A stretch of DNA of 64,000 bases from Eutreptiella sp. 'Long Island Sound 2002' (lineage: Eukaryota; Protista; Euglenida). The DNA is taken from assembly GCA_964036045.1 (NCBI GenBank), contig OZ038379.1, positions 18,104,001-18,168,000 on the forward strand, written 5' to 3'. The notes below the pieces were generated by a model. That model searched no databases, was not told the origin of the DNA, and was given only the letters and a program-made list of their open reading frames with translations. The position numbers and the translations under genes were made by a program. This document shows, piece by piece, positions 1 through 64,000 of this stretch (positions are counted from its first letter, which is position 1; each line of letters begins with the position of its first letter).

Positions 1-267
1 ACTTTGAGGGGGTCTGGAGGGGGGGGGGGTCTGGAATTCGAACAGGCCGCCCCGCTTGGACAAAACTTCAGTACAGTGGGCGCAACAAGGTAGACTATGT
101 CGTTGATTTCAATCTGTTGGTTTCAAAAACTGTTCAATAAAAAAAAAGAATCCGAAATCTCAATTGAAAAATCTTTTAAATAAGAAAATTCATATCAAAG
201 ACTGCCCAAGAGACTGCAGTGCAAAGCAGCAGTTATACAAAAACTGCCATTTTATCATAACCACTGC

Positions 268-370
268 CAACAACCGCCCACTGGTCATCGGTTGACCGTC
301 AACTGTCGGCGGTCGGCGGTGAGGGAACAACCGCCAGCAGTTGGCCATCAACCGTCGGCAGTTGGCGGGT
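268..370. repeat. AACCGCC/GGCGGTT-rich dispersed repeat copy
   Basis: 268-320 aligns without gaps to 63131-63183 with about 9 mismatches in 53 nt. Confidence 0.7.
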
Positions 371-387
371 ACTCGCCGGCCACACAC

Positions 388-552
388 CTGCTCCGACTTC
401 TGGGCCGCCTCCTGCAGCCGCGCGATCTCCACCTTCTTCTGCTCCTTCGACTGCTGCAGCGTGGCAATCGTCAGCTCCTGCTGCTTGAGGGCCTCCTTCT
501 TCTTCTCCTTCGACGATGCCAGAGCAATGATCGTGGCGTCCTTCTCTTCGCC
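388..552 (-). CDS. Exon (GEEKDATIIALAS...AQKSEQ); gene continues beyond the window's left end
   Basis: gcggtcgcag|GGC acceptor, CAG|gtgtgt donor; 165 nt, phase 0-0; no stop reached, so further exons are expected downstream. Confidence 0.85.
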
Positions 553-1232
553 CTGCGACCGCAAGCAAACCCCAGTTCGGATGGCCCGGGCGTGCAGATG
601 CTACCTACTCCTACTCTTGTGCGGGAGACCACTTCCAAAGGGGGGGGGGGGGGTTGCCATGAAGGCCGAGTAAGTGCGCGGGGGGTACTTTTGAGAAGAA
701 ATTGTTTACATTGCTTGTCGGAGGGGGACCGTCGTCCCCCTGCTCACAGGTGCTGCTTCTGCCCCGTCCCACGCTGGCGCCGGCATCACACGAAGGATTT
801 CCCAAGACAGTGAAGTTGGGAGCAGACTTTCGGTTGGTGTGCATCCTGTGATGAGAAAACACATAGGGATGCCCTGGGATGCAGGGAAATCATTTTGGAT
901 ACAGTGGGATACATGGGTGACAGTGTATTGCTACGGGGGGGGGGGGGGGCGGCAGGTATGGGTGGTGCACTGGGATACATTGGAATGCGGGGGGCATTGG
1001 GATGCGCGGGAAATTATTTTGGGATGCGCAAGATACACGCAAAACTTTTTCGGATGCCGCTTGGTGAGGCCACTGCTCGCACAGTGTGCTGGCACTCACA
1101 TGGCTTCGGTCCGAATACCCAACAAACCCTTTGAAGGAGGATCCACATTTCACAGGCAGACAGTCACATCCGGGGCTGCATTGCCCGGGTGTCGACCCTG
1201 CGACGCGCACGCGGGCCAGATATGTACGCATA

Positions 1233-1361
1233 CGCGTATACGTATACGCGACGTTGTAGACACTGTGCACATATAAGTTGACCCGAGTATAGTCTGTAGA
1301 CACTGTGCACCACAAATAGACACGGCCTGCTAGTTGTAGACACTGTGCACATGTTGTAGAC
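1233..1361. repeat. 18-bp perfect palindrome followed by a degenerate minisatellite (TGTAGACACTGTGCAC x3 at 40-nt period)
   Basis: cgcgtatacgtatacgcg at 1233-1250; exact 16-mers at 1255, 1295 and 1335; partial TGTAGAC at 1355. Confidence 0.8.
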
Positions 1362-1627
1362 GCGAAGAGACAACATTTGGGAAGGCGGCCGAAGGCCCCC
1401 TTGCCTAAAAAACGGTCCGCTAACGGCGTTTACCCGTGCACAAGGGCATATATTCGCGTTTACACACGTAAACGTACAGCCCTCACGCGGGCAGACGTGT
1501 GGGGGTGCCACTGGGCCGGACGGGGGGTGAAAGAGCAGAGGCGGTATGCGGTACCACAGACCTACCAACACACGCTCATGGCCACGGACACGGGCAGGGA
1601 CACGACACACCACAACCACGGACACAC

Positions 1628-2056
1628 CTGCTGCTGCAGCAGCTGCATCTGCGACTGCTGCATCGCCAGGAACGCCTGCGAATCCGCCAGGTTCTGGTGC
1701 AGCGCCGCCTGCCCGTCGTGCACACTGGCGGCGATGACGGCCACATAGCCCAGCAGGGCATCCTCCGTAACGTGCACGCGGGCGGACATCTCCGCGTCCA
1801 GGAGGTCCTGCCGCTGCTGGTACACGCGCTGCTGCCGCTCCAGCTGCACCTGCACACGCTCGAGCTCTTGCACATGCCGCGCCGTCAGCCGCTCCCGCTC
1901 CGCGGCATGCGACTGCCCCAGCTCCTCCTTCTGCAGCGCATGTCTGGCGGCGAGCTGCTGCAGGTCACGCTGGTGCTGAGCGATCAGCTGCTGCGCCGTG
2001 TCCTCCGCTGCACCTTGGGCCTGTTCGAGGCCCTGCACGCGTTGCTGCAGCGCAAC
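1628..2056 (-). CDS. Exon (VALQQRVQGLEQ...QLLQQQ)
   Basis: gcgctcctcag|GTT acceptor, CAG|gtgtgt donor; 429 nt, phase 0-0; Q/E/A/L heptad pattern. Confidence 0.9.
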
Positions 2057-2655
2057 CTGAGGAGCGCAGGTGGACGGGGGGGTTGAAGGGACGAGACGAG
2101 GCATTGCCTCTACCACCGTCGATCGTAGCTGCCAGGCTCGGCGGCACTTGAGGGCAGGCAATGAGGGAGGGTTCGCGTTGCCCGCACCTGCACAGCAAAT
2201 GGCCATTGAGCCCCACAAAGTGCATTTCTTACCTCAAACCCGCGAATCCCAGGAAGACGCATCGCAAAGCCAGACGAATCCCCCACTTCTGACACGGGGG
2301 ATCACCACAGCTGTCGCCCGCGCGCAGGGCTCGCACAGGGCCCACACTCACCTCAGTGCACCCCACAACCTGCACCGGGTGGACGGGAGAGCAGAAGAGG
2401 ATGGGCTGGTGCAGGCACACAAAGGCCACAGGCGCCGGAGGGTGACAGTCCCGTTACCGGAGGCGGAATCCCCAGCGCCGGAGGGCGACGGTTCCATTGG
2501 CGGGAGACGGGGCAACCAGCCGTTGGTGTGCAACTGCACGTGACGAGGTGCGCGATGCGCCAGCACGCGTGAGGCCTTTCGCCAACGCACAACGGAGGGG
2601 GGGGCAAGAGCGGCACCGGCGCACAGGATCGACAGAGCCGACCGCACGAACGGAC

Positions 2656-2987
2656 CTGCGCCTCATCGGCAGCCGCCAGCAGGGCCTCACGGTCACGAGC
2701 CCCGACGGTCTCCTTCGCGGCCATCTCGTCTCGCAGCGCCCGCAACTGCAGCTCGGCGGCTTCGGCCCGGGCCTGGGCCTGGGACTTGGCGCCGGCCTCG
2801 GCTTCAGCGATTGCCTGCACGTCCTCCATGTCCGACTGCAGGGCCTTGAACATGATGTCCTTTTGGATGCAGGACCGCTGCAGCCCCGTGACCGCAGCCT
2901 GCGAGTCTTGGAGAGTCTCGCACGCCTGCAGGTACTGGTACATGAGCTGCGAGAGCTGCGTGGCCGAGTACTGCAGGCTGTGGATGC
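2656..2987 (-). CDS. Exon (GIHSLQYSATQL...AADEAQ)
   Basis: tgctctttcacag|GC acceptor in phase 1, CAG|gtccgt donor in phase 0; 332 nt. Confidence 0.9.
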
Positions 2988-3442
2988 CTGTGAAAGAGCA
3001 GGGCCAGGGCTGTGAAGCCGCCTAATGTCCAGGCGGGTTGGGTCTTGTGGCATGGGCTGAGTGCGGGGCGCTGCATACGAAAGTGTACACAAGGCTCTGG
3101 CTGCGATACAGTGCCTGAGAACTGGGCGCGCGCCGCGCAGACGGCGGCTTCACCTGCCTTCCTGTGCGGCGCGGTGCGCTATGCCCGTGCGCACTCGCGC
3201 GCCCGCAGGGGCCCGGTGCGCTTGCAGAGGCCCGCGACTGCTGCACACTGCGCGTTGCGTCTGCACCCTCCTCCGGAGAGGCAGGGAAACCCGGAACAAA
3301 GCAGGAGAAGGAGGCGAGGGATACCCCTGCGTCGTGTGTACTCTGTGCCACGTGCTGCACGGGCCTCAATCCATGCTGCAGCAGAATCTTCTGGCACCAT
3401 CCCATGGGACTCGGAGGCTGGATGGGGATGGGGATGGGGATG

Positions 3443-3500
3443 GGGGGTTGCCACAAAGGCTGAGTAAATATGCCGGTTGGTACGTCCGGGCGTGCGCAGT
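3443..3500 (+). repeat. Representative copy of G-run-TTGCCATAAAGG...GCCGGTTGGTAC dispersed element
   Basis: Similar segments near 640-692, 3501-3550, 3617-3667, 5268-5312, 5512-5580, 6332-6387 and 61103-61155. Confidence 0.6.
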
Positions 3501-4707
3501 GGGGGGGGGGGGGGGTTGCAATAAAGATCAAGGACAATGGACCGGTTCACCTGCATCCTGCACTTGTTTGAATTTTGAGGGGGAGGCCCCCGCCCGCACA
3601 AAGCGCGGTCGGTCGACCATCAAAGGTGAGGTCGGTTTGCCAGGTACTTCCGGTACAACGCACTTGGATGTGTTGTGGGGCGGCGTGCCTCCGGGCTGTA
3701 GTCGGCCGATGCTTTGGCGGTGCAGTGCCTCCGCTGCTCGCCGCATGTGGAAGGGGGGGGAAGGGGGGGGGGGGGGATGAGGTTGGGATGTCTGTCACAA
3801 CGCTCCCCCTGCAGCCGTCTGCCCGGGTGTCCCATGCAGGACACCTCGGACAAGCGTTTGTAAGGCGCTTGTTCAGCTTCTTTGATTTGGTTGCAGAGCT
3901 TTTGGGCTCCTCCTGCATAGCTGTAGACGAAAGGGGAGGGGGGGGTTGGCAATGGCGCCTTCGTGGATTGCTGTCTGAAGCTGGCGGCGCCTATTGGCCT
4001 TTCGCCACTGCCTCTTGTCCTTTCCCTCCGTTGGCAGCGGTACCCATTGGCCTCTCACCGCCTAATGCCCTAGATGTACCGGCCATGCCTATCCTTACCT
4101 CCCTGCACTCCTTTCCCTCGGAAGGTGGGTACACGCGTGGGGGGGGGGGGGGTCCGGTAGGCTGGAGGGTGCTATGTCATACAACCCGCGCCCAGGGCCA
4201 GGGGGTTGGTGAGCCGTGCCGGTGGAGTTTGGGGGACGCACCACGGCCCCGCAGGCTAAGGTCCGCGAGGGGCGCAGGACAGACCATAGAGACCAGAAAC
4301 CCTGCAAAGTTGGTGGTACCAATGGGGGATACCGGAAACGGAACCCATGATGATGCTGCCCCCGACCTGCCCGATGCCGCGCCTCCACTTTCGGTTTCTG
4401 CCACCCGCCTACCGGTAAGGCTCCGCCGGGAGTTTGACCGGGCACTGTGCATTGGGTGACTGCACTGTGCCCCCCAGCCCACCCCCTCCCCTTCTGCGGC
4501 CCCTTGAGCAGGCCGTTGCTAGACCACCGCAACTGCCATCCGGGGCATGAGTCCTATTCCTGAGGACCACTCGCCGACACGCTAGCGCACAACCGGGCGT
4601 GTTGCCAACCGTCGGTGCCAGACCCCCGTGTGCGAACCCTCGACCACGGGGTCTTGGGGAGTGTTCGGGGGCCGCGGCTTTACTCCCGGCGCCGGTCGAG
4701 TGGAACC

Positions 4708-4780
4708 TTCGACTCGTGGGATTTGAACCTGGAACCATCGGTACAGGAATCGTGTGCTCTAACATCTCGACCGACCAACG
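4708..4780 (-). other. Degenerate tRNA-derived (SINE-head-like) sequence in an intron
   Basis: Minus strand reads ggtcgagatgttagagca ... ggttcaaatccc with tRNA-like A/B box spacing; stems are imperfect. Confidence 0.45.
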
Positions 4781-4912
4781 TCTCTGGCCGGCAGCCGTCG
4801 GTTGCCGGTAACTGCCCCACTGCCCACTACCCATATCACACCCACCAAACACCCCGGGCCTGCGGGAAAGCGGAGCCCACGTATTCCCCACCAGTTCTCG
4901 CGGCACACATAC

Positions 4913-5179
4913 CAATGTCCTCCTCCTCAACGATGTGCACCCGCGAGAACAGCTCCTGCTGCTCGACATCGCGCAGCCGCACCTCCTGCACCCCCAACAG
5001 CAGTTGCCGGAACTCGAGGCCGTGCTGCTGCCGCAGGTCCTGCAGCTCCTGCTCCAGGGCTGCCACCCGGGCCTCACTGCCGGCGCTCTGCTGCTGCAGG
5101 CGGGCAGCGGCCTGCTGCGCCTCCTGGGCCTCAGACTGGGCGGCCAGCAGCTGCGCCTGCAGCACCGTGCGCTTGACTA
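4913..5179 (-). CDS. Exon (VVKRTVLQAQLLAAQ...VEEEDI)
   Basis: ccgctccag|TA acceptor in phase 1, ATT G|gtatgt donor in phase 1; 267 nt; strong coiled-coil character. Confidence 0.88.
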
Positions 5180-6077
5180 CTGGAGCGGACAGCCGGGCTC
5201 CATTCAGCCCTGTGGCACGAACACATGGGAAGGTCAGACCGGGTCTGCTGCACAAGCTTGGCATTGCGCCTGAGCGAGTAGGCCGGTTGGTACTTCCGGG
5301 TGTACGTACTTGTTCGCCTTTTGCGGAGGGAATCCTCCGCGTGGCTGACCCCAACAGCCGGGGAACAACGGGGAAGGGGGGGGCGGGGGGATGGAGACCC
5401 AATTGCTGGGAGCTAAGCGACGGTGTAGGTGCAGGCCTTCGGTAAATGGACCCGGTTTAACACAGCCACCTACCAAGAGCTACTGGATTGCACCCACTCA
5501 AAGGCTCCCTGGGGGGGAGGGGTCACCATAAAGGCTGGGAAAGTGTGCCGGTTGGTCCTGCCAGGTCCTGCGCACTGGTTTGGGTTTTCAGGAAGGAATT
5601 GTTTGCGTTGCTTGTCCACGCCGCTGGGGAAAGGCGTTTGTGGTGGGTGAGAATGGGACACTTGTCCCTCCACCCACAAATGCTGCTTCTGCCCGTTGGT
5701 GTCCCTTCCACTCAGGCGCCGGCAATGCATCACATTCCATCCACTTGTTTCTTCCCACACCTTGGGTCTGCCCGAGTGGGGGCCATGGTCTCGTTCAAAC
5801 ACTGCTCAAACTACGAAGTTCATAACAATTGCGGCAAACCGGTTGTTCCGGTTCGAATGCCCTGCTGCTGGGCTCAATAATCAAATGGCCCCTTCTTGAT
5901 CACATCCCTGGCCTCTGGCCTCCTCCCACTCACTACTTACTGAAGAGGTTCAGGACAACACGTGCCATGGACGTGGAGGAGGGGCCGGGGGGGGGGGGGG
6001 ATGGAGGTGAGGGGAAGGCTCCGTGCGTCGGGGAAGAGGCGCGGCGAAGCCAAAACGCAAACCGCACGCCCACGCAC

Positions 6078-6255
6078 CTGCAATGAGCAGATTGTGGCTG
6101 TGCAGCAGGTGTACACGCTCCAGCATCTCCTCGTGCACCAGGGCGTAGCACTGCTGGTCATGCTGCCGCATGGACTCCATTGAGGCATACACCGCCCCCA
6201 GCTCGTCTTGATATGCAGACTGCACCTCTGCCAACTCCGCCGACAGCTGCATGGC
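6078..6255 (-). CDS. Exon (AMQLSAELAEVQSAY...HNLLIA)
   Basis: ctacag|GCC acceptor (an alternative in-frame AG would start the exon at 6276), GCA G|gtgcgt donor in phase 1; carries the degenerate motif. Confidence 0.8.
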
Positions 6256-6823
6256 CTGTAGCAGTGCGTAGATGGGCTGTAGAGACATGGGGGGTTTTCC
6301 GTACAGGCCGGGCGGGGGGGGGCGGGGCTGAACCATCAAAGATGGAGGAGGTTTGCCGGTTGGGACTTCGGACTTCGCGCACTTGGCTGTGCTTTGTGGA
6401 GGCGTGGCCTCCGGGCACGTCACGAAAGGGAAATCACCCCCGAACCCCACAAACAAGTTCGGCTTTCCACGACCCCAATCCCCGCCTTCGTCGGACCCGG
6501 TGGTGTGAAGGGCACTTCTTTGCCCCAACTGCACGACTTCCCACACACACACACACCAGGGGCCCTCATATGGCAATGCCGGGGGACGCCGGAGGAGGCG
6601 AGGGTATCTAACTGACCAGCGCACGAAGCAGGGCAGAGGGTGCAGGGCATGGGCCACAGGGCCCAGACGGGGGAAGACATGGCGCAACTCCGTCGTACAG
6701 AAGCGTCAGTTGTTCAGCGACCGCGTTCGGCGAAACGCCAGCCTCCGGGGGCTGACTGCCAACCCGAGGGGGTGTTTGACGGGCGAGGTATGGCTGAGGA
6801 CAACAGCAGCAACAAAACGAGAC

Positions 6824-6886
6824 CGACTCCTCAAAGACTGCCCTGAGCGAGGGGCATAAGCGACTGGGCAGAGGGGTCTCCGCAAC
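6824..6886 (-). CDS. Candidate small exon (VAETPLPSRLCPSLRAVFEES)
   Basis: Pyrimidine-rich acceptor ccttttcccagcccattcag|GTT, weak donor TCG|gtctcg; 63 nt, phase 0-0, so optional for frame continuity. Confidence 0.3.
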
Positions 6887-7338
6887 CTGAATGGGCTGGG
6901 AAAAGGCAGGAGGCAGCGGCACTCGTGTTTGCATCCCGGCACCCCAGCACCCGCGCGTCTATTCTCCGACCATCACCAACAAAACGCCCCACGGTGTACC
7001 CTCCACTCCATGTCACTGCCCTCCAACGATCGAGACGCTGCGCACAGCATCGGATCTTTTATGGGGTGATTCACGGTGTCGCCTTCCGGTTCGTCTCATA
7101 CCGAGCGGGTGGTCGCCTGGTTGACCGGGTGGCTACGGTCGGTTAAGGGCCAGCGGGGGCACGAGGCTTTCATCTCGAGGGTCACACAAACCGGATTTTT
7201 TCAAAGGGTGATTCGTGGCAGTTGCGAAAATTTGCCCCTTGCAACCCCCATGCGATGCCCCTCTTGGAACGGCCGCTGAGCACGCTCCATCCTGAAGGGA
7301 TCCTGAAGGGGAGACGACGACAAAGACGTGGGGTTGAC

Positions 7339-7413
7339 CTTTCGATCCCCGTCTGCAATGGACTGGTTGAGGTCTTGGATGTGCTGCTGCTGCTGCTCCA
7401 CGAGCGTCTGCAC
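7339..7413 (-). CDS. Exon (VQTLVEQQQQHIQDLNQSIADGDRK)
   Basis: gttgtcccgcag|GTG acceptor; AAG|gtcaac is a weaker donor, so the 3' boundary is less certain; 75 nt, phase 0-0. Confidence 0.68.
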
Positions 7414-9581
7414 CTGCGGGACAACGGACAGCGTTGGAGTGCATTGCGGATGCCCGGCCAACTGGATGATGGGGAGGAGCGCCATCCACAAAGGCATGGG
7501 GGAAGACCGGCACCAATGAAGGTCCAAGTCAGGTCAGACTACACCAGAAGGACAGTGGGTGGAGCCAGTGGGGGGGGGGGGGGGGGGCTTTCACAGCAAA
7601 AAACCAAACTGCCTCCCGGTTTGGCGGTCTACAGGCTGGCGGCCAATCGACGGCGGTTGTCGGGCAACCGATGCCAGACGGCGGTCAACCCGACGGTCTA
7701 CAAGGTGCAGGGGGGAGGGGGAGGGGGGGGGGTCCTTCAGCAACGTCAAAGAGGAAAGGAAACAAAGAAAGGGCCCTAAAGCCCCCTCCCCCCTGCCTGG
7801 AACCTCCGGAAGGCGGGCCTTGGTGACAAAACCATGCACCAGGAGCTTCTGCCCGAGTTGCAGGGACTGAGCCATTCCAGTCCCTAAACAATAGACTCTC
7901 AAAGCAACTGCTTTGACGGGGCCAGGCCTTTGCTGACTGGGGAGGCAGGGCGTTGCTTGAGCAGGGTGCGGGGGGGGGGGGGGTCCAAGGGGGAGCCCCG
8001 GCTGCTGGAGCACACCATCTCCTGAAGAAATCGCAGGTGGTACCATAATGCGCTGGGCCGGATTGCTAGAATGTTGCAACAAGTGAATTGCAACTCATCC
8101 TTCCAAGTCCGTTCACAGTTACCTCACCTGACCAATATGCAACACAAACATGAAAGAGGGATGGATGCTTCTTGTCACTGATAACTGTGTACTTGAAACG
8201 GTGTCCTTTGCAACCTTTTTGACACTGCCTAGCCAGTGTAGTCTCTGGTCTTTGCGGGATGGATGGTTCCTGGACGACCTTGGTTTTCTTCGGTGTGTTT
8301 TTTGGTTTATGAAAAGTCAGCAACTTTCTGTGCTTCATTGTCTGCCACCTCTTTATCTCATCCTGGAACCAGAAATACCGGGGGCGGGGGATTTTGAACG
8401 GGCATCATTTCGCCGGGGAACAGTTAGAGGCCCAACTGCCTCACGTACACCCTACTGTGCCCTGCCCTGTCGACACAAGTAAAATTTCGCCAGGCGCCAT
8501 TTCACCACCTTACTTACAGACGGAATTTTACCACGAAATTATCCCCGCCTGAAATCCCCCCCTCGTACAGGATCATGTCGACCACGTCTTCACATTTCGC
8601 GTGTGGGGGAGCCCAAGAACGCACTTTCCCGGCACTCATGATATCTGCATGTTTGCTGCAACACAAAATACAGGAGGCACAGACGGAGTGACCGTTCAAT
8701 TCCTCTTCACGTGGGCCGAAGATGCGGCAGAAAACCCTTCTGGCGGCTGGCGAAAACAGTCCCCTGAACTCTGTTTCTTTACCTTTTTCAGATTTAGAGC
8801 ATGCGGAGGGGGGGGGGGGGTCCAGGTGGAGGGATCCCCTGTGAAATTCCCCGTTGAACTCTGAGCAGTTTGACTGCACATCGGGGGGCAAAAGATTGTT
8901 GACCACTGACCATTGGCGAAAAGAAACACGAAATTCTGGCAGCCACAACACCAAACCTCCGAAAGCACCCAACGAGCCGACCCGATGTTCCTGGCGCCCA
9001 TGGGAGTAGATTTGGGGGTCTCAAGGGAGGCAGGGAGTCCAAGTCTATACTTGGACGCCTCTGTGCCCTTGTGCATCAAAAACGTGCTTTGTTGGGTATC
9101 ACAGGCCCCGTATTCCCCGTTCCCTGGCTCGCTCTCTCGCTCTCTCGCTCTCTGCCTCTGACTCTCTCTGTCGTCGCTGCCCCTTCCCACCCACCCTCTT
9201 GCTAAATCCGTGAGAAACATCCCATCCCACGCCAACCCTTCTCAAAGAAGATGTGCAACCCTGAGAAGGGGCAAGGGGTCATGGCACCACCATCGGCAAA
9301 TGGGACGCACGCATAGCGACAGCAGCAGTAATCCCCTGTGGCAGAGGTGAGGGATCGCTCTGGTTTCCCGGTTTGTATAATGTATTCCTGAGGTTCGCAA
9401 ATCTGAGGCAGGAAGTGCACCCTCTGAGGCCAGAGGCCCTTTGCTTTGCACATGTGATCATTGCGCCTGTCGCCCGCGGGCAGGACAATGTGCGACGCAC
9501 GCAAGGCCTCCAACATGTCTCCCTACCCACAGTTCCCCACCCCCCGAAGGCCAAACGCCCCACGCCCCCAGTCACACGCAC

Positions 9582-12500
9582 CTGCGCGAGTTCCGCATGC
9601 ACGCCAAGCGTCTCCGCATCGACCTTGGAGCACGCAGCCATGATCGCCAGCACGTCCTCGCGCTCCCACAGCCCCAGCCCTACCCGGACCATGAGCTCCT
9701 CCTCCTGCAGGGCCCACACGTGCTGCTCGTTCAGCTCCTGCGACTCAAACGCGGACGCCAGCGCCTCCAGCTCGCGGCCGTACAGCGTGCGCACCGCATC
9801 CACCTCCAGCCCCGGGTCCATCACGGGCCGGGCCCAGCCCGCACTGGCGACCCCCGCGGTGCCGGCAAGCGCCGCGGCCGCGATACCGACCGCCTCGAGG
9901 TGCTGCTCGGCGGCGAGCCCCGCACGCTGCAGCAGCGCGTCCTCAAGCAGGGCCCAGCGCTCCCGAGAAGGGGCGCCCAGGGGGCTAATGCCTGAGGCCT
10001 GCCGTGACAGCGGGGGCGTCATGGGGGAGCGCGGGCGCACGCCAAACTCCTCGTGTACCCGGTCCAGCTCCGTCATGTACATGTCGTAGGCCACCGCCAG
10101 CTCCTCCTGCAGTGACTCGTGCTGCTGGATGGCGTGCCATGCGGCAGCGCTGTGAAGCTGACCGGCAAGATCCAGAAGCGCCGTGCAGGCATCCTGCTCA
10201 AGGGCCGACCGCCACGTGGCCTCGTTGTACGCAACACGCAGAATATCGCACTGCGCAACGAGGGCCCGCAGCCTGCATTGACCTGTGGTGAGCTGCGTGG
10301 GAATGGCGCGAAGATCCTGCAAAACGCGTTCCCCGTCCGCCAAGAAAACAGCAGGGGCATCGAGGGAAGAAGGATCAAGAGAGGGGTGTTGAGCAGTGAG
10401 AGACGTGTGCAAGTGATTAAAAAGAGCTCGCACCCGATCCAGCTCGTCACGCTGCTCAGCATCGACCACCGCATGGTACTCACCCAGCTCCACACTGCTT
10501 CCCCTCTGGATCTCAAGCAAATCCAAATACTGCTCTTCGAGGATCCTGCAACGCGCAGTCCCTTCCTCCTCAAGCAGCAACAGCTCCACCACCTGCTGCT
10601 CCTTCGCTTGCAGCGACTCCGCAGCTGCACCCGCATCCTCTGAATGCGCAACCATCACCGCCTGTAGGCCACGGACCGCATCCACATGCTCGGTGTACTC
10701 GGCCTCCAGGATTTGCTGTCGCAATGCACGCTCCTCCGCAGCTAAGTCATTCAGCTCAAGCCTCTCCTCAAGCTCAGCAACTCTCTGCCGCATATGCGCG
10801 GTCTCTTGCTCCCACTCCGCATGCTGTCGGTCCTTGTCGGCCAGCTGCATCCGTACCTCCGAGTACTGGCTTTGTTGTGATTGCAGTGTCCCTTGTAGAC
10901 TCAACAGTTGCTGCCGCAGCATGGCCTCCGTCATCACGCCAGACGCCATCGTCACATCAAAGAAGTCGCTGCTCTCCGACTCCTCAATCTGCAGCCGCTC
11001 GCTGAGTTCACTGTTCCTCACGTCCCACAACTGCCGCTCCTGCGCAAGATTGGCGGCTGCCGCATCCAATTGTGCAGAAGCAAGCTCAACAGCCTGTTGA
11101 TAGTCGGTGGATGCAGCCGACAACGCACTCCGCAGGCCAGACATGTTGCCCAACAGCCAGCTGTCAGACGCTGCAATCAGGTCAATCACCTCGCTGTGTT
11201 CATCTTCCATCAGCTGTTGCCGTCCTGCAAGCTCTGTGGATGTCAGGTCACTCAGCAGCTTGGCATATCCAATCACGTCAACCCCATCCTGAATCTGCGT
11301 CTTCTCCAAGTCCAGATTGCAGTTTTCTGCAATCACATCTGCAAGCATAGTTTCCTTCTCAACCAGCAGTGACTCGAACGTACTGCCCCGTTGAGCTTGG
11401 GCTGCAGTATGCGTCTCGAAGGCCTCAAACTGCAATGACACCCTTGCCTCAGCTTCAGCCCTCTCCAGCATCAAGATCTCCTCCTGCTGCGATGCACGAG
11501 CAGATGCTGCAGCCGCTTCCTCAGTGAGTTCAACAACGCGCTTTTCTGATGCAGCTGCTGCCGCACTCACTTCAACAACGCGCTGCTGTACCTCGGCAAA
11601 TTCCATTTGCGTTTGCTGAAGCTTCACTGACAGCGACGCTACATCTGCCTCACTCGAACCGCTGTCTTCAACCGCATGCCCATCCAGTGCAGCTGACTCT
11701 GTACCCTGCTGCAGGGCACACGTCACACCCTCGTGATGCCATACGCCCAGCTTCTCCATAATGCTGCAGTACTCGTCTTGCACCATCGCCAAGCGGCTTC
11801 CAATCTCTGCATATTCCGCATCCATCTTGGTCTTTTCCTCGCCAGCCTGCAGAAGCCGCTGCTCAAGCTCTTCTAGCTTGAATGCTGCACTCACACGCAC
11901 ATCGTCCTTGTCCTGTATTTCCTCCTGCAGTCGAGCTGCACTATCACGTTGGGCATCCACAACCTCCTGCAGCCTGTTGAACAGGGCTTCTTGATCCTGC
12001 AAAGCACGCTGGTAATCAACAAGCTGCTGATCACGCAGCTCCGCCTGCCTCGCATGCTCCGAAACCGCTGCACTATGCTGAAGTGTCACCCATTCCATGC
12101 CCAAACCATGTCGGCATCGGTACTCCTCAGCGATCAACTCGCCCCGCTGCAGCGTCTCCTGCAGCTCCGTTTCAGATGCAGCGTGTTGCGCTCGCACCCG
12201 ATCCAGCTCGTCGCGCTGCTCAGCATCGACCACCGCATGGTACTCACCCAGCTCCACACTGCTTCCCCTCTGGATCTCAAGCAAATCCAAATACTGCTCT
12301 TCGAGGATCCTGCAACGCGCAGTCCCTTCCTCCTCAAGCAGCAACAGCTCCACCACCTGCTGCTCCTTCGCTTGCAGCGACTCCGCAGCTGCACCCGCAT
12401 CCTCTGAATGCGCAACCATCACCGCCTGTAGGCCACGGACCGCATCCACATGCTCGGTGTACTCGGCCTCCAGGATTTGCTGTCGCAATGCACGCTCCTC

Positions 12501-15500
12501 CGCAGCTAAGTCATTCAGCTCAAGCCTCTCCTCAAGCTCAGCAACTCTCTGCCGCATATGCGCGGTCTCTTGCTCCCACTCCGCATGCTGTCGGTCCTTG
12601 TCGGCCAGCTGCATCCGTACCTCCGAGTATTGGCTTTGTTGTGATTGCAGTGTCCCTTGTAGACTCAACAGTTGCTGCCGCAGCATGGCCTCCGTCATCA
12701 CGCCAGACGCCATCGTCACATCAAAGAAGTCGCTGCTCTCCGACTCCTCAATCTGCAGCCGCTCGCTGAGTTCACTGTTCCTCACGTCCCACAACTGCCG
12801 CTCCTGCGCAAGATTGGCGGCTGCCGCATCCAATTGTGCAGAAGCAAGCTCAACAGCCTGTTGATAGTCGGTGGATGCAGCCGACAACGCACTCCGCAGG
12901 CCAGACATGTTGCCCAACAGCCAGCTGTCAGACGCTGCAATCAGGTCAATCACCTCGCTGTGTTCATCTTCCATCAGCTGTTGCCGTCCTGCAAGCTCTG
13001 TGGATGTCAGGTCACTCAGCAGCTTGGCATATCCAATCACGTCAACCCCATCCTGAATCTGCGTCTTCTCCAAGTCCAGATTGCAGTTTTCTGCAATCAC
13101 ATCTGCAAGCATAGTTTCCTTCTCAACCAGCAGTGACTCGAACGTACTGCCCCGTTGAGCTTGGGCTGCAGTATGCGTCTCGAAGGCCTCAAACTGCAAT
13201 GACACCCTTGCCTCAGCTTCAGCCCTCTCAAGCATCAAGATCTCCTCCTGCTGCGATGCACGAGCAGATGCTGCAGCCGCTTCCTCAGTGAGTTCAACAA
13301 CGCGCTTTTCTGATGCAGCTGCTGCCGCACTCACTTCAACAACGCGCTGCTGTACCTCGGCAAATTCCATTTGCGTTTGCTGAAGCTTCACTGACAGCGA
13401 CGCTACATCTGCCTCACTCGAACCGCTGTCTTCAACCGCATGCCCATCCAGTGCAGCTGACTCTGTACCCTGCTGCAGGGCACACGTCACACCCTCGTGA
13501 TGCCATACGCCCAGCTTCTCCATAATGCTGCAGTACTCGTCTTGCACCATCGCCAGTCGGCTTCCAATCTCTGCATATTCCGCATCCATCTTGGTCTTTT
13601 CCTCGCCAGCCTGCAGAAGCCGCTGCTCAAGCTCTTCTAGCTTGAATGCTGCACTCACACGCACATCGTCCTTGTCCTGTATTTCCTCCTGCAGTCGAGC
13701 TGCACTATCACGTTGGGCATCCACAACCTCCTGCAGCCTGTTGAACAGGGCTTCTTGATCCTGCAAAGCACGCTGGTAATCAACAAGCTGCTGATCACGC
13801 AGCTCCGCCTGCCTCGCATGCTCCGAAACCGCTGCACTATGCTGAAGTGTCACCCATTCCATGCCCAAACCATGTCGGCATCGGTACTCCTCAGCGATCA
13901 ACTCGCCCCGCTGCAGCGTCTCCTGCAGCCCCGTTTCAGATGCAGCGTGTTGCGCTCGCACCCGATCCAGCTCGTCACGCTGCTCAGCATCGACCACCGC
14001 ATGGTACTCACCCAGCTCCACACTGCTTCCCCTCTGGATCTCAAGCAAATCCAAATACTGCTCTTCGAGGATCCTGCAACGCGCAGTCCCTTCCTCCTCA
14101 AGCAGCAACAGCTCCACCACCTGCTGCTCCTTCGCTTGCAGCGACTCCGCAGCTGCACCCACATCCTCTGAATGCGCAACCATCACCGCCTGTAGGCCAC
14201 GGACCGCATCCACATGCTCGGTGTACTCGGCCTCCAGGATTTGCTGTCGCAATGCACGCTCCTCCGCAGCTAAGTCATTCAGCTCAAGCCTCTCCTCAAG
14301 CTCAGCAACTCTCTGCCGCATATGCGCGTTCTCTTGCTCCCACTCCGCATGCTGTCGGTCCTTGTCGGCCAGCTGCATCCGTACCTCCGAGTATTGGCTT
14401 TGTTGTGATTGCAGTGTCCCTTGTAGACTCAACAGTTGCTGCCGCAGCATGGCCTCCGTCATCACGCCAGACGCCATCGTCACATCAAAGAAGTCGCTGC
14501 TCTCCGACTCCTCAATCTGCAGCCGCTCGCTGAGTTCACTGTTCCTCACGTCCCACAACTGCCGCTCCTGCGCAAGATTGGCTGCTGCCGCATCCAATTG
14601 TGCAGAAGCAAGCTCAACAGCCTGTTGATAGTCGGTGGATGCAGCCGACAACGCACTCCGCAGGCCAGACACGTTGCCCAACAGCCAGCTGTCAGACGCT
14701 GCAATCAGGTCAATCACCTCGCTGTGTTCATCTTCCATCAGCTGTTGCCGTCCTGCAAGCTCTGTGGATGTCAGGTCACTCAGCAGCTTGGCATATCCAA
14801 TCACGTCAACCCCATCCTGAATCTGCGTCTTCTCCAAGTCCAGATTGCAGTTTTCTGCAATCACATCTGCAAGCATAGTTTCCTTCTCAACCAGCAGTGA
14901 CTCGAACGTACTGCACCGTTGAGCTTGGGCTGCAGTATGCGTCTCGAAGGCCTCAAACTGCAATGACACCCTTGCCTCAGCTTCAGCCCTCTCCAGCATC
15001 AAGATCTCCTCCTGCTGCGATGCACGAGCAGATGCTGCAGCCGCTTCCTCAGTGAGTTCAACAACGCGCTTTTCTGATGCAGCTGCTGCCGCACTCACTT
15101 CAACAACGCGCTGCTGTACCTCGGCAAATTCCATTTGCGTTTGCTGAAGCTTCACTGACAGCGACGCTACATCTGCCTCACTCGAACCGCTGTCTTCAAC
15201 CGCATGCCCATCCAGTGCAGCTGACTCTGTACCCTGCTGCAGGGCACACGTCACACCCTCGTGATGCCATACGCCCAGCTTCTCCATAATGCTGCAGTAC
15301 TCGTCTTGCACCATCGCCAAGCGGCTTCCAATCTCTGCATATTCCGCATCCATCTTGGTCTTTTCCTCGCCAGCCTGCAGAAGCCGCTGCTCAAGCTCTT
15401 CTAGCTTGAATGCTGCACTCACACGCGCTTCGTCCTTGTCCTGTATTTCCTCCTGCAGTCGAGCTGCACTATCACGTTGGGCATCCACAACCTCCTGCAG

Positions 15501-18500
15501 CCTGTTGAACAGGGCTTCTTGATCCTGCAAAGCACGCTGGTAATCAACAAGCTGCTGATCACGCAGCTCCGCCTGCCTCGCATGCTCCGAAACCGCTGCA
15601 CTATGCTGAAGTGTCACCCATTCCATGCCCAAACCATGTCGGCATCGGTACTCCTCAGCGATCAACTCGCCCCGCTGCAACGTCTCCTGCAGCTCCGTTT
15701 CAGATGCAGCGTGTTGCGCTTGCACCCGATCCAGCTCGTCACGCTGCTCAGCATCGACCACCGCATGGTACTCACCCAGCTCCACACTGCTTCCCCTCTG
15801 GATCTCAAGCAAATCCAAATACTGCTCTTCGAGGATCCTGCAACGCGCAGTCCCTTCCTCCTCAAGCAGCAACAGCTCCACCACCTGCTGCTCCTTCGCT
15901 TGCAGCGACTCCGCAGCTGCACCCGCATCCTCTGAATGCGCAACCATCACCGCCTGTAGGCCACGGACCGCATCCACATCCTCAGTGTACTCGGCCTCCA
16001 GGATTTGCTGTCGCAATGCACGCTCCTCCGCAGCTAAGTCATTCAGCTCAAGCCTCTCCTCAAGCTCAGCAACTCTCTGCCGCATAAGCGCGTTCTCTTT
16101 CTCCCAAATCGACAGATCTCGGGCAAGATTGGCGGCTGCCGCATCCAATTGTGCAGAAGCAAGCTCAACAGCCTGTTGATAGTCGGTGGATGCAGCCGAC
16201 AACGCACTCCGCAGGCCAGACACGTTGCCCAACGGCCAGCTGTCAGACGCTGCAATCAGGTCAATCACCTCGCTGTGTTCATCTTCCATCAGCTGTTGCC
16301 GCACCGCAAGCTCTGTGGATGTCAGGTCACTCAGCAGCTTGGCATATCCAATCAGGTCAACCCCATCCTGGATCTGCGCCATCTCCTGCTGCAGCCTTCG
16401 GTTCTCATCAACCGCTTCTGACAGCATCCTGTCCTTCTCAATCAGCATTGATTCGTACGCAACAAATCGTTGCCCCTGCTCCTCACATCCCACCTGCATG
16501 CGTGCGTTCGACTCAGACATCTCCAGCATCCGCGCCTGCTGCTCTGCTACCTGAGCGCTCGCAGCAACGGCTCGCTCTGTCTGCTCAGTAACCTGCTGTT
16601 GCAACACATCATGCTCCATCTGTTGCTGCTGAACCACCAGCGACAGCGACGCAGCGCTCTCAGCACCACGCTCCAGCATCACCCATTCCATGCCCAAACC
16701 ATGTCGGCATCGGTACTCCTCAGCGATCAACTCGCCCCGCTGCAGCGTCTCCTGCAGCTCCGTTTCAGATGCAGCGTGTTGCGCTCGCACCCGATCCAGC
16801 TCGTCGCGCTGCTCAGCATCGACCACCGCATGGTACTCACCCAGCTCTACACTGCTTCCCCTCTGGATCTCAAGCAAATCCAAATACTGCTCTTCGAGGA
16901 TCCTGCAACGCGCAGTCCCTTCCTCCTCAAGCAGCAACAGCTCCACCACCTGCTGCTCCTTCGCTTGCAGCGACTCCGCAGCTGCACCCGCATCCTCTGA
17001 ATGCGCAACCATCACCGCCTGTAGGCCACGGACCGCATCCACATGCTCGGTGTACTCGGCCTCCAGGATTTGCTGTCGCAATGCACGCTCCTCCGCAGCT
17101 AAGTCATTCAGCTCAAGCCTCTCCTCAAGCTCAGCAACTCTCTGCCGCATATGCGCGGTCTCTTGCTCCCACTCCGCATGCTGTCGGTCCTTGTCGGCCA
17201 GCTGCATCCGTACCTCCGAGTACTGGCTTTGTTGTGATTGCAGTGTCCCTTGTAGACTCAACAGTTGCTGCCGCAGCATGGCCTCCGTCATCACGCCAGA
17301 CGCCATCGTCACATCAAAGAAGTCGCTGCTCTCCGACTCCTCAATCTGCAGCCGCTCGCTGAGTTCACTGTTCCTCACGTCCCACAACTGCCGCTCCTGC
17401 GCAAGATTGGCGGCTGCCGCATCCAATTGTGCAGAAGCAAGCTCAACAGCCTGTTGATAGTCGGTGGATGCAGCCGACAACGCACTCCGCAGGCCAGACA
17501 TGTTGCCCAACAGCCAGCTGTCAGACGCTGCAATCAGGTCAATCACCTCGCTGTGTTCATCTTCCATCAGCTGTTGCCGTCCTGCAAGCTCTGTGGATGT
17601 CAGGTCACTCAGCAGCTTGGCATATCCAATCACGTCAACCCCATCCTGAATCTGCGTCTTCTCCAAGTCCAGATTGCAGTTTTCTGCAATCACATCTGCA
17701 AGCATAGTTTCCTTCTCAACCAGCAGTGACTCGAACGTACTGCCCCGTTGAGCTTGGGCTGCAGTATGCGTCTCGAAGGCCTCAAACTGCAATGACACCC
17801 TTGCCTCAGCTTCAGCCCTCTCAAGCATCAAGATCTCCTCCTGCTGCGATGCACGAGCAGATGCTGCAGCCGCTTCCTCAGTGAGTTCAACAACGCGCTT
17901 TTCTGATGCAGCTGCTGCCGCACTCACTTCAACAACGCGCTGCTGTACCTCGGCAAATTCCATTTGCGTTTGCTGAAGCTTCACTGACAGCGACGCTACA
18001 TCTGCCTCACTCGAACCGCTGTCTTCAACCGCATGCCCATCCAGTGCAGCTGACTCTGTACCCTGCTGCAGGGCACACGTCACACCCTCGTGATGCCATA
18101 CGCCCAGTTTCTCCATAATGCTGCAGTACTCGTCTTGCACCATGGCCAATCGGCTTCCAATCTCTGCACATCCCACATCTTGCGTGAATCTGTCTGACGT
18201 GGTCGTCTGCTTCTGCAACACCTGGCACGCAGAGGCTATGACGCCCTGACAAAACAGTATGTCGTGGCATTCGGCTTCAGAGATTTCAGATCGGTAGGAG
18301 ATTTCGGCCATTTGAAGATCCCACAACTGCCGCTCCCTTGTGAGAAGCATCAGCAAGTCGTCCAGCGGGAGGTCAGAATCAACCGAGGAAGCCGACAACG
18401 CACTCCGCAGGCCAGACACGTTGCCCAACAGCCAGCTGTCAGACGCTGCAATCAGGTCAATCACCTCGCTGTGTTCATCTTCCATCAGCTGTTGCCGCAC

Positions 18501-21500
18501 CGCAAGCTCTGTGGATGCCAGATCACTCAGCAGCTTGGCATATCCAATCAGGTCAACCCCATCCTGGATCTGCGCCATCTCCTGCTGCAGCCTTCGGTTC
18601 TCATCAACCGCTTCTGACAGCATCCTGTCCTTCTCAATCAGCATTGATTCGTACGCAATAAATTGTTGCCCCTGCTCCTCACATCCCACCTGCATGCGTG
18701 CGTTCGCCTCAGACATCTCCAGCATCCGCGCCTGCTGCTCTGCTACCTGAGCGCTCGCAGCAACGGCTCGCTCTGTCTGCTCAGTAACCTGCTGTTGCAA
18801 CACATCATGCTCCATCTGTTGCTGCTGAACCACCAGCGACAGTGACGCAGCGCTCTCAGCACCACGCTCCAGCATCACCCATTCCATGCCCAAACCATGT
18901 CGGCATCGGTACTCCTCAGCGATCAACTCGCCCCGCTGCAGCGTCTCCTGCAGCTCCGTTTCAGATGCAGCGTGTTGCGCTCGCACCCGATCCAGCTCGT
19001 CACGCTGCTCAGCATCGACCACCGCATGGTACTCACCCAGCTCCACACTGCTTCCCCTCTGGATCTCAAGCAAATCCAAATACTGCTCTTCGAGGATCCT
19101 GCAACGCGCAGTCCCTTCCTCCTCAAGCAGCAACAGCTCCACCACCTGCTGCTCCTTCGCTTGCAGCGACTCCGCAGCTGCACCCGCATCCTCTGAATGC
19201 GCAACCATCACCGCCTGTAGGCCACGGACCGCATCCACATGCTCGGTGTACTCGGCCTCCAGGATTTGCTGTCGCAATGCACGCTCCTCCGCAGCTAAGT
19301 CATTCAGCTCAAGCCTCTCCTCAAGCTCAGCAACTCTCTGCCGCATATGCGCGTTCTCTTGCTCCCACTCCGCATGCTGTCGGTCCTTGTCGGCCAGCTG
19401 CATCCGTACCTCCGAGTATTGGCTTTGTTGTGATTGCAGTGTCCCTTGTAGACTCAACAGTTGCTGCCGCAGCATGGCCTCCGTCATCACGCCAGACGCC
19501 ATCGTCACATCAAAGAAGTCGCTGCTCTCCGACTCCTCAATCTGCAGCCGCTCGCTGAGTTCACTGTTCCTCACGTCCCACAACTGCCGCTCCTGCGCAA
19601 GATTGGCGGCTGCCGCATCCAATTGTGCAGAAGCAAGCTCAACAGCCTGTTGATAGTCGGTGGATGCAGCCGACAACGCACTCCGCAGGCCAGACACGTT
19701 GCCCAACAGCCAGCTGTCAGACGCTGCAATCAGGTCAATCACCTCGCTGTGTTCATCTTCCATCAGCTGTTGCCGCACTGCAAGCTCTGTGGATGTCAGG
19801 TCACTCAGCAGCTTGGCATATCCAATCACGTCAACCCCATCCTGAATCTGCGTCTTCTCCAAGTCCAGATTGCAGTTTTCTGCAATCACATCTGCAAGCA
19901 TAGTTTCCTTCTCAACCAGCAGTGACTCGAACGTACTGCACCGTTGAGCTTGGGCTGCAGTATGCGTCTCGAAGGCCTCAAACTGCAATGACACCCTTGC
20001 CTCAGCTTCAGCCCTCTCCAGCATCAAGATCTCCTCCTGCTGCGATGCACGAGCAGATGCTGCAGCCGCTTCCTCAGTGAGTTCAACAACGCGCTTTTCT
20101 GATGCAGCTGCTGCCGCACTCACTTCAACAACGCGCTGCTGTACCTCGGCAAATTCCATTTGCGTTTGCTGAAGCTTCACTGACAGCGACGCTACATCTG
20201 CCTCACTCGAACCGCTGTCTTCAACCGCATGCCCATCCAGTGCAGCTGACTCTGTACCCTGCTGCAGGGCACACGTCACACCCTCGTGATGCCATACGCC
20301 CAGCTTCTCCATAATGCTGCAGTACTCGTCTTGCACCATCGCCAGTCGGCTTCCAATCTCTGCATATTCCGCATCCATCTTGGTCTTTTCCTCGCCAGCC
20401 TGCAGAAGCCGCTGCTCAAGCTCTTCTAGCTTGAATGCTGCACTCACACGCGCTTCGTCCTTGTCCTGTATTTCCTCCTGCAGTCGAGCTGCACTATCAC
20501 GTTGGGCATCCACAACCTCCTGCAGCCTGTTGAACAGGGCTTCTTGATCCAGCACAGCACGCTGGTAATCAACAAGCTGCTGATCACGCAGCTCCGCCTG
20601 CCTCGCATGCTCCAAAACCGCTGCACTATGCTGAAGTGTCACCCATTCCATGCCCAAACCATGTCGGCATCGGTACTCCTCAGCGATCAACTCGCCCCGC
20701 TGCAACGTCTCCTGCAGCTCCGTTTCAGATGCAGCGTGTTGCGCTCGCACCCGATCCAGCTCGTCGCGCTGCTCAGCATCGACCACCGCATGGTACTCAC
20801 CCAGCTCCACACTGCTTCCCCTCTGGATCTCAAGCAAATCCAAATACTGCTCTTCGAGGATCCTGCAACGCGCAGTCCCTTCCTCCTCAAGCAGCAACAG
20901 CTCCACCACCTGCTGCTCCTTCGCTTGCAGCGACTCCGCAGCTGCACCCGCATCCTCTGAATGCGCAACCATCACCGCCTGTAGGCCACGGACCGCATCC
21001 ACATGCTCGGTGTACTCGGCCTCCAGGATTTGCTGTCGCAATGCACGCTCCTCCGCAGCTAAGTCATTCAGCTCAAGCCTCTCCTCAAGCTCAGCAACTC
21101 TCTGCCGCATATGCGCGGTCTCTTGCTCCCACTCCGCATGCTGTCGGTCCTTGTCGGCCAGCTGCATCCGTACCTCCGAGTATTGGCTTTGTTGTGATTG
21201 CAGTGTCCCTTGTAGACTCAACAGTTGCTGCCGCAGCATGGCCTCCGTCATCACGCCAGACGCCATCGTCACATCAAAGAAGTCGCTGCTCTCCGACTCC
21301 TCAATCTGCAGCCGCTCGCTGAGTTCACTGTTCCTCACGTCCCACAACTGCCGCTCCTGCGCAAGATTGGCTGCTGCCGCATCCAATTGTGCAGAAGCAA
21401 GCTCAACAGCCTGTTGATAGTCGGTGGATGCAGCCGACAACGCACCCCGCAGGCCAGACACGTTGCCCAACAGCCAGCTGTCAGACGCTGCAATCAGGTC

Positions 21501-24500
21501 AATCACCTCGCTGTGTTCATCTTCCATCAGCTGTTGCCGCACTGCAAGCTCTGTGGATGTCAGGTCACTCAGCAGCTTGGCATATCCAATCAGGTCAACC
21601 CCATCCTGGATCTGCGCCATCTCCTGCTGCAGCCTTCGGTTCTCATCAACCGCTTCTGACAGCATCCTGTCCTTCTCAATCAGCATTGATTCGTACGCAA
21701 CAAATCGTTGCCCCTGCTCCTCACATCCCACCTGCATGCGTGCGTTCGACTCAGACATCTCCAGCATCCGCGCCTGCTGCTCTGCTACCTGAGCGCTCGC
21801 AGCAACGGCTCGCTCTGTCTGCTCAGTAACCTGCTGTTGCAACACATCATGCTCCATCTGTTGCTGCTGAACCACCAGCGACAGTGACGCAGCGCTTTCA
21901 GCGCCACGCTCCAGCATCACCCATTCCATGCCCAAACCATGTCGGCATCGGTACTCCTCAGCGATCAACTCGCCCCGCTGCAGCGTCTCCTGCAGCTCCG
22001 TTTCAGATGCAGCGTGTTGCGCTCGCACCCGATCCAGCTCGTTGCGCTGCTCAGCATCGACCACCGCATGGTACTCACCCAGCTCCACACTGCTTCCCCT
22101 CTGGATCTCAAGCAAATCCAAATACTGCTCTTCGAGGATCCTGCAACGCGCAGTCCCTTCCTCCTCAAGCAGCAACAGCTCCACCACCTGCTGCTCCTTC
22201 GCTTGCAGCGACTCCGCAGCTGCACCCGCATCCTCTGAATGCGCAACCATCACCGCCTGTAGGCCACGGACCGCATCCACATGCTCGGTGTACTCGGCCT
22301 CCAGGATTTGCTGTCGCAATGCACGCTCCTCCGCAGCTAAGTCATTCAGCTCAAGCCTCTCCTCAAGCTCAGCAACTCTCTGCCGCATATGCGCGGTCTC
22401 TTGCTCCCACTCCGCATGCTGTCGGTCCTTGTCGGCCAGCTGCATCCGTACCTCCGAGTACTGGCTTTGTTGTGATTGCAGTGTCCCTTGTAGACTCAAC
22501 AGTTGCTGCCGCAGCATGGCCTCCGTCATCACGCCAGACGCCATCGTCACATCAAAGAAGTCGCTGCTCTCCGACTCCTCAATCTGCAGCCGCTCGCTGA
22601 GTTCACTGTTCCTCACGTCCCACAACTGCCGCTCCTGCGCAAGATTGGCGGCTGCCGCATCCAATTGTGCAGAAGCAAGCTCAACAGCCTGTTGATAGTC
22701 GGTGGATGCAGCCGACAACGCACTCCGCAGGCCAGACATGTTGCCCAACAGCCAGCTGTCAGACGCTGCAATCAGGTCAATCACCTCGCTGTGTTCATCT
22801 TCCATCAGCTGTTGCCGTCCTGCAAGCTCTGTGGATGTCAGGTCACTCAGCAGCTTGGCATATCCAATCACGTCAACCCCATCCTGAATCTGCGTCTTCT
22901 CCAAGTCCAGATTGCAGTTTTCTGCAATCACATCTGCAAGCATAGTTTCCTTCTCAACCAGCAGTGACTCGAACGTACTGCCCCGTTGAGCTTGGGCTGC
23001 AGTATGCGTCTCGAAGGCCTCAAACTGCAATGACACCCTTGCCTCAGCTTCAGCCCTCTCAAGCATCAAGATCTCCTCCTGCTGCGATGCACGAGCAGAT
23101 GCTGCAGCCGCTTCCTCAGTGAGTTCAACAACGCGCTTTTCTGATGCAGCTGCTGCCGCACTCACTTCAACAACGCGCTGCTGTACCTCGGCAAATTCCA
23201 TTTGCGTTTGCTGAAGCTTCACTGACAGCGACGCTACATCTGCCTCACTCGAACTGCTGTCTTCAACCGCATGCCCATCCAGTGCAGCTGACTCTGTACC
23301 CTGCTGCAGGGCACACGTCACACCCTCGTGATGCCATACGCCCAGCTTCTCCATAATGCTGCAGTACTCGTCTTGCACCATCGCCAGTCGGCTTCCAATC
23401 TCTGCATATTCCGCATCCATCTTGGTCTTTTCCTCGCCAGCCTGCAGAAGCCGCTGCTCAAGCTCTTCTAGCTTGAATGCTGCACTCACACGCGCTTCGT
23501 CCTTGTCCTGTATTTCCTCCTGCAGTCGAGCTGCACTATCACGTTGGGCATCCACAACCTCCTGCAGCCTGTTGAACAGGGCTTCTTGATCCTGCAAAGC
23601 ACGCTGGTAATCAACAAGCTGCTGATCACGCAGCTCCGCCTGCCTCGCATGCTCCGAAACCGCTGCACTATGCTGAAGTGTCACCCATTCCATGCCCAAA
23701 CCATGTCGGCATCGGTACTCCTCAGCGATCAACTCGCCCCGCTGCAGCGTCTCCTGCAGCTCCGTTTCAGATGCAGCGTGTTGCGCTTGCACCCGATCCA
23801 GCTCATCGCGCTGCTCAGCATCGACCACCGCATGGTACTCACCCAGCTCCACACTGCTTCCCCTCTGGATCTCAAGCAAATCCAAATACTGCTCTTCGAG
23901 GATCCTGCAACGCGCAGTCCCTTCCTCCTCAAGCAGCAACAGCTCCACCACCTGCTGCTCCTTCGCTTGCAGCGACTCCACAGCTGCACCCGTCACCGCC
24001 TGTAGGCCACGGACCGCATCCACATGCTCGGTGTACTCGGCCTCCAGGATTTGCTGTCGCAATGCACGCTCCTCCGCAGCTAAGTCATTCAGCTCAAGCC
24101 TCTCCTCAAGCTCAGCAACTCTCTGCCGCATATGCGCGTTCTCTTGCTCCCACTCCGCATGCTGTCGGTCCTTGTCGGCCAGCTGCATCCGTACCTCCGA
24201 GTATTGGCTTTGTTGTGATTGCAGTGTCCCTTGTAGACTCAACAGTTGCTGCCGCAGCATGGCCTCCGTCATCACGCCAGACGCCATCGTCACATCAAAG
24301 AAGTCGCTGCTCTCCGACTCCTCAATCTGCAGCCGCTCGCTGAGTTCACTGTTCCTCACGTCCCACAACTGCCGCTCCTGCGCAAGATTGGCTGCTGCTG
24401 CATCCAATTGTGCAGAAGCAAGCTCAACAGCCTGTTGATAGTCGGTGGATGCAGCCGACAACGCACTCCGCAGGCCAGACATGTTGCCCAACAGCCAGCT

Positions 24501-27500
24501 GTCAGACGCTGCAATCAGGTCAATCACCTCGCTGTGTTCATCTTCCATCAGCTGTTGCCGCACTGCAAGCTCTGTGGATGTCAGGTCACTCAGCAGCTTG
24601 GCATATCCAATCAGGTCAACCCCATCCCGGATCTGCGCCATCTCCTGCTGCAGCCTTCGGTTCTCATCAACCGCTTCTGACAGCATCCTGTCCTTCTCAA
24701 TCAGCATTGATTCGTACGCAATAAATTGTTGCCCCTGCTCCTCACATCCCACCTGCATGCGTGTGTTCGCCTCAGACATCTCCAGCATCCGCGCCTGCTG
24801 CTCTGCTACCTGAGCGCTCGCAGCAACGGCTCGCTCTGTCTGCTCAGTAACCTGCTGTTGCAACACATCATGCTCCATCTGTTGCTGCTGAACCACCAGC
24901 GACAGTGACGCAGCGCTCTCAGCACCACGCTCCAGCATCACCCATTCCATGCCCAAACCATGTCGGCATCGGTACTCCTCAGCGATCAACTCGCCCCGCT
25001 GCAACGTCTCCTGCAGCTCCGTTTCAGATGCAGCGTGCTGCGCTCGCACCCGATCCAGCTCGTCGCGCTGCTCAGTATCGACCACCGCATGGTACTCACC
25101 CAGCTCCACACTGCTTCCCCTCTGGATCTCAAGCAAATCCAAATACTGCTCTTCGAGGATCCTGCAACGCGCAGTCCCTTCCTCCTCAAGCAGCAACAGC
25201 TCCACCACCTGCTGCTCCTTCGCTTGCAGCGACTCCGCAGCTGCACCCGCATCCTCTGAATGCGCAACCATCACCGCCTGTAGGCCACGGACCGCATCCA
25301 CATGCTCGGTGTACTCGGCCTCCAGGATTTGCTGTCGCAATGCACGCTCCTCCGCAGCTAAGTCATTCAGCTCAAGCCTCTCCTCAAGCTCAGCAACTCT
25401 CTGCCGCATATGCGCGTTCTCTTGCTCCCACTCCGCATGCTGTCGGTCCTTGTCGGCCAGCTGCATCCGTACCTCCGAGTACTGGCTTTGTTGTGATTGC
25501 AGTGTCCCTTGTAGACTCAACAGTTGCTGCCGCAGCATGGCCTCCGTCATCACGCCAGACGCCATCGTCACATCAAAGAAGTCGCTGCTCTCCGACTCCT
25601 CAATCTGCAGCCGCTCGCTGAGTTCACTGTTCCTCACGTCCCACAACTGCCGCTCCTGCGCAAGATTGGCGGCTGCCGCATCCAATTGTGCAGAAGCAAG
25701 CTCAACAGCCTGTTGATAGTCGGTGGATGCAGCCGACAACGCACTCCGCAGGCCAGACATGTTGCCCAACAGCCAGCTGTCAGACGCTGCAATCAGGTCA
25801 ATCACCTCGCTGTGTTCATCTTCCATCAGCTGTTGCCGCACCGCAAGCTCTGTGGATGTCAGGTCACTCAGCAGCTTGGCATATCCAATCACGTCAACCC
25901 CATCCTGAATCTGCGTCTTCTCCAAGTCCAGATTGCAGTTTTCTGCAATCACATCTGCAAGCATAGTTTCCTTCTCAACCAGCAGTGACTCGAACGTACT
26001 GCACCGTTGAGCTTGGGCTGCAGTATGCGTCTCGAAGGCCTCAAACTGCAATGACACCCTTGCCTCAGCTTCAGCCCTCTCAAGCATCAAGATCTCCTCC
26101 TGCTGCGATGCACGAGCAGATGCTGCAGCCGCTTCCTCAGTGAGTTCAACAACGCGCTTTTCTGATGCAGCTGCTGCCGCATTCACTTCAACAACGCGCT
26201 GCTGTACCTCGGCAAATTCCATTTGCGTTTGCTGAAGCTTCACTGACAGCGACGCTACATCTGCCTCACTCGAACCGCTGTCTTCAACCGCATGCCCATC
26301 CAGTGCAGCTGACTCTGTACCCTGCTGCAGGGCACACGTCACACCCTCGTGATGCCATACGCCCAGCTTCTCCATAATGCTGCAGTACTCGTCTTGCACC
26401 ATGGCCAAGCGGCTTCCAATCTCTGCATATTCCGCATCCATCTTGGTCTTTTCCTCGCCAGCCTGCAGAAGCCGCTGCTCAAGCTCTTCTAGCTTGAATG
26501 CTGCACTCACACGCGCTTCGTCCTTGTCCTGTATTTCCTCCTGCAGTCGAGCTGCACTATCACGTTGGACATCCACAACCTCCTGCAGCCTGTTGAACAG
26601 AGCTTCTTGATCCTGCAAAGCACGCTGGTAATCAACAAGCTGCTGATCACGCAGCTCCGCCTGCCTCGCATGCTCCGAAACCGCTGCACTATGCTGAAGT
26701 GTCACCCATTCCATGCCCAAACCATGTCGGCATCGGTACTCCTCAGCGATCAACTCGCCCCGCTGCAACGTCTCCTGCAGCTCCGTTTCAGATGCAGCGT
26801 GTTGCGCTTGCACCCGATCCAGCTCATCGCGCTGCTCAGCATCGACCACCGCATGGTACTCACCCAGCTCCACACTGCTTCCCCTCTGGATCTCAAGCAA
26901 ATCCAAATACTGCTCTTCGAGGATCCTGCAACGCGCAGTCCCTTCCTCCTCAAGCAGCAACAGCTCCACCACCTGCTGCTCCTTCGCTTGCAGCGACTCC
27001 ACAGCTGCACCCGTCACCGCCTGTAGGCCACGGACCGCATCCACATGCTCGGTGTACTCGGCCTCCAGGATTTGCTGTCGCAATGCACGCTCCTCCGCAG
27101 CTAAGTCATTCAGCTCAAGCCTCTCCTCAAGCTCAGCAACTCTCTGCCGCATATGCGCGGTCTCTTGCTCCCACTCCGCATGCTGTCGGTCCTTGTCGGC
27201 CAGCTGCATCCGTACCTCCGAGTATTGGCTTTGTTGTGATTGCAGTGTCCCTTGTAGACTCAACAGTTGCTGCCGCAGCATGGCCTCCGTCATCACGCCA
27301 GACGCCATCGTCACATCAAAGAAGTCGCTGCTCTCCGACTCCTCAATCTGCAGCCGCTCGCTGAGTTCACTGTTCCTCACGTCCCACAACTGCCGCTCCT
27401 GCGCAAGATTGGCGGCTGCCGCGTCCAATTGTGCAGAAGCAAGCTCAACAGCCTGTTGATAGTCGGTGGATGCAGCCGACAACGCACTCCGCAGGCCAGA

Positions 27501-30500
27501 CACGTTGCCCAACAGCCAGCTGTCAGACGCTGCAATCAGGTCAATCACCTCGCTGTGTTCATCTTCCATCAGCTGTTGCCGCACCGCAAGCTCTGTGGAT
27601 GTTAGGTCACTCAGCAGCTTGGCATATCCAATCAGGTCAACCCCATCCTGGATCTGCGCCATCTCCTGCTGCAGCCTTCGGTTCTCATCAACCGCTTCTG
27701 ACAGCATCCTGTCCTTCTCAATCAGCATTGATTCGTACGCAACAAATCGTTGCCCCTGCTCCTCACATCCCACCTGCATGCGTGCGTTCGACTCAGACAT
27801 CTCCAGCATCCGCGCCTGCTGCTCTGCTACCTGAGCGCTCGCAGCAACGGCTCGCTCTGTCTGCTCAGTAACCTGCTGTTGCAACACATCATGCTCCATG
27901 TGTTGCTGCTGAACCACCAGCGACAGTGACGCAGCGCTTTCAGCGCCACGCTCCAGCATCACCCATTCCATGCCCAAACCATGTCGGCATCGGTACTCCT
28001 CAGCGATCAACTCGCCCCGCTGCAGCGTCTCCTGCAGCTCCGTTTCAGATGCAGCGTGTTGCGCTCGCACCCGATCCAGCTCGTTGCGCTGCTCAGCATC
28101 GACCACCGCATGGTACTCACCCAGCTCCACACTGCTTCCCCTCTGGATCTCAAGCAAATCCAAATACTGCTCTTCGAGGATCCTGCAACGCGCAGTCCCT
28201 TCCTCCTCAAGCAGCAACAGCTCCACCACCTGCTGCTCCTTCGCTTGCAGCGACTCCGCAGCTGCACCCGCATCCTCTGAATGCGCAACCATCACCGCCT
28301 GTAGGCCACGGACCGCATCCACATGCTCGGTGTACTCGGCCTCCAGGATTTGCTGTCGCAATGCACGCTCCTCCGCAGCTAAGTCATTCAGCTCAAGCCT
28401 CTCCTCAAGCTCAGCAACTCTCTGCCGCATATGCGCGTTCTCTTGCTCCCACTCCGCATGCTGTCGGTCCTTGTCGGCCAGCTGCATCCGTACCTCCGAG
28501 TACTGGCTTTGTTGTGATTGCAGTGTCCCTTGTAGACTCAACAGTTGCTGCCGCAGCATGGCCTCCGTCATCACGCCAGACGCCATCGTCACATCAAAGA
28601 AGTCGCTGCTCTCCGACTCCTCAATCTGCAGCCGCTCGCTGAGTTCACTGTTCCTCACGTCCCACAACTGCCGCTCCTGCGCAAGATTGGCGGCTGCCGC
28701 ATCCAATTGTGCAGAAGCAAGCTCAACAGCCTGTTGATAGTCGGTGGATGCAGCCGACAACGCACTCCGCAGGCCAGACACGTTGCCCAACAGCCAGCTG
28801 TCAGACGCTGCAATCAGGTCAATCACCTCGCTGTGTTCATCTTCCATCAGCTGTTGCCGCACCGCAAGCTCTGTGGATGTCAGGTCACTCAGCAGCTTGG
28901 CATATCCAATCACGTCAACCCCATCCTGGATCTGCGCCATCTCCTGCTGCAGCCTTCGGTTCTCATCAACCGCTTCTGACAGCATCCTGTCCTTCTCAAT
29001 CAGCATTGATTCGTACGCAACAAATCGTTGCCCCTGCTCCTCACATCCCACCTGCATGCGTGCGTTCGACTCAGACATCTCCAGCATCCGCGCCTGCTGC
29101 TCTGCTACCTGAGCGCTCGCAGCAACGGCTCGCTCTGTCTGCTCAGTAACCTGCTGTTGCAACACATCATGCTCCATCTGTTGCTGCTGAACCACCAGCG
29201 ACAGTGACGCAGCGCTCTCAGCACCACGCTCCAGCATCACCCATTCCATGCCCAAACCATGTCGGCATCGGTACTCCTCAGCGATCAACTCGCCCCGCTG
29301 CAGCGTCTCCTGCAGCTCCGTTTCAGATGCAGCGTGTTGCGCTCGCACCCGATCCAGCTCGTCGCGCTGCTCAGCATCGACCACCGCATGGTACTCACCC
29401 AGCTCCACACTGCTTCCCCTCTGGATCTCAAGCAAATCCAAATACTGCTCTTCGAGGATCCTGCAACGCGCAGTCCCTTCCTCCTCAAGCAGCAACAGCT
29501 CCACCACCTGCTGCTCCTTCGCTTGCAGCGACTCCGCAGCTGCACCCGCATCCTCTGAATGCGCAACCATCACCGCCTGTAGGCCACGGACCGCATCCAC
29601 ATGCTCGGTGTACTCGGCCTCCAGGATTTGCTGTCGCAATGCACACTCCTCCGCAGCTAAGTCATTCAGCTCAAGCCTCTCCTCAAGCTCAGCAACTCTC
29701 TGCCGCATATGCGCGGTCTCTTGCTCCCACTCCGCATGCTGTCGGTCCTTGTCGGCCAGCTGCATCCGTACCTCCGAGTATTGGCTTTGTTGTGATTGCA
29801 GTGTCCCTTGTAGACTCAACAGTTGCTGCCGCAGCATGGCCTCCGTCATCACGCCAGACGCCATCGTCACATCAAAGAAGTCGCTGCTCTCCGACTCCTC
29901 AATCTGCAGCCGCTCGCTGAGTTCACTGTTCCTCACGTCCCACAACTGCCGCTCCTGCGCAAGATTGGCGGCTGCCGCGTCCAATTGTGCAGAAGCAAGC
30001 TCAACAGCCTGTTGATAGTCGGTGGATGCAGCCGACAACGCACTCCGCAGGCCAGACACGTTGCCCAACAGCCAGCTGTCAGACGCTGCAATCAGGTCAA
30101 TCACCTCGCTGTGTTCATCTTCCATCAGCTGTTGCCGCACCGCAAGCTCTGTGGATGTTAGGTCACTCAGCAGCTTGGCATATCCAATCAGGTCAACCCC
30201 ATCCTGGATCTGCGCCATCTCCTGCTGCAGCCTTCGGTTCTCATCAACCGCTTCTGACAGCATCCTGTCCTTCTCAATCAGCATTGATTCGTACGCAACA
30301 AATCGTTGCCCCTGCTCCTCACATCCCACCTGCATGCGTGCGTTCGACTCAGACATCTCCAGCATCCGCGCCTGCTGCTCTGCTACCTGAGCGCTCGCAG
30401 CAACGGCTCGCTCTGTCTGCTCAGTAACCTGCTGTTGCAACACATCATGCTCCATGTGTTGCTGCTGAACCACCAGCGACAGTGACGCAGCGCTTTCAGC

Positions 30501-33500
30501 GCCACGCTCCAGCATCACCCATTCCATGCCCAAACCATGTAGGCATCGGTACTCCTCAGCGATCAACTCGCCCCGCTGCAGCGTCTCCTGCAGCTCCGTT
30601 TCAGATGCAGCGTGTTGCGCTCGCACCCGATCCAGCTCGTCGCGCTGCTCAGCATCGACCACCGCATGGTACTCACCCAGCTCCACACTGCTTCCCCTCT
30701 GGATCTCAAGCAAATCCAAATACTGCTCTTCGAGGATCCTGCAACGCGCAGTCCCTTCCTCCTCAAGCAGCAACAGCTCCACCACCTGCTGCTCCTTCGC
30801 TTGCAGCGACTCCGCAGCTGCACCCGCATCCTCTGAATGCGCAACCATCACCGCCTGTAGGCCACGGACCGCATCCACATGCTCGGTGTACTCGGCCTCC
30901 AGGATTTGCTGTCGCAATGCACGCTCCTCCGCAGCTAAGTCATTCAGCTCAAGCCTCTCCTCAAGCTCAGCAACTCTCTGCCGCATATGCGCGGTCTCTT
31001 GCTCCCACTCCGCATGCTGTCGGTCCTTGTCGGCCAGCTGCATCCGTACCTCCGAGTATTGGCTTTGTTGTGATTGCAGTGTCCCTTGTAGACTCAACAG
31101 TTGCTGCCGCAGCATGGCCTCCGTCATCACGCCAGACGCCATCGTCACATCAAAGAAGTCGCTGCTCTCCGACTCCTCAATCTGCAGCCGCTCGCTGAGT
31201 TCACTGTTCCTCACGTCCCACAACTGCCGCTCCTGCGCAAGATTGGCGGCTGCCGCGTCCAATTGTGCAGAAGCAAGCTCAACAGCCTGTTGATAGTCGG
31301 TGGATGCAGCCGACAACGCACTCCGCAGGCCAGACATGTTGCCCAACAGCCAGCTGTCAGACGCTGCAATCAGGTCAATCACCTCGCTGTGTTCATCTTC
31401 CATCAGCTGTTGCCGCACCGCAAGCTCTGTGGATGTCAGGTCACTCAGCAGCTTGGCATATCCAATCAGGTCAACCCCATCCTGGATCTGCGCCATCTCC
31501 TGCTGCAGCCTTCGGTTCTCATCAACCGCTTCTGACAGCATCCTGTCCTTCTCAATCAGCATTGATTCGTACGCAACAAATCGTTGCCCCTGCTCCTCAC
31601 ATCCCACCTGCATGCGTGCGTTCGACTCAGACATCTCCAGCATCCGCGCCTGCTGCTCTGCTACCTGAGCGCTCGCAGCAACGGCTCGCTCTGTCTGCTC
31701 AGTAACCTGCTGTTGCAACACATCATGCTCCATGTGTTGCTGCTGAACCACCAGCGACAGTGACGCAGCGCTTTCAGCGCCACGCTCCAGCATCACCCAT
31801 TCCATGCCCAAACCATGTCGGCATCGGTACTCCTCAGCGATCAACTCGCCCCGCTGCAGCGTCTCCTGCAGCTCCGTTTCAGATGCAGCGTGTTGCGCTC
31901 GCACCCGATCCAGCTCGTCGCGCTGCTCAGCATCGACCACCGCATGGTACTCACCCAGCTCCACACTGCTTCCCCTCTGGATCTCAAGCAAATCCAAATA
32001 CTGCTCTTCGAGGATCCTGCAACGCGCAGTCCCTTCCTCCTCAAGCAGCAACAGCTCCACCACCTGCTGCTCCTTCGCTTGCAGCGACTCCGCAGCTGCA
32101 CCCGCATCCTCTGAATGCGCAACCATCACCGCCTGTAGGCCACGGACCGCATCCACATGCTCGGTGTACTCGGCCTCCAGGATTTGCTGTCGCAATGCAC
32201 GCTCCTCCGCAGCTAAGTCATTCAGCTCAAGCCTCTCCTCAAGCTCAGCAACTCTCTGCCGCATATGCGCGGTCTCTTGCTCCCACTCCGCATGCTGTCG
32301 GTCCTTGTCGGCCAGCTGCATCCGTACCTCCGAGTACTGGCTTTGTTGTGATTGCAGTGTCCCTTGTAGACTCAACAGTTGCTGCCGCAGCATGGCCTCC
32401 GTCATCACGCCAGACGCCATCGTCACATCAAAGAAGTCGCTGCTCTCCGACTCCTCAATCTGCAGCCGCTCGCTGAGTTCACTGTTCCTCACGTCCCACA
32501 ACTGCCGCTCCTGCGCAAGATTGGCGGCTGCCGCATCCAATTGTGCAGAAGCAAGCTCAACAGCCTGTTGATAGTCGGTGGATGCAGCCGACAACGCACT
32601 CCGCAGGCCAGACACGTTGCCCAACAGCCAGCTGTCAGACGCTGCAATCAGGTCAATCACCTCGCTGTGTTCATCTTCCATCAGCTGTTGCCGCACTGCA
32701 AGCTCTGTGGATGTCAGGTCACTCAGCAGCTTGGCATATCCAATCAGGTCAACCCCATCCTGGATCTGCGCCATCTCCTGCTGCAGCCTTCGGTTCTCAT
32801 CAACTGCTTCTGACAGCATCCTGTCCTTCTCAATCAGCATTGATTCGTACGCAACAAATCGTTGCCCCTGCTCCTCACATCCCACCTGCATGCGTGCGTT
32901 CGCCTCAGACATCACCAGCATCCGCGCCTGCTGCTCTGCTACCTGAGCGCTCGCAGCAACGGCTCGCTCTGTCTGCTCAGTAACCTGCTGTTGCAACACA
33001 TCATGCTCCATCTGTTGCTGCTGAACCACCAGCGACAGTGACGCAGCGCTTTCAGCGCCACGCTCCAGCATCACCCATTCCATGCCCAAACCATGTCGGC
33101 ATCGGTACTCCTCAGCGATCAACTCGCCCCGCTGCAACGTCTCCTGCAGCTCCGTTTCAGATGCAGCGTGTTGCGCTCGCACCCGATCCAGCTCGTTGCG
33201 CTGCTCAGCATCGACCACCGCATGGTACTCACCCAGCTCCACACTGCTTCCCCTCTGGATCTCAAGCAAATCCAAATACTGCTCTTCGAGGATCCTGCAA
33301 CGCGCAGTCCCTTCCTCCTCAAGCAGCAACAGCTCCACCACCTGCTGCTCCTTCGCTTGCAGCGACTCCGCAGCTGCACCCGCATCCTCTGAATGCGCAA
33401 CCATCACCGCCTGTAGGCCACGGACCGCATCCACATGCTCGGTGTACTCGGCCTCCAGGATTTGCTGTCGCAATGCACGCTCCTCCGCAGCTAAGTCATT

Positions 33501-36500
33501 CAGCTCAAGCCTCTCCTCAAGCTCAGCAACTCTCTGCCGCATATGCGCGGTCTCTTGCTCCCACTCCGCATGCTGTCGGTCCTTGTCGGCCAGCTGCATC
33601 CGTACCTCCGAGTACTGGCTTTGTTGTGATTGCAGTGTCCCTTGTAGACTCAACAGTTGCTGCCGCAGCATGGCCTCCGTCATCACGCCAGACGCCATCG
33701 TCACATCAAAGAAGTCGCTGCTCTCCGACTCCTCAATCTGCAGCCGCTCGCTGAGTTCACTGTTCCTCACGTCCCACAATTGTCGGTTGCTAACAACGGT
33801 CATGGCTGCTGCATCCTCAAACGCAGAGGCAATCAGAACAGCTTGCTGGAAATCAGATGATGTTGCTGCCAACGCACGCCGCAGGCCAGACACGTTGCCC
33901 AACAGCCAGCTGTCAGACGCTGCAATCAGGTCAATCACCTCGCTGTGTTCATCTTCCATCAGCTGTTGCCGTCCTGCAAGCTCTGTGGATGTCAGGTCAC
34001 TCAGCAGCTTGGCATATCCAATCAGATCAACCCCATCCTGGATCTGCGCCATCTCCTGCTGCAGCCTTCGGTTCTCATCAACCGCTTCTGACAGCATCCT
34101 GTCCTTCTCAATCAGCATTGATTCGTACGCAACAAATCGTTGCCCCTGCTCCTCACATCCCACCTGCATGCGTGCGTTCGCCTCAGACATCTCCAGCATC
34201 CGCGCCTGCTGCTCTGCTACCTGAGCGCTCGCAGCAACGGCTCGCTCTGTCTGCTCAGTAACCTGCTGTTGCAACACATCATGCTCCATCTGTTGCTGCT
34301 GAACCACCAGCGACAGTGACGCAGCGCTTTCAGCGCCACGCTCCAGCATCACCCATTCCATGCCCAAACCATGTCGGTATCGGTACTCCTCAGCGATCAA
34401 CTCGCCCCGCTGCAACGTCTCCTGCAGCTCCGTTTCAGATGCAGCGTGTTGCGCTCGCACCCGATCCAGCTCGTCGCGCTGCTCAGCATCGACCACCGCA
34501 TGGTACTCACCCAGCTCCACACTGCTTCCCCTCTGGATCTCAAGCAAATCCAAATACTGCTCTTCGAGGATCCTGCAACGCGCAGTCCCTTCCTCCTCAA
34601 GCAGCAACAGCTCCACCACCTGCTGCTCCTTCGCTTGCAGCGACTCCGCAGCTGCACCCGCATCCTCTGAATGCGCAACCGTCACCGCCTGTAGGCCACG
34701 GACCGCATCCACATGCTCGGTGTACTCGGCCTCCAGGATTTGCTGTCGCAATGCACACTCCTCCGCAGCTAAGTCATTCAGCTCAAGCCTCTCCTCAAGC
34801 TCAGCAACTCTCTGCCGCATATGCGCGGTCTCTTGCTCCCACTCCGCATGCTGTCGGTCCTTGTCGGCCAGCTGCATCCGTACCTCCGAGTATTGGCTTT
34901 GTTGTGATTGCAGTGTCCCTTGTAGACTCAACAGTTGCTGCCGCAGCATGGCCTCCGTCATCACGCCAGACGCCATCGTCACATCAAAGAAGTCGCTGCT
35001 CTCCGACTCCTCAATCTGCAGCCGCTCGCTGAGTTCACTGTTCCTCACGTCCCACAACTGCCGCTCCTGCGCAAGATTGGCGGCTGCCGCGTCCAATTGT
35101 GCAGAAGCAAGCTCAACAGCCTGTTGATAGTCGGTGGATGCAGCCGACAACGCACTCCGCAGGCCAGACACGTTGCCCAACAGCCAGCTGTCAGACGCTG
35201 CAATCAGGTCAATCACCTCGCTGTGTTCATCTTCCATCAGCTGTTGCCGCACTGCAAGCTCTGTGGATGTCAGGTCACTCAGCAGCTTGGCATATCCAAT
35301 CAGGTCAACCCCATCCTGGATCTGCGCCATCTCCTGCTGCAGCCTTCGGTTCTCATCAACCGCTTCTGACAGCATCCTGTCCTTCTCAATCAGCATTGAT
35401 TCGTACGCAACAAATCGTTGCCCCTGCTCCTCACATCCCACCTGCATGCGTGCGTTCGCCTCAGACATCTCCAGCATCCGCGCCTGCTGCTCTGCTACCT
35501 GAGCGCTCGCAGCAACGGCTCGCTCTGTCTGCTCAGTAACCTGCTGTTGCAACACATCATGCTCCATCTGTTGCTGCTGAACCACCAGCGACAGTGACGC
35601 AGCGCTCTCAGCACCACGCTCCAGCATCACCCATTCCATGCCCAAACCATGTCGGCATCGGTACTCCTCAGCGATCAACTCGCCCCGCTGCAGCGTCTCC
35701 TGCAGCTCCGTTTCAGATGCAGCGTGTTGCGCTCGCACCCGATCCAGCTCGTCGCGCTGCTCAGCATCGACCACCGCATGGTACTCACCCAGCTCCACAC
35801 TGCTTCCCCTCTGGATCTCAAGCAAATCCAAATACTGCTCTTCGAGGATCCTGCAACGCGCAGTCCCTTCCTCCTCAAGCAGCAACAGCTCCACCACCTG
35901 CTGCTCCTTCGCTTGCAGCGACTCCGCAGCTGCACCCGCATCCTCTGAATGCGCAACCATCACCGCCTGTAGGCCACGGACCGCATCCACATGCTCGGTG
36001 TACTCGGCCTCCAGGATTTGCTGTCGCAATGCACGCTCCTCCGCAGCTAAGTCATTCAGCTCAAGCCTCTCCTCAAGCTCAGCAACTCTCTGCCGCATAT
36101 GCGCGGTCTCTTGCTCCCACTCCGCATGCTGTCGGTCCTTGTCGGCCAGCTGCATCCGCACCTCCGAGTACTGGCTTTGTTGTGATTGCAGTGTCCCTTG
36201 TAGACTCAACAGTTGCTGCCGCAGCATGGCCTCCGTCATCACGCCAGACGCCATCGTCACATCAAAGAAGTCGCTGCTCTCCGACTCCTCAATCTGCAGC
36301 CGCTCGCTGAGTTCACTGTTCCTCACGTCCCACAATTGTCGGTTGCTAACAACGGTCATGGCTGCTGCATCCTCAAACGCAGAGGCAATCAGAACAGCTT
36401 GCTGGAAATCAGATGATGTTGCTGCCAACGCACGCCGCAGGCCAGACACGTTGCCCAACAGCCAGCTGTCAGACGCTGCAATCAGGTCAATCACCTCGCT

Positions 36501-39500
36501 GTGTTCATCTTCCATCAGCTGTTGCCGTCCTGCAAGCTCTGTGGATGTCAGGTCACTCAGCAGCTTGGCATATCCAATCAGATCAACCCCATCCTGGATC
36601 TGCGCCATCTCCTGCTGCAGCCTTCGGTTCTCATCAACCGCTTCTGACAGCATCCTGTCCTTCTCAATCAGCATTGATTCGTACGCAACAAATCGTTGCC
36701 CCTGCTCCTCACATCCCACCTGCATGCGTGCGTTCGCCTCAGACATCTCCAGCATCCGCGCCTGCTGCTCTGCTACCTGAGCGCTCGCAGCAACGGCTCG
36801 CTCTGTCTGCTCAGTAACCTGCTGTTGCAACACATCATGCTCCATCTGTTGCTGCTGAACCACCAGCGACAGTGACGCAGCGCTTTCAGCGCCACGCTCC
36901 AGCATCACCCATTCCATGCCCAAACCATGTCGGTATCGGTACTCCTCAGCGATCAACTCGCCCCGCTGCAACGTCTCCTGCAGCTCCGTTTCAGATGCAG
37001 CGTGTTGCGCTCGCACCCGATCCAGCTCGTCGCGCTGCTCAGCATCGACCACCGCATGGTACTCACCCAGCTCCACACTGCTTCCCCTCTGGATCTCAAG
37101 CAAATCCAAATACTGCTCTTCGAGGATCCTGCAACGCGCAGTCCCTTCCTCCTCAAGCAGCAACAGCTCCACCACCTGCTGCTCCTTCGCTTGCAGCGAC
37201 TCCGCAGCTGCACCCGCATCCTCTGAATGCGCAACCATCACCGCCTGTAGGCCACGGACCGCATCCACATGCTCGGTGTACTCGGCCTCCAGGATTTGCT
37301 GTCGCAATGCACGCTCCTCCGCAGCTAAGTCATTCAGCTCAAGCCTCTCCTCAAGCTCAGCAACTCTCTGCCGCATATGCGCGGTCTCTTGCTCCCACTC
37401 CGCATGCTGTCGGTCCTTGTCGGCCAGCTGCATCCGTACCTCCGAGTACTGGCTTTGCTGTGATTGCAGTGTCCCTTGTAGACTCAACAGTTGCTGCCGC
37501 AGCATGGCCTCCGTCATCACGCCAGACGCCATCGTCACATCAAAGAAGTCGCTGCTCTCCGACTCCTCAATCTGCAGCCGCTCGCTGAGTTCACTGTTCC
37601 TCACGTCCCACAATTGTCGGTTGCTAACAACGGTCATGGCTGCTGCATCCTCAAACGCAGAGGCAATCAGAACAGCTTGCTGGAAATCAGATGATGTCGC
37701 TGCCAACGCACGCCGCAGGCCAGACACGTTGCCCAACAGCCAGCTGTCAGACGCTGCAATCAGGTCAATCACCTCGCTGTGTTCATCTTCCATCAGCTGT
37801 TGCCGTCCTGCAAGCTCTGTGGATGTCAGGTCACTCAGCAGCTTGGCATATCCAATCAGGTCAACCCCATCCTGGATCTGCGCCATCTCCTGCTGCAGCC
37901 TTCGGTTCTCATCAACCGCTTCTGACAGCATCCTGTCCTTCTCAATCAGCATTGATTCGTACGCAACAAATCGTTGCCCCTGCTCCTCACATCCCACCTG
38001 CATGCGTGCGTTCGCCTCAGACATCTCCAGCATCCGCGCCTGCTGCTCTGCTACCTGAGCGCTCGCAGCAACGGCTCGCTCTGTCTGCTCAGTAACCTGC
38101 TGTTGCAACACATCATGCTCCATCTGTTGCTGCTGAACCACCAGCGACAGTGACGCAGCGCTTTCAGCGCCACGCTCCAGCATCACCCATTCCATGCCCA
38201 AACCATGTCGGTATCGGTACTCCTCAGCGATCAACTCGCCCCGCTGCAACGTCTCCTGCAGCTCCGTTTCAGATGCAGCGTGTTGCGCTCGCACCCGATC
38301 CAGCTCGTCGCGCTGCTCAGCATCGACCACCGCATGGTACTCACCCAGCTCCACACTGCTTCCCCTCTGGATCTCAAGCAAATCCAAATACTGCTCTTCG
38401 AGGATCCTGCAACGCGCAGTCCCTTCCTCCTCAAGCAGCAACAGCTCCACCACCTGCTGCTCCTTCGCTTGCAGCGACTCCGCAGCTGCACCCGCATCCT
38501 CTGAATGCGCAACCATCACCGCCTGTAGGCCACGGACCGCATCCACATGCTCGGTGTACTCGGCCTCCAGGATTTGCTGTCGCAATGCACACTCCTCCGC
38601 AGCTAAGTCATTCAGCTCAAGCCTCTCCTCAAGCTCAGCAACTCTCTGCCGCATATGCGCGGTCTCTTGCTCCCACTCCGCATGCTGTCGGTCCTTGTCG
38701 GCCAGCTGCATCCGTACCTCCGAGTACTGGCTTTGTTGTGATTGCAGTGTCCCTTGTAGACTCAACAGTTGCTGCCGCAGCATGGCCTCCGTCATCACGC
38801 CAGACGCCATCGTCACATCAAAGAAGTCGCTGCTCTCCGACTCCTCAATCTGCAGCCGCTCGCTGAGTTCACTGTTCCTCACGTCCCACAATTGTCGGTT
38901 GCTAACAACGGTCATGGCTGCTGCATCCTCAAACGCAGAGGCAATCAGAATAGCTTGCTGGAAATCAGATGATGTTGCTGCCAACGCACGCCGCAGGCCA
39001 GACACGTTGCCCAACAGCCAGCTGTCAGACGCTGCAATCAGGTCAATCACCTCGCTGTGTTCATCTTCCATCAGCTGTTGCCGTCCTGCAAGCTCTGTGG
39101 ATGTCAGGTCACTCAGCAGCTTGGCATATCCAACCAGATCCACCCCATCCTGGATCTGCGCCATCTCCTGCTGCAGCCTTCGGTTCTCATCAACCGCTTC
39201 TGACAGCATCCTGTCCTTCTCAATCAGCATTGATTCGTACGCAACAAATCGTTGCCCCTGCTCCTCACATCCCACCTGCATGCGTGCGTTCGACTCAGAC
39301 ATCTCCAGCATCCGCGCCTGCTGCTCTGCTACCTGAGCGCTCGCAGCAACGGCTCGCTCTGTCTGCTCAGTAACCTGCTGTTGCAACACATCATGCTCCA
39401 TCTGTTGCTGCTGAACCACCAGCGACAGTGACGCAGCGCTTTCAGCGCCACGCTCCAGCATCACCCATTCCATGCCCAAACCATGTCGGTATCGGTACTC

Positions 39501-42500
39501 CTCAGCGATCAACTCGCCCCGCTGCAACGTCTCCTGCAGCTCCGTTTCAGATGCAGCGTGTTGCACTCGCACCCGATCCAGCTCGTCGCGCTGCTCAGCA
39601 TCGACCACCGCATGGTACTCACCCAGCTCCACACTGCTTCCCCTCTGGATCTCAAGCAAATCCAAATACTGCTCTTCGAGGATCCTGCAACGCGCAGTCC
39701 CTTCCTCCTCAAGCAGCAACAGCTCCACCACCTGCTGCTCCTTCGCTTGCAGCGACTCCGCAGCTGCACCCGCATCCTCTGAATGCGCAACCATCACCGC
39801 CTGTAGGCCACGGACCGCATCCACATGCTCGGTGTACTCGGCCTCCAGGATTTGCTGTCGCAATGCACACTCCTCCGCAGCTAAGTCATTCAGCTCAAGC
39901 CTCTCCTCAAGCTCAGCAACTCTCTGCCGCATATGCGCGGTCTCTTGCTCCCACTCCGCATGCTGTCGGTCCTTGTCGGCCAGCTGCATCCGTACCTCCG
40001 AGTACTGGCTTTGTTGTGATTGCAGTGTCCCTTGTAGACTCAACAGTTGCTGCCGCAGCATGGCCTCCGTCATCACGCCAGACGCCATCGTCACATCAAA
40101 GAAGTCGCTGCTCTCCGACTCCTCAATCTGCAGCCGCTCGCTGAGTTCACTGTTCCTCACGTCCCACAATTGTCGGTTGCTAACAACGGTCATGGCTGCT
40201 GCATCCTCAAACGCAGAGGCAATCAGAATAGCTTGCTGGAAATCAGATGATGTTGCTGCCAACGCACGCCGCAGGCCAGACACGTTGCCCAACAGCCAGC
40301 TGTCAGACGCTGCAATCAGGTCAATCACCTCGCTGTGTTCATCTTCCATCAGCTGTTGCCGTCCTGCAAGCTCTGTGGATGTCAGGTCACTCAGCAGCTT
40401 GGCATATCCAATCAGATCAACTGCATCCTGGATCTGCGCCATCTCCTGCTGCAGCCTTCGGTTCTCATCAACCGCTTCTGACAGCATCCTGTCCTTCTCA
40501 ATCAGCATTGATTCGTACGCAACAAATCGTTGCCCCTGCTCCTCACATCCCACCTGCATGCGTGCGTTCGACTCAGACATCTCCAGCATCCGCGCCTGCT
40601 GCTCTGCTACCTGAGCGCTCGCAGCAACGGCTCGCTCTGTCTGCTCAGTAACCTGCTGTTGCAACACATCATGCTCCATCTGTTGCTGCTGAACCACCAG
40701 CGACAGTGACGCAGCGCTTTCAGCGCCACGCTCCAGCATCACCCATTCCATGCCCAAACCATGTCGGTATCGGTACTCCTCAGCGATCAACTCGCCCCGC
40801 TGCAACGTCTCCTGCAGCTCCGTTTCAGATGCAGCGTGTTGCACTCGCACCCGATCCAGCTCGTCGCGCTGCTCAGCATCGACCACCGCATGGTACTCAC
40901 CCAGCTCTACACTGCTTCCCCTCTGGATCTCAAGCAAATCCAAATACTGCTCTTCGAGGATCCTGCAACGCGCAGTCCCTTCCTCCTCAAGCAGCAACAG
41001 CTCCACCACCTGCTGCTCCTTCGCTTGCAGCGACTCCGCAGCTGCACCCGCATCCTCTGAATGCGCAACCATCACCGCCTGTAGGCCACGGACCGCATCC
41101 ACATGCTCGGTGTACTCGGCCTCCAGGATTTGCTGTCGCAATGCACGCTCCTCCGCAGCTAAGTCATTCAGCTCAAGCCTCTCCTCAAGCTCAGCAACTC
41201 TCTGCCGCATATGCGCGGTCTCTTGCTCCCACTCCGCATGCTGTCGGTCCTTGTCGGCCAGCTGCATCCGTACCTCCGAGTACTGGCTTTGTTGTGATTG
41301 CAGTGTCCCTTGTAGACTCAACAGTTGCTGCCGCAGCATGGCCTCCGTCATCACGCCAGACGCCATCGTCACATCAAAGAAGTCGCTGCTCTCCGACTCC
41401 TCAATCTGCAGCCGCTCGCTGAGTTCACTGTTCCTCACGTCCCACAATTGTCGGTTGCTAACAACGGTCATGGCTGCTGCATCCTCAAACGCAGAGGCAA
41501 TCAGAATAGCTTGCTGGAAATCAGATGATGTTGCTGCCAACGCACGCCGCAGGCCAGACACGTTGCCCAACAGCCAGCTGTCAGACGCTGCAATCAGGTC
41601 AATCACCTCGCTGTGTTCATCTTCCATCAGCTGTTGCCGCACCGCAAGCTCTGTGGATGTCAGGTCACTCAGCAGCTTGGCATATCCAACCAGATCCACC
41701 CCATCCTGGATCTGCGCCATCTCCTGCTGCAGCCTTCGGTTCTCATCAACCGCTTCTGACAGCATCCTGTCCTTCTCAATCAGCATTGATTCGTACGCAA
41801 CAAATCGTTGCCCCTGCTCCTCACATCCCACCTGCATGCGTGCGTTCGACTCAGACATCTCCAGCATCCGCGCCTGCTGCTCTGCTACCTGAGCGCTCGC
41901 AGCAACGGCTCGCTCTGTCTGCTCAGTAACCTGCTGTTGCAACACATCATGCTCCATCTGTTGCTGCTGAACCACCAGCGACAGTGACGCAGCGCTTTCA
42001 GCGCCACGCTCCAGCATCACCCATTCCATGCCCAAACCATGTCGGTATCGGTACTCCTCAGCGATCAACTCGCCCCGCTGCAACGTCTCCTGCAGCTCCG
42101 TTTCAGATGCAGCGTGTTGCGCTCGCACCCGATCCGGCTCGTCGCGCTGCTCAGCATCGACCACCGCATGGTACTCACCCAGCTCCACACTGCTTCCCCT
42201 CTGGATCTCAAGCAAATCCAAATACTGCTCTTCGAGGATCCTGCAACGCGCAGTCCCTTCCTCCTCAAGCAGCAACAGCTCCACCACCTGCTGCTCCTTC
42301 GCTTGCAGCGACTCCGCAGCTGCACCCGCATCCTCTGAATGCGCAACCATCACCGCCTGTAGGCCACGGACCGCATCCACATGCTCGGTGTACTCGGCCT
42401 CCAGGATTTGCTGTCGCAATGCACGCTCCTCCGCAGCTAAGTCATTCAGCTCAAGCCTCTCCTCAAGCTCAGCAACTCTCTGCCGCATATGCGCGGTCTC

Positions 42501-45500
42501 TTGCTCCCACTCCGCATGCTGTCGGTCCTTGTCGGCCAGCTGCATCCGTACCTCCGAGTACTGGCTTTGTTGTGATTGCAGTGTCCCTTGTAGACTCAAC
42601 AGTTGCTGCCGCAGCATGGCCTCCGTCATCACGCCAGACGCCATCGTCACATCAAAGAAGTCGCTGCTCTCCGACTCCTCAATCTGCAGCCGCTCGCTGA
42701 GTTCACTGTTCCTCACGTCCCACAATTGTCGGTTGCTAACAACGGTCATGGCTGCTGCATCCTCAAACGCAGAGGCAATCAGAATAGCTTGCTGGAAATC
42801 AGATGATGTTGCTGCCAACGCACGCCGCAGGCCAGACACGTTGCCCAACAGCCAGCTGTCAGACGCTGCAATCAGGTCAATCACCTCGCTGTGTTCATCT
42901 TCCATCAGCTGTTGCCGTCCTGCAAGCTCTGTGGATGTCAGGTCACTCAGCAGCTTGGCATATCCAACCAGATCCACCCCATCCTGGATCTGCGCCATCT
43001 CCTGCTGCAGCCTTCGGTTCTCATCAACCGCTTCTGACAGCATCCTGTCCTTCTCAATCAGCATTGATTCGTACGCAACAAATCGTTGCCCCTGCTCCTC
43101 ACATCCCACCTGCATGCGTGCGTTCGACTCAGACATCTCCAGCATCCGCGCCTGCTGCTCTGCTACCTGAGCGCTCGCAGCAACGGCTCGCTCTGTCTGC
43201 TCAGTAACCTGCTGTTGCAACACATCATGCTCCATCTGTTGCTGCTGAACCACCAGCGACAGTGACGCAGCGCTTTCAGCGCCACGCTCCAGCATCACCC
43301 ATTCCATGCCCAAACCATGTCGGTATCGGTACTCCTCAGCGATCAACTCGCCCCGCTGCAACGTCTCCTGCAGCTCCGTTTCAGATGCAGCGTGTTGCAC
43401 TCGCACCCGATCCAGCTCGTCGCGCTGCTCAGCATCGACCACCGCATGGTACTCACCCAGCTCCACACTGCTTCCCCTCTGGATCTCAAGCAAATCCAAA
43501 TACTGCTCTTCGAGGATCCTGCAACGCGCAGTCCCTTCCTCCTCAAGCAGCAACAGCTCCACCACCTGCTGCTCCTTCGCTTGCAGCGACTCCGCAGCTG
43601 CACCCGCATCCTCTGAATGCGCAACCATCACCGCCTGTAGGCCACGGACCGCATCCACATGCTCGGTGTACTCGGCCTCCAGGATTTGCTGTCGCAATGC
43701 ACACTCCTCCGCAGCTAAGTCATTCAGCTCAAGCCTCTCCTCAAGCTCAGCAACTCTCTGCCGCATATGCGCGGTCTCTTGCTCCCACTCCGCATGCTGT
43801 CGGTCCTTGTCGGCCAGCTGCATCCGTACCTCCGAGTACTGGCTTTGTTGTGATTGCAGTGTCCCTTGTAGACTCAACAGTTGCTGCCGCAGCATGGCCT
43901 CCGTCATCACGCCAGACGCCATCGTCACATCAAAGAAGTCGCTGCTCTCCGACTCCTCAATCTGCAGCCGCTCGCTGAGTTCACTGTTCCTCACGTCCCA
44001 CAATTGTCGGTTGCTAACAACGGTCATGGCTGCTGCATCCTCAAACGCAGAGGCAATCAGAATAGCTTGCTGGAAATCAGATGATGTTGCTGCCAACGCA
44101 CGCCGCAGGCCAGACACGTTGCCCAACAGCCAGCTGTCAGACGCTGCAATCAGGTCAATCACCTCGCTGTGTTCATCTTCCATCAGCTGTTGCCGTCCTG
44201 CAAGCTCTGTGGATGTCAGGTCACTCAGCAGCTTGGCATATCCAATCAGATCAACTGCATCCTGGATCTGCGCCATCTCCTGCTGCAGCCTTCGGTTCTC
44301 ATCAACCGCTTCTGACAGCATCCTGTCCTTCTCAATCAGCATTGATTCGTACGCAACAAATCGTTGCCCCTGCTCCTCACATCCCACCTGCATGCGTGCG
44401 TTCGACTCAGACATCTCCAGCATCCGCGCCTGCTGCTCTGCTACCTGAGCGCTCGCAGCAACGGCTCGCTCTGTCTGCTCAGTAACCTGCTGTTGCAACA
44501 CATCATGCTCCATCTGTTGCTGCTGAACCACCAGCGACAGTGACGCAGCGCTTTCAGCGCCACGCTCCAGCATCACCCATTCCATGCCCAAACCATGTCG
44601 GTATCGGTACTCCTCAGCGATCAACTCGCCCCGCTGCAACGTCTCCTGCAGCTCCGTTTCAGATGCAGCGTGTTGCACTCGCACCCGATCCAGCTCGTCG
44701 CGCTGCTCAGCATCGACCACCGCATGGTACTCACCCAGCTCTACACTGCTTCCCCTCTGGATCTCAAGCAAATCCAAATACTGCTCTTCGAGGATCCTGC
44801 AACGCGCAGTCCCTTCCTCCTCAAGCAGCAACAGCTCCACCACCTGCTGCTCCTTCGCTTGCAGCGACTCCGCAGCTGCACCCGCATCCTCTGAATGCGC
44901 AACCATCACCGCCTGTAGGCCACGGACCGCATCCACATGCTCGGTGTACTCGGCCTCCAGGATTTGCTGTCGCAATGCACGCTCCTCCGCAGCTAAGTCA
45001 TTCAGCTCAAGCCTCTCCTCAAGCTCAGCAACTCTCTGCCGCATATGCGCGGTCTCTTGCTCCCACTCCGCATGCTGTCGGTCCTTGTCGGCCAGCTGCA
45101 TCCGTACCTCCGAGTACTGGCTTTGTTGTGATTGCAGTGTCCCTTGTAGACTCAACAGTTGCTGCCGCAGCATGGCCTCCGTCATCACGCCAGACGCCAT
45201 CGTCACATCAAAGAAGTCGCTGCTCTCCGACTCCTCAATCTGCAGCCGCTCGCTGAGTTCACTGTTCCTCACGTCCCACAATTGTCGGTTGCTAACAACG
45301 GTCATGGCTGCTGCATCCTCAAACGCAGAGGCAATCAGAATAGCTTGCTGGAAATCAGATGATGTTGCTGCCAACGCACGCCGCAGGCCAGACACGTTGC
45401 CCAACAGCCAGCTGTCAGACGCTGCAATCAGGTCAATCACCTCGCTGTGTTCATCTTCCATCAGCTGTTGCCGCACCGCAAGCTCTGTGGATGTCAGGTC

Positions 45501-48500
45501 ACTCAGCAGCTTGGCATATCCAACCAGATCCACCCCATCCTGGATCTGCGCCATCTCCTGCTGCAGCCTTCGGTTCTCATCAACCGCTTCTGACAGCATC
45601 CTGTCCTTCTCAATCAGCATTGATTCGTACGCAACAAATCGTTGCCCCTGCTCCTCACATCCCACCTGCATGCGTGCGTTCGACTCAGACATCTCCAGCA
45701 TCCGCGCCTGCTGCTCTGCTACCTGAGCGCTCGCAGCAACGGCTCGCTCTGTCTGCTCAGTAACCTGCTGTTGCAACACATCATGCTCCATCTGTTGCTG
45801 CTGAACCACCAGCGACAGTGACGCAGCGCTTTCAGCGCCACGCTCCAGCATCACCCATTCCATGCCCAAACCATGTCGGTATCGGTACTCCTCAGCGATC
45901 AACTCGCCCCGCTGCAACGTCTCCTGCAGCTCCGTTTCAGATGCAGCGTGTTGCGCTCGCACCCGATCCGGCTCGTCGCGCTGCTCAGCATCGACCACCG
46001 CATGGTACTCACCCAGCTCCACACTGCTTCCCCTCTGGATCTCAAGCAAATCCAAATACTGCTCTTCGAGGATCCTGCAACGCGCAGTCCCTTCCTCCTC
46101 AAGCAGCAACAGCTCCACCACCTGCTGCTCCTTCGCTTGCAGCGACTCCGCAGCTGCACCCGCATCCTCTGAATGCGCAACCATCACCGCCTGTAGGCCA
46201 CGGACCGCATCCACATGCTCGGTGTACTCGGCCTCCAGGATTTGCTGTCGCAATGCACGCTCCTCCGCAGCTAAGTCATTCAGCTCAAGCCTCTCCTCAA
46301 GCTCAGCAACTCTCTGCCGCATATGCGCGGTCTCTTGCTCCCACTCCGCATGCTGTCGGTCCTTGTCGGCCAGCTGCATCCGTACCTCCGAGTACTGGCT
46401 TTGTTGTGATTGCAGTGTCCCTTGTAGACTCAACAGTTGCTGCCGCAGCATGGCCTCCGTCATCACGCCAGACGCCATCGTCACATCAAAGAAGTCGCTG
46501 CTCTCCGACTCCTCAATCTGCAGCCGCTCGCTGAGTTCACTGTTCCTCACGTCCCACAATTGTCGGTTGCTAACAACGGTCATGGCTGCTGCATCCTCAA
46601 ACGCAGAGGCAATCAGAACAGCTTGCTGGAAATCAGATGATGTCGCTGCCAACGCACGCCGCAGGCCAGACACGTTGCCCAACAGCCAGCTGTCAGACGC
46701 TGCAATCAGGTCAATCACCTCGCTGTGTTCATCTTCCATCAGCTGTTGCCGCACCGCAAGCTCTGTGGATGTCAGGTCACTCAGCAGCTTGGCATATCCA
46801 ATCACGTCAACCCCATCCTGAATCTGCGTCTTCTCCTGCTGCAGCCTTCGGTTCTCATCAACCGCTTCTGACAGCATAGTTTCCTTCTCAACCAGCAGTG
46901 ACTCGAACGTACTGCACCGTTGAGCTTGGGCTGCAGTATGCGTCTCGAAGGCCTCAAACTGCAATGACACCCTTGCCTCAGCTTCAGCCCTCTCAAGCAT
47001 CAAGATCTCCTCCTGCTGCGATGCACGAGCAGATGCTGCAGCCGCTTCCTCAGTGAGTTCAACAACGCGCGTTTCTGATGCAGCTGCTGCCGCACTCACT
47101 TCAACAACGCGCTGCTGTACCTCGGCAAATTCCATTTGCGTTTGCTGAAGCTTCACTGACAGCGACGCTACATCTGCCTCACTCGAACTGCTGTCTTCAA
47201 CCGCATGCCCATCCAGTGCAGCTGACTCTGTACCCTGCTGCAGGGCACACGTCACACCCTCGTGATGCCATACGCCCAGCTTCTCCATAATGCTGCAGTA
47301 CTCGTCTTGCACCATCGCCAGTCGGCTTCCAATCTCTGCATATTCCGCATCCATCTTGGTCTTTTCCTCGCCAGCCTGCAGAAGCCGCTGCTCAAGCTCT
47401 TCTAGCTTGAATGCTGCACTCACACGCGCTTCGTCCTTGTCCTGTATTTCCTCCTGCAGTCGAGCTGCACTATCACGTTGGGCATCCACAACCTCCTGCA
47501 GCCTGTTGAACAGAGCTTCTTGATCCTGCAAAGCACGCTGGTAATCAACAAGCTGCTGATCACGCAGCTCCGCCTGCCTCGCATGCTCCGAAACCGCTGC
47601 ACTATGCTGAAGTGTCACCCATTCCATGCCCAAACCATGTCGGCATCGGCACTCCTCAGCGATCAACTCGCCCCGCTGCAACGTCTCCTGCAGCTCCGTT
47701 TCAGATGCAGCGTGTTGCGCTCGCACCCGATCCAGCTCGTTGCGCTGCTCAGCATCGACCACCGCATGGTACTCAACCAGCTCCACACTGCTTCCCCTCT
47801 GGATCTCAAGCAAATCCAAATACTGCTCTTCGAGGATCCTGCAACGCGCAGTCCCTTCCTCCTCAAATAGCAACAGCTCCACCACCTGCTGCTCCTTCGT
47901 TTGCAGGTACTCCGCAGCTGCACCCGCATCCTCAGCCACTGTTCCAGTCGCGTCACGCATTTGAATGGCACCTGTCTTCCAATACTCCCTGTCCGAAAGT
48001 GCCGTTGCCAATTGCTGTTTCAATGTGTCGATCTCAGCCCTGTGATGCACTTTATCACTTTCCAACTGGTCAATGTAACCAAGAAGCATTACCTTCTCGT
48101 CTCCAAGGCGACGAAGAAGTGTTGTGCTCGTACATGATACGTCAACAGCAAAAGCCACATGAGAAACAGACAGCCCGACCCGGTGTTCTAACTCCTGGAT
48201 CTGTAAATGGCAACATGCCGTATTGTTCTGCAGTCCTGCAATCTGTCCCCGCAACCCCGTGTTGACTGCCTGGACATCCCTCAGCTGCGTCTCAACGTCG
48301 ACTGTCATTTGCTGTTGCCCTGCCAGCTGCTGCTGCAGGGCCGCTTGCACTTCAGCAATCTGTCCTCGATCACTGTGCATTGCACGAGTCAAAGCTCTGT
48401 GTATTGTGCTGAAGGCATCCGCAGTACCAGCCCCCTCAGATCCCCATATATTAAGACGGCTGCTCGCCTCAGATTCTTGGAAGCGCATCCAGTGTTCTTG

Positions 48501-51500
48501 AAGTGTCCGGGTCGCTTCAAACGCATGTCCCAGCTCTTCAATCTCCTCCTGATACACTGCAGACCCTGCTTGCATCTGGGCTTGTGCCTCCAGCAGCTGC
48601 ACGTCTGCTCGCACAGCGTGCTGCTGCAAAGCTGAGTGTAGCTGACCAGCAATGCTGATCAACTCTCCTCCCTCTTCCTGGATCACCTGCATCCTTTCCT
48701 GTAGGTTTTGGTGTTCCAGGTCCAGCTGTTGAGCGATGCCCTGCCTCTCCTTTCCCGTTTCTTGTTCTTCTTGCAACTTCTGAATGGTGCTGTCCCTCTC
48801 CTGTAAATCATGCTGCATCTCATTCCACGCCTTCTGCGCTTGCTCCGCCTCTCGTTGCGCATCACGTAAAGCCGTGTTCCGCCCCCCGAGCTCCTGTTGC
48901 AGGTCTGCTAGAGCCCGGTACGAGGCTGCGGCATGCCTTTGATGCTGCGAAAGCATGGTTGCAGCAATGCCAACCCTTGCGTTGGACTCCTGTGCCTGTA
49001 CCCAAGCTCGTCCAGAGATTTCCCCTCCCACAATATCGAACACATTCATAGCTTGCCGCTGCTGCATTTGCGTCGTTGGTGCCGCTGACCCTTCACCCAC
49101 TGGTATTCTTTCCTGTTCAAACACCCGTAACTTCTGCAACATGTCAGTGTTCTCCTCTCGTGCTCGGATCAACTCTACTTCAGTTGCGGCCAGCGTGTCT
49201 CGGAGGCTTTGAAGCGTGTCCTCCAGCCCACGGACTTGCCTGTTCCGCTCTTCAACATCGCCAACCAGTGTCTGGTTTGCATGCTGCAGCTGATCAACCA
49301 GGGCCATATTCCTGATTCCAACCGTTGCCAGTAGGGCTTGGGCTTCAAGCTCTGCCAGGGCCGCCCGGTCCTGACTCTCACTGAGCTGCAGTTGCACGCA
49401 TTGCTGCTCAAACGCCTTGGATGCCTCAACGGCACTTCCAAGCTCCTCAACCTCCATGCAGTACATCGCAGACAGCTCGTTGTACTGCAACGTCACGCCG
49501 CTCAGCATTTGAAGCGAGATGGCAGACAAACGCCTGCTCTCCTCCTCAATGATCTGCATGCGTTCAGTCAGTTCCCTCTGCATTAGCACCCAGTCCATTT
49601 CCTCCCGAGCAGCTGACAAACTGCTTTCCTGCTGCGTCACTATACCTCCTTCCTCTAACCGCCCTCCTGTCGTGGAAACTCGGCTCGTACCCCGTGACCG
49701 GGTGGCCAGATTCAAAGCATCCGGCTGTTCCTGCTGCATGATCCCCATCCTTGCACTGAGCTCCGCATTTCTCAGCATCAGAGACGCCTTATCTTGCTGC
49801 AGTCCTGCAATCTGTCCCCGCAACCCCGTGTTGACTGCCTGGACATCCCTCAGCTGCGTCTCAACGTCGACTGTCATTTGCTGTTGCCCTGCCAGCTGCT
49901 GCTGCAGGGCCGCTTGCACTTCAGCAATCTGTCCTCGATCACTGTGCATTGCACGAGTCAAAGCTCTGTGTATTGTGCTGAAGGCATCCGCAGTACCAGC
50001 CCCCTCAGATCCCCATATATTAAGACGGCTGCTCGCCTCAGATTCTTGGAAGCGCATCCAGTGTTCTTGAAGTGTCCGGGTCGCTTCAAACGCATGTCCC
50101 AGCTCTTCAATCTCCTCCTGATACACTGCAGACCCTGCTTGCATCTGGGCTTGTGCCTCCAGCAGCTGCACGTCTGCTCGCACAGCGTGCTGCTGCAAAG
50201 CTGAGTGTAGCTGACCAGCAATGCTGATCAACTCTCCTCCCTCTTCCTGGATCACCTGCATCCTTTCCTGTAGGTTTTGGTGTTCCAGGTCCAGCTGTTG
50301 AGCGATGCCCTGCCTCTCCTTTCCCGTTTCTTGTTCTTCTTGCAACTTCTGAATGGTGCTGTCCCTCTCCTGTAAATCATGCTGCATCTCATTCCACGCC
50401 TTCTGCGCTTGCTCCGCCTCTCGTTGCGCATCACGTAAAGCCGTGTTCCGCCCCCCGAGCTCCTGTTGCAGGTCTGCTAGAGCCCGGTACGAGGCTGCGG
50501 CATGCCTTTGATGCTGCGAAAGCATGGTTGCAGCAATGCCAACCCTTGCGTTGGACTCCTGTGCCTGTACCCAAGCTCGTCCAGAGATTTCCCCTCCCAC
50601 AATATCGAACACATTCATAGCTTGCCGCTGCTGCATTTGCGTCGATGGTGCCGCTGACCCTTCACCCACTGGTATTCTTTCCTGTTCAAACACCCGTAAC
50701 TTCTGCAACATGTCAGTGTTCTCCTCTCGTGCTCGGATCAACTCTACTTCAGTTGCGGCCAGCGTGTCTCGGAGGCTTTGAAGCGTGTCCTCCAGCCCAC
50801 GGACTTGCCTGTTCCGCTCTTCAACATCGCCAACCAGTGTCTGGTTTGCATGCTGCAGCTGATCAACCAGGGCCATATTCCTGATTCCAACCGTTGCCAG
50901 TAGGGCTTGGGCTTCAAGCTCTGCCAGGGCCGCCCGGTCCTGACTCTCACTGAGCTGCAGTTGCACGCATTGCTGCTCAAACGCCTTGGATGCCTCAACG
51001 GCACTTCCAAGCTCCTCAACCTCCATGCAGTACATCGCAGACAGCTCGTTGTACTGCAACGTCACGCCGCTCAGCATTTGAAGCGAGATGGCAGACAAAC
51101 GCCTGCTCTCCTCCTCAATGATCTGCATGCGTTCAGTCAGTTCCCTCTGCATTAGCACCCAGTCCATTTCCTCCCGAGCAGCTGACAAACTGCTTTCCTG
51201 CTGCGTCACTATACCTCCTTCCTCTAACCGCCCTCCTGTCGTGGAAACTCGGCTCGTACCCCGTGACCGGGTGGCCAGATTCAAAGCATCCGGCTGTTCC
51301 TGCTGCATGATCCCCATCCTTGCACTGAGCTCCGCATTTCTCAGCATCAGAGACGCCTTATCTTGCTGCAGTCCTGCAATCTGTCCCCGCAACCCCGTGT
51401 TGACTGCCTGGACATCCCTCAGCTGCGTCTCAACGTCGACTGTCATTTGCTGTTGCCCTGCCAGCTGCTGCTGCAGGGCCGCTTGCACTTCAGCAATCTG

Positions 51501-54500
51501 TCCTCGATCACTGTGCATTGCACGAGTCAAAGCTCTGTGTATTGTGCTGAAGGCATCCGCAGTACCAGCCCCCTCAGATCCCCATATATTAAGACGGCTG
51601 CTCGCCTCAGATTCTTGGAAGCGCATCCAGTGTTCTTGAAGTGTCCGGGTCGCTTCAAACGCATGTCCCAGCTCTTCAATCTCCTCCTGATACACTGCAG
51701 ACCCTGCTTGCATCTGGGCTTGTGCCTCCAGCAGCTGCACGTCTGCTTGCACAGCGTGCTGCTGCAAAGCTGAGTGTAGCTGACCAGCAATGCTGATCAA
51801 CTCTCCTCCCTCTTCCTGGATCACCTGCATCCTTTCCTGTAGGTTTTGGTGTTCCAGGTCCAGCTGTTGAGCGATGCCCTGCCTCTCCTTTCCCGTTTCT
51901 TGTTCTTCTTGCAACTTCTGAATGGTGCTGTCCCTCTCCTGTAAATCATGCTGCATCTCATTCCACGCCTTCTGCGCTTGCTCCGCCTCTCGTTGCGCAT
52001 CACGTAAAGCCGTGTTCCGCCCCCCGAGCTCCTGTTGCAGGTCTGCTAGAGCCCGGTATGAGGCTGCGGCATGCCTTTGATGCTGCGAAAGCATGGTTGC
52101 AGCAATGCCAACCCTTGCGTTGGACTCCTGTGCCTGTACCCAAGCTCGTCCAGAGATTTCCCCTCCCACAATATCGAACACATTCATAGCTTGCCGCTGC
52201 TGCATTTGCGTCGATGGTGCCGCTGACCCTTCACCCACTGGTATTCTTTCCTGTTCAAACACCCGTAACTTCTGCAACATGTCAGTGTTCTCCTCTCGTG
52301 CTCGGATCAACTCTACTTCAGTTGCGGCCAGCGTGTCTCGGAGGCTTTGAAGCGTGTCCTCCAGCCCACGGACTTGCCTGTTCCGCTCTTCAACATCGCC
52401 AACCAGTGTCTGGTTTGCATGCTGCAGCTGATCAACCAGGGCCATATTCCTGATTCCAACCGTTGCCAGTAGGGCTTGGGCTTCAAGCTCTGCCAGGGCC
52501 GCCCGGTCCTGACTCTCACTGAGCTGCAGTTGCACGCATTGCTGCTCAAACGCCTTGGATGCCTCAACGGCACTTCCAAGCTCCTCAACCTCCATGCAGT
52601 ACATCGCAGACAGCTCGTTGTACTGCAACGTCACGCCGCTCAGCATTTGAAGCGAGATGGCAGACAAACGCCTGCTCTCCTCCTCAATGATCTGCATGCG
52701 TTCAGTCAGTTCCCTCTGCATTAGCACCCAGTCCATTTCCTCCCGAGCAGCTGACAAACTGCTTTCCTGCTGCGTCACTATACCTCCTTCCTCTAACCGC
52801 CCTCCTGTCGTGGAAACTCGGCTCGTACCCCGTGACCGGGTGGCCAGATTCAAAGCATCCGGCTGTTCCTGCTGCATGATCCCCATCCTTGCACTGAGCT
52901 CCGCATTTCTCAGCATCAGAGACGCCTTATCTTGCTGCAGTCCTGCAATCTGTCCCCGCAACCCCGTGTTGACTGCCTGGACATCCCTCAGCTGCGTCTC
53001 AACGTCGACTGTCATTTGCTGTTGCCCTGCCAGCTGCTGCTGCAGGGCCGCTTGCACTTCAGCAATCTGTCCTCGATCACTGTGCATTGCACGAGTCAAA
53101 GCTCTGTGTATTGTGCTGAAGGCATCCGCAGTACCAGCCCCCTCAGATCCCCATATATTAAGACGGTTGCTCGCCTCAGATTCTTGGAAGCGCATCCAGT
53201 GTTCTTGAAGTGTCCGGGTCGCTTCAAACGCATGTCCCAGCTCTTCAATCTCCTCCTGATACACTGCAGACCCTGCTTGCATCTGGGCTTGTGCCTCCAG
53301 CAGCTGCACGTCTGCTCGCACAGCGTGCTGCTGCAAAGCTGAGTGTAGCTGACCAGCAATGCTGATCAACTCTCCTCCCTCTTCCTGGATCACCTGCATC
53401 CTTTCCTGTAGGTTTTGGTGTTCCAGGTCCAGCTGTTGAGCGATGCCCTGCCTCTCCTTTCCCGTTTCTTGTTCTTCTTGCAACTTCTGAATGGTGCTGT
53501 CCCTCTCCTGTAAATCATGCTGCATCTCATTCCACGCCTTCTGCGCTTGCTCCGCCTCTCGTTGCGCATCACGTAAAGCCGTGTTCCGCCCCCCGAGCTC
53601 CTGTTGCACGTCTGCTAGAGCCCGGTACGAGGCTGCGGCATGCCTTTGATGCTGCGAAAGCATGGTTGCAGCAATGCCAACCCTTGCGTTGGACTCCTGT
53701 GCCTGTACCCAAGCTCGTCCAGAGATTTCCCCTCCCACAATATCGAACACATTCATAGCTTGCCGCTGCTGCATTTGCGTCGTTGGTGCCGCTGACCCTT
53801 CACCCACTGGTATTCTTTCCTGTTCAAACACCCGTAACTTCTGCAACATGTCAGTGTTCTCCTCTCGTGCTCGGATCAACTCTACTTCAGTTGCGGCCAG
53901 CGTGTCTCGGAGGCTTTGAAGCGTGTCCTCCAGCCCACGGACTTGCCTGTTCCGCTCTTCAACATCGCCAACCAGTGTCTGGTTTGCATGCTGCAGCTGA
54001 TCAACCAGGGCCATATTCCTGATTCCAACCGTTGCCAGTAGGGCTTGGGCTTCAAGCTCTGCCAGGGCCGCCCGGTCCTGACTCTCACTGAGCTGCAGTT
54101 GCACGCATTGCTGCTCAAACGCCTTGGATGCCTCAACGGCACTTCCAAGCTCCTCAACCTCCATGCAGTACATCGCAGACAGCTCGTTGTACTGCAACGT
54201 CACGCCGCTCAGCATTTGAAGCGAGATGGCAGACAAACGCCTGCTCTCCTCCTCAATGATCTGCATGCGTTCAGTCAGTTCCCTCTGCATTAGCACCCAG
54301 TCCATTTCCTCCCGAGCAGCTGACAAACTGCTTTCCTGCTGCGTCACTATACCTCCTTCCTCTAACCGCCCTCCTGTCGTGGAAACTCGGCTCGTACCCC
54401 GTGACCGGGTGGCCAGATTCAAAGCATCCGGCTGTTCCTGCTGCATGATCCCCATCCTTGCACTGAGCTCCGCATTTCTCAGCATCAGAGACGCCTTATC

Positions 54501-56456
54501 TTGCTGCAGTCCTGCAATCTGTCCCCGCAACCCCGTGTTGACTGCCTGGACATCCCTCAGCTGCGTCTCAACGTCGACTGTCATTTGCTGTTGCCCTGCC
54601 AGCTGCTGCTGCAGGGCCGCTTGCACTTCAGCAATCTGTCCTCGATCACTGTGCATTGCACGAGTCAAAGCTCTGTGTATTGTGCTGAAGGCATCCGCAG
54701 TACCAGCCCCCTCAGATCCCCATATATTAAGACGGCTGCTCGCCTCAGATTCTTGGAAGCGCATCCAGTGTTCTTGAAGTGTCCGGGTCGCTTCAAACGC
54801 ATGTCCCAGCTCTTCAATCTCCTCCTGATACACTGCAGACCCTGCTTGCATCTGGGCTTGTGCCTCCAGCAGCTGCACGTCTGCTCGCACAGCGTGCTGC
54901 TGCAAAGCTGAGTGTAGCTGACCAGCAATGCTGATCAACTCTCCTCCCTCTTCCTGGATCACCTGCATCCTTTCCTGTAGGTTTTGGTGTTCCAGGTCCA
55001 GCTGTTGAGCGATGCCCTGCCTCTCCTTTCCCGTTTCTTGTTCTTCTTGCAACTTCTGAATGGTGCTGTCCCTCTCCTGTAAATCATGCTGCATCTCATT
55101 CCACGCCTTCTGCGCTTGCTCCGCCTCTCGTTGCGCATCACGTAAAGCCGTGTTCCGCCCCCCGAGCTCCTGTTGCAGGTCTGCTAGAGCCCGGTACGAG
55201 GCTGCGGCATGCCTTTGATGCTGCGAAAGCATGGTTGCAGCAATGCCAACCCTTGCGTTGGACTCCTGTGCCTGTACCCAAGCTCGTCCAGAGATTTCCC
55301 CTCCCACAATATCGAACACATTCATAGCTTGCCGCTGCTGCATTTGCGTCGATGGTGCCGCTGACCCTTCACCCACTGGTATTCTTTCCTGTTCAAACAC
55401 CCGTAACTTCTGCAACATGTCAGTGTTCTCCTCTCGTGCTCGGATCAACTCTACTTCAGTTGCGGCCAGCGTGTCTCGGAGGCTTTGAAGCGTGTCCTCC
55501 AGCCCACGGACTTGCCTGTTCAAGCCCTGAATGGACTTGTCTCGGCCTTCGACCTCACTTTGAAGGGCTGTCACCTGGGCCTCGGAGCCGTCCAAGGTTG
55601 TTCCCAGCAGCGCACACTTCTGCAGCAGCTGGCCCTCGGACTCCCGCACGTTCCCCAGGTCCCTGATATGCTCGTTGATTCTCCTCTGCTTCTCCTGCAC
55701 CTCCAAAGTCCTCTGCGCCACTGTACCATGCAGCTGCGCCACCTCCCCTTGCACTGCCGCGTGCTGCGCAGAGGCAGCGGACAGGTCACTTTCCAGTGCG
55801 CCCACCGCCGAGCGCAGCTCCTGCAGTTCTTTGCTGAGCATCGAGGTCACCTGCGAGTGCCCTGCACGCCCTAAGTGCACGATCTGGTCGTGCATGTCAT
55901 GGAACGCCTGCAGCCGCCCTTTGGCCTCCATCTCCATGATCTCTTCCCGGTCCGCCTGTAACGCCTTGTTCCGCTCCCAGAGCGCCCCCATCTGCTCCAT
56001 CTGCAGCGAAAGCCGCACACACGCCTGGTCCCTGTCCTCCAGCAGCTTTTGCGCCTCCTCGGACACCAGGCGCTGCTGGGCCAGCGCCTTCTCCAGCTCC
56101 CGCATCTGCTGCTGCGTCTCCGCAGCCACAACCGCCACCCCCGCAGACTGCAACGGGCCAGTGGTCCCGGACTGGGCACATCGCGTCACCAGAGATCCCC
56201 AGTCCTCGAAAGCCTCCTCCGCGATACTCAGGCGTTGTGACATTTCGGTCACCAGCAGCGCCGGGCTGACTGCCGCATATACATCCGCGCGGCCCGCACC
56301 ATTCGCCAGCAAGGCGGCGGTGTACACATGGTGCATGTCAGACACGGTGACGCTGCGGTGCCGGGACTGAGACGCGTCTCCCTTTTGCGGTACCAGCCCC
56401 TTCGGGGGCGCGCCTGCAGATCTTGGGGCCCCTGGTCCAGACGGCGGAGGGATCAC
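9582..56456 (-). CDS. Giant 46,875-nt coding exon (15,625 aa) of a repetitive coiled-coil protein
   Basis: Lies inside the stop-free ORF 9279..56486. cgttctcatcgcag|GTG ATC acceptor at 56456 and GCG CAG|gtgcgt donor at 9582; length divisible by 3, phase 0-0, matching both neighbouring exons. Coiled-coil composition stops abruptly at the predicted donor. Confidence 0.92.
10426..47933 (-). repeat. Coding tandem array B: 26 full units plus 1 truncated unit of 1,278 nt (426 aa, short) or 1,764 nt (588 aa, long)
   Basis: Marker atgcccaaaccatg recurs at 47626, 45862, then every 1,278 nt down to 27970, then at 26713, 24949, 23692, 21928, 20650, 18886, 16690, 15625, 13861 and 12097. Confidence 0.95.
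48229..55520 (-). repeat. Coding tandem array A: about 4.6 copies of a 1,569-nt (523-aa) unit
   Basis: Identical shadow ORFs recur at 48389, 49958, 51527, 53096 and 54665 (exact 1,569 spacing); only a few substitutions are visible between copies (PST/PTT, ADL/ADV, VRA/VQA, SSR/SNR). Confidence 0.95.
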
Positions 56457-58001
56457 CTGCGATGAGAACGACGTGTACCTGAGCAAGCCCCTTTTTTAGC
56501 GACGGGGGCGGGGGGTTGGGGGGGGCATGTCCTGGAGGGCGGGCAATTTTTGAGGGCAGGCACTGCCTATGTCCTACCGGGGCCGAATGGGGGTCCAGCC
56601 CATGTGGCAGGCACCCACTGACCATGATACAGAGGGGCCAACCTCCATATCTGATATACAATGACCAACAGGTGACTTGTAGTTCGGACAGCCAAAAAAT
56701 CCTGACCACTGTTAGCCTACCCGCTACCCCTCCCTGCGTGGGGGGGGGGGGGGGGTTCTGGAGGAAGCACCAACCGTTTGAAAAAAACGCAAGCATTCCC
56801 CCGCGGCTATGGGACACCGATGCGTGCGCACGAACATGTTCCGCGAGGCACAAGAGATGTGATGCAAAGAAAAGTCCAAGAGGGCTAGATGGCTACATAA
56901 CCCCAACAGTTTGGGGGGTTCCCAATGCTTCAGAGCGAGGGACAAACTTAAAGGTGGCCCACACGCCGGCCCGGTGGCCACATAACCCCTACCGCCTGGG
57001 GGGTCCCCAAAACTGGTTCTGATGTTGCGCATTGCAACACCGCTAGTTCAAGTACGTGAATAGAACCCTTCACACGGAAAGCCCGCATACCCTCGCTACC
57101 AGTGGATGTCTTTGAAGATATGTCTTGTAAATTGGATGTAGTGGAACTATCTCAACTGGAGGACCTAGAAGCGGTGGTGGCACTGCCATTGGAAACAGAT
57201 CCCCAACCCCTAGATCAGCTTGTGTCATCGCGGAAACCTTCTGGATCAGGAACTTCATATGGGTGACGCTCTAGACACCACTTCTTCGTTGCAGCAAGCA
57301 ATCCACCATAGGATACCTTGTTCAATCAGTTGTGGTGCCTCTTGCACAAGAGGGGATCTTCAGTGACATGCCATGGGCGCGTTTCATGAAAAACAACTAC
57401 ACACTCAGAGAGCCCCCCCCCCCCCCTTGGGGCATCCAATCCACGAAACGCTCAGCGAGATCCCTATTTCAGGCAAGACATAGCTTATGGCAAAGCAATG
57501 ATCCTTCTAAACAGGCTTGCAACGCATGCACACATGCCTGTGGCGCTTGCGCATGTGCACACTAACACAGAGAGCTCAATAGCATCAGGGCTGAACCTTT
57601 TGATCAGCGAAGGCCAGGCAGTAAGAATCCAAACGAAATTATGTATCTGGCCCGGTCTCTGGCCCATAATCCGGTCTAGGCCCATACACGAGCAGTGCTC
57701 TCAGCGAGGAGCCATATGCCGGCATATGCGTGCACACACACATGCAAACCTGCACACACATATCCATCTCTTCCCGATCCAAATAATGCGCAGGGACTAC
57801 TCCACATGCCTACGCTGCCGCACGCAACGCCCAATGGAACCTCTACTTTTGCGGAAGCATGAGCGCCCTTTTGGCACACGCGGGGCTGGCACGACCATGT
57901 GCCACACCCTCACTGAGCGCCCACAATCCCATGCCGACCCAGTCCCCTTTCCCCACCACATCATGAGCAGAGCCGAGGTTGGAAACTGTCTGACACAATA
58001 C

Positions 58002-58381
58002 CTGCCCCTGCCCCTGCAGCTGGTCCAAGAGTTCAAAGCGGCCCTCCACCTCCGCCGTCATCAGCGCAATGCGGTCCTCCACCTCGGCCTCCAACACCTC
58101 CTGCTGCTGCCGATCCTGCAGCCGCATCCACTCCACCATACTCCCTACCTCGTGGATCTCCCCACTATATAGCGCCTGCAGTGCCTGCAGGTCGGCCACC
58201 TTCCCTAACACCTCGTCCTCCTTCGCGTCAAGTGCACGCCGCGCGGCGGCCAGCTCGGACTGCAGTGTGCGCATCTGCTGGTGGGCCTCATGTATGGCCT
58301 CAGTTGCGAGGGCAACGAAGTCCTGGTGCTCAGATTGCACCAGCCCCCACCGTCGCTGTGTCTCCTCCAGAGGCGTGCCTT
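58002..58381 (-). CDS. Exon of giant coiled-coil protein gene (EGTPLEETQRRW...LQGQGQ)
   Basis: ctctcttcatcttgcag|AA acceptor (phase 1), CAG|gtattg donor (phase 0); 380 nt; E/Q/A/L-rich heptad-like sequence. Confidence 0.9.
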
Positions 58382-59787
58382 CTGCAAGATGAAGAGAGAC
58401 AGTGACGGGCTCCGAGGCAGGGCTGAATGTAAACATGGGGCACTCCCCAACAACACCCCCCCACCCTTTGTGTGGGGGGCTGAGGTCTCCCACCTTGAGT
58501 GGAAGCACCCTTTGGACGGTGGGTGCCAGACATGCGCCTCCGAGTGAACCTGCTTCTAAAGCGCCTGGGGGACGGCTGTGTTACACAAGGGCAGTCTTCC
58601 GGAGGTTCCGTCCACTCGGTGTGTCTGCCAGTCTGACATGACAGTGCCATTGGTACTGGGGGTAGGATCGGCTTACCTCCAAATAACCCCCCCCCCTTGT
58701 GTGGTGCGACGAAGTATGCAAATCCCAGTAAAACACAACCCCGGGATGGGGTTTGGAGGGGGGTCCACGGGAACATTTAAGCCTCCAAGTGATCCCATGC
58801 CACAGAGATCATTTCAGGCATGTATGTGCAAGACTTCCGGATAACGTTGTCGGCGGCACCTTCAAGCCATTTCTGATCCACGACTCCTCAGACTTCATCC
58901 TTGTTTCTGGGCTTCTGGTTCTGGTAGTATTTTGTACCGTCATGACGCATCATCTGTGCTGCCTCCGCCCCCCCTCCCACCACCCCAGCCACCCTGACCA
59001 AAGTACATGGGGGTGTGTGGGGCTGTGGGTGGGTGTGGGATGGGTGTGAGGGCTTAGCTGTGTGTGCATGTGTGAGCGCGCGCGTGTGTGTATGTGTGCG
59101 CGAACTGAGCAGCCGGCAAGTGTGCCTTTGGTTGCCCAGCGTCAGACTCAGAGTAGCAGACCACTAAGGGATAGGAGTTTTTGAAATCTGACGCCCAGCC
59201 GCGCACAAGAGAGTTCTTAAGGAGCTCCATCAATGGTATACCCATCCCTTTGTTCTAGAAGCATCTGGCGTGGCGTACACTAGTTGGCATGCATGCAGCA
59301 CAGAACAGGGCGGCCTTTGCTTTACAAAGGAATCCTAGCGATTCATGTGAACTTGAGGAACAACACCTCTTTGGGGAAATTGCGCTGCACATTCACCTTA
59401 TGAATGCACATTATGCACATTCACCTGCTTCTGGGAATGGCCAGATTATCACCCCCCCACCCCCAGCCCTACCCCTGCACACACACAATTCATGCATAGC
59501 TGATCTGGTCTGCCTAAAGGAGCCATGACCCCGTTAGCTTGCTTCGGTGGATCTGATCTGCCCTTGACAAATGTCAGGGAGCTGTTGCTGTTGGCACACC
59601 ATATGACTGGGAAAGCAAAAAAAAAGAATGGGAAAACATCTGGAAATGTGCCCCAGGCATCGTTTCTTAGGGGGGGGGGGGGTGGCAGGGGGGTTTGAGG
59701 CACCCACCCACACAAGATGGGGGCTCTCTTGGAGTTGAACAGCACCCCAGCCCCACCTCCCTCTGAGGTGATGGTACATGGTACCAC

Positions 59788-59872
59788 CTTTTTTTTTCCA
59801 AGTTTTGCACTTTTCTGATTTTTTTTTTTGCTGGGTTTTGTGCTTTTTCTGCTTTTTTTTTGTATTTTCGAA
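59788..59872. repeat. T-rich low-complexity tract (A-rich on the minus strand)
   Basis: Several T runs of 8-11 nt within about 85 nt. Confidence 0.7.
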
Positions 59873-62026
59873 GTGTTCTACGGCTGATGCTTATGTTGCT
59901 TTGGTTGGGTTGCTGCTGCGTGGGCTTGAGCTTTGGGGAACTCGGGGGCCAAGGTGATGGGATGTAGTTGGGGCTCATCAGGTCTCTGAGCATGCGCTGC
60001 TACTGCTGCCCTGAGGGCTGCTGCTTCTGCTGTTGTTTGCCATCGCTGTCGCTACTGCTTTGACTGCAGGTTTTGCTGCGCTTCTGCATATGGCTTGTGC
60101 TGGCTTGCTTCTGGTGGTGAGCCCCCTCCGAACTTCACTGTAAGTGGGAAAGACTGAATGTGAAGCATACCGGCACCTGCCACATCAAGTGCTCCTCTAT
60201 CAATGAACGAACACTTGCTGTTTGTGAGATGCCACCTGCCAGCGGCACACCAACTCCGCGCAAACAGGCATCGACTGTCCTAGACCATAACTGACAACCA
60301 CAGTGGTCCTGAAGGGCAGTCGACAAACCACCAAAAGGGGAGCAGGTTGAAAGGCTTGCACGACGATGGAGAGCTGTTCTTCAGTCCTAGCCTCCAACCC
60401 ACATTGAGGATTCAAGGGCCTTTGTCAAACTGCTATGAGAGTCTGAGGGTTGGTGGTGGACCATTCTGTTGTGATCTACAGTCGCTCCAAAGTTTTCTGG
60501 CCCCAATGCGTAGATTGATGCCGATGTTTCTCTCAGTGGAAATCAACCACCAGGAAACTGTTGTTTGTTTTTGGTTGGGCAGCAACAGGGAGGGACGGGG
60601 TAAACCATCAGGCAGAGTAGGTTTGCTAGTAGATGCTTCCGGTTTCACACACTTAGTTGTGTTTTGCGTGCCTCAAGATTGTTGCTGTGTGTTTGGGGGG
60701 GTGAGACCTAGTTCAGGTGAGGTGAGCAAAGGTGTAGGTGGAACCTTTGGTAGACTGTGTGTCTTGTTTTTGGGGCGGGGTTCATCAGAAAGGTGGGTGG
60801 GGGGGAGGTGCAGTATTGCAGTTTTGTGGGTGAGAGTGGAACGTCCAGCCCACTGCAACCAAGTGCGCTGACTGGTACTTGCGGGTGTTCACACTGGTTT
60901 GAGTTCTCAGGAGGCAAGTGTCTGCACTGCTTGTCCCAAGCGACTGGGGAAGAACATTGTTGGTAGGTCAGAGTAGGACGATTGTCTCTCTGCCACTTGG
61001 CGTGCCCGGGGGGGGGATGGACTGTGTAGGTTTTTGATTGTTGTGGTGTTGGTGCTTCCGCTTATTGGGCTGAGGGGTTTGCCTACGGGCTGTGGCGGGG
61101 TTGGGGGGGGGTTGCCATAAAATCCGAGCAAAGGCTGACGGTTGGTCCTTCCACGAGGTGGGGGGCACAAGTGTGTTTCCTGTGTGTACCCCAGCGTACT
61201 CCTTTGTCTCTTCTGTACTCCATGGGGCCCAGGTTGCTTTGCTCTTCCACTCTGTGGCTCTGGTGCTGACAATGACTTGTGGGCAGACATTGTCTTGTGC
61301 CAGCTGATTGCCATGCTGTCACTACCACAGGGCCATGGTCAAATTGTCACTCAACCTTACGTCAGGCGGTTGCATGCGGTGCTCGGATGTGTGCCTTGTC
61401 GTCGCCGTCGTCAATAGAGCACCCCACATTGCCTTGAGAGGAAACGTTGGCACAGGGTGCCTTGAAAACGTGATGCATTCCAGAGTCTGCAACGGCTTGT
61501 CTGTGGGCTGTGTAGCCCGAACACCTGAACCACCTGAACCAGACTGAAACCGTCGGTGACACACGTGCGCCGTGGGGTTTATCCACGGGTGCTGATTTTG
61601 TGTGGCTGTGCGGCATTCCCCCCGCACTGGCCGCTATCTCTTCAGCGCCAGTAACGTAGCGGTCCCCTGAAGAGGACACCAGGGCGGGCCCGGGGGCTGC
61701 CTACAGGAATGGACTGCACGTGGTTGGCGGGCCACCACCATCGGTTGGTGATTGCCCGACAGGTGTGTGGCACACCAACGGCGGTTGGTGATCATGAGTG
61801 GGGAAACGGACGCCGATGTGGCATGTGCCTGCGCCGCCCCTGTGGCATGCTTTCGGAAGTGAAGGATGTATGTAGTCCAGTAGTGGAGGGTAATTCGCAG
61901 GAAGCCGCATTCGGATCCTGTTCCTGAAACTACGGTGCCGAACCACTGAGCCACTGCAGTGGCGTTGGGCAGCCCCTCTGGGAACACGACCCTTCTCAGG
62001 ATGCCCTCCGCGTATCACTCAGTGGG

Positions 62027-62096
62027 TTGGGCTGGGAATCGAACCCGTGGCGACACATCAACAATTTTGTGCCTTTGACCGCTCAAGTACGGGAGC
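62027..62096 (-). other. Degenerate tRNA-derived (SINE-head-like) sequence in an intron
   Basis: Minus strand reads gtacttgagcggtcaaaggc (A-box/D-arm-like) ... gggttcgattccc (B-box); acceptor and anticodon stems do not pair properly. Confidence 0.45.
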
Positions 62097-62392
62097 ACGC
62101 CCTGGTGGTTGGTGGTTAAACGAAGAAATATGGTTGGAAACTGCCGGAGAATATCGCTGCCTTGGTGCAGTCCTGCAGAGCCGTGCTGAGTAAAAACCCC
62201 AAAACAGCAACAGGCCTAGCGGGGGCTCGGGGGCTCCCTGACGACAGTCCATAAGAGGAGGGCATAGCAGAGCATGCGGTGGTCCTTGGAAATGCGTCAT
62301 ACGAGACGATTGTCGGGAGAAGGCGCCCAGCAGCTGGGGGGGCCAGGGGGGGGAGGGCTGCATCGTTGAGATCTCAGCAGGCGGAAACTGAC

Positions 62393-62612
62393 CTGGGGTT
62401 CCCTCGGTTGCAGACAAAGCCACCGGGTAGCTGCGGCGGTCCAACGCCATGGCACCGAGTAGCTCTACGGCAGCGGTGGCCTGCTGCGACAAGATGAGCA
62501 TGCGGCTCTGAGCCTCGGTGTCCATGAGCTGGTATCGTGCAGAGTCCTGCAGTTGGACATACTCCATCAATGTACTCAGATCCTCCAGCTCTGTGTCGTA
62601 CACCTTGTGCAC
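62393..62612 (-). CDS. Exon of giant coiled-coil protein gene (VHKVYDTELEDL...ATEGTP)
   Basis: gtgttgcag|GTG acceptor, CCA G|gtcagt donor; 220 nt, ends in phase 1, which matches the phase-1 start of the next exon; carries the Y..EL/E...R degenerate motif seen in other exons. Confidence 0.85.
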
Positions 62613-63130
62613 CTGCAACACAAAGCGCGGTGGCAATGGCCACTGCCTGACATGCCCCAGCCTGAACACCACGAAAGTCCGCTTTACACTTGTTCTGGTT
62701 GGCTCCCTTGGCAGCGGCCTATCACACACAGCGACCATGGCCGGTCCAGGACCCTGCACCTGTGAAGCACAGCCGACTCTGGGGTCGGCCCCCTCGGCCC
62801 CATCCCCAGCCTTCCCGCATAACACCCAGTGTCCTCTGTCCGCCCGGAGTGCTGCTTTGTGGCCCCCGCTCCTGTCCCTGCCAAGGGCAACGCCTGCCCC
62901 CGCCCCTGCCCCCGCGGCCCCAAGAGATGCCCCTGATGGTGCTAGAATGAGCAGTCGCAAGGCCAAGCCCGTGACTTTCAGGACCTTCCCGTAAAACAGA
63001 ACAGGTCGTGCCCCATTACTTTGCCGTCATCACCTGGTGCCACTCCCTTTCAGTGGGCCCAAAGGAACCGAAAGAAAAGTCACATGCGAAGCCACTGCCA
63101 TTGTAGCATCGAACACCCTGAGACAGCTGT

Positions 63131-63185
63131 CAACAACCGTCAACCGGTCATCGGTTGACCACCAGCTGTCGGCGGTTGGCGGTCA
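63131..63185. repeat. AACCGCC/GGCGGTT-rich dispersed repeat copy
   Basis: caacaaccgtcaaccggtcatcggttgaccaccagctgtcggcggttggcggt, closely similar to 268-320. Confidence 0.7.
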
Positions 63186-63438
63186 AGCTTCCGTAATTAG
63201 AGCTGCCGCAATGGTTTGCAACCCACGTGTTGTGCGTGGGGATCGCAAATTGCAATTGCTTTTTTGCCCAACCATCACACGTGACACTGGATGGTGACAG
63301 GAACAGGCCCTTTCAGGGAAAAGGACGTTTGGCTTCTTACGGCCGATTGAAAGTGAAGGGCACAGGGGAGCGGTGGGAGACTGGCTTTGTCAACAGCCGG
63401 CACGTGGGGTGGGCACAAGCAGCAGTGAGGAGACACAC

Positions 63439-63534
63439 CTCCTCTGTGTCTTCATGTCTGGTCGAGTCTACTGCGTTTTGATTCGCTCTTTGGTAGGTGG
63501 TCACGGTAGTTGCTAGAAACTCCAAGAGCTCCGC
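63439..63534 (-). CDS. Exon of giant coiled-coil protein gene (AELLEFLATT...HEDTEE)
   Basis: atgcag|GCG acceptor, GAG|gtgtgt donor; 96 nt, phase 0-0; helical-looking peptide. Confidence 0.72.
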
Positions 63535-63554
63535 CTGCATGGGGACCGCACGCG

Positions 63555-63650
63555 TGTGTGCACGTGCATGTGTATGTGCGTGTGGGTGGGTGGGTGAATG
63601 TGTGGGTGTGGGTGGGTGTATGTGTATGTTCATGTGTGTAAATATGTGTC
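63555..63650. repeat. Imperfect (TG)n/TGGG microsatellite
   Basis: gtgtgtgcacgtgcatgtgtatgtgcgtgtgggtgggtgggtgaatgtgtgggtgtggg... Confidence 0.7.
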
Positions 63651-63797
63651 GAGGGTGCGTCACAGCCATGGGCCAGCGATGGATGCGACCCAATGGTCCA
63701 CTGACCCCTCCCTGCGTCGAATCTTAGCAACAACCCATTGTTGGTAACAATCAGGTCGGCTGATCAACTGCAGTGCGGGGCTTCACAGCTCGCACAC

Positions 63798-63842
63798 CTG
63801 CATCCTCACATACAACCGTGTCTCACCAGAATCAGTTGGCAA
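63798..63842 (-). CDS. Candidate small upstream exon (LPTDSGETRLYVRMQ) of the giant coiled-coil gene
   Basis: gcgcacag|TTG acceptor and CAG|gtgtgc donor; 45 nt, phase 0-0, compatible with the next exon. Too short to confirm from sequence alone. Confidence 0.35.
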
Positions 63843-64000
63843 CTGTGCGCGCGACACTCACGACACGTGATGCTACCCACTTCAAAAGCGACTTGGCCAT
63901 ACCGACGCATCCCAATTCGAAAAAATGTGTGACTGCTCTGTGAATGACGGGTTGTGTGGGGTTTTCGCTTTGGATAACACGTTGCAGGACTGTTGCGTGT

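Follow-up and report, generated by a model that had tools for sequence, protein, structure and literature searches.

Exon structure of the locus

The window, a 64-kb stretch of DNA, carries a single minus-strand open reading frame at positions 9279..56486, in which 15,735 codons are read without a stop according to the list of its open reading frames. Judging from the base composition of the strand, stops are expected in 4.3% of codons; the probability of encountering none in approximately 2,100 non-redundant codons is about 1e-40, a value computed on the non-redundant length and not on all 15,735 codons of the frame. The splice model built from the sequence joins nine minus-strand exons in phase (48,993 nt, 16,331 codons), contains neither a start nor a stop codon and is open at both ends of the window. 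All 16 splice borders are canonical GT-AG with agreeing phases; the acceptors are pyrimidine-rich and end in CAG/ (the slash marks the exon border), and the donors include /GTGTGT, /GTGCGT and /GTATGT. The original prediction had joined ten exons into 16,339 codons: the in-phase joining and the open ends stand, while the count is reduced to nine exons and, trivially, by eight codons. Its outer limits, 388 and 63534, are exactly the donor of the last exon and the acceptor of the first.

The gene enters the window through exon U3 (63439..63534; 32 codons, phase 0), which lies between acceptor CCCCATGCAG and donor /GTGTGT. Exon U2 (62393..62612; 220 nt, phase 0 in and 1 out), with acceptor TTGTGTTGCAG and donor CCAG/GTCAGT, contains a copy of a recurrent motif described below (EAQSRMLIL), as does the heptad-rich exon U1 (58002..58381; 380 nt, phase 1 in and 0 out; EVEDRIALM), bordered by TCATCTTGCAG and CAG/GTATTG. 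The giant exon (9582..56456; 46,875 nt, 15,625 codons) is contained within the 15,735-codon frame, between acceptor TTCTCATCGCAG at 56457 and donor GCGCAG/GTGCGT at 9581. Further along the minus strand lie exon D1 (6078..6276; 199 nt; acceptor CTCTACAG, donor TTGCAG/GTGCG; motif EMLERVHLL), exon D2 (4913..5209; 297 nt, phase 1 in and out; GTGCCACAG, ATTG/GTATGT; motif ELFSRVHIV), exon D3 (2656..2987; 332 nt; CTTTCACAG, GCGCAG/GTCCGT) and exon D4 (1628..2056; 143 codons, phase 0; GCTCCTCAG, CAGCAG/GTGTGT). The gene leaves the window through exon D5 (388..552; 55 codons; acceptor GGTCGCAG, donor GAGCAG/GTGTGT), the sole lysine-rich piece of the protein (pI 8.2).

It is the matching phases and splice sites that place all exons in one putative transcript. 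A second assembly (ENA ERZ25074135), taken to represent the same or a near-identical genome, shows in its contigs L006 and L008 that the gene goes on downstream of the window, by an estimated 3,000 codons or so. The giant size proposed earlier was thus correct in kind and, by this estimate, understated.

Repeat arrays in the giant exon

The giant exon consists of near-perfect central repeats between unique helical ends, all read on the minus strand. Its unique head (55589..56456; about 290 aa) contains no internal repeat in tile BLAST and displays a strong heptad pattern. Array A (48087..55588) follows, in which a 523-aa (1,569-nt) unit is repeated about 4.8 times with 99.75–99.94% DNA identity. 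Array B (10287..48086) comprises 27 units of the 426/588-aa type, with DNA identities of 95–100%. Seventeen of them are short (426 aa), and 15 of these stand side by side; the others are long forms (581 or 588 aa) that carry a 162-aa insert, single units of 732 and 355 aa, and one partial unit. The unit variants form an ordered, non-random series. The unique tail (9582..10286; about 235 aa) has two copies of the motif and weaker heptads. Autocorrelation peaks at an offset of 426 with 99% identity over aa 3300–9300, which bears out the 426-aa unit of the original prediction; this unit accounts for some 80% of the protein. Downstream of the window, the second assembly reveals an exon of 1,949 codons with the same architecture, made of 229-aa units that are older and more diverged and still keep the motif.

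Composition, predicted fold and a recurrent motif

The 15,735-codon frame is dominated by E (13.4%), A (12.8%), L (11.8%), Q (11.0%) and R (7.1%), in agreement with the composition first noted, and holds little K (1.3%) or P (0.3%). Summed exon by exon, the product encoded in the window has a mass of 1.83 MDa, close to the initial figure of about 1.8 MDa, and a pI of 4.5; the giant exon contributes 1.75 MDa at pI 4.46. Scans with Pfam, for transmembrane-like stretches (maximum KD19 1.57) and for the Walker A motif returned nothing, consistent with the first reading, in which no motor, ATPase, Ig or transmembrane motif was seen. Predicted to be helical, poor in proline and free of Pfam domains, the protein shows these features of long coiled-coil proteins.

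Structure prediction on single units supports an almost entirely alpha-helical product. AlphaFold2 assigns 95% helix to unit B, in six helices, and 90% to unit A, in five helices of 81–101 residues; across both units the predicted helices are 50–105 residues long, with short breaks between them at fixed places. Confidence in the tertiary models is low (pLDDT 62 and 55, pTM about 0.3). At the start of the open frame, over 330 codons that include the head, 42% lie in strong heptad windows (4% in shuffled sequences); for the head and unit A the share of residues is 42–44% (4–5% shuffled), and four of the five unit A helices reach or approach significance for the heptad signal. In the short B unit the coverage is 23% against 6% in shuffled sequences, and only two of the six helices are significant. 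No myosin-like charge periodicity was detected. The earlier description of the protein as largely coiled coil is borne out only in part, clearly in the head and the 523-aa unit and less so in the main unit. A rod-like shape seems plausible from these predictions, and the length of 2.3 μm proposed for the giant exon is to be read as an upper bound and not an estimate, because heptads are found in only two of the six main-unit helices.

All unit types and most of the small exons share a motif of approximately 20 residues, E-x3-R-h-x-h-h-[E/D]-E-E-x3-h-h. A profile of the motif built from the downstream exon matches units A and B, the tail, and exons U1, U2, D1 and D2 at about 5–20 bits (10.7 bits for U2, 19.7 bits for D1), whereas shuffled controls reach 0.6 bits at most. 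Its retention across otherwise diverged modules makes it possible that this acidic motif is a new protein-docking element, which would be previously undescribed.

Integrity of the gene

What the window contains is probably the middle of a single nuclear gene, intact and interrupted by introns, that encodes a real, lineage-specific giant fibrous scaffold protein. The reality of the gene is argued by the open frame (P about 1e-40), the 16 canonical borders, the frame-keeping units and the recurrence of the motif. All six unit lengths (426, 523, 581, 588, 732 and 355 aa) maintain the reading frame. The 17 short B units differ by 26 synonymous and 38 non-synonymous variant codons, compared with a neutral ratio of about 1:2.7, and contain zero stops and zero frameshifts; dN/dS among units is roughly 0.5–0.6, moderately below 1, which is modest evidence of selection. 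Dispersed copies of the B unit elsewhere in the genome, amounting to 11.6 kb, have accumulated 14 frameshifting indels and 8 stops, so that 22 disabling lesions in these copies contrast with none in the 46.9 kb of the giant exon.

The open frame could be due in part to the youth of the arrays (95–100% identity) and to gene conversion. Taken further, this would mean a very young runaway tandem amplification within a more modest coiled-coil gene; the array would be silent or tolerated, full-length protein would be scarce or absent, and the frame would have survived only through recency and homogenization. The near-identity of the units at the DNA level (99.8–99.9% in array A), the only moderate reduction of dN/dS, the spread and decay of B-unit pieces through the genome and the unequal unit number in the two assemblies are all compatible with such an event, and so are the transcript data. 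No Euglena RNA run holding a 6-kb test stretch of the locus was found in a sequencing-run search, no transcript-derived protein is present among the protein-search matches, and the exon patterns have no match in two metagenome scans. One RNA-library contig, from an estuary metatranscriptome, contains a 1,179-nt piece of the B unit; the same metatranscriptome contains the intronic transposons at a ratio to the B unit about as in DNA, and the contig is for this reason not separable from DNA carry-over. We nevertheless consider the amplification scenario unlikely, since the frame is kept in three unit families as well as in every unit length, the lesions are confined to the dispersed copies, and the older 229-aa units of the downstream exon retain the motif.

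Contig L006 of the second assembly is identical to positions 1–12942 of the window but for one homopolymer length, and an exact match of an open reading frame over exon D3 links the two assemblies. The call of the same frame in the second assembly is 16,248 aa long, 513 aa longer than in the window, and the unit count is therefore not fixed; the surplus equals exactly one 523-aa unit if the start is a GTG at codon 11. Near-identical units of 1.3–1.8 kb might be mis-assembled, the repeat arrays of trypanosome FAZ10 are often mis-sized in assemblies (PMC5358337), and exon continuity is deduced here from phase and splice sites. It is nonetheless improbable that the array is an inflated or collapsed artefact, or that the exons derive from two or more adjacent paralogous genes: in both assemblies the frame runs uninterrupted for about 16,000 aa, the unit variants are arranged in order, and the junctions of neighbouring exons are all phase-matched without an in-frame stop. 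Read depth of the B unit in DNA run X4 is 35–50 times single-copy, at least the 27 assembled copies plus the dispersed fragments, which together match it.

Relatives and comparable proteins

To find relatives of the putative scaffold protein, we searched it in pieces. Neither Pfam nor NCBIfam has a family that reaches its cutoff in any piece of the protein, and Foldseek, queried with a low-confidence model, finds no match in the PDB at E ≤ 0.001. Queried with the A and B units and the junction between them, exhaustive phmmer searches of 1.84 billion representative proteins recovered only three fragments, all of them decayed and located on ERZ25074135 contigs; the unique tail has no relative by word search. 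The units thus match no characterized family, and the label of an uncharacterized protein holds, with no family, solved structure or homologue outside of the second assembly in any of these searches.

Several types of giant or coiled-coil proteins were considered by comparison. The head of the giant exon weakly resembles the coiled-coil arms of SMC/Rad50 proteins in NCBIfam (E 1e-8, 32–34 bits), as expected because canonical heptad sequences give such matches; the NCBIfam scores of 18–34 bits compare with cutoffs of 300–1087, and no ATPase head, Walker A motif or hinge is present, which rejects this assignment. Titin, obscurin and nebulin are of comparable size class and share the idea of a length set by module number, but consist of Ig, Fn3 or nebulin modules, which the protein lacks. 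A modular giant of the spectrin, plakin or titin type is likewise rejected, since no piece of the protein matches a spectrin, plectin, Ig or Fn3 module in Pfam at E ≤ 0.01. The giant spasmin/centrin-binding proteins of Spirostomum are protist-specific giant repeat proteins that scaffold contractile meshes, and exemplify identical repeats used as periodic docking sites; the motif found here, by contrast, is acidic, not basic or aromatic, and no Pfam family reaches its cutoff (PMC9946354).

The closest counterparts in design are found among the trypanosomatids, as proposed originally by analogy with their giant repetitive proteins: the use of near-identical units is shared (PMC5358337, PMC3313915). 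FAZ10 contains 52 nearly identical repeats and migrates at about 2 MDa; together with ClpGM6 and Ps3500 of Phytomonas it belongs to the cytoskeletal proteins of megadalton size that this phylum builds from repeats, which have coiled-coil regions and variable repeat numbers that are under-assembled in genomes (PMC5358337). These proteins differ in their 35-aa repeats (FAZ10) or calpain-like domains (ClpGM6), against units of 229–588 aa here, and were demonstrated on gels and by microscopy, whereas the present protein is predicted from its gene. Membership of the FAZ10/ClpGM6 group, with its 35-aa or 68-aa repeats, is rejected on these unit lengths, and no calpain or other Pfam match and no homologue among 1.84 billion proteins was found. 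Euglena is not known to have a flagellum attachment zone.

NUP-1 of Trypanosoma brucei, a lamin-like protein of the nucleoskeleton, has 17 near-perfect 144-aa repeats, exceeds 400 kDa and is thought to be extended over about 400 nm (PMC3313915). Like the present protein, it is a large, acidic, almost wholly helical or coiled-coil protein of Euglenozoa with near-perfect central tandem repeats between unique ends, and its repeats are homogenized within species and unrecognizable between species, which we count as a further likeness (PMC3313915). Unlike NUP-1, the protein described here has a mass of at least 1.83 MDa in the window, three unit families of 229–588 aa, and a gene with introns. Orthology is rejected, as no similarity is detectable by the phmmer and tail searches. 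Euglena lacks all known lamina proteins, including lamins, plant NMCPs and NUP-1/2, the latter absent from E. gracilis (PMC6366073), and a functional analogue of NUP-1 might be sought in a protein of this design: it would line the nuclear envelope as a peripheral lattice that anchors the permanently condensed chromosomes, the missing nucleoskeleton of Euglena. Such a role, by analogy, is very improbable, as no similarity extends outside of the second assembly, the true N- and C-termini lie outside of the window, and flagellar, pellicular or basal-body fibres fit the same design. If true, a lamina would have arisen independently for the third time in a single phylum.

Possible mode of action

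Returning to the giant scaffold protein as the favoured reading, its chains might pair where they bear heptads, giving a long rod, segmented and flexible, or a bundle of such rods, that would form or cross-link a fibre of the cytoskeleton or nucleoskeleton. With the acidic motif displayed on each identical unit, docking sites would recur periodically along the rod, spaced by ≤63–87 nm if fully extended. Length would be set by the number of units, and this number would be altered by unequal crossing-over. The mode of action would then resemble that of the giant repetitive structural proteins of trypanosomes, without sequence kinship to any of them.

If expressed, the protein is among the largest predicted in protists: its mass of at least 1.83 MDa in the window would exceed 2.1 MDa by estimate with the downstream exons, and at an estimated 19,000 codons or more it would rank among the largest proteins outside of animal muscle. 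Euglena has several fibrous systems of which few proteins are known (pellicle strip bridges, flagellar roots, the canal/reservoir collar and the nuclear periphery), and an orphan scaffold of giant size is a concrete candidate component of one such system. Near-identical units, changeable in number by unequal crossing-over, would make the protein a natural case for testing whether a cell structure takes its size from the number of repeats. Both expansion microscopy (PMC11806349) and Cas9 RNP editing (PMC13142649) exist for Euglena. Should the gene not be expressed, the locus remains a clear example of repeats amplified in frame by a runaway process.

Open frame and exon structure

The ORF listing of the window contains a minus-strand frame running from 56486 to 9279 that comprises 15,735 codons and zero stops. 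Stops would be expected at 4.3% of codons from the base composition of the strand, and the probability of such a frame staying open is ~1e-40 when just its ~2,100 non-redundant codons are counted. The product is dominated by E (13.4%), A (12.8%), L (11.8%) and Q (11.0%), with K (1.3%) and P (0.3%) scarce. Exons were placed by reading the minus-strand flanks for coding-looking stretches between canonical splice sites. The giant exon (56456-9582; 46,875 nt, 15,625 codons), which an intron of 1,545 nt separates from U1 and one of 3,305 nt from D1, is preceded by three small exons, U3 (63534-63439, 96 nt), U2 (62612-62393, 220 nt) and U1 (58381-58002, 380 nt), and followed by five, D1 (6276-6078, 199 nt), D2 (5209-4913, 297 nt), D3 (2987-2656, 332 nt), D4 (2056-1628, 429 nt) and D5 (552-388, 165 nt), all on the minus strand. 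All 16 exon borders are GT-AG in good context and the phases agree throughout. The nine exons sum to 48,993 nt, or 16,331 codons, with both start and stop absent, and encode 1.83 MDa within the window; exons were searched one by one, and lengths and masses are per-exon sums. The giant exon product has a pI of 4.46 and a net charge of approximately -1,600. The frame and its canonical, in-phase borders bear out the giant open multi-exon gene of the original prediction, whose ends, at 388 and 63534, coincide exactly with the D5 donor and the U3 acceptor. Its claim of exons joining in phase without start or stop also stands, with the exon number corrected from ten to nine and the length from 16,339 codons to eight fewer.

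Antisense to the B repeat units of the giant exon, the plus strand has a series of ten ORFs at 33082-46821, each 319-380 aa long, beginning with ATG and following one another at intervals of 1,278 nt. They look like mirror ORFs rather than separate genes, of the kind expected when TTA, CTA and TCA are avoided in the sense frame.

Repeat architecture

Tandem Repeats Finder reported no repeats because of its period limit of 500, and the repeat structure was derived from autocorrelation and tile-against-self BLAST, with positions given as codons counted from 56486. The giant exon starts with a unique head of ~300 aa, followed by array A (aa 300-2800; ~4.8 copies of a 523-aa unit), array B (aa 2800-15400; 27 copies of a second unit) and a unique tail of ~235 aa. 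DNA identity is 99.75-99.94% among the A units and 95.3-100% among the B short units. This 426-aa short form accounts for 17 of the 27 B units, 15 of them contiguous; the remainder comprise a long form (581 or 588 aa) with a 162-aa insert and three single units, of which one is partial and the other two have 732 and 355 aa. The B variants fall into ordered blocks, a 1,007-aa higher-order pair among them, an arrangement that stepwise unequal crossing-over would be expected to produce.

Evidence for coding and selection

There are six unit lengths, every one a multiple of three. Variant codons among the B short units comprise 26 synonymous and 38 non-synonymous cases with no stops or frameshifts, where random change on the same sequence would give a ratio of ~1:2.7 and 4.8% stops, which suggests modest purifying selection. 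Decayed B-unit fragments, 91-98% identical and dispersed over other contigs (L001-L005) of a second, near-identical assembly, ENA ERZ25074135, which was taken to represent the same genome, serve as an internal control: in no more than 11.6 kb of sequence they have accumulated 14 frameshifting indels and 8 stops.

A short acidic module recurs along the protein. Its profile, built solely from a downstream exon beyond the window, matches three times per A unit, once per B unit and twice in the tail, as well as in exons U2, U1, D1 and D2, with scores of ~5-20 bits versus at most 0.6 bits for shuffled sequence. The motif approximates E-x3-R-h-x-h-h-[E/D]-E-E-x3-h-h, as in TELAVRQQLMEDEHSEVIDLIA (a B-unit copy) and AELLERVQLLEEEHAEVLDVI. 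That a single motif is kept while the modules around it have diverged is hard to explain without protein-level selection. Several lines of sequence evidence thus indicate that the giant frame is real coding sequence. With the near-identity of the A and B units on one side and the open frame and the retained motif on the other, it is unlikely that the locus represents a young, silent runaway amplification.

Expression is the weakest part of the case. The run search returned no Euglena RNA run containing the test stretch, and three of the four runs compared are DNA, because a unique intron is covered in them like exon. In the estuary metatranscriptome X1, the B unit is represented by a contig of 1,179 nt that differs at one position over 375 nt (10426-10800 of the window), and intronic transposons occur at approximately the DNA ratio; single-copy parts of the locus are absent from this library. 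This contig cannot be told from DNA carry-over. Two further estuary metatranscriptomes, X2 and X3, have the same small word share as X1 (0.05). At least X1 therefore contains the source Euglena, its DNA, or a very close relative. A spliced contig was also sought in two metagenome scans, using patterns drawn from exon D4 and the final part of the giant exon, with 0 matches.

Array size and extent of the gene

An exact-product look-up with the ORF over exon D3 located the locus in ERZ25074135, on contig ctg10635_40x_l, whose DNA equals that of the window at 1-12942 bar the length of one intronic C-run at ~3500. The giant frame in this assembly (L006:1-3664) is called as 16,248 aa, 513 aa longer than in the window. 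By arithmetic, the excess would be exactly one extra 523-aa A unit if the call began at a GTG at codon 11; the length difference may stem from haplotype or strain, or from how each assembly resolved the repeat count. In the DNA run X4, over 4801-10800, single-copy depth is 8-12 and B-unit depth 360-490, corresponding to 35-50 copies. This depth is accounted for by the 27 array copies and by dispersed fragments equivalent to ~9 more units. It follows that the array is not inflated, although its exact count carries an uncertainty of one unit or more.

The gene was followed downstream on the same contig through its stretches L006, L007 and L008. Beyond the D5 donor, a phase-0 exon starts at L008:1837, followed by an exon of 1,949 codons (L008:3118-8964) composed of 229-aa units with four motif copies each; the borders of these two exons were checked, and both have canonical sites and phase 0. 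The motif regex matches the 1,949-codon exon 24 times versus 0.5 expected. At least four further coding stretches extend to L008:16560, the last of which ends at a donor, and the stop codon therefore lies further downstream. We estimate that ~19,300 codons are visible in total, the gene being open at both ends. The possible extra A unit notwithstanding, the depth agreement and the in-phase borders leave a mis-sized array, or more than one gene, as a quite improbable account of the locus.

Protein class and predicted structure

Across all pieces searched, every Pfam and NCBIfam family stays below its cutoff; for the head, NCBIfam shows only a weak, sub-threshold likeness to SMC/Rad50 coiled-coil arms. 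Pfam calls of Asp_decarbox, DUF7334 and Herpeto_peptide on a downstream 2,053-aa ORF were rejected as summed weak repeats in which no single stretch passes. The in-window protein contains no transmembrane-like stretch and no Walker A motif, and a PDB sequence search found no match. Searched exhaustively by phmmer against a set of 1.84 billion representative proteins, a 1,200-aa query (unit A, the junction and a long unit B) gave three matches, all of them short fragments on ERZ25074135 contigs. Word searches, for which the queries were the tail, unit B and the first 3,400 aa, returned nothing beyond fragments from this assembly. A word search for other giants with a 10,000-aa query found none, which says little, as it also missed the protein's own 16,248-aa counterpart. 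ESM Atlas look-alikes were generic coiled-coil leads at ≤0.84, or none, and were set aside. By sequence, the protein is an orphan, and its description as uncharacterized holds, with zero relatives by Pfam, NCBIfam, PDB and phmmer.

AlphaFold2 without alignment models the B short unit as 95% helix, in six helices of 32-106 residues (pLDDT 62), and unit A as 90% helix, in five helices of 81-101 residues (pLDDT 55); pTM is ~0.3 for both, and the models do not set helix packing. Foldseek with the B-unit model against PDB found no match, a result without weight at this pLDDT. In a heptad test, the coiled-coil signal is clear in the head and in unit A, but in the B short unit only two helices of six show it. 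Charge periodicity of the myosin or intermediate-filament kind (28-residue or similar) was rejected, no peak exceeding the 95% level of shuffles. There is thus good support for a giant, helical protein and partial support for one that is "largely coiled coil". The proposed length of 2.3 um (0.15 nm per residue) survives as an upper bound for a fully extended rod, not as an estimate, since back-folded helical bundles would make the rod several-fold shorter.

We conclude that the giant gene is real and that the interpretation originally placed on it is partly supported: the gene is probably intact and lineage-specific, and its product probably a giant fibrous scaffold protein. Such a protein would build a segmented helical rod, pair via its heptad segments and display an acidic docking motif periodically, with unit number tuning rod length. 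Proteins of the sister lineage share this design, namely NUP-1, with 17 near-perfect 144-aa repeats and ~400 nm (PMC3313915), and FAZ10, ClpGM6 and Ps3500, of 0.5-3.5 MDa (PMC5358337), but have no sequence relationship to the giant protein, which may therefore work like them while standing outside their families. The predicted likeness to trypanosome giant repeat proteins accordingly extends to design and not to sequence kinship. The reported absence of lamins, NMCPs and NUP-1/2 alike from E. gracilis (PMC6366073) makes a specific nucleoskeletal role attractive; we rate that role as highly improbable.

Introns and dispersed fragments

CA-rich simple repeats occur in introns at 63560-63760 and 58950-59160 of the window and at L008:9328-9650, and translate to T/H/P runs, e.g. 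(TTPHH)n just past the 1,949-codon exon. Intron repeats at 5201-6000 and 7401-8000 reach a depth of 1,000-4,100 in X4, versus 8-12 for single-copy sequence, which corresponds to a few hundred copies in the genome, and probably represent transposon fragments. Contig breaks are frequent at 7568-7589, adjoining G-rich loose ends. Origin from a giant endogenous virus was dropped, the locus having ordinary spliceosomal introns full of host transposons and no viral domain.

The dispersed B fragments, with their frameshifts and stops, lie at L001:1137-2575 and 8131-11686, L002:9314-11799, L003:8374-10824, L004:1-1057 and 10085-10728, and L005:9951-10112, the two copies in L004 being ~9.7 kb apart. 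A single 3' breakpoint is common to the fragments of L002, L003 and L004, which points to one capture followed by duplication. We rejected them as retrocopies, which would prove transcription: poly(A) and exon junctions are absent, they contain B sequence alone, and the breakpoint is shared. They were copied as DNA. Between the two B fragments of L001, the interval 3245-7752 consists of gene pieces in a mosaic: parts of PEPCK_GTP follow one another, three successive calls among them measuring 51 aa each, and an RNase H call lies close by. In L002, the 5' flank of the B fragment (9214-9313) ends in the acceptor-like ttttgtccttcag, followed by in-frame-looking sequence, and this fragment may be exonised in another gene.

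Follow-up and report, generated by a model that had tools for sequence, protein, structure and literature searches.

A 46.9-kb stop-free stretch in Eutreptiella predicted to be one internal exon of a giant helical repeat protein gene

Results

Organization of the locus

The window analyzed here, a 64,000-nt stretch of the genome of Eutreptiella sp. 'Long Island Sound 2002' (GenBank assembly GCA_964036045.1, contig OZ038379.1, positions 18,104,001 to 18,168,000), carries a single very long open frame on its minus strand (Table 1). Measured from its earliest possible start at 56486 down to the stop at 9279, this frame comprises 15,735 codons, and no second ORF in the window reaches 400 aa. Most of the frame is predicted to form one internal coding exon, with an acceptor reading tcatcgcag/GTG at 56456 and a donor reading GCGCAG/gtgcgt at 9582. 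Both joints are in phase 0, with the upstream exon ending at 58002 (CAG/gtattg) and the downstream exon starting at 7413 after gtcccgcag. The earlier note on this DNA had described a 46.9-kb stop-free frame with a canonical acceptor and donor in phase with small flanking exons, and at the DNA level (splice-site sequences and phase) that description holds. The status of 56456–9582 as an exon with exactly these borders is a prediction from sequence signals only. The exon product has a computed mass of 1.75 MDa and a pI of 4.46. The gene extends past the window and measures at least 83 kb, corresponding to about 19,000 residues. No Rfam matches were found in the window.

Table 1. Features of the giant open frame and its surroundings (window coordinates)
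Feature	Position	Strand	Remarks
Complete open frame	9279..56486	−	15,735 codons; same stop used by the product in the second assembly
Predicted giant coding exon	9582..56456	−	46,875 nt = 15,625 codons; predicted from splice-site sequence, phase and codon periodicity
Unique N-terminal part	55542..56456	−	about 305 codons; Pro/Gly/Ser-rich start; GC3 0.78
Alpha array	48231..55541	−	about 4.67 units of 1,569 nt (523 aa); borders approximate
Unique linker between arrays	47934..48230	−	99 codons, open; low codon-bias score; GC2 0.40
Beta/gamma array	10450..47933	−	27 units
Exact duplication of three-unit block	38592..46618	−	period 3,834 nt
Unique C-terminal part	9582..10449	−	about 290 codons; helical with breaks; GC3 0.77; motif copies
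Exon-like coding segment further upstream	62439..62612	−	one motif copy; borders approximate
Predicted upstream exon	58002..58381	−	380 nt; coding score 83–93; two motif copies
Predicted upstream intron	56457..58001	−	1,545 nt, gtattg...tcatcgcag; flat GC by codon position; poly-G/C runs
Predicted downstream intron	7414..9581	−	2,168 nt, gtgcgt...gtcccgcag
Predicted 75-nt exon	7339..7413	−	25 codons, then AAG/gtcaac
Downstream exon-like segments	6276-6078, 5156-4914, 2987-2656, 2056-1625, 552-385	−	borders approximate; motif copies at 6267-6067 and 5165-4908

The existence of the huge open frame was confirmed at the DNA level. Contigs from two genomic DNA runs run unbroken through the donor at 9582, and genomic read depth was uniform across the single-copy stretches of introns and exon. 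The open frame is not due to chance, because the 46.9-kb stretch holds about 1,900 non-redundant codons that are open in one frame only, carries codon signals, and recurs in a second assembly.

Repeat architecture of the exon

The product is built from alpha units of 523 residues (about 4.7 copies) and from 27 beta or gamma units, 426 or 588 residues long; Tandem Repeats Finder is blind to these arrays, whose periods exceed 500 nt. The alpha units show 0–5 nt differences among them and follow the order a, b, c, a, partial, units 1 and 4 being identical. Nineteen units of the second array are of the beta type (426 aa, 1,278 nt; this exact length in 17 of them), and eight are of the gamma type (581–588 aa; one partial), with a longer and different middle part. 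The array opens with a gamma unit and 15 beta units, followed by gamma-beta pairs and gamma runs, and its 31-mer multiplicity is 23–27. Beta-array units 1–3 are identical to units 4–6, and within this duplicated three-unit block lies an exact repeat of 4,193 nt, longer than any other in the exon (at most 1.9 kb). Two rearranged units, at about exon aa 12,560–12,800 and 13,330–13,460, both stay open.

The same locus is present in a second public assembly (ENA ERZ25074135, contig ctg10635_40x_l), which may share underlying reads with the first. It, too, shows a single open frame, yielding from the GTG at window position 56456 one product of 16,248 aa that is longer by exactly one 523-residue unit. 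Flanks were identical in the two assemblies save one 1-nt indel, and the spacing between marker ORFs was 57,063 nt in the second assembly versus 55,493 nt in the window, a difference of one alpha unit plus 1 nt. The beta/gamma array had the same length to the base in both. The alpha order in the second assembly is a, b, c, c, followed by more alpha sequence past the compared stretch, with one extra unit overall. Copy number in the array is therefore still changing, since the assemblies differ by one unit. Two genomic DNA runs gave the array a word depth 41–94 times that of single-copy sequence, compared with 26 copies of the segment in the window, so that the read-depth check suggested in the earlier note gave no sign of over-expansion in the assembly. 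The proposal that the exon grew by intra-exonic tandem duplication was supported by the 99–100% identity of the units, the exact three-unit duplicate, the gamma-beta higher-order repeats and the difference of one alpha unit between assemblies.

Coding signals and selection

In frame, the codon log-likelihood was +0.57 per codon; the two alternative frames scored −0.55 and −0.73. GC content by codon position was about 0.70/0.37/0.60–0.67 in the array versus a flat 0.53–0.59 in the introns; GC3 of the units (0.60–0.67) is far under that of the flanking exons (0.80–0.89). These coding signals are present along the whole frame, and no 60-codon window in the beta and gamma units was non-coding in appearance. 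Short dips in codon score occur at exon aa 2724–2780 (the linker), near 12,685–12,735 and at 15,309–15,383. Variants among the beta units comprised 33 of 877 possible synonymous and 47 of 2,957 possible nonsynonymous changes, and none of the 181 possible stop-creating ones; all unit-length variants were multiples of 3. Between two beta subfamilies, dN was 0.026 and dS was 0.081, and a dN/dS of 0.3–0.4, as estimated from these sequences, indicates moderate constraint only. Dispersed unit copies elsewhere in the second assembly retained 82–95% identity and were frame-shifted.

Searches of public sequencing runs, protein collections and metagenome contigs yielded no RNA support for expression or for the predicted splicing. 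With the C-terminal unique part, a 10,000-residue reference scored on its unique end, and the N-terminal part as queries, no transcript-derived proteins were found among 5.8 billion proteins, the matches being decayed dispersed copies only. JGI metagenome contigs gave no match, either by protein scan or by an exact 29-nt junction pattern. Estuary metatranscriptomes contained the multi-copy array part only, for which transcript and DNA carry-over would look alike, and the sequencing runs in which the locus was found are of genomic DNA, represented by short-read-derived contigs, with no splice joints at 58002/56456 or 9582/7413.

A conserved helical motif and searches for relatives

A new 25-residue motif, W-x-L-x3-E-x3-R-h-x-h-h-x-E-E (h, hydrophobic), was identified, in which the Arg is invariant and one Glu is near-invariant. 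The exon product contains 122 copies of it and the non-redundant parts 57, and every other exon of the gene carries it as well, whereas 10 shuffles of the sequence gave 0 matches. Its spacing is irregular, at 63–146 residues. The AlphaFold2 model of the beta unit was all-helical, with five long helices of 53–107 residues, at low confidence (pLDDT 66, pTM 0.27); that of the C-terminal unique part (pLDDT 38) was too poor for a structure search. The sequence was also examined for the long unbroken heptads of two-stranded coiled-coil rods of the myosin or rootletin type. The hydrophobic period was 3.5–3.6, and strong a/d enrichment was seen in 7–14% of 28-residue windows versus 3–6% in shuffled sequence, a weak heptad signal.

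A phmmer search with 1,176 residues against 1.84 billion representative proteins returned four matches, all of them fragments from the second assembly of this organism. Every part of the product was compared with Pfam (E≤0.01) with no match, and nothing significant was obtained from the PDB, by sequence or by motif profile, or from the protein Atlas search. Foldseek with the beta-unit model gave no match below E 2.5. The sole PDB lead for the motif profile was residues 249–272 of the PRC1 rod, a short match of marginal significance (E 0.0012, 22 bits). As a whole, the product is predicted to be an acidic all-helical repeat protein with no detectable relatives.

Several known classes were considered as candidates. 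Spectrin-repeat and PRC1-type rods share long acidic helical modules and a conserved tryptophan near the helix start, but assignment as a spectrin-repeat protein was rejected, with no Pfam spectrin match at E≤0.01, a spacing of 63–146 residues rather than 106, and modeled helices of 53–107 residues. Centrin-binding repeats of the Sfi1/GSBP type were also rejected: [FLW]xxW[KR] had 0 matches, and W was followed by K or R in 2 of 146 cases. Homology to the kinetoplastid giant cytoskeletal repeat proteins FAZ10, FLAM3 and ClpGM6 was not detected by phmmer (1.84 billion representatives), by the word-based protein searches or in the PDB.

Discussion

On balance, we consider it probable that the locus is a real, very large protein-coding gene for a modular helical protein with a putative scaffold role. 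The DNA structure, its reproducibility between assemblies, the coding signals and the motif are direct observations, from which we infer the splice borders, expression, any fold beyond "helical" and the function. Such a gene would be 83 kb or more in length, with about 19,000 codons that lie mostly in a single exon of 46.9 kb, and its product would be acidic, modular and entirely alpha-helical, with one short helical motif as its building block. Blocks of modules would have been amplified inside the exon by unequal crossing-over, giving rise to the near-identical 523- and 426/588-residue units. The protein may serve as a micrometer-scale structural scaffold or tether of the cytoskeleton, in which the repeated motif would offer many equivalent binding or packing sites. 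This putative scaffold function would be analogous, not related, to that of the giant repeat scaffolds of other protists. A bolder version, which we regard as rather unlikely, is that the exon of about 47 kb is transcribed and translated and is among the longest internal coding exons; that it encodes most of a protein of about 2 MDa and about 19,000 residues representing a new family, whose more than 150 motif copies dock a partner; and that this protein acts in the euglenid cortex or the flagellar apparatus as a micrometer-long ruler or an elastic scaffold, with a repeat number that varies between haplotypes.

Other explanations concern the array itself and its translation. Mis-joining of near-identical 1.3–1.6-kb units could have inflated the array and exon or otherwise made their length wrong, and the identity of beta units 1–3 with 4–6 and of alpha units 1 and 4, together with the one-unit difference between assemblies, is what such an artefact would look like. 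It is nevertheless highly improbable: the beta/gamma length agrees to the base in two assemblies, a longest exact repeat of 4.2 kb with the rest at or below 1.9 kb is resolvable by accurate long reads, and the copy number derived from read depth at least matches the assembled one. A young, intact amplification that is not, or no longer, translated (satellite-like or a dying gene), with a frame inherited from the founding unit and not selected, would also be stop-free, and the open state of the array could in part reflect its youth, the units being so alike. The near-identity of the units, their low GC3 relative to neighboring exons, the dN/dS value, the lack of homologues in all searches and of transcript-derived proteins or contigs, and the decayed pieces of units now scattered over other loci are all compatible with it. 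Even so, we judge this explanation unlikely, considering that older, diverged layers are open as well, alpha and beta units having only the motif in common; that the rearranged units are open and the next exon, of 2,053 codons, retains the motif with its invariant Arg; that length variants stay in frame and 46.9 kb are stop-free, whereas the dispersed copies are frame-shifted; and that the unique ends and linker are open with coding composition.

The frame could also be coding but divided into several exons, through nonconventional (non-GT-AG) introns or repeat-to-repeat splicing, so that mature mRNAs contain fewer units. Nonconventional introns, which GT-AG does not reveal, make up 71.8% of those in Euglena agilis, and in Euglena they are removed by an unknown machinery (PMC12501133). 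Identical units would provide many equivalent cryptic sites, and the three short codon-score dips noted above would fit hidden introns. Against this, codon periodicity is unbroken in every unit type, with no non-coding-like window in beta or gamma units; an intron inside the open frame would have to lack stops and have a length divisible by 3; and the poly-G/C runs typical of the introns of this gene, of which there are 33 in 17 kb of flanks, number 0 in the 46.9 kb. We consider this explanation unlikely. The earlier note had viewed exon definition across about 47 kb as an unusual splicing problem, an argument that comes from vertebrates; because 72% of Euglena introns are nonconventional and are removed by unknown machinery, the handling of so long an exon is not predictable here.

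Tens-of-kilobase coding stretches occur in other intron-bearing eukaryotes. The largest human coding exons, in TTN and MUC16, are about 17–22 kb, tex1 of T. virens has reportedly been described as a 62.8-kb continuous ORF, and PKZILLA-1 is said to be about 137 kb. Comparison with the human exons, at roughly half the present length, was fairly drawn in the earlier note, but the exon is no record, as fungal peptaibol synthetase genes reach 60–70 kb (TratS, 69.6 kb; PMC12547593). PKZILLA-1 of Prymnesium parvum has 17 exons, with rRNA-depleted RNA-seq for the junctions and, in addition, peptides unique to single exons (bioRxiv 10.1101/2024.01.29.577497); the figures for TratS and PKZILLA-1 refer to genes. 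These systems encode multi-domain enzymes, a mucin or Ig/FN3 arrays, whereas the present product is an orphan helical repeat protein, and the long stretch is a predicted internal exon between predicted introns of 1.5 and 2.2 kb. The exon is unusual, not a record, and other protists, too, are known to have giant repeat proteins of comparable size.

Among the latter, kinetoplastid proteins come from the same phylum as euglenids (Euglenozoa); kinetoplastid genes are intron-free, so that the exon question is absent there. FAZ10 of trypanosomatids, a giant coiled-coil protein of the cytoskeleton, is rich in repeats and has 52 near-identical ones of 35 residues; because these are hard to assemble, only 502 kDa is annotated for a protein that migrates at about 2,000 kDa (PMC5358337); its repeat unit of 35 residues contrasts with 426–588 here. 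GSBP1 and GSBP2, the giant spasmin-binding proteins of the ciliate Spirostomum minus, have 13,125 and 17,974 residues (1.46 and 2.0 MDa), consist of tandem regions of high identity in which a short motif returns at even spacing, and are believed to assemble into filaments of more than 2 µm; their BLAST homologues are confined to close relatives, and they were validated by Nanopore reads, mass spectrometry and partner binding (PMC9946354). The protein predicted here from DNA sequence is likewise from a protist and of the same size class. The GSBP motif is Sfi1-like, ends in W-R/K at a 69-residue spacing, and has no sequence similarity to this protein.

Genes of this kind are missed by standard annotation; the average CDS in the Euglena gracilis genome is 1,149 bp (PMC11252322). 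To locate the protein in the cell, antibodies, tags or CRISPR, a method already available in Euglena, could be directed specifically at the unique linker and the unique ends of the exon. If expressed, the product would be among the largest proteins, and its exon among the longest internal exons, described, and it would represent a new scaffold family confined to one lineage, in a group for which little is known of the molecules that shape the cell.

Open frame and predicted splice borders

The minus strand is open from 56486 to 9279 (15,735 codons), and the ORF listing contained no other ORF of at least 400 codons within the window. In this frame, an acceptor (tcatcgcag/GTG) and a donor (GCGCAG/gtgcgt) delimit a predicted coding exon, hereafter the giant exon, of 46,875 nt, exactly 15,625 codons, with which the adjacent coding segments are in phase. 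The ORF and the border sequences thus bear out the stop-free frame with in-phase acceptor and donor that an earlier note had described. Contigs of the genomic DNA runs span the donor at 9582 with no joint. In the estuary metatranscriptome runs X8–X10, only the multi-copy part of the array was found, a pattern predicted by both RNA and DNA carry-over, and a protein scan of JGI metagenome contigs, together with an exact 29-nt junction pattern, gave no match.

Judged on composition, hidden introns within the giant frame are unlikely, because the frame has a coding composition and G or C runs of at least 7 nt are absent from the 46.9-kb giant exon. The previously raised problem of exon definition across about 47 kb is an argument from vertebrates and is uninformative here; in Euglena, the majority of introns are nonconventional (PMC12501133).

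The introns (window 1–9581 and 56457–64000) carry 33 G or C homopolymer runs of at least 7 nt, 12 of which are 13–18 nt long and lack conserved flanks; 11 of these 12 read as G on the plus strand and hence as poly(C) in the pre-mRNA. At precisely these runs, short-read contigs are broken or jump, and next to them word depth ranges from several-fold to several-hundred-fold the single-copy value.

Coordinates and sizes of features of the predicted gene and its surroundings (L001, L002, L005 and L007 are stretches taken from a second public assembly, ENA ERZ25074135)
Feature	Position	Strand	Size or copies	Remarks
Predicted upstream exon	3′ end 58002	-		donor CAG/gtattg
Giant exon	56456-9582	-
Product part 1, unique start			~305 residues
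Product part 2, alpha units			~4.67 copies of 523 residues
Product part 3, unique linker			99 residues
Product part 4, beta/gamma units			27 units
Product part 5, unique end			~290 residues
Predicted downstream exon	7413-7339	-	75 nt	acceptor gtcccgcag, donor AAG/gtcaac
Second large open frame	L007:3166-9327 (= L005:3420-9581 minus)		2,053 codons (6.2 kb)	~2.1 kb beyond window position 1
Further exon-like segments of the gene	L007: 9941-10225, 11008-12186, 12759-13421, 16163-16552
Example G/C runs	640, 935, 3501, 3763, 4139, 5987, 7570, 7970, 8808, 56740, 59670; 57413 as C
Dispersed array-unit fragments	L001:1137-2575, 8131-11588; L002:8374-10824			ERZ25074135 ctg10759_30x_l, ctg9601_49x_l

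Repeat anatomy and coding signals

The product of the giant exon has a computed mass of 1.75 MDa and a computed pI of 4.46, and consists of 13% E, 13% A, 12% L and 11% Q, with K and P scarce. The 27 units of the beta/gamma array divide into 19 of beta type (426 residues) and 8 of gamma type (581–588 residues, one partial), whose middle part differs and is longer; two units are rearranged. Identity between units is 99–100%, and the two beta subfamilies differ mainly in one 33-codon patch. Beta units 4–6 are an exact copy of units 1–3. Exact repeats reach 4,193 nt in one case (offset 3,834 nt) and at most 1.9 kb in all others. The near-identical units and exact block repeats therefore support the proposal that the exon grew by tandem duplication within itself.

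GC by codon position in the array is about 0.70/0.37/0.60–0.67, compared with a flat 0.53–0.59 in the introns. GC3 of the repeat units (10450–47933 and 48231–55541; 0.60–0.67) is well below that of the exon's unique ends (0.77–0.78) and the small exons (0.80–0.89). Scored with a codon table built from the flanking exons, the exon's unique start and the first alpha unit, the open frame gains +0.57 per codon, and the two alternative frames score −0.55 and −0.73. Variants among beta units comprise 33 of 877 possible synonymous and 47 of 2,957 possible nonsynonymous changes, but no stop-creating change, although 181 are possible; between the two subfamilies, dN is 0.026 and dS is 0.081. All spacing variants between units are multiples of three.

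Unit fragments at other ERZ25074135 loci are frame-shifted (82–95% protein identity). The dispersed fragments in the table, frame-shifted and 1.4–3.5 kb long, have 91–96% nucleotide identity, and one lies beside an RNase H ORF and several intron-less PEPCK fragments in a row. Pieces of the gene have been copied to other loci and have decayed there.

A shared motif and the predicted extent of the gene

An iterative profile search defined a 25-residue helix motif, QERQTWALVEAELQARLQLMEEEHAA, in which Arg is invariant and Glu near-invariant. We counted 57 copies in the non-redundant parts, 122 in the giant-exon product and none in ten shuffles. The alpha, beta and gamma units, otherwise little alike, all carry the motif. 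It is also present in the exon's unique end, in four of the tested small exons that flank the giant exon and, in about 30 copies, in the 2,053-codon open frame just outside the window, where a stretch of about 229 residues is repeated internally. The motif is the strongest argument for coding, and its distribution places all these pieces in one gene with one protein design. Followed in ERZ25074135 through exon-like segments, the gene would extend over 83 kb or more and comprise some 19,000 codons.

Array length in a second assembly

Using two small flank ORFs as anchors, we located the locus in ERZ25074135 on contig ctg10635_40x_l (1.40 Mb). Downstream, 12.9 kb aligned to the window with no mismatches and a single 1-nt gap, and the upstream flank and first 6 kb of the giant exon were identical. 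The ERZ25074135 gene caller reports a single product of 16,248 residues from the GTG corresponding to 56456 to the identical stop, compared with 15,725 residues in the window, a difference of 523 residues or exactly one alpha unit. Anchor spacing is 57,063 nt in ERZ25074135 and 55,493 nt in the window, the 1,570 nt corresponding to an alpha unit plus a 1-nt indel. Taken together, these lengths indicate that the beta/gamma array is equally long in both assemblies and that the alpha arrays are one unit apart, their order being a,b,c,c and onward in ERZ25074135 and a,b,c,a,partial in the window. The two assemblies may have reads in common.

Word depth in the array was about 1,400, against 14.8 (X1) and 34.8 (X3) in the adjoining single-copy contig of these genomic DNA runs. 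Segment 10450–10606, with 26 copies in the window, reached 94 (X1) and about 41 (X3) times single-copy depth, so that the read-depth check advised earlier gave no sign of over-expansion. Since this depth exceeds 26 copies despite the array length agreed by the two assemblies, extra exact copies of the segment must exist somewhere; other haplotypes or further arrays may account for the excess.

In each of the runs X8–X10 (2022), the part of the query that was recovered is precisely the array part (10426–10700), and one contig, of 1,179 nt, differs at 1 of 275 nt. These matches indicate that the libraries contained this Eutreptiella, or a strain very close to it, or DNA of the organism.

Homology searches and proposed role

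An exhaustive phmmer search, with 1,176 residues as query and 1.84 billion representative proteins as target, returned four matches, all ERZ25074135 fragments of the source organism, and word-based searches of 5.8 billion proteins gave nothing beyond such fragments. Pfam, the PDB and the protein Atlas yielded no significant match, and no homologue of the product was found in these or among the proteins searched. The motif profile had a single marginal match in the PDB, the PRC1 rod (E 0.0012). The low-confidence AlphaFold2 model of a beta unit has five long helices; Foldseek found no match for this model, and the heptad signal in the product is weak. An Sfi1-like repeat protein was rejected on a motif test.

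As the earlier note had it, the giant exon is about twice as long as the longest human coding exons. This length comparison stands but does not make the exon unique. Among other long genes, PKZILLA-1 is about 137 kb. Fungal peptaibol synthetase genes of up to 60–70 kb exist (PMC12547593), and the PKZILLA-1 coding sequence lies in 17 exons (bioRxiv 10.1101/2024.01.29.577497).

The best reading of the product is that it would be a helical scaffold on the micrometre scale, in which the motif provides many equivalent sites; as one continuous helix, its computed length would be 2.3 µm. Spirostomum GSBP1/2 (13,125 and 17,974 residues; PMC9946354) and trypanosome FAZ10 (PMC5358337) would be analogues of this proposed role. 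We rate the predicted gene as real and unusual, founding a new family of a known kind, the giant repeat scaffolds.

Follow-up and report, generated by a model that had tools for sequence, protein, structure and literature searches.

The DNA analysed here comes from Eutreptiella sp. 'Long Island Sound 2002' (assembly GCA_964036045.1, contig OZ038379.1, positions 18,104,001-18,168,000 of the forward strand). This stretch of 64,000 nt is called the window, and all feature coordinates are window positions (Table 1). One giant open reading frame (ORF) occupies most of its minus strand, and the longest ORF found in the other frames is 380 aa. Counted from the first Met, the product has a mass of ~1.76 MDa and a pI of 4.5. 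Its composition is rich in E, A, L and Q and poor in K and P. A unique N-terminal region, two tandem arrays (A and B) and a unique C-terminal region are all open in this single frame, whose final ~100 codons look like intron read-through, judging from their composition. Coiled-coil-like open frames on either side of the ORF are candidate exons; the downstream ones gave no match in Pfam. The fifth unit of array A begins to diverge after ~364 aa. No homology between arrays A and B was detected by BLASTP, and the sequence preceding the lead-in of array B resembles a unit of this array only faintly.

Array B comprises 26 head-to-tail units, either S (426 aa) or L (588 aa), and a truncated 27th, the unit boundaries having been set by cutting at the LEIQRGSS anchor. 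An independent repeat finder returned 27 in-register copies from position 10426, with spacings of 1764, 1278, 1257, 1065 and 2196 nt. Motif counts gave 19 S branches, 7 L branches, 10 alpha motifs and 15 exact beta motifs, the beta motif of U20 carrying one S-to-G change. The unit grammar, order and counts (19 S, 7 L, 10 alpha) proposed in an earlier note on this DNA are matched by these counts and by the cutting at the anchor. The note's long branch, 486 nt longer than the short one, corresponds to the 162 aa that separate L from S. The irregular units that it described were all found as well, namely an S-beta unit lacking 213 nt (U23), a gamma module fused to a partial L-beta (U22) and a truncated final core. 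Length differences between units are all multiples of 3 (486, 213, 21 and 918 nt), and the 21-nt deletion, which amounts to one heptad, is common to U16 and U18. It should be noted that order and copy number are taken from one assembly, and that 37 kb of near-identical 1.3-kb units is a difficult target for assembly.

Table 1. Features of the locus, listed from the N- to the C-terminal side of the encoded product.
Feature	Window position	Strand	Description
Candidate upstream exon, same gene	57846..58580	-	Open frame, coiled-coil-like sequence
Giant ORF without stops	9279..56486	-	15,735 codons
Array A	48150..55520	-	4 units of 523 aa, >99% identical, and a 5th unit
Array B lead-in	47811..47939	-	Last 43 aa of shared block B3, ~93% identical
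U01	46047..47810	-	Sole L-alpha unit of the array; haplotype L / patch-1 / alpha
U02-U09	35823..46046	-	Eight S-alpha units
V2 island, example	36336..36434	-	Alpha copy in U09; 99 nt
U10	34545..35822	-	S-beta between S-alpha U09 and U11
U11	33267..34544	-	Final S-alpha
U12-U16	26898..33266	-	Five S-beta units; U16 with 21-nt in-frame deletion
U17-U21	19071..26897	-	L-beta (U17, U19, U21) and S-beta (U18, U20) in alternation
L-specific linker	26268..26363	-	Predicted non-helical, acidic, G/S-rich; residues 179-210 of U17
U22	16875..19070	-	Composite, 732 aa: S core, gamma, then L unit from ~residue 158, with beta
Gamma	18168-18404	-	Within U22; unique
U23	15810..16874	-	S-beta, 355 aa; lacks 71 aa (213-nt in-frame deletion); diverged junction
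U24-U26	10518..15809	-	Three L-beta units
U27	10425..10517	-	Truncated 31-aa core stub, then unique sequence
Unique C-terminal region	9618-10424	-	Follows the U27 stub; without relatives
Candidate downstream exons	1565..5456	-	Coiled-coil-like open frames 4839-5456, 2356-3021 and 1565-2233
Further candidate downstream exon	193-600	-	Coiled-coil-like open frame

Each unit is built from three shared blocks, B1, B2 and B3 (65, 45 and 173 aa), and three islands that exist in two states: V1 (branch S or branch L), a patch of 13 codons that closes this S/L block, and V2 (alpha or beta). The patch sets U01 apart from every other L unit. The S branch is homologous, at ~45% identity, to the C-terminal portion of the L branch, from which it has diverged, and on this ground the view that the two are unrelated alternatives was rejected. 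The earlier note mentioned neither the patch, nor the deletion common to U16 and U18, nor this homology of the branches. Gamma is a relic that matches beta and the beginning of B3 at ~35% identity. The mean DNA difference between units is 0.48-1.58% in the shared blocks, as against 41% over 93 nt between alpha and beta, whose synonymous sites are saturated (pS 0.70, pN 0.30). Within the 99-nt V2 island the two states differ at 40 positions, both flanks are identical and the edges are base-sharp; over the remainder of the unit, pS between U01 and U17 is 0.019. Within unit types, pN/pS in array B is 0.32-0.37, and the array is under purifying selection. Between alpha and beta, dN/dS is ~0.19, which indicates that both states are constrained and would fit a functional difference between them as well.

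Only four of the eight possible V1/patch/V2 haplotypes occur (L-1-alpha, S-1-alpha, S-1-beta and L-2-beta). Since S/L against alpha/beta is the sole pair of islands to fail the four-gamete test, a single exchange between these two is enough. The earlier claim that the modules recombine independently holds insofar as all four S/L by alpha/beta combinations are present, but is overstated once the patch is included. Exchange through the shared blocks, also proposed there, is borne out. The small number of variable sites in B1, B2 and B3 are shuffled among S, L, alpha and beta units; B2 haplotypes span S-alpha, S-beta, L-alpha and L-beta units; and at least six recombination events are required among S units and at least eight among L units.

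The age of the unit types can be read from a diverged paralogous fragment on another chromosome (contig C20), which consists of an L-alpha unit, an insertion, two further L-alpha units and a partial S unit. Its alpha and patch-1 states differ by 2-8% from those of U01 and by ~40% from the beta and patch-2 states. In the shared blocks, by contrast, U01 is closer to its array neighbours: pS is 0.015 against U17 (L-beta) and 0.065 against a C20 unit of its own type, that is, 3 synonymous differences to array L-beta versus 13 to C20, small counts over ~201 sites each. Since L-alpha units with an S unit behind them persist in the C20 copy, the types are old and it is the shared blocks that have been homogenised. 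By this comparison, the L-alpha of U01 is an old type, also kept on C20, and not a fresh recombinant. Other copies in the genome carry stops or frameshifts, which the array B ORF does not; the broken C20 copy has a pN/pS of 0.5-0.6. One broken L-2-beta fragment of 2.5 kb recurs within duplications of >9 kb, 99.5-99.8% identical, at or near contig ends. Comparison of the C20 units and the L-2-beta fragments with the array B gene revealed no additional module states. A HMMER search of 1.84 billion representative proteins returned only three fragments, at least 89% identical and all from a different Euglena assembly. From this public assembly the searches, to which records close to the window's own genome may not have been open, yielded short paralogous fragments and no long array-B ORF.

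Traces of recent amplification are visible along the array. Between U02-04 (42213-46046) and U05-07 (38379-42212) there is a single difference in 3,834 nt, the mark of a recent three-unit duplication, and U09 and U11 differ at 1 nt. The S419+L pair, with 32 differences in 3,021 nt between U16-17 and U18-19, is a two-unit repeat, since U18 carries the 21-nt deletion of U16. U24-U26 differ pairwise at 6-13 of 1,764 nt. With its three-unit duplication, S-L pair repeat and L-beta triple run, the order of array B looks like the outcome of local amplification. The gradient from S/alpha to L/beta described in the earlier note stands in part. Alpha and beta are strongly clustered (four runs, permutation p = 4e-5), and the average position of L units is shifted towards the end (Mann-Whitney p = 0.025). 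Runs of S and L, however, are no fewer than expected by chance (p = 0.19), and the first unit is itself an L.

Single-sequence AlphaFold2 models of the units are 90-92% helical, at low confidence (pLDDT 54 and 65). No long coil is predicted in any unit other than the one at residues 179-210, which is restricted to L units. Heptad periodicity is marked in L units, array A and the N-terminus (z = 4.3-6.6) and lower in S units (z ~1.9); by a rough measure, beta retains local heptad periodicity and alpha does not. All Pfam coiled-coil matches are sub-threshold. In view of the low pLDDT and the weak heptad signal, a coiled coil is only probable in S units. The spectrin repeat is a three-helix bundle of ~106 aa, and a rod of such repeats was suggested by the unit length (426 ~ 4 x 106). 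This candidate was ruled out, no unit having a spectrin-repeat match in Pfam at E <= 0.1.

Taken together, these data are best explained by concerted evolution within a giant, lineage-restricted, almost all-helical predicted structural protein of Euglena, a reading to which we assign a probability of about 0.72. Array B would be the main rod of this protein, encoded in one exon of ~47 kb. The near-identity of the three shared blocks would be maintained by unequal exchange and gene conversion as units meet out of register, while the three islands have each retained two ancient, deeply diverged states. Three old lineages (L-1-alpha, S-1-alpha and L-2-beta) and a single recombinant class, S-1-beta or another choice that is equivalent, would then have undergone local amplification, one to three units at a time, which would produce the runs and the apparent N-to-C gradient. 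The islands may persist because conversion tracts abort in sequence diverged by 40%, because both states are useful, or for both reasons; passive persistence and selection for both states are indistinguishable with the present data. The protein could form a micrometre-scale filament, ~2.3 µm long if it were a fully extended coiled coil. Each L unit would add ~115 helix residues and a flexible hinge of 32 residues, which would give the C-terminal third, where L units abound, more joints.

The order of the units may also be viewed as a positional code, as in the earlier note, in which alpha/beta and S/L would be distinct docking or mechanical modules whose arrangement along a filament of ~2 µm is kept by selection, much like the super-repeats of titin or nebulin, which are specific to zones. 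Several observations agree with this proposal, which we nevertheless regard as unlikely: purifying selection acted as alpha and beta diverged (dN/dS ~0.19), both outlived the homogenisation of their flanks, the linker predicted in L units is hinge-like, beta differs from alpha in its local heptad periodicity on the rough measure used, and the older C20 copy passes from L-alpha to S just as the N-terminal edge of the array does. However, the order can be derived in full from a small number of block duplications, which are very recent (1 difference in 3.8 kb) and bear the stamp of continuing turnover, not of a fixed code. Moreover, the restriction to 4 of 8 module combinations speaks against it, and the irregular U22 and U23 resemble tolerated accidents and not design. 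Taken as a whole, the data lend support neither to a code of binding surfaces nor to the built-in route to allelic diversity that the note envisaged. The stricter version, a ruler of ~2 µm with three zones (stiff S-alpha, S-beta and hinged L-beta) whose islands are selected as docking or mechanical modules, appears improbable too. If true, it would hold different partners at defined distances from one another within the cytoskeleton of Euglena, with concerted evolution keeping the remainder of the unit uniform.

There is also a small chance that unit order and copy number are partly wrong, through collapsed, expanded or mis-joined repeats, in which case the details of the grammar would be unreliable. 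The units are 98-100% identical over 37 kb, two pairs are identical, the three-unit duplicate differs at a single nucleotide, and the other public Euglena assembly gave short paralogous fragments in place of a long array-B ORF. Against this, the frame is intact through 27 units with indels that are all multiples of 3, and the independent paralogous copies bear out both the unit types and the step from L-alpha to S. There are 19 distinct V1 and 17 distinct B1 haplotypes, and the majority of units can be told apart by their variants, which provides enough markers for long reads. It is very improbable that the array is no working gene at all but a coding-looking satellite or a dead gene made of one open unit copied many times. 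Tandem copying of an open unit does yield a long ORF automatically, and no homologue was found outside Euglena. Yet units of 426 and 588 codons, the 523-codon units of array A and the unique termini share one open frame, pN/pS is lower in the array than in the broken C20 copy (0.32-0.37 versus 0.5-0.6), and the stops and frameshifts of the copies elsewhere are missing here.

Under the preferred reading, concerted evolution in a giant structural protein, array B offers an unusually clean case in which homogenisation halts at base-sharp borders, with synonymous differences of ~1-2% in the shared blocks against a saturated 99-nt island. It may thus serve as a natural test of the divergence limits on gene conversion. 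The predicted product, a helical protein of megadalton size, has not been described before, and it belongs to Euglena, where little is known of the cytoskeleton in molecular terms. Conservation of the module order, if established, would make the gene a candidate molecular ruler. For annotation, the locus calls for caution, as a gene without relatives or domains in which the order of repeats hinges on assembly quality.

Among giant cytoskeletal proteins of Euglenozoa, FAZ10 of Trypanosoma brucei contains 52 near-identical 35-aa repeats inside coiled-coil domains and has an apparent mass of ~2000 kDa; its authors suspect that the number of repeats poses a problem for assembly (PMC5358337). The array B protein belongs to the same supergroup and shares with FAZ10 the megadalton size, the single long ORF, the coiled-coil-type composition and the near-identical tandem repeats. 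In contrast, its units are 12-17 times longer (426 or 588 aa) and contain ancient two-state islands. FAZ10-like homology was sought through the HMMER library search of 1.84 billion proteins only, and none was detected there. Pilin, vlsE and VSG mosaics are programmed cassette systems for surface variation. As in these, the variable blocks of array B are flanked by conserved sequence usable for recombination, but they have just two states each, and the protein looks cytoskeletal rather than surface-exposed. A programmed cassette-recombination locus was rejected, because the outside copies (the C20 units and the broken L-2-beta fragments) offer no new modules. The super-repeats of titin and nebulin are molecular rulers, different kinds of repeats occupying different stretches of a giant filamentous protein. 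The repeat kinds of array B are also distributed in this way in a predicted filamentous giant, although array B has no homology to these proteins and no regular super-repeat across the array, only local two- and three-unit blocks and the irregular U22 and U23. Concerted-evolution arrays with higher-order repeats include alpha-satellite, the ensemble repeats of spider silk, the constant and subrepeat regions of Balbiani-ring genes and the kringle IV types of apolipoprotein(a). Array B displays the features of concerted evolution: near-identical head-to-tail units, duplicated multi-unit blocks, mosaic variants and greater similarity within the array than to copies outside. As in the arrays just named, adjacent units resemble each other and divergence is greater in the units at the edges. 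What distinguishes array B from them is the extreme contrast within the unit (pS ~0.015 versus 0.70) and the fact that its units encode what are predicted to be long helical rod segments.

The window lies on contig C2 of a eukaryotic assembly (2.28 Gb) and carries on its minus strand a giant ORF running in a single frame; no other frame of the window holds an ORF longer than 380 aa. In the ORF product, E, A, L and Q are abundant while K and P are very scarce; its computed mass is ~1.76 MDa and its pI 4.5. Its final ~100 codons have a non-coding appearance. Coiled-coil-like open frames are found on both sides of the ORF, and the gene probably has further exons there, extending it beyond 15,735 codons. 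Searched singly, as separate unjoined frames, these candidate exons gave no Pfam match beyond sub-threshold coiled-coil hits. Just upstream of the ORF, a 133-nt stretch (56877-57009) resembles a satellite of ~85-nt period, hundreds of whose copies match it at 82-85% identity; this satellite forms large arrays, for instance at C2:90.87-91.02 Mb and also on C24, C13 and C3. A 477-nt copy of the stretch 56878-57354, 96% identical, is found at C2:20,498,775.

Coordinates of the giant ORF, of the open frames and the repeat set associated with it, and of array-B copies elsewhere in the genome (positions without a contig name are those of the window)
Feature	Position	Strand	Description
Giant ORF	56486 down to 9279	minus	15,735 codons, single frame
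Coiled-coil-like open frame	57846-58580	minus	E/A/L/Q-rich
Coiled-coil-like open frame	4839-5456	minus	E/A/L/Q-rich
Coiled-coil-like open frame	2356-3021	minus	E/A/L/Q-rich
Coiled-coil-like open frame	1565-2233	minus	E/A/L/Q-rich
Coiled-coil-like open frame	193-600	minus	E/A/L/Q-rich
Array A	48150-55520	minus	four 523-aa units, >99% identical, two with identical protein
Broken array-B 5'-end paralogue (L026, L022)	C20:40,066,687-40,077,226		3-7% diverged
2.5-kb fragment, long branch with patch-2 and beta (L023)	C4:178,642,362-178,644,874		copies on C4 (three), C23 (several), C25, C564 and C20:141-144 kb

Two repeat sets are found within the giant ORF. The upstream set, array A, shows a strong heptad periodicity; a fifth unit departs from the others after ~364 aa and leads into the second set, array B. 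A relationship between the two arrays was ruled out, as BLASTP shows no similarity. The earlier note had described array B as a series of units having a short (S) or a long (L) branch, combined with one of two states, alpha or beta, of an island (V2) or with a unique block, gamma. S units measure 426 aa and L units 588 aa. Tandem Repeats Finder, limited to periods of up to 500 nt, detected nothing, and a second repeat finder together with motif anchors was used in its place. When cut at the LEIQRGSS anchor, array B falls into 27 units (U01 to U27) in the very order that had been claimed, namely L-alpha; eight S-alpha; S-beta; S-alpha; five S-beta; L-beta, S-beta, L-beta, S-beta, L-beta; a 732-aa composite; an S-beta unit lacking 213 nt; three L-beta; and a core stub of 31 aa. 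The motif counts also proved exact (19 S, 7 L, 10 alpha and 15 exact beta), and 27 in-register copies, starting at 10426, were also recovered by the independent repeat finder, at distances of 1764, 1278, 1257, 1065 and 2196 nt. The composite, U22, is made of an S core, gamma and an L unit from about residue 158. Minor variants include a 21-nt in-frame deletion common to U16 and U18 and one S-to-G change in the beta island of U20. The architecture of array B is real and its first description accurate, with the main caveat that the unit order rests on one assembly. Antisense ORFs of 221-380 aa recur with the units on the plus strand (12083-46821), in every unit of the array; they measure 380 aa in all alpha units but one (U01, 319 aa), while those of beta units have 248-255 aa. 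The simplest explanation is that they follow from the sense-strand codon composition.

The units are mosaics of shared blocks and two-state islands. The S branch is homologous, though diverged (~45% identity, three gaps), to the last 134 residues of the L branch at its C-terminal end, so that S and L are old versions of one segment, the L branch having 138 extra residues at its front. A third two-state island is a 13-codon patch that closes the S/L block (V1), with patch-1 in all S units and in U01 and patch-2 in all other L units. The shared blocks B1, B2 and B3 (65, 45 and 173 codons) differ between units by only 1.49%, 1.58% and 0.48% on average at the DNA level, whereas the divergence of alpha from beta is 41% over 93 nt. 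The edges of the alpha/beta island are base-sharp: identity extends up to unit position 665 and resumes after 764, and the 40 differences in between are in many cases synonymous. Nei-Gojobori estimates for alpha versus beta are a saturated pS of 0.70 and a pN of 0.30, as compared with a pS of 0.019 and a pN of 0.008 between U01 and U17 outside this island. It follows that the islands greatly predate their flanks and that both alpha and beta evolved under constraint (dN/dS about 0.19). Inside each unit type, pN/pS is 0.32-0.37, and units differ in length only by multiples of three; array B is coding sequence under purifying selection and not a satellite open by chance. That homogenised blocks and saturated islands coexist so sharply inside units of 426 or 588 aa is notable.

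It had been proposed that the shared blocks act as recombination anchors through which the modules are shuffled independently. In the ordinary sense of concerted evolution, the shared blocks do behave as recombination substrates. Their variable sites are few and shuffled over all unit types, and the Hudson-Kaplan bound requires at least 6 events among S units and at least 8 among L units. Between-unit exchange in array B is both real and frequent. Independent shuffling of the modules fares less well. Only four of the eight possible haplotypes of the three islands are present, i.e. L-1-alpha (U01 only), S-1-alpha, S-1-beta and L-2-beta, where the digit denotes the patch. In the four-gamete test, V1 against the patch and the patch against V2 both pass, and only V1 against V2 fails; one exchange in or near B2 is enough for the observed haplotypes. 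The association between S/L and alpha/beta is not significant, in a test of low power (Fisher p = 0.19). As for the further idea that the modules form a positional code along a filament and an engine of allelic diversity, it is so far without support and superfluous for explaining the data.

The gradient from S/alpha to L/beta seen in the same description is borne out in part. Alpha and beta are clustered, with only 4 runs (p = 4e-5), and L units have a later mean position (p = 0.025), but clustering of the L units is not significant (p = 0.19) and the very first unit is an L. Comparison of units with each other indicates recent local duplication: U02-03-04 and U05-06-07 differ at 1 of 3,834 nt, U09 and U11 differ by 1 nt, the pair formed by an S unit with the 21-nt deletion (S419) and an L unit is present twice, and the last three L-beta units show 6-13 mutual differences over 1,764 nt. 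Local duplication of blocks of one, two and three units makes neighbours resemble each other, and the order thereby looks like a gradient. Both U22, with its gamma block, and U23 have the appearance of relics or accidents. In frame, gamma aligns with beta and the start of B3 (~35% identity); given this alignment and the stops in the other frames, gamma was ruled out as a frameshifted beta.

The unique C-terminus and array A are single copy in the genome, so that the assembly offers no second haplotype, and fragments of array B occur at other sites. None of these copies carries a new module state. The broken paralogue on contig C20 consists of three L-alpha units, of which the first is split by a 5.5-kb insertion, followed by the initial 310 nt of an S unit. 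In alpha and patch-1 it departs from U01 by 2-8%, as against ~40% from the beta and patch-2 states. L-alpha and the junction from L-alpha to S are therefore old. In the shared blocks, U01 shows 3 synonymous differences from the L-beta units of the array (pS 0.015) versus 13 from the C20 unit of its own type (pS 0.065). Although the counts are small, this greater closeness to the array is the signature expected of homogenisation within the array after the departure of the copy. In another assembly, the locus of the C20 copy adjoins a series of ORF fragments resembling PEPCK, among them three 51-aa pieces that are contiguous and have a period of ~150 nt. A second kind of copy, a 2.5-kb fragment 97.5% identical to U17, is found at no fewer than nine places; it comprises the last 77 nt of one unit, a full but frameshifted L-2-beta unit and 659 nt of the next. 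The segments carrying it exceed 9 kb, are 99.5-99.8% identical to one another and have a short-period satellite on their flanks. They are probably subtelomeric, since most copies lie at or near contig ends.

The protein could be assigned to no family. An exhaustive HMMER search of 1.84 billion representatives retrieved three fragments, each with an identity of 89% or higher and each belonging to another Euglena assembly, in which the array-B matches are pseudogene fragments only. Word-index protein searches with an L-beta unit, an S-alpha segment and the unique C-terminus gave only fragments of another Euglena assembly or nothing. With units and termini, Pfam returned coiled-coil families only, all sub-threshold; Rfam gave no match, and the ESM Atlas only generic coiled-coil look-alikes, below 0.9. 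A spectrin-repeat identity was ruled out, the profile match being absent. In a separate search, a 24-nt sequence, which we take to be the Euglena spliced leader (SL), was found 5,458 times in the genome at no more than 1 mismatch, versus 0 for the reversed control. The source organism is accordingly treated here as a Euglena. The matches lie on both strands, roughly one per few hundred kb on contig C1, and are not confined to tandem clusters; this scatter along the chromosomes points to numerous SL-RNA genes in dispersed positions or to retroposed copies that carry the SL.

Single-sequence AlphaFold2 models, of low confidence (pLDDT 54 for U09-U10 and 65 for U17), are 90-92% helical. In the L unit, the sole long coil spans residues 179-210, an acidic, G- and S-rich segment that S units lack. 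L units, array A and the N-terminus show a clear heptad periodicity (z 4.3-6.6), which is weak in S units (z about 1.9). As a fully extended coiled coil, the ORF product would span ~2.3 um, with 63 nm per S unit and 87 nm per L unit. From these predictions, we infer that the protein may form a long filament or tether, the L-rich C-terminal third of which would be more jointed. Its closest analogues in biology are giant cytoskeletal proteins, rich in repeats, of Kinetoplastea, the sister group. In Trypanosoma brucei, FAZ10 contains 52 near-identical 35-aa repeats in coiled-coil domains, and its apparent mass of ~2000 kDa, as compared with the annotated 502 kDa, was attributed by the authors to under-assembled repeats (PMC5358337). 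Since the protein-database searches detected no homology to FAZ10-like giant proteins, the likeness is one of analogy and not of membership. Tandem arrays under concerted evolution with higher-order repeats are a well-known class, and it is to this class that the evolutionary pattern of array B belongs.
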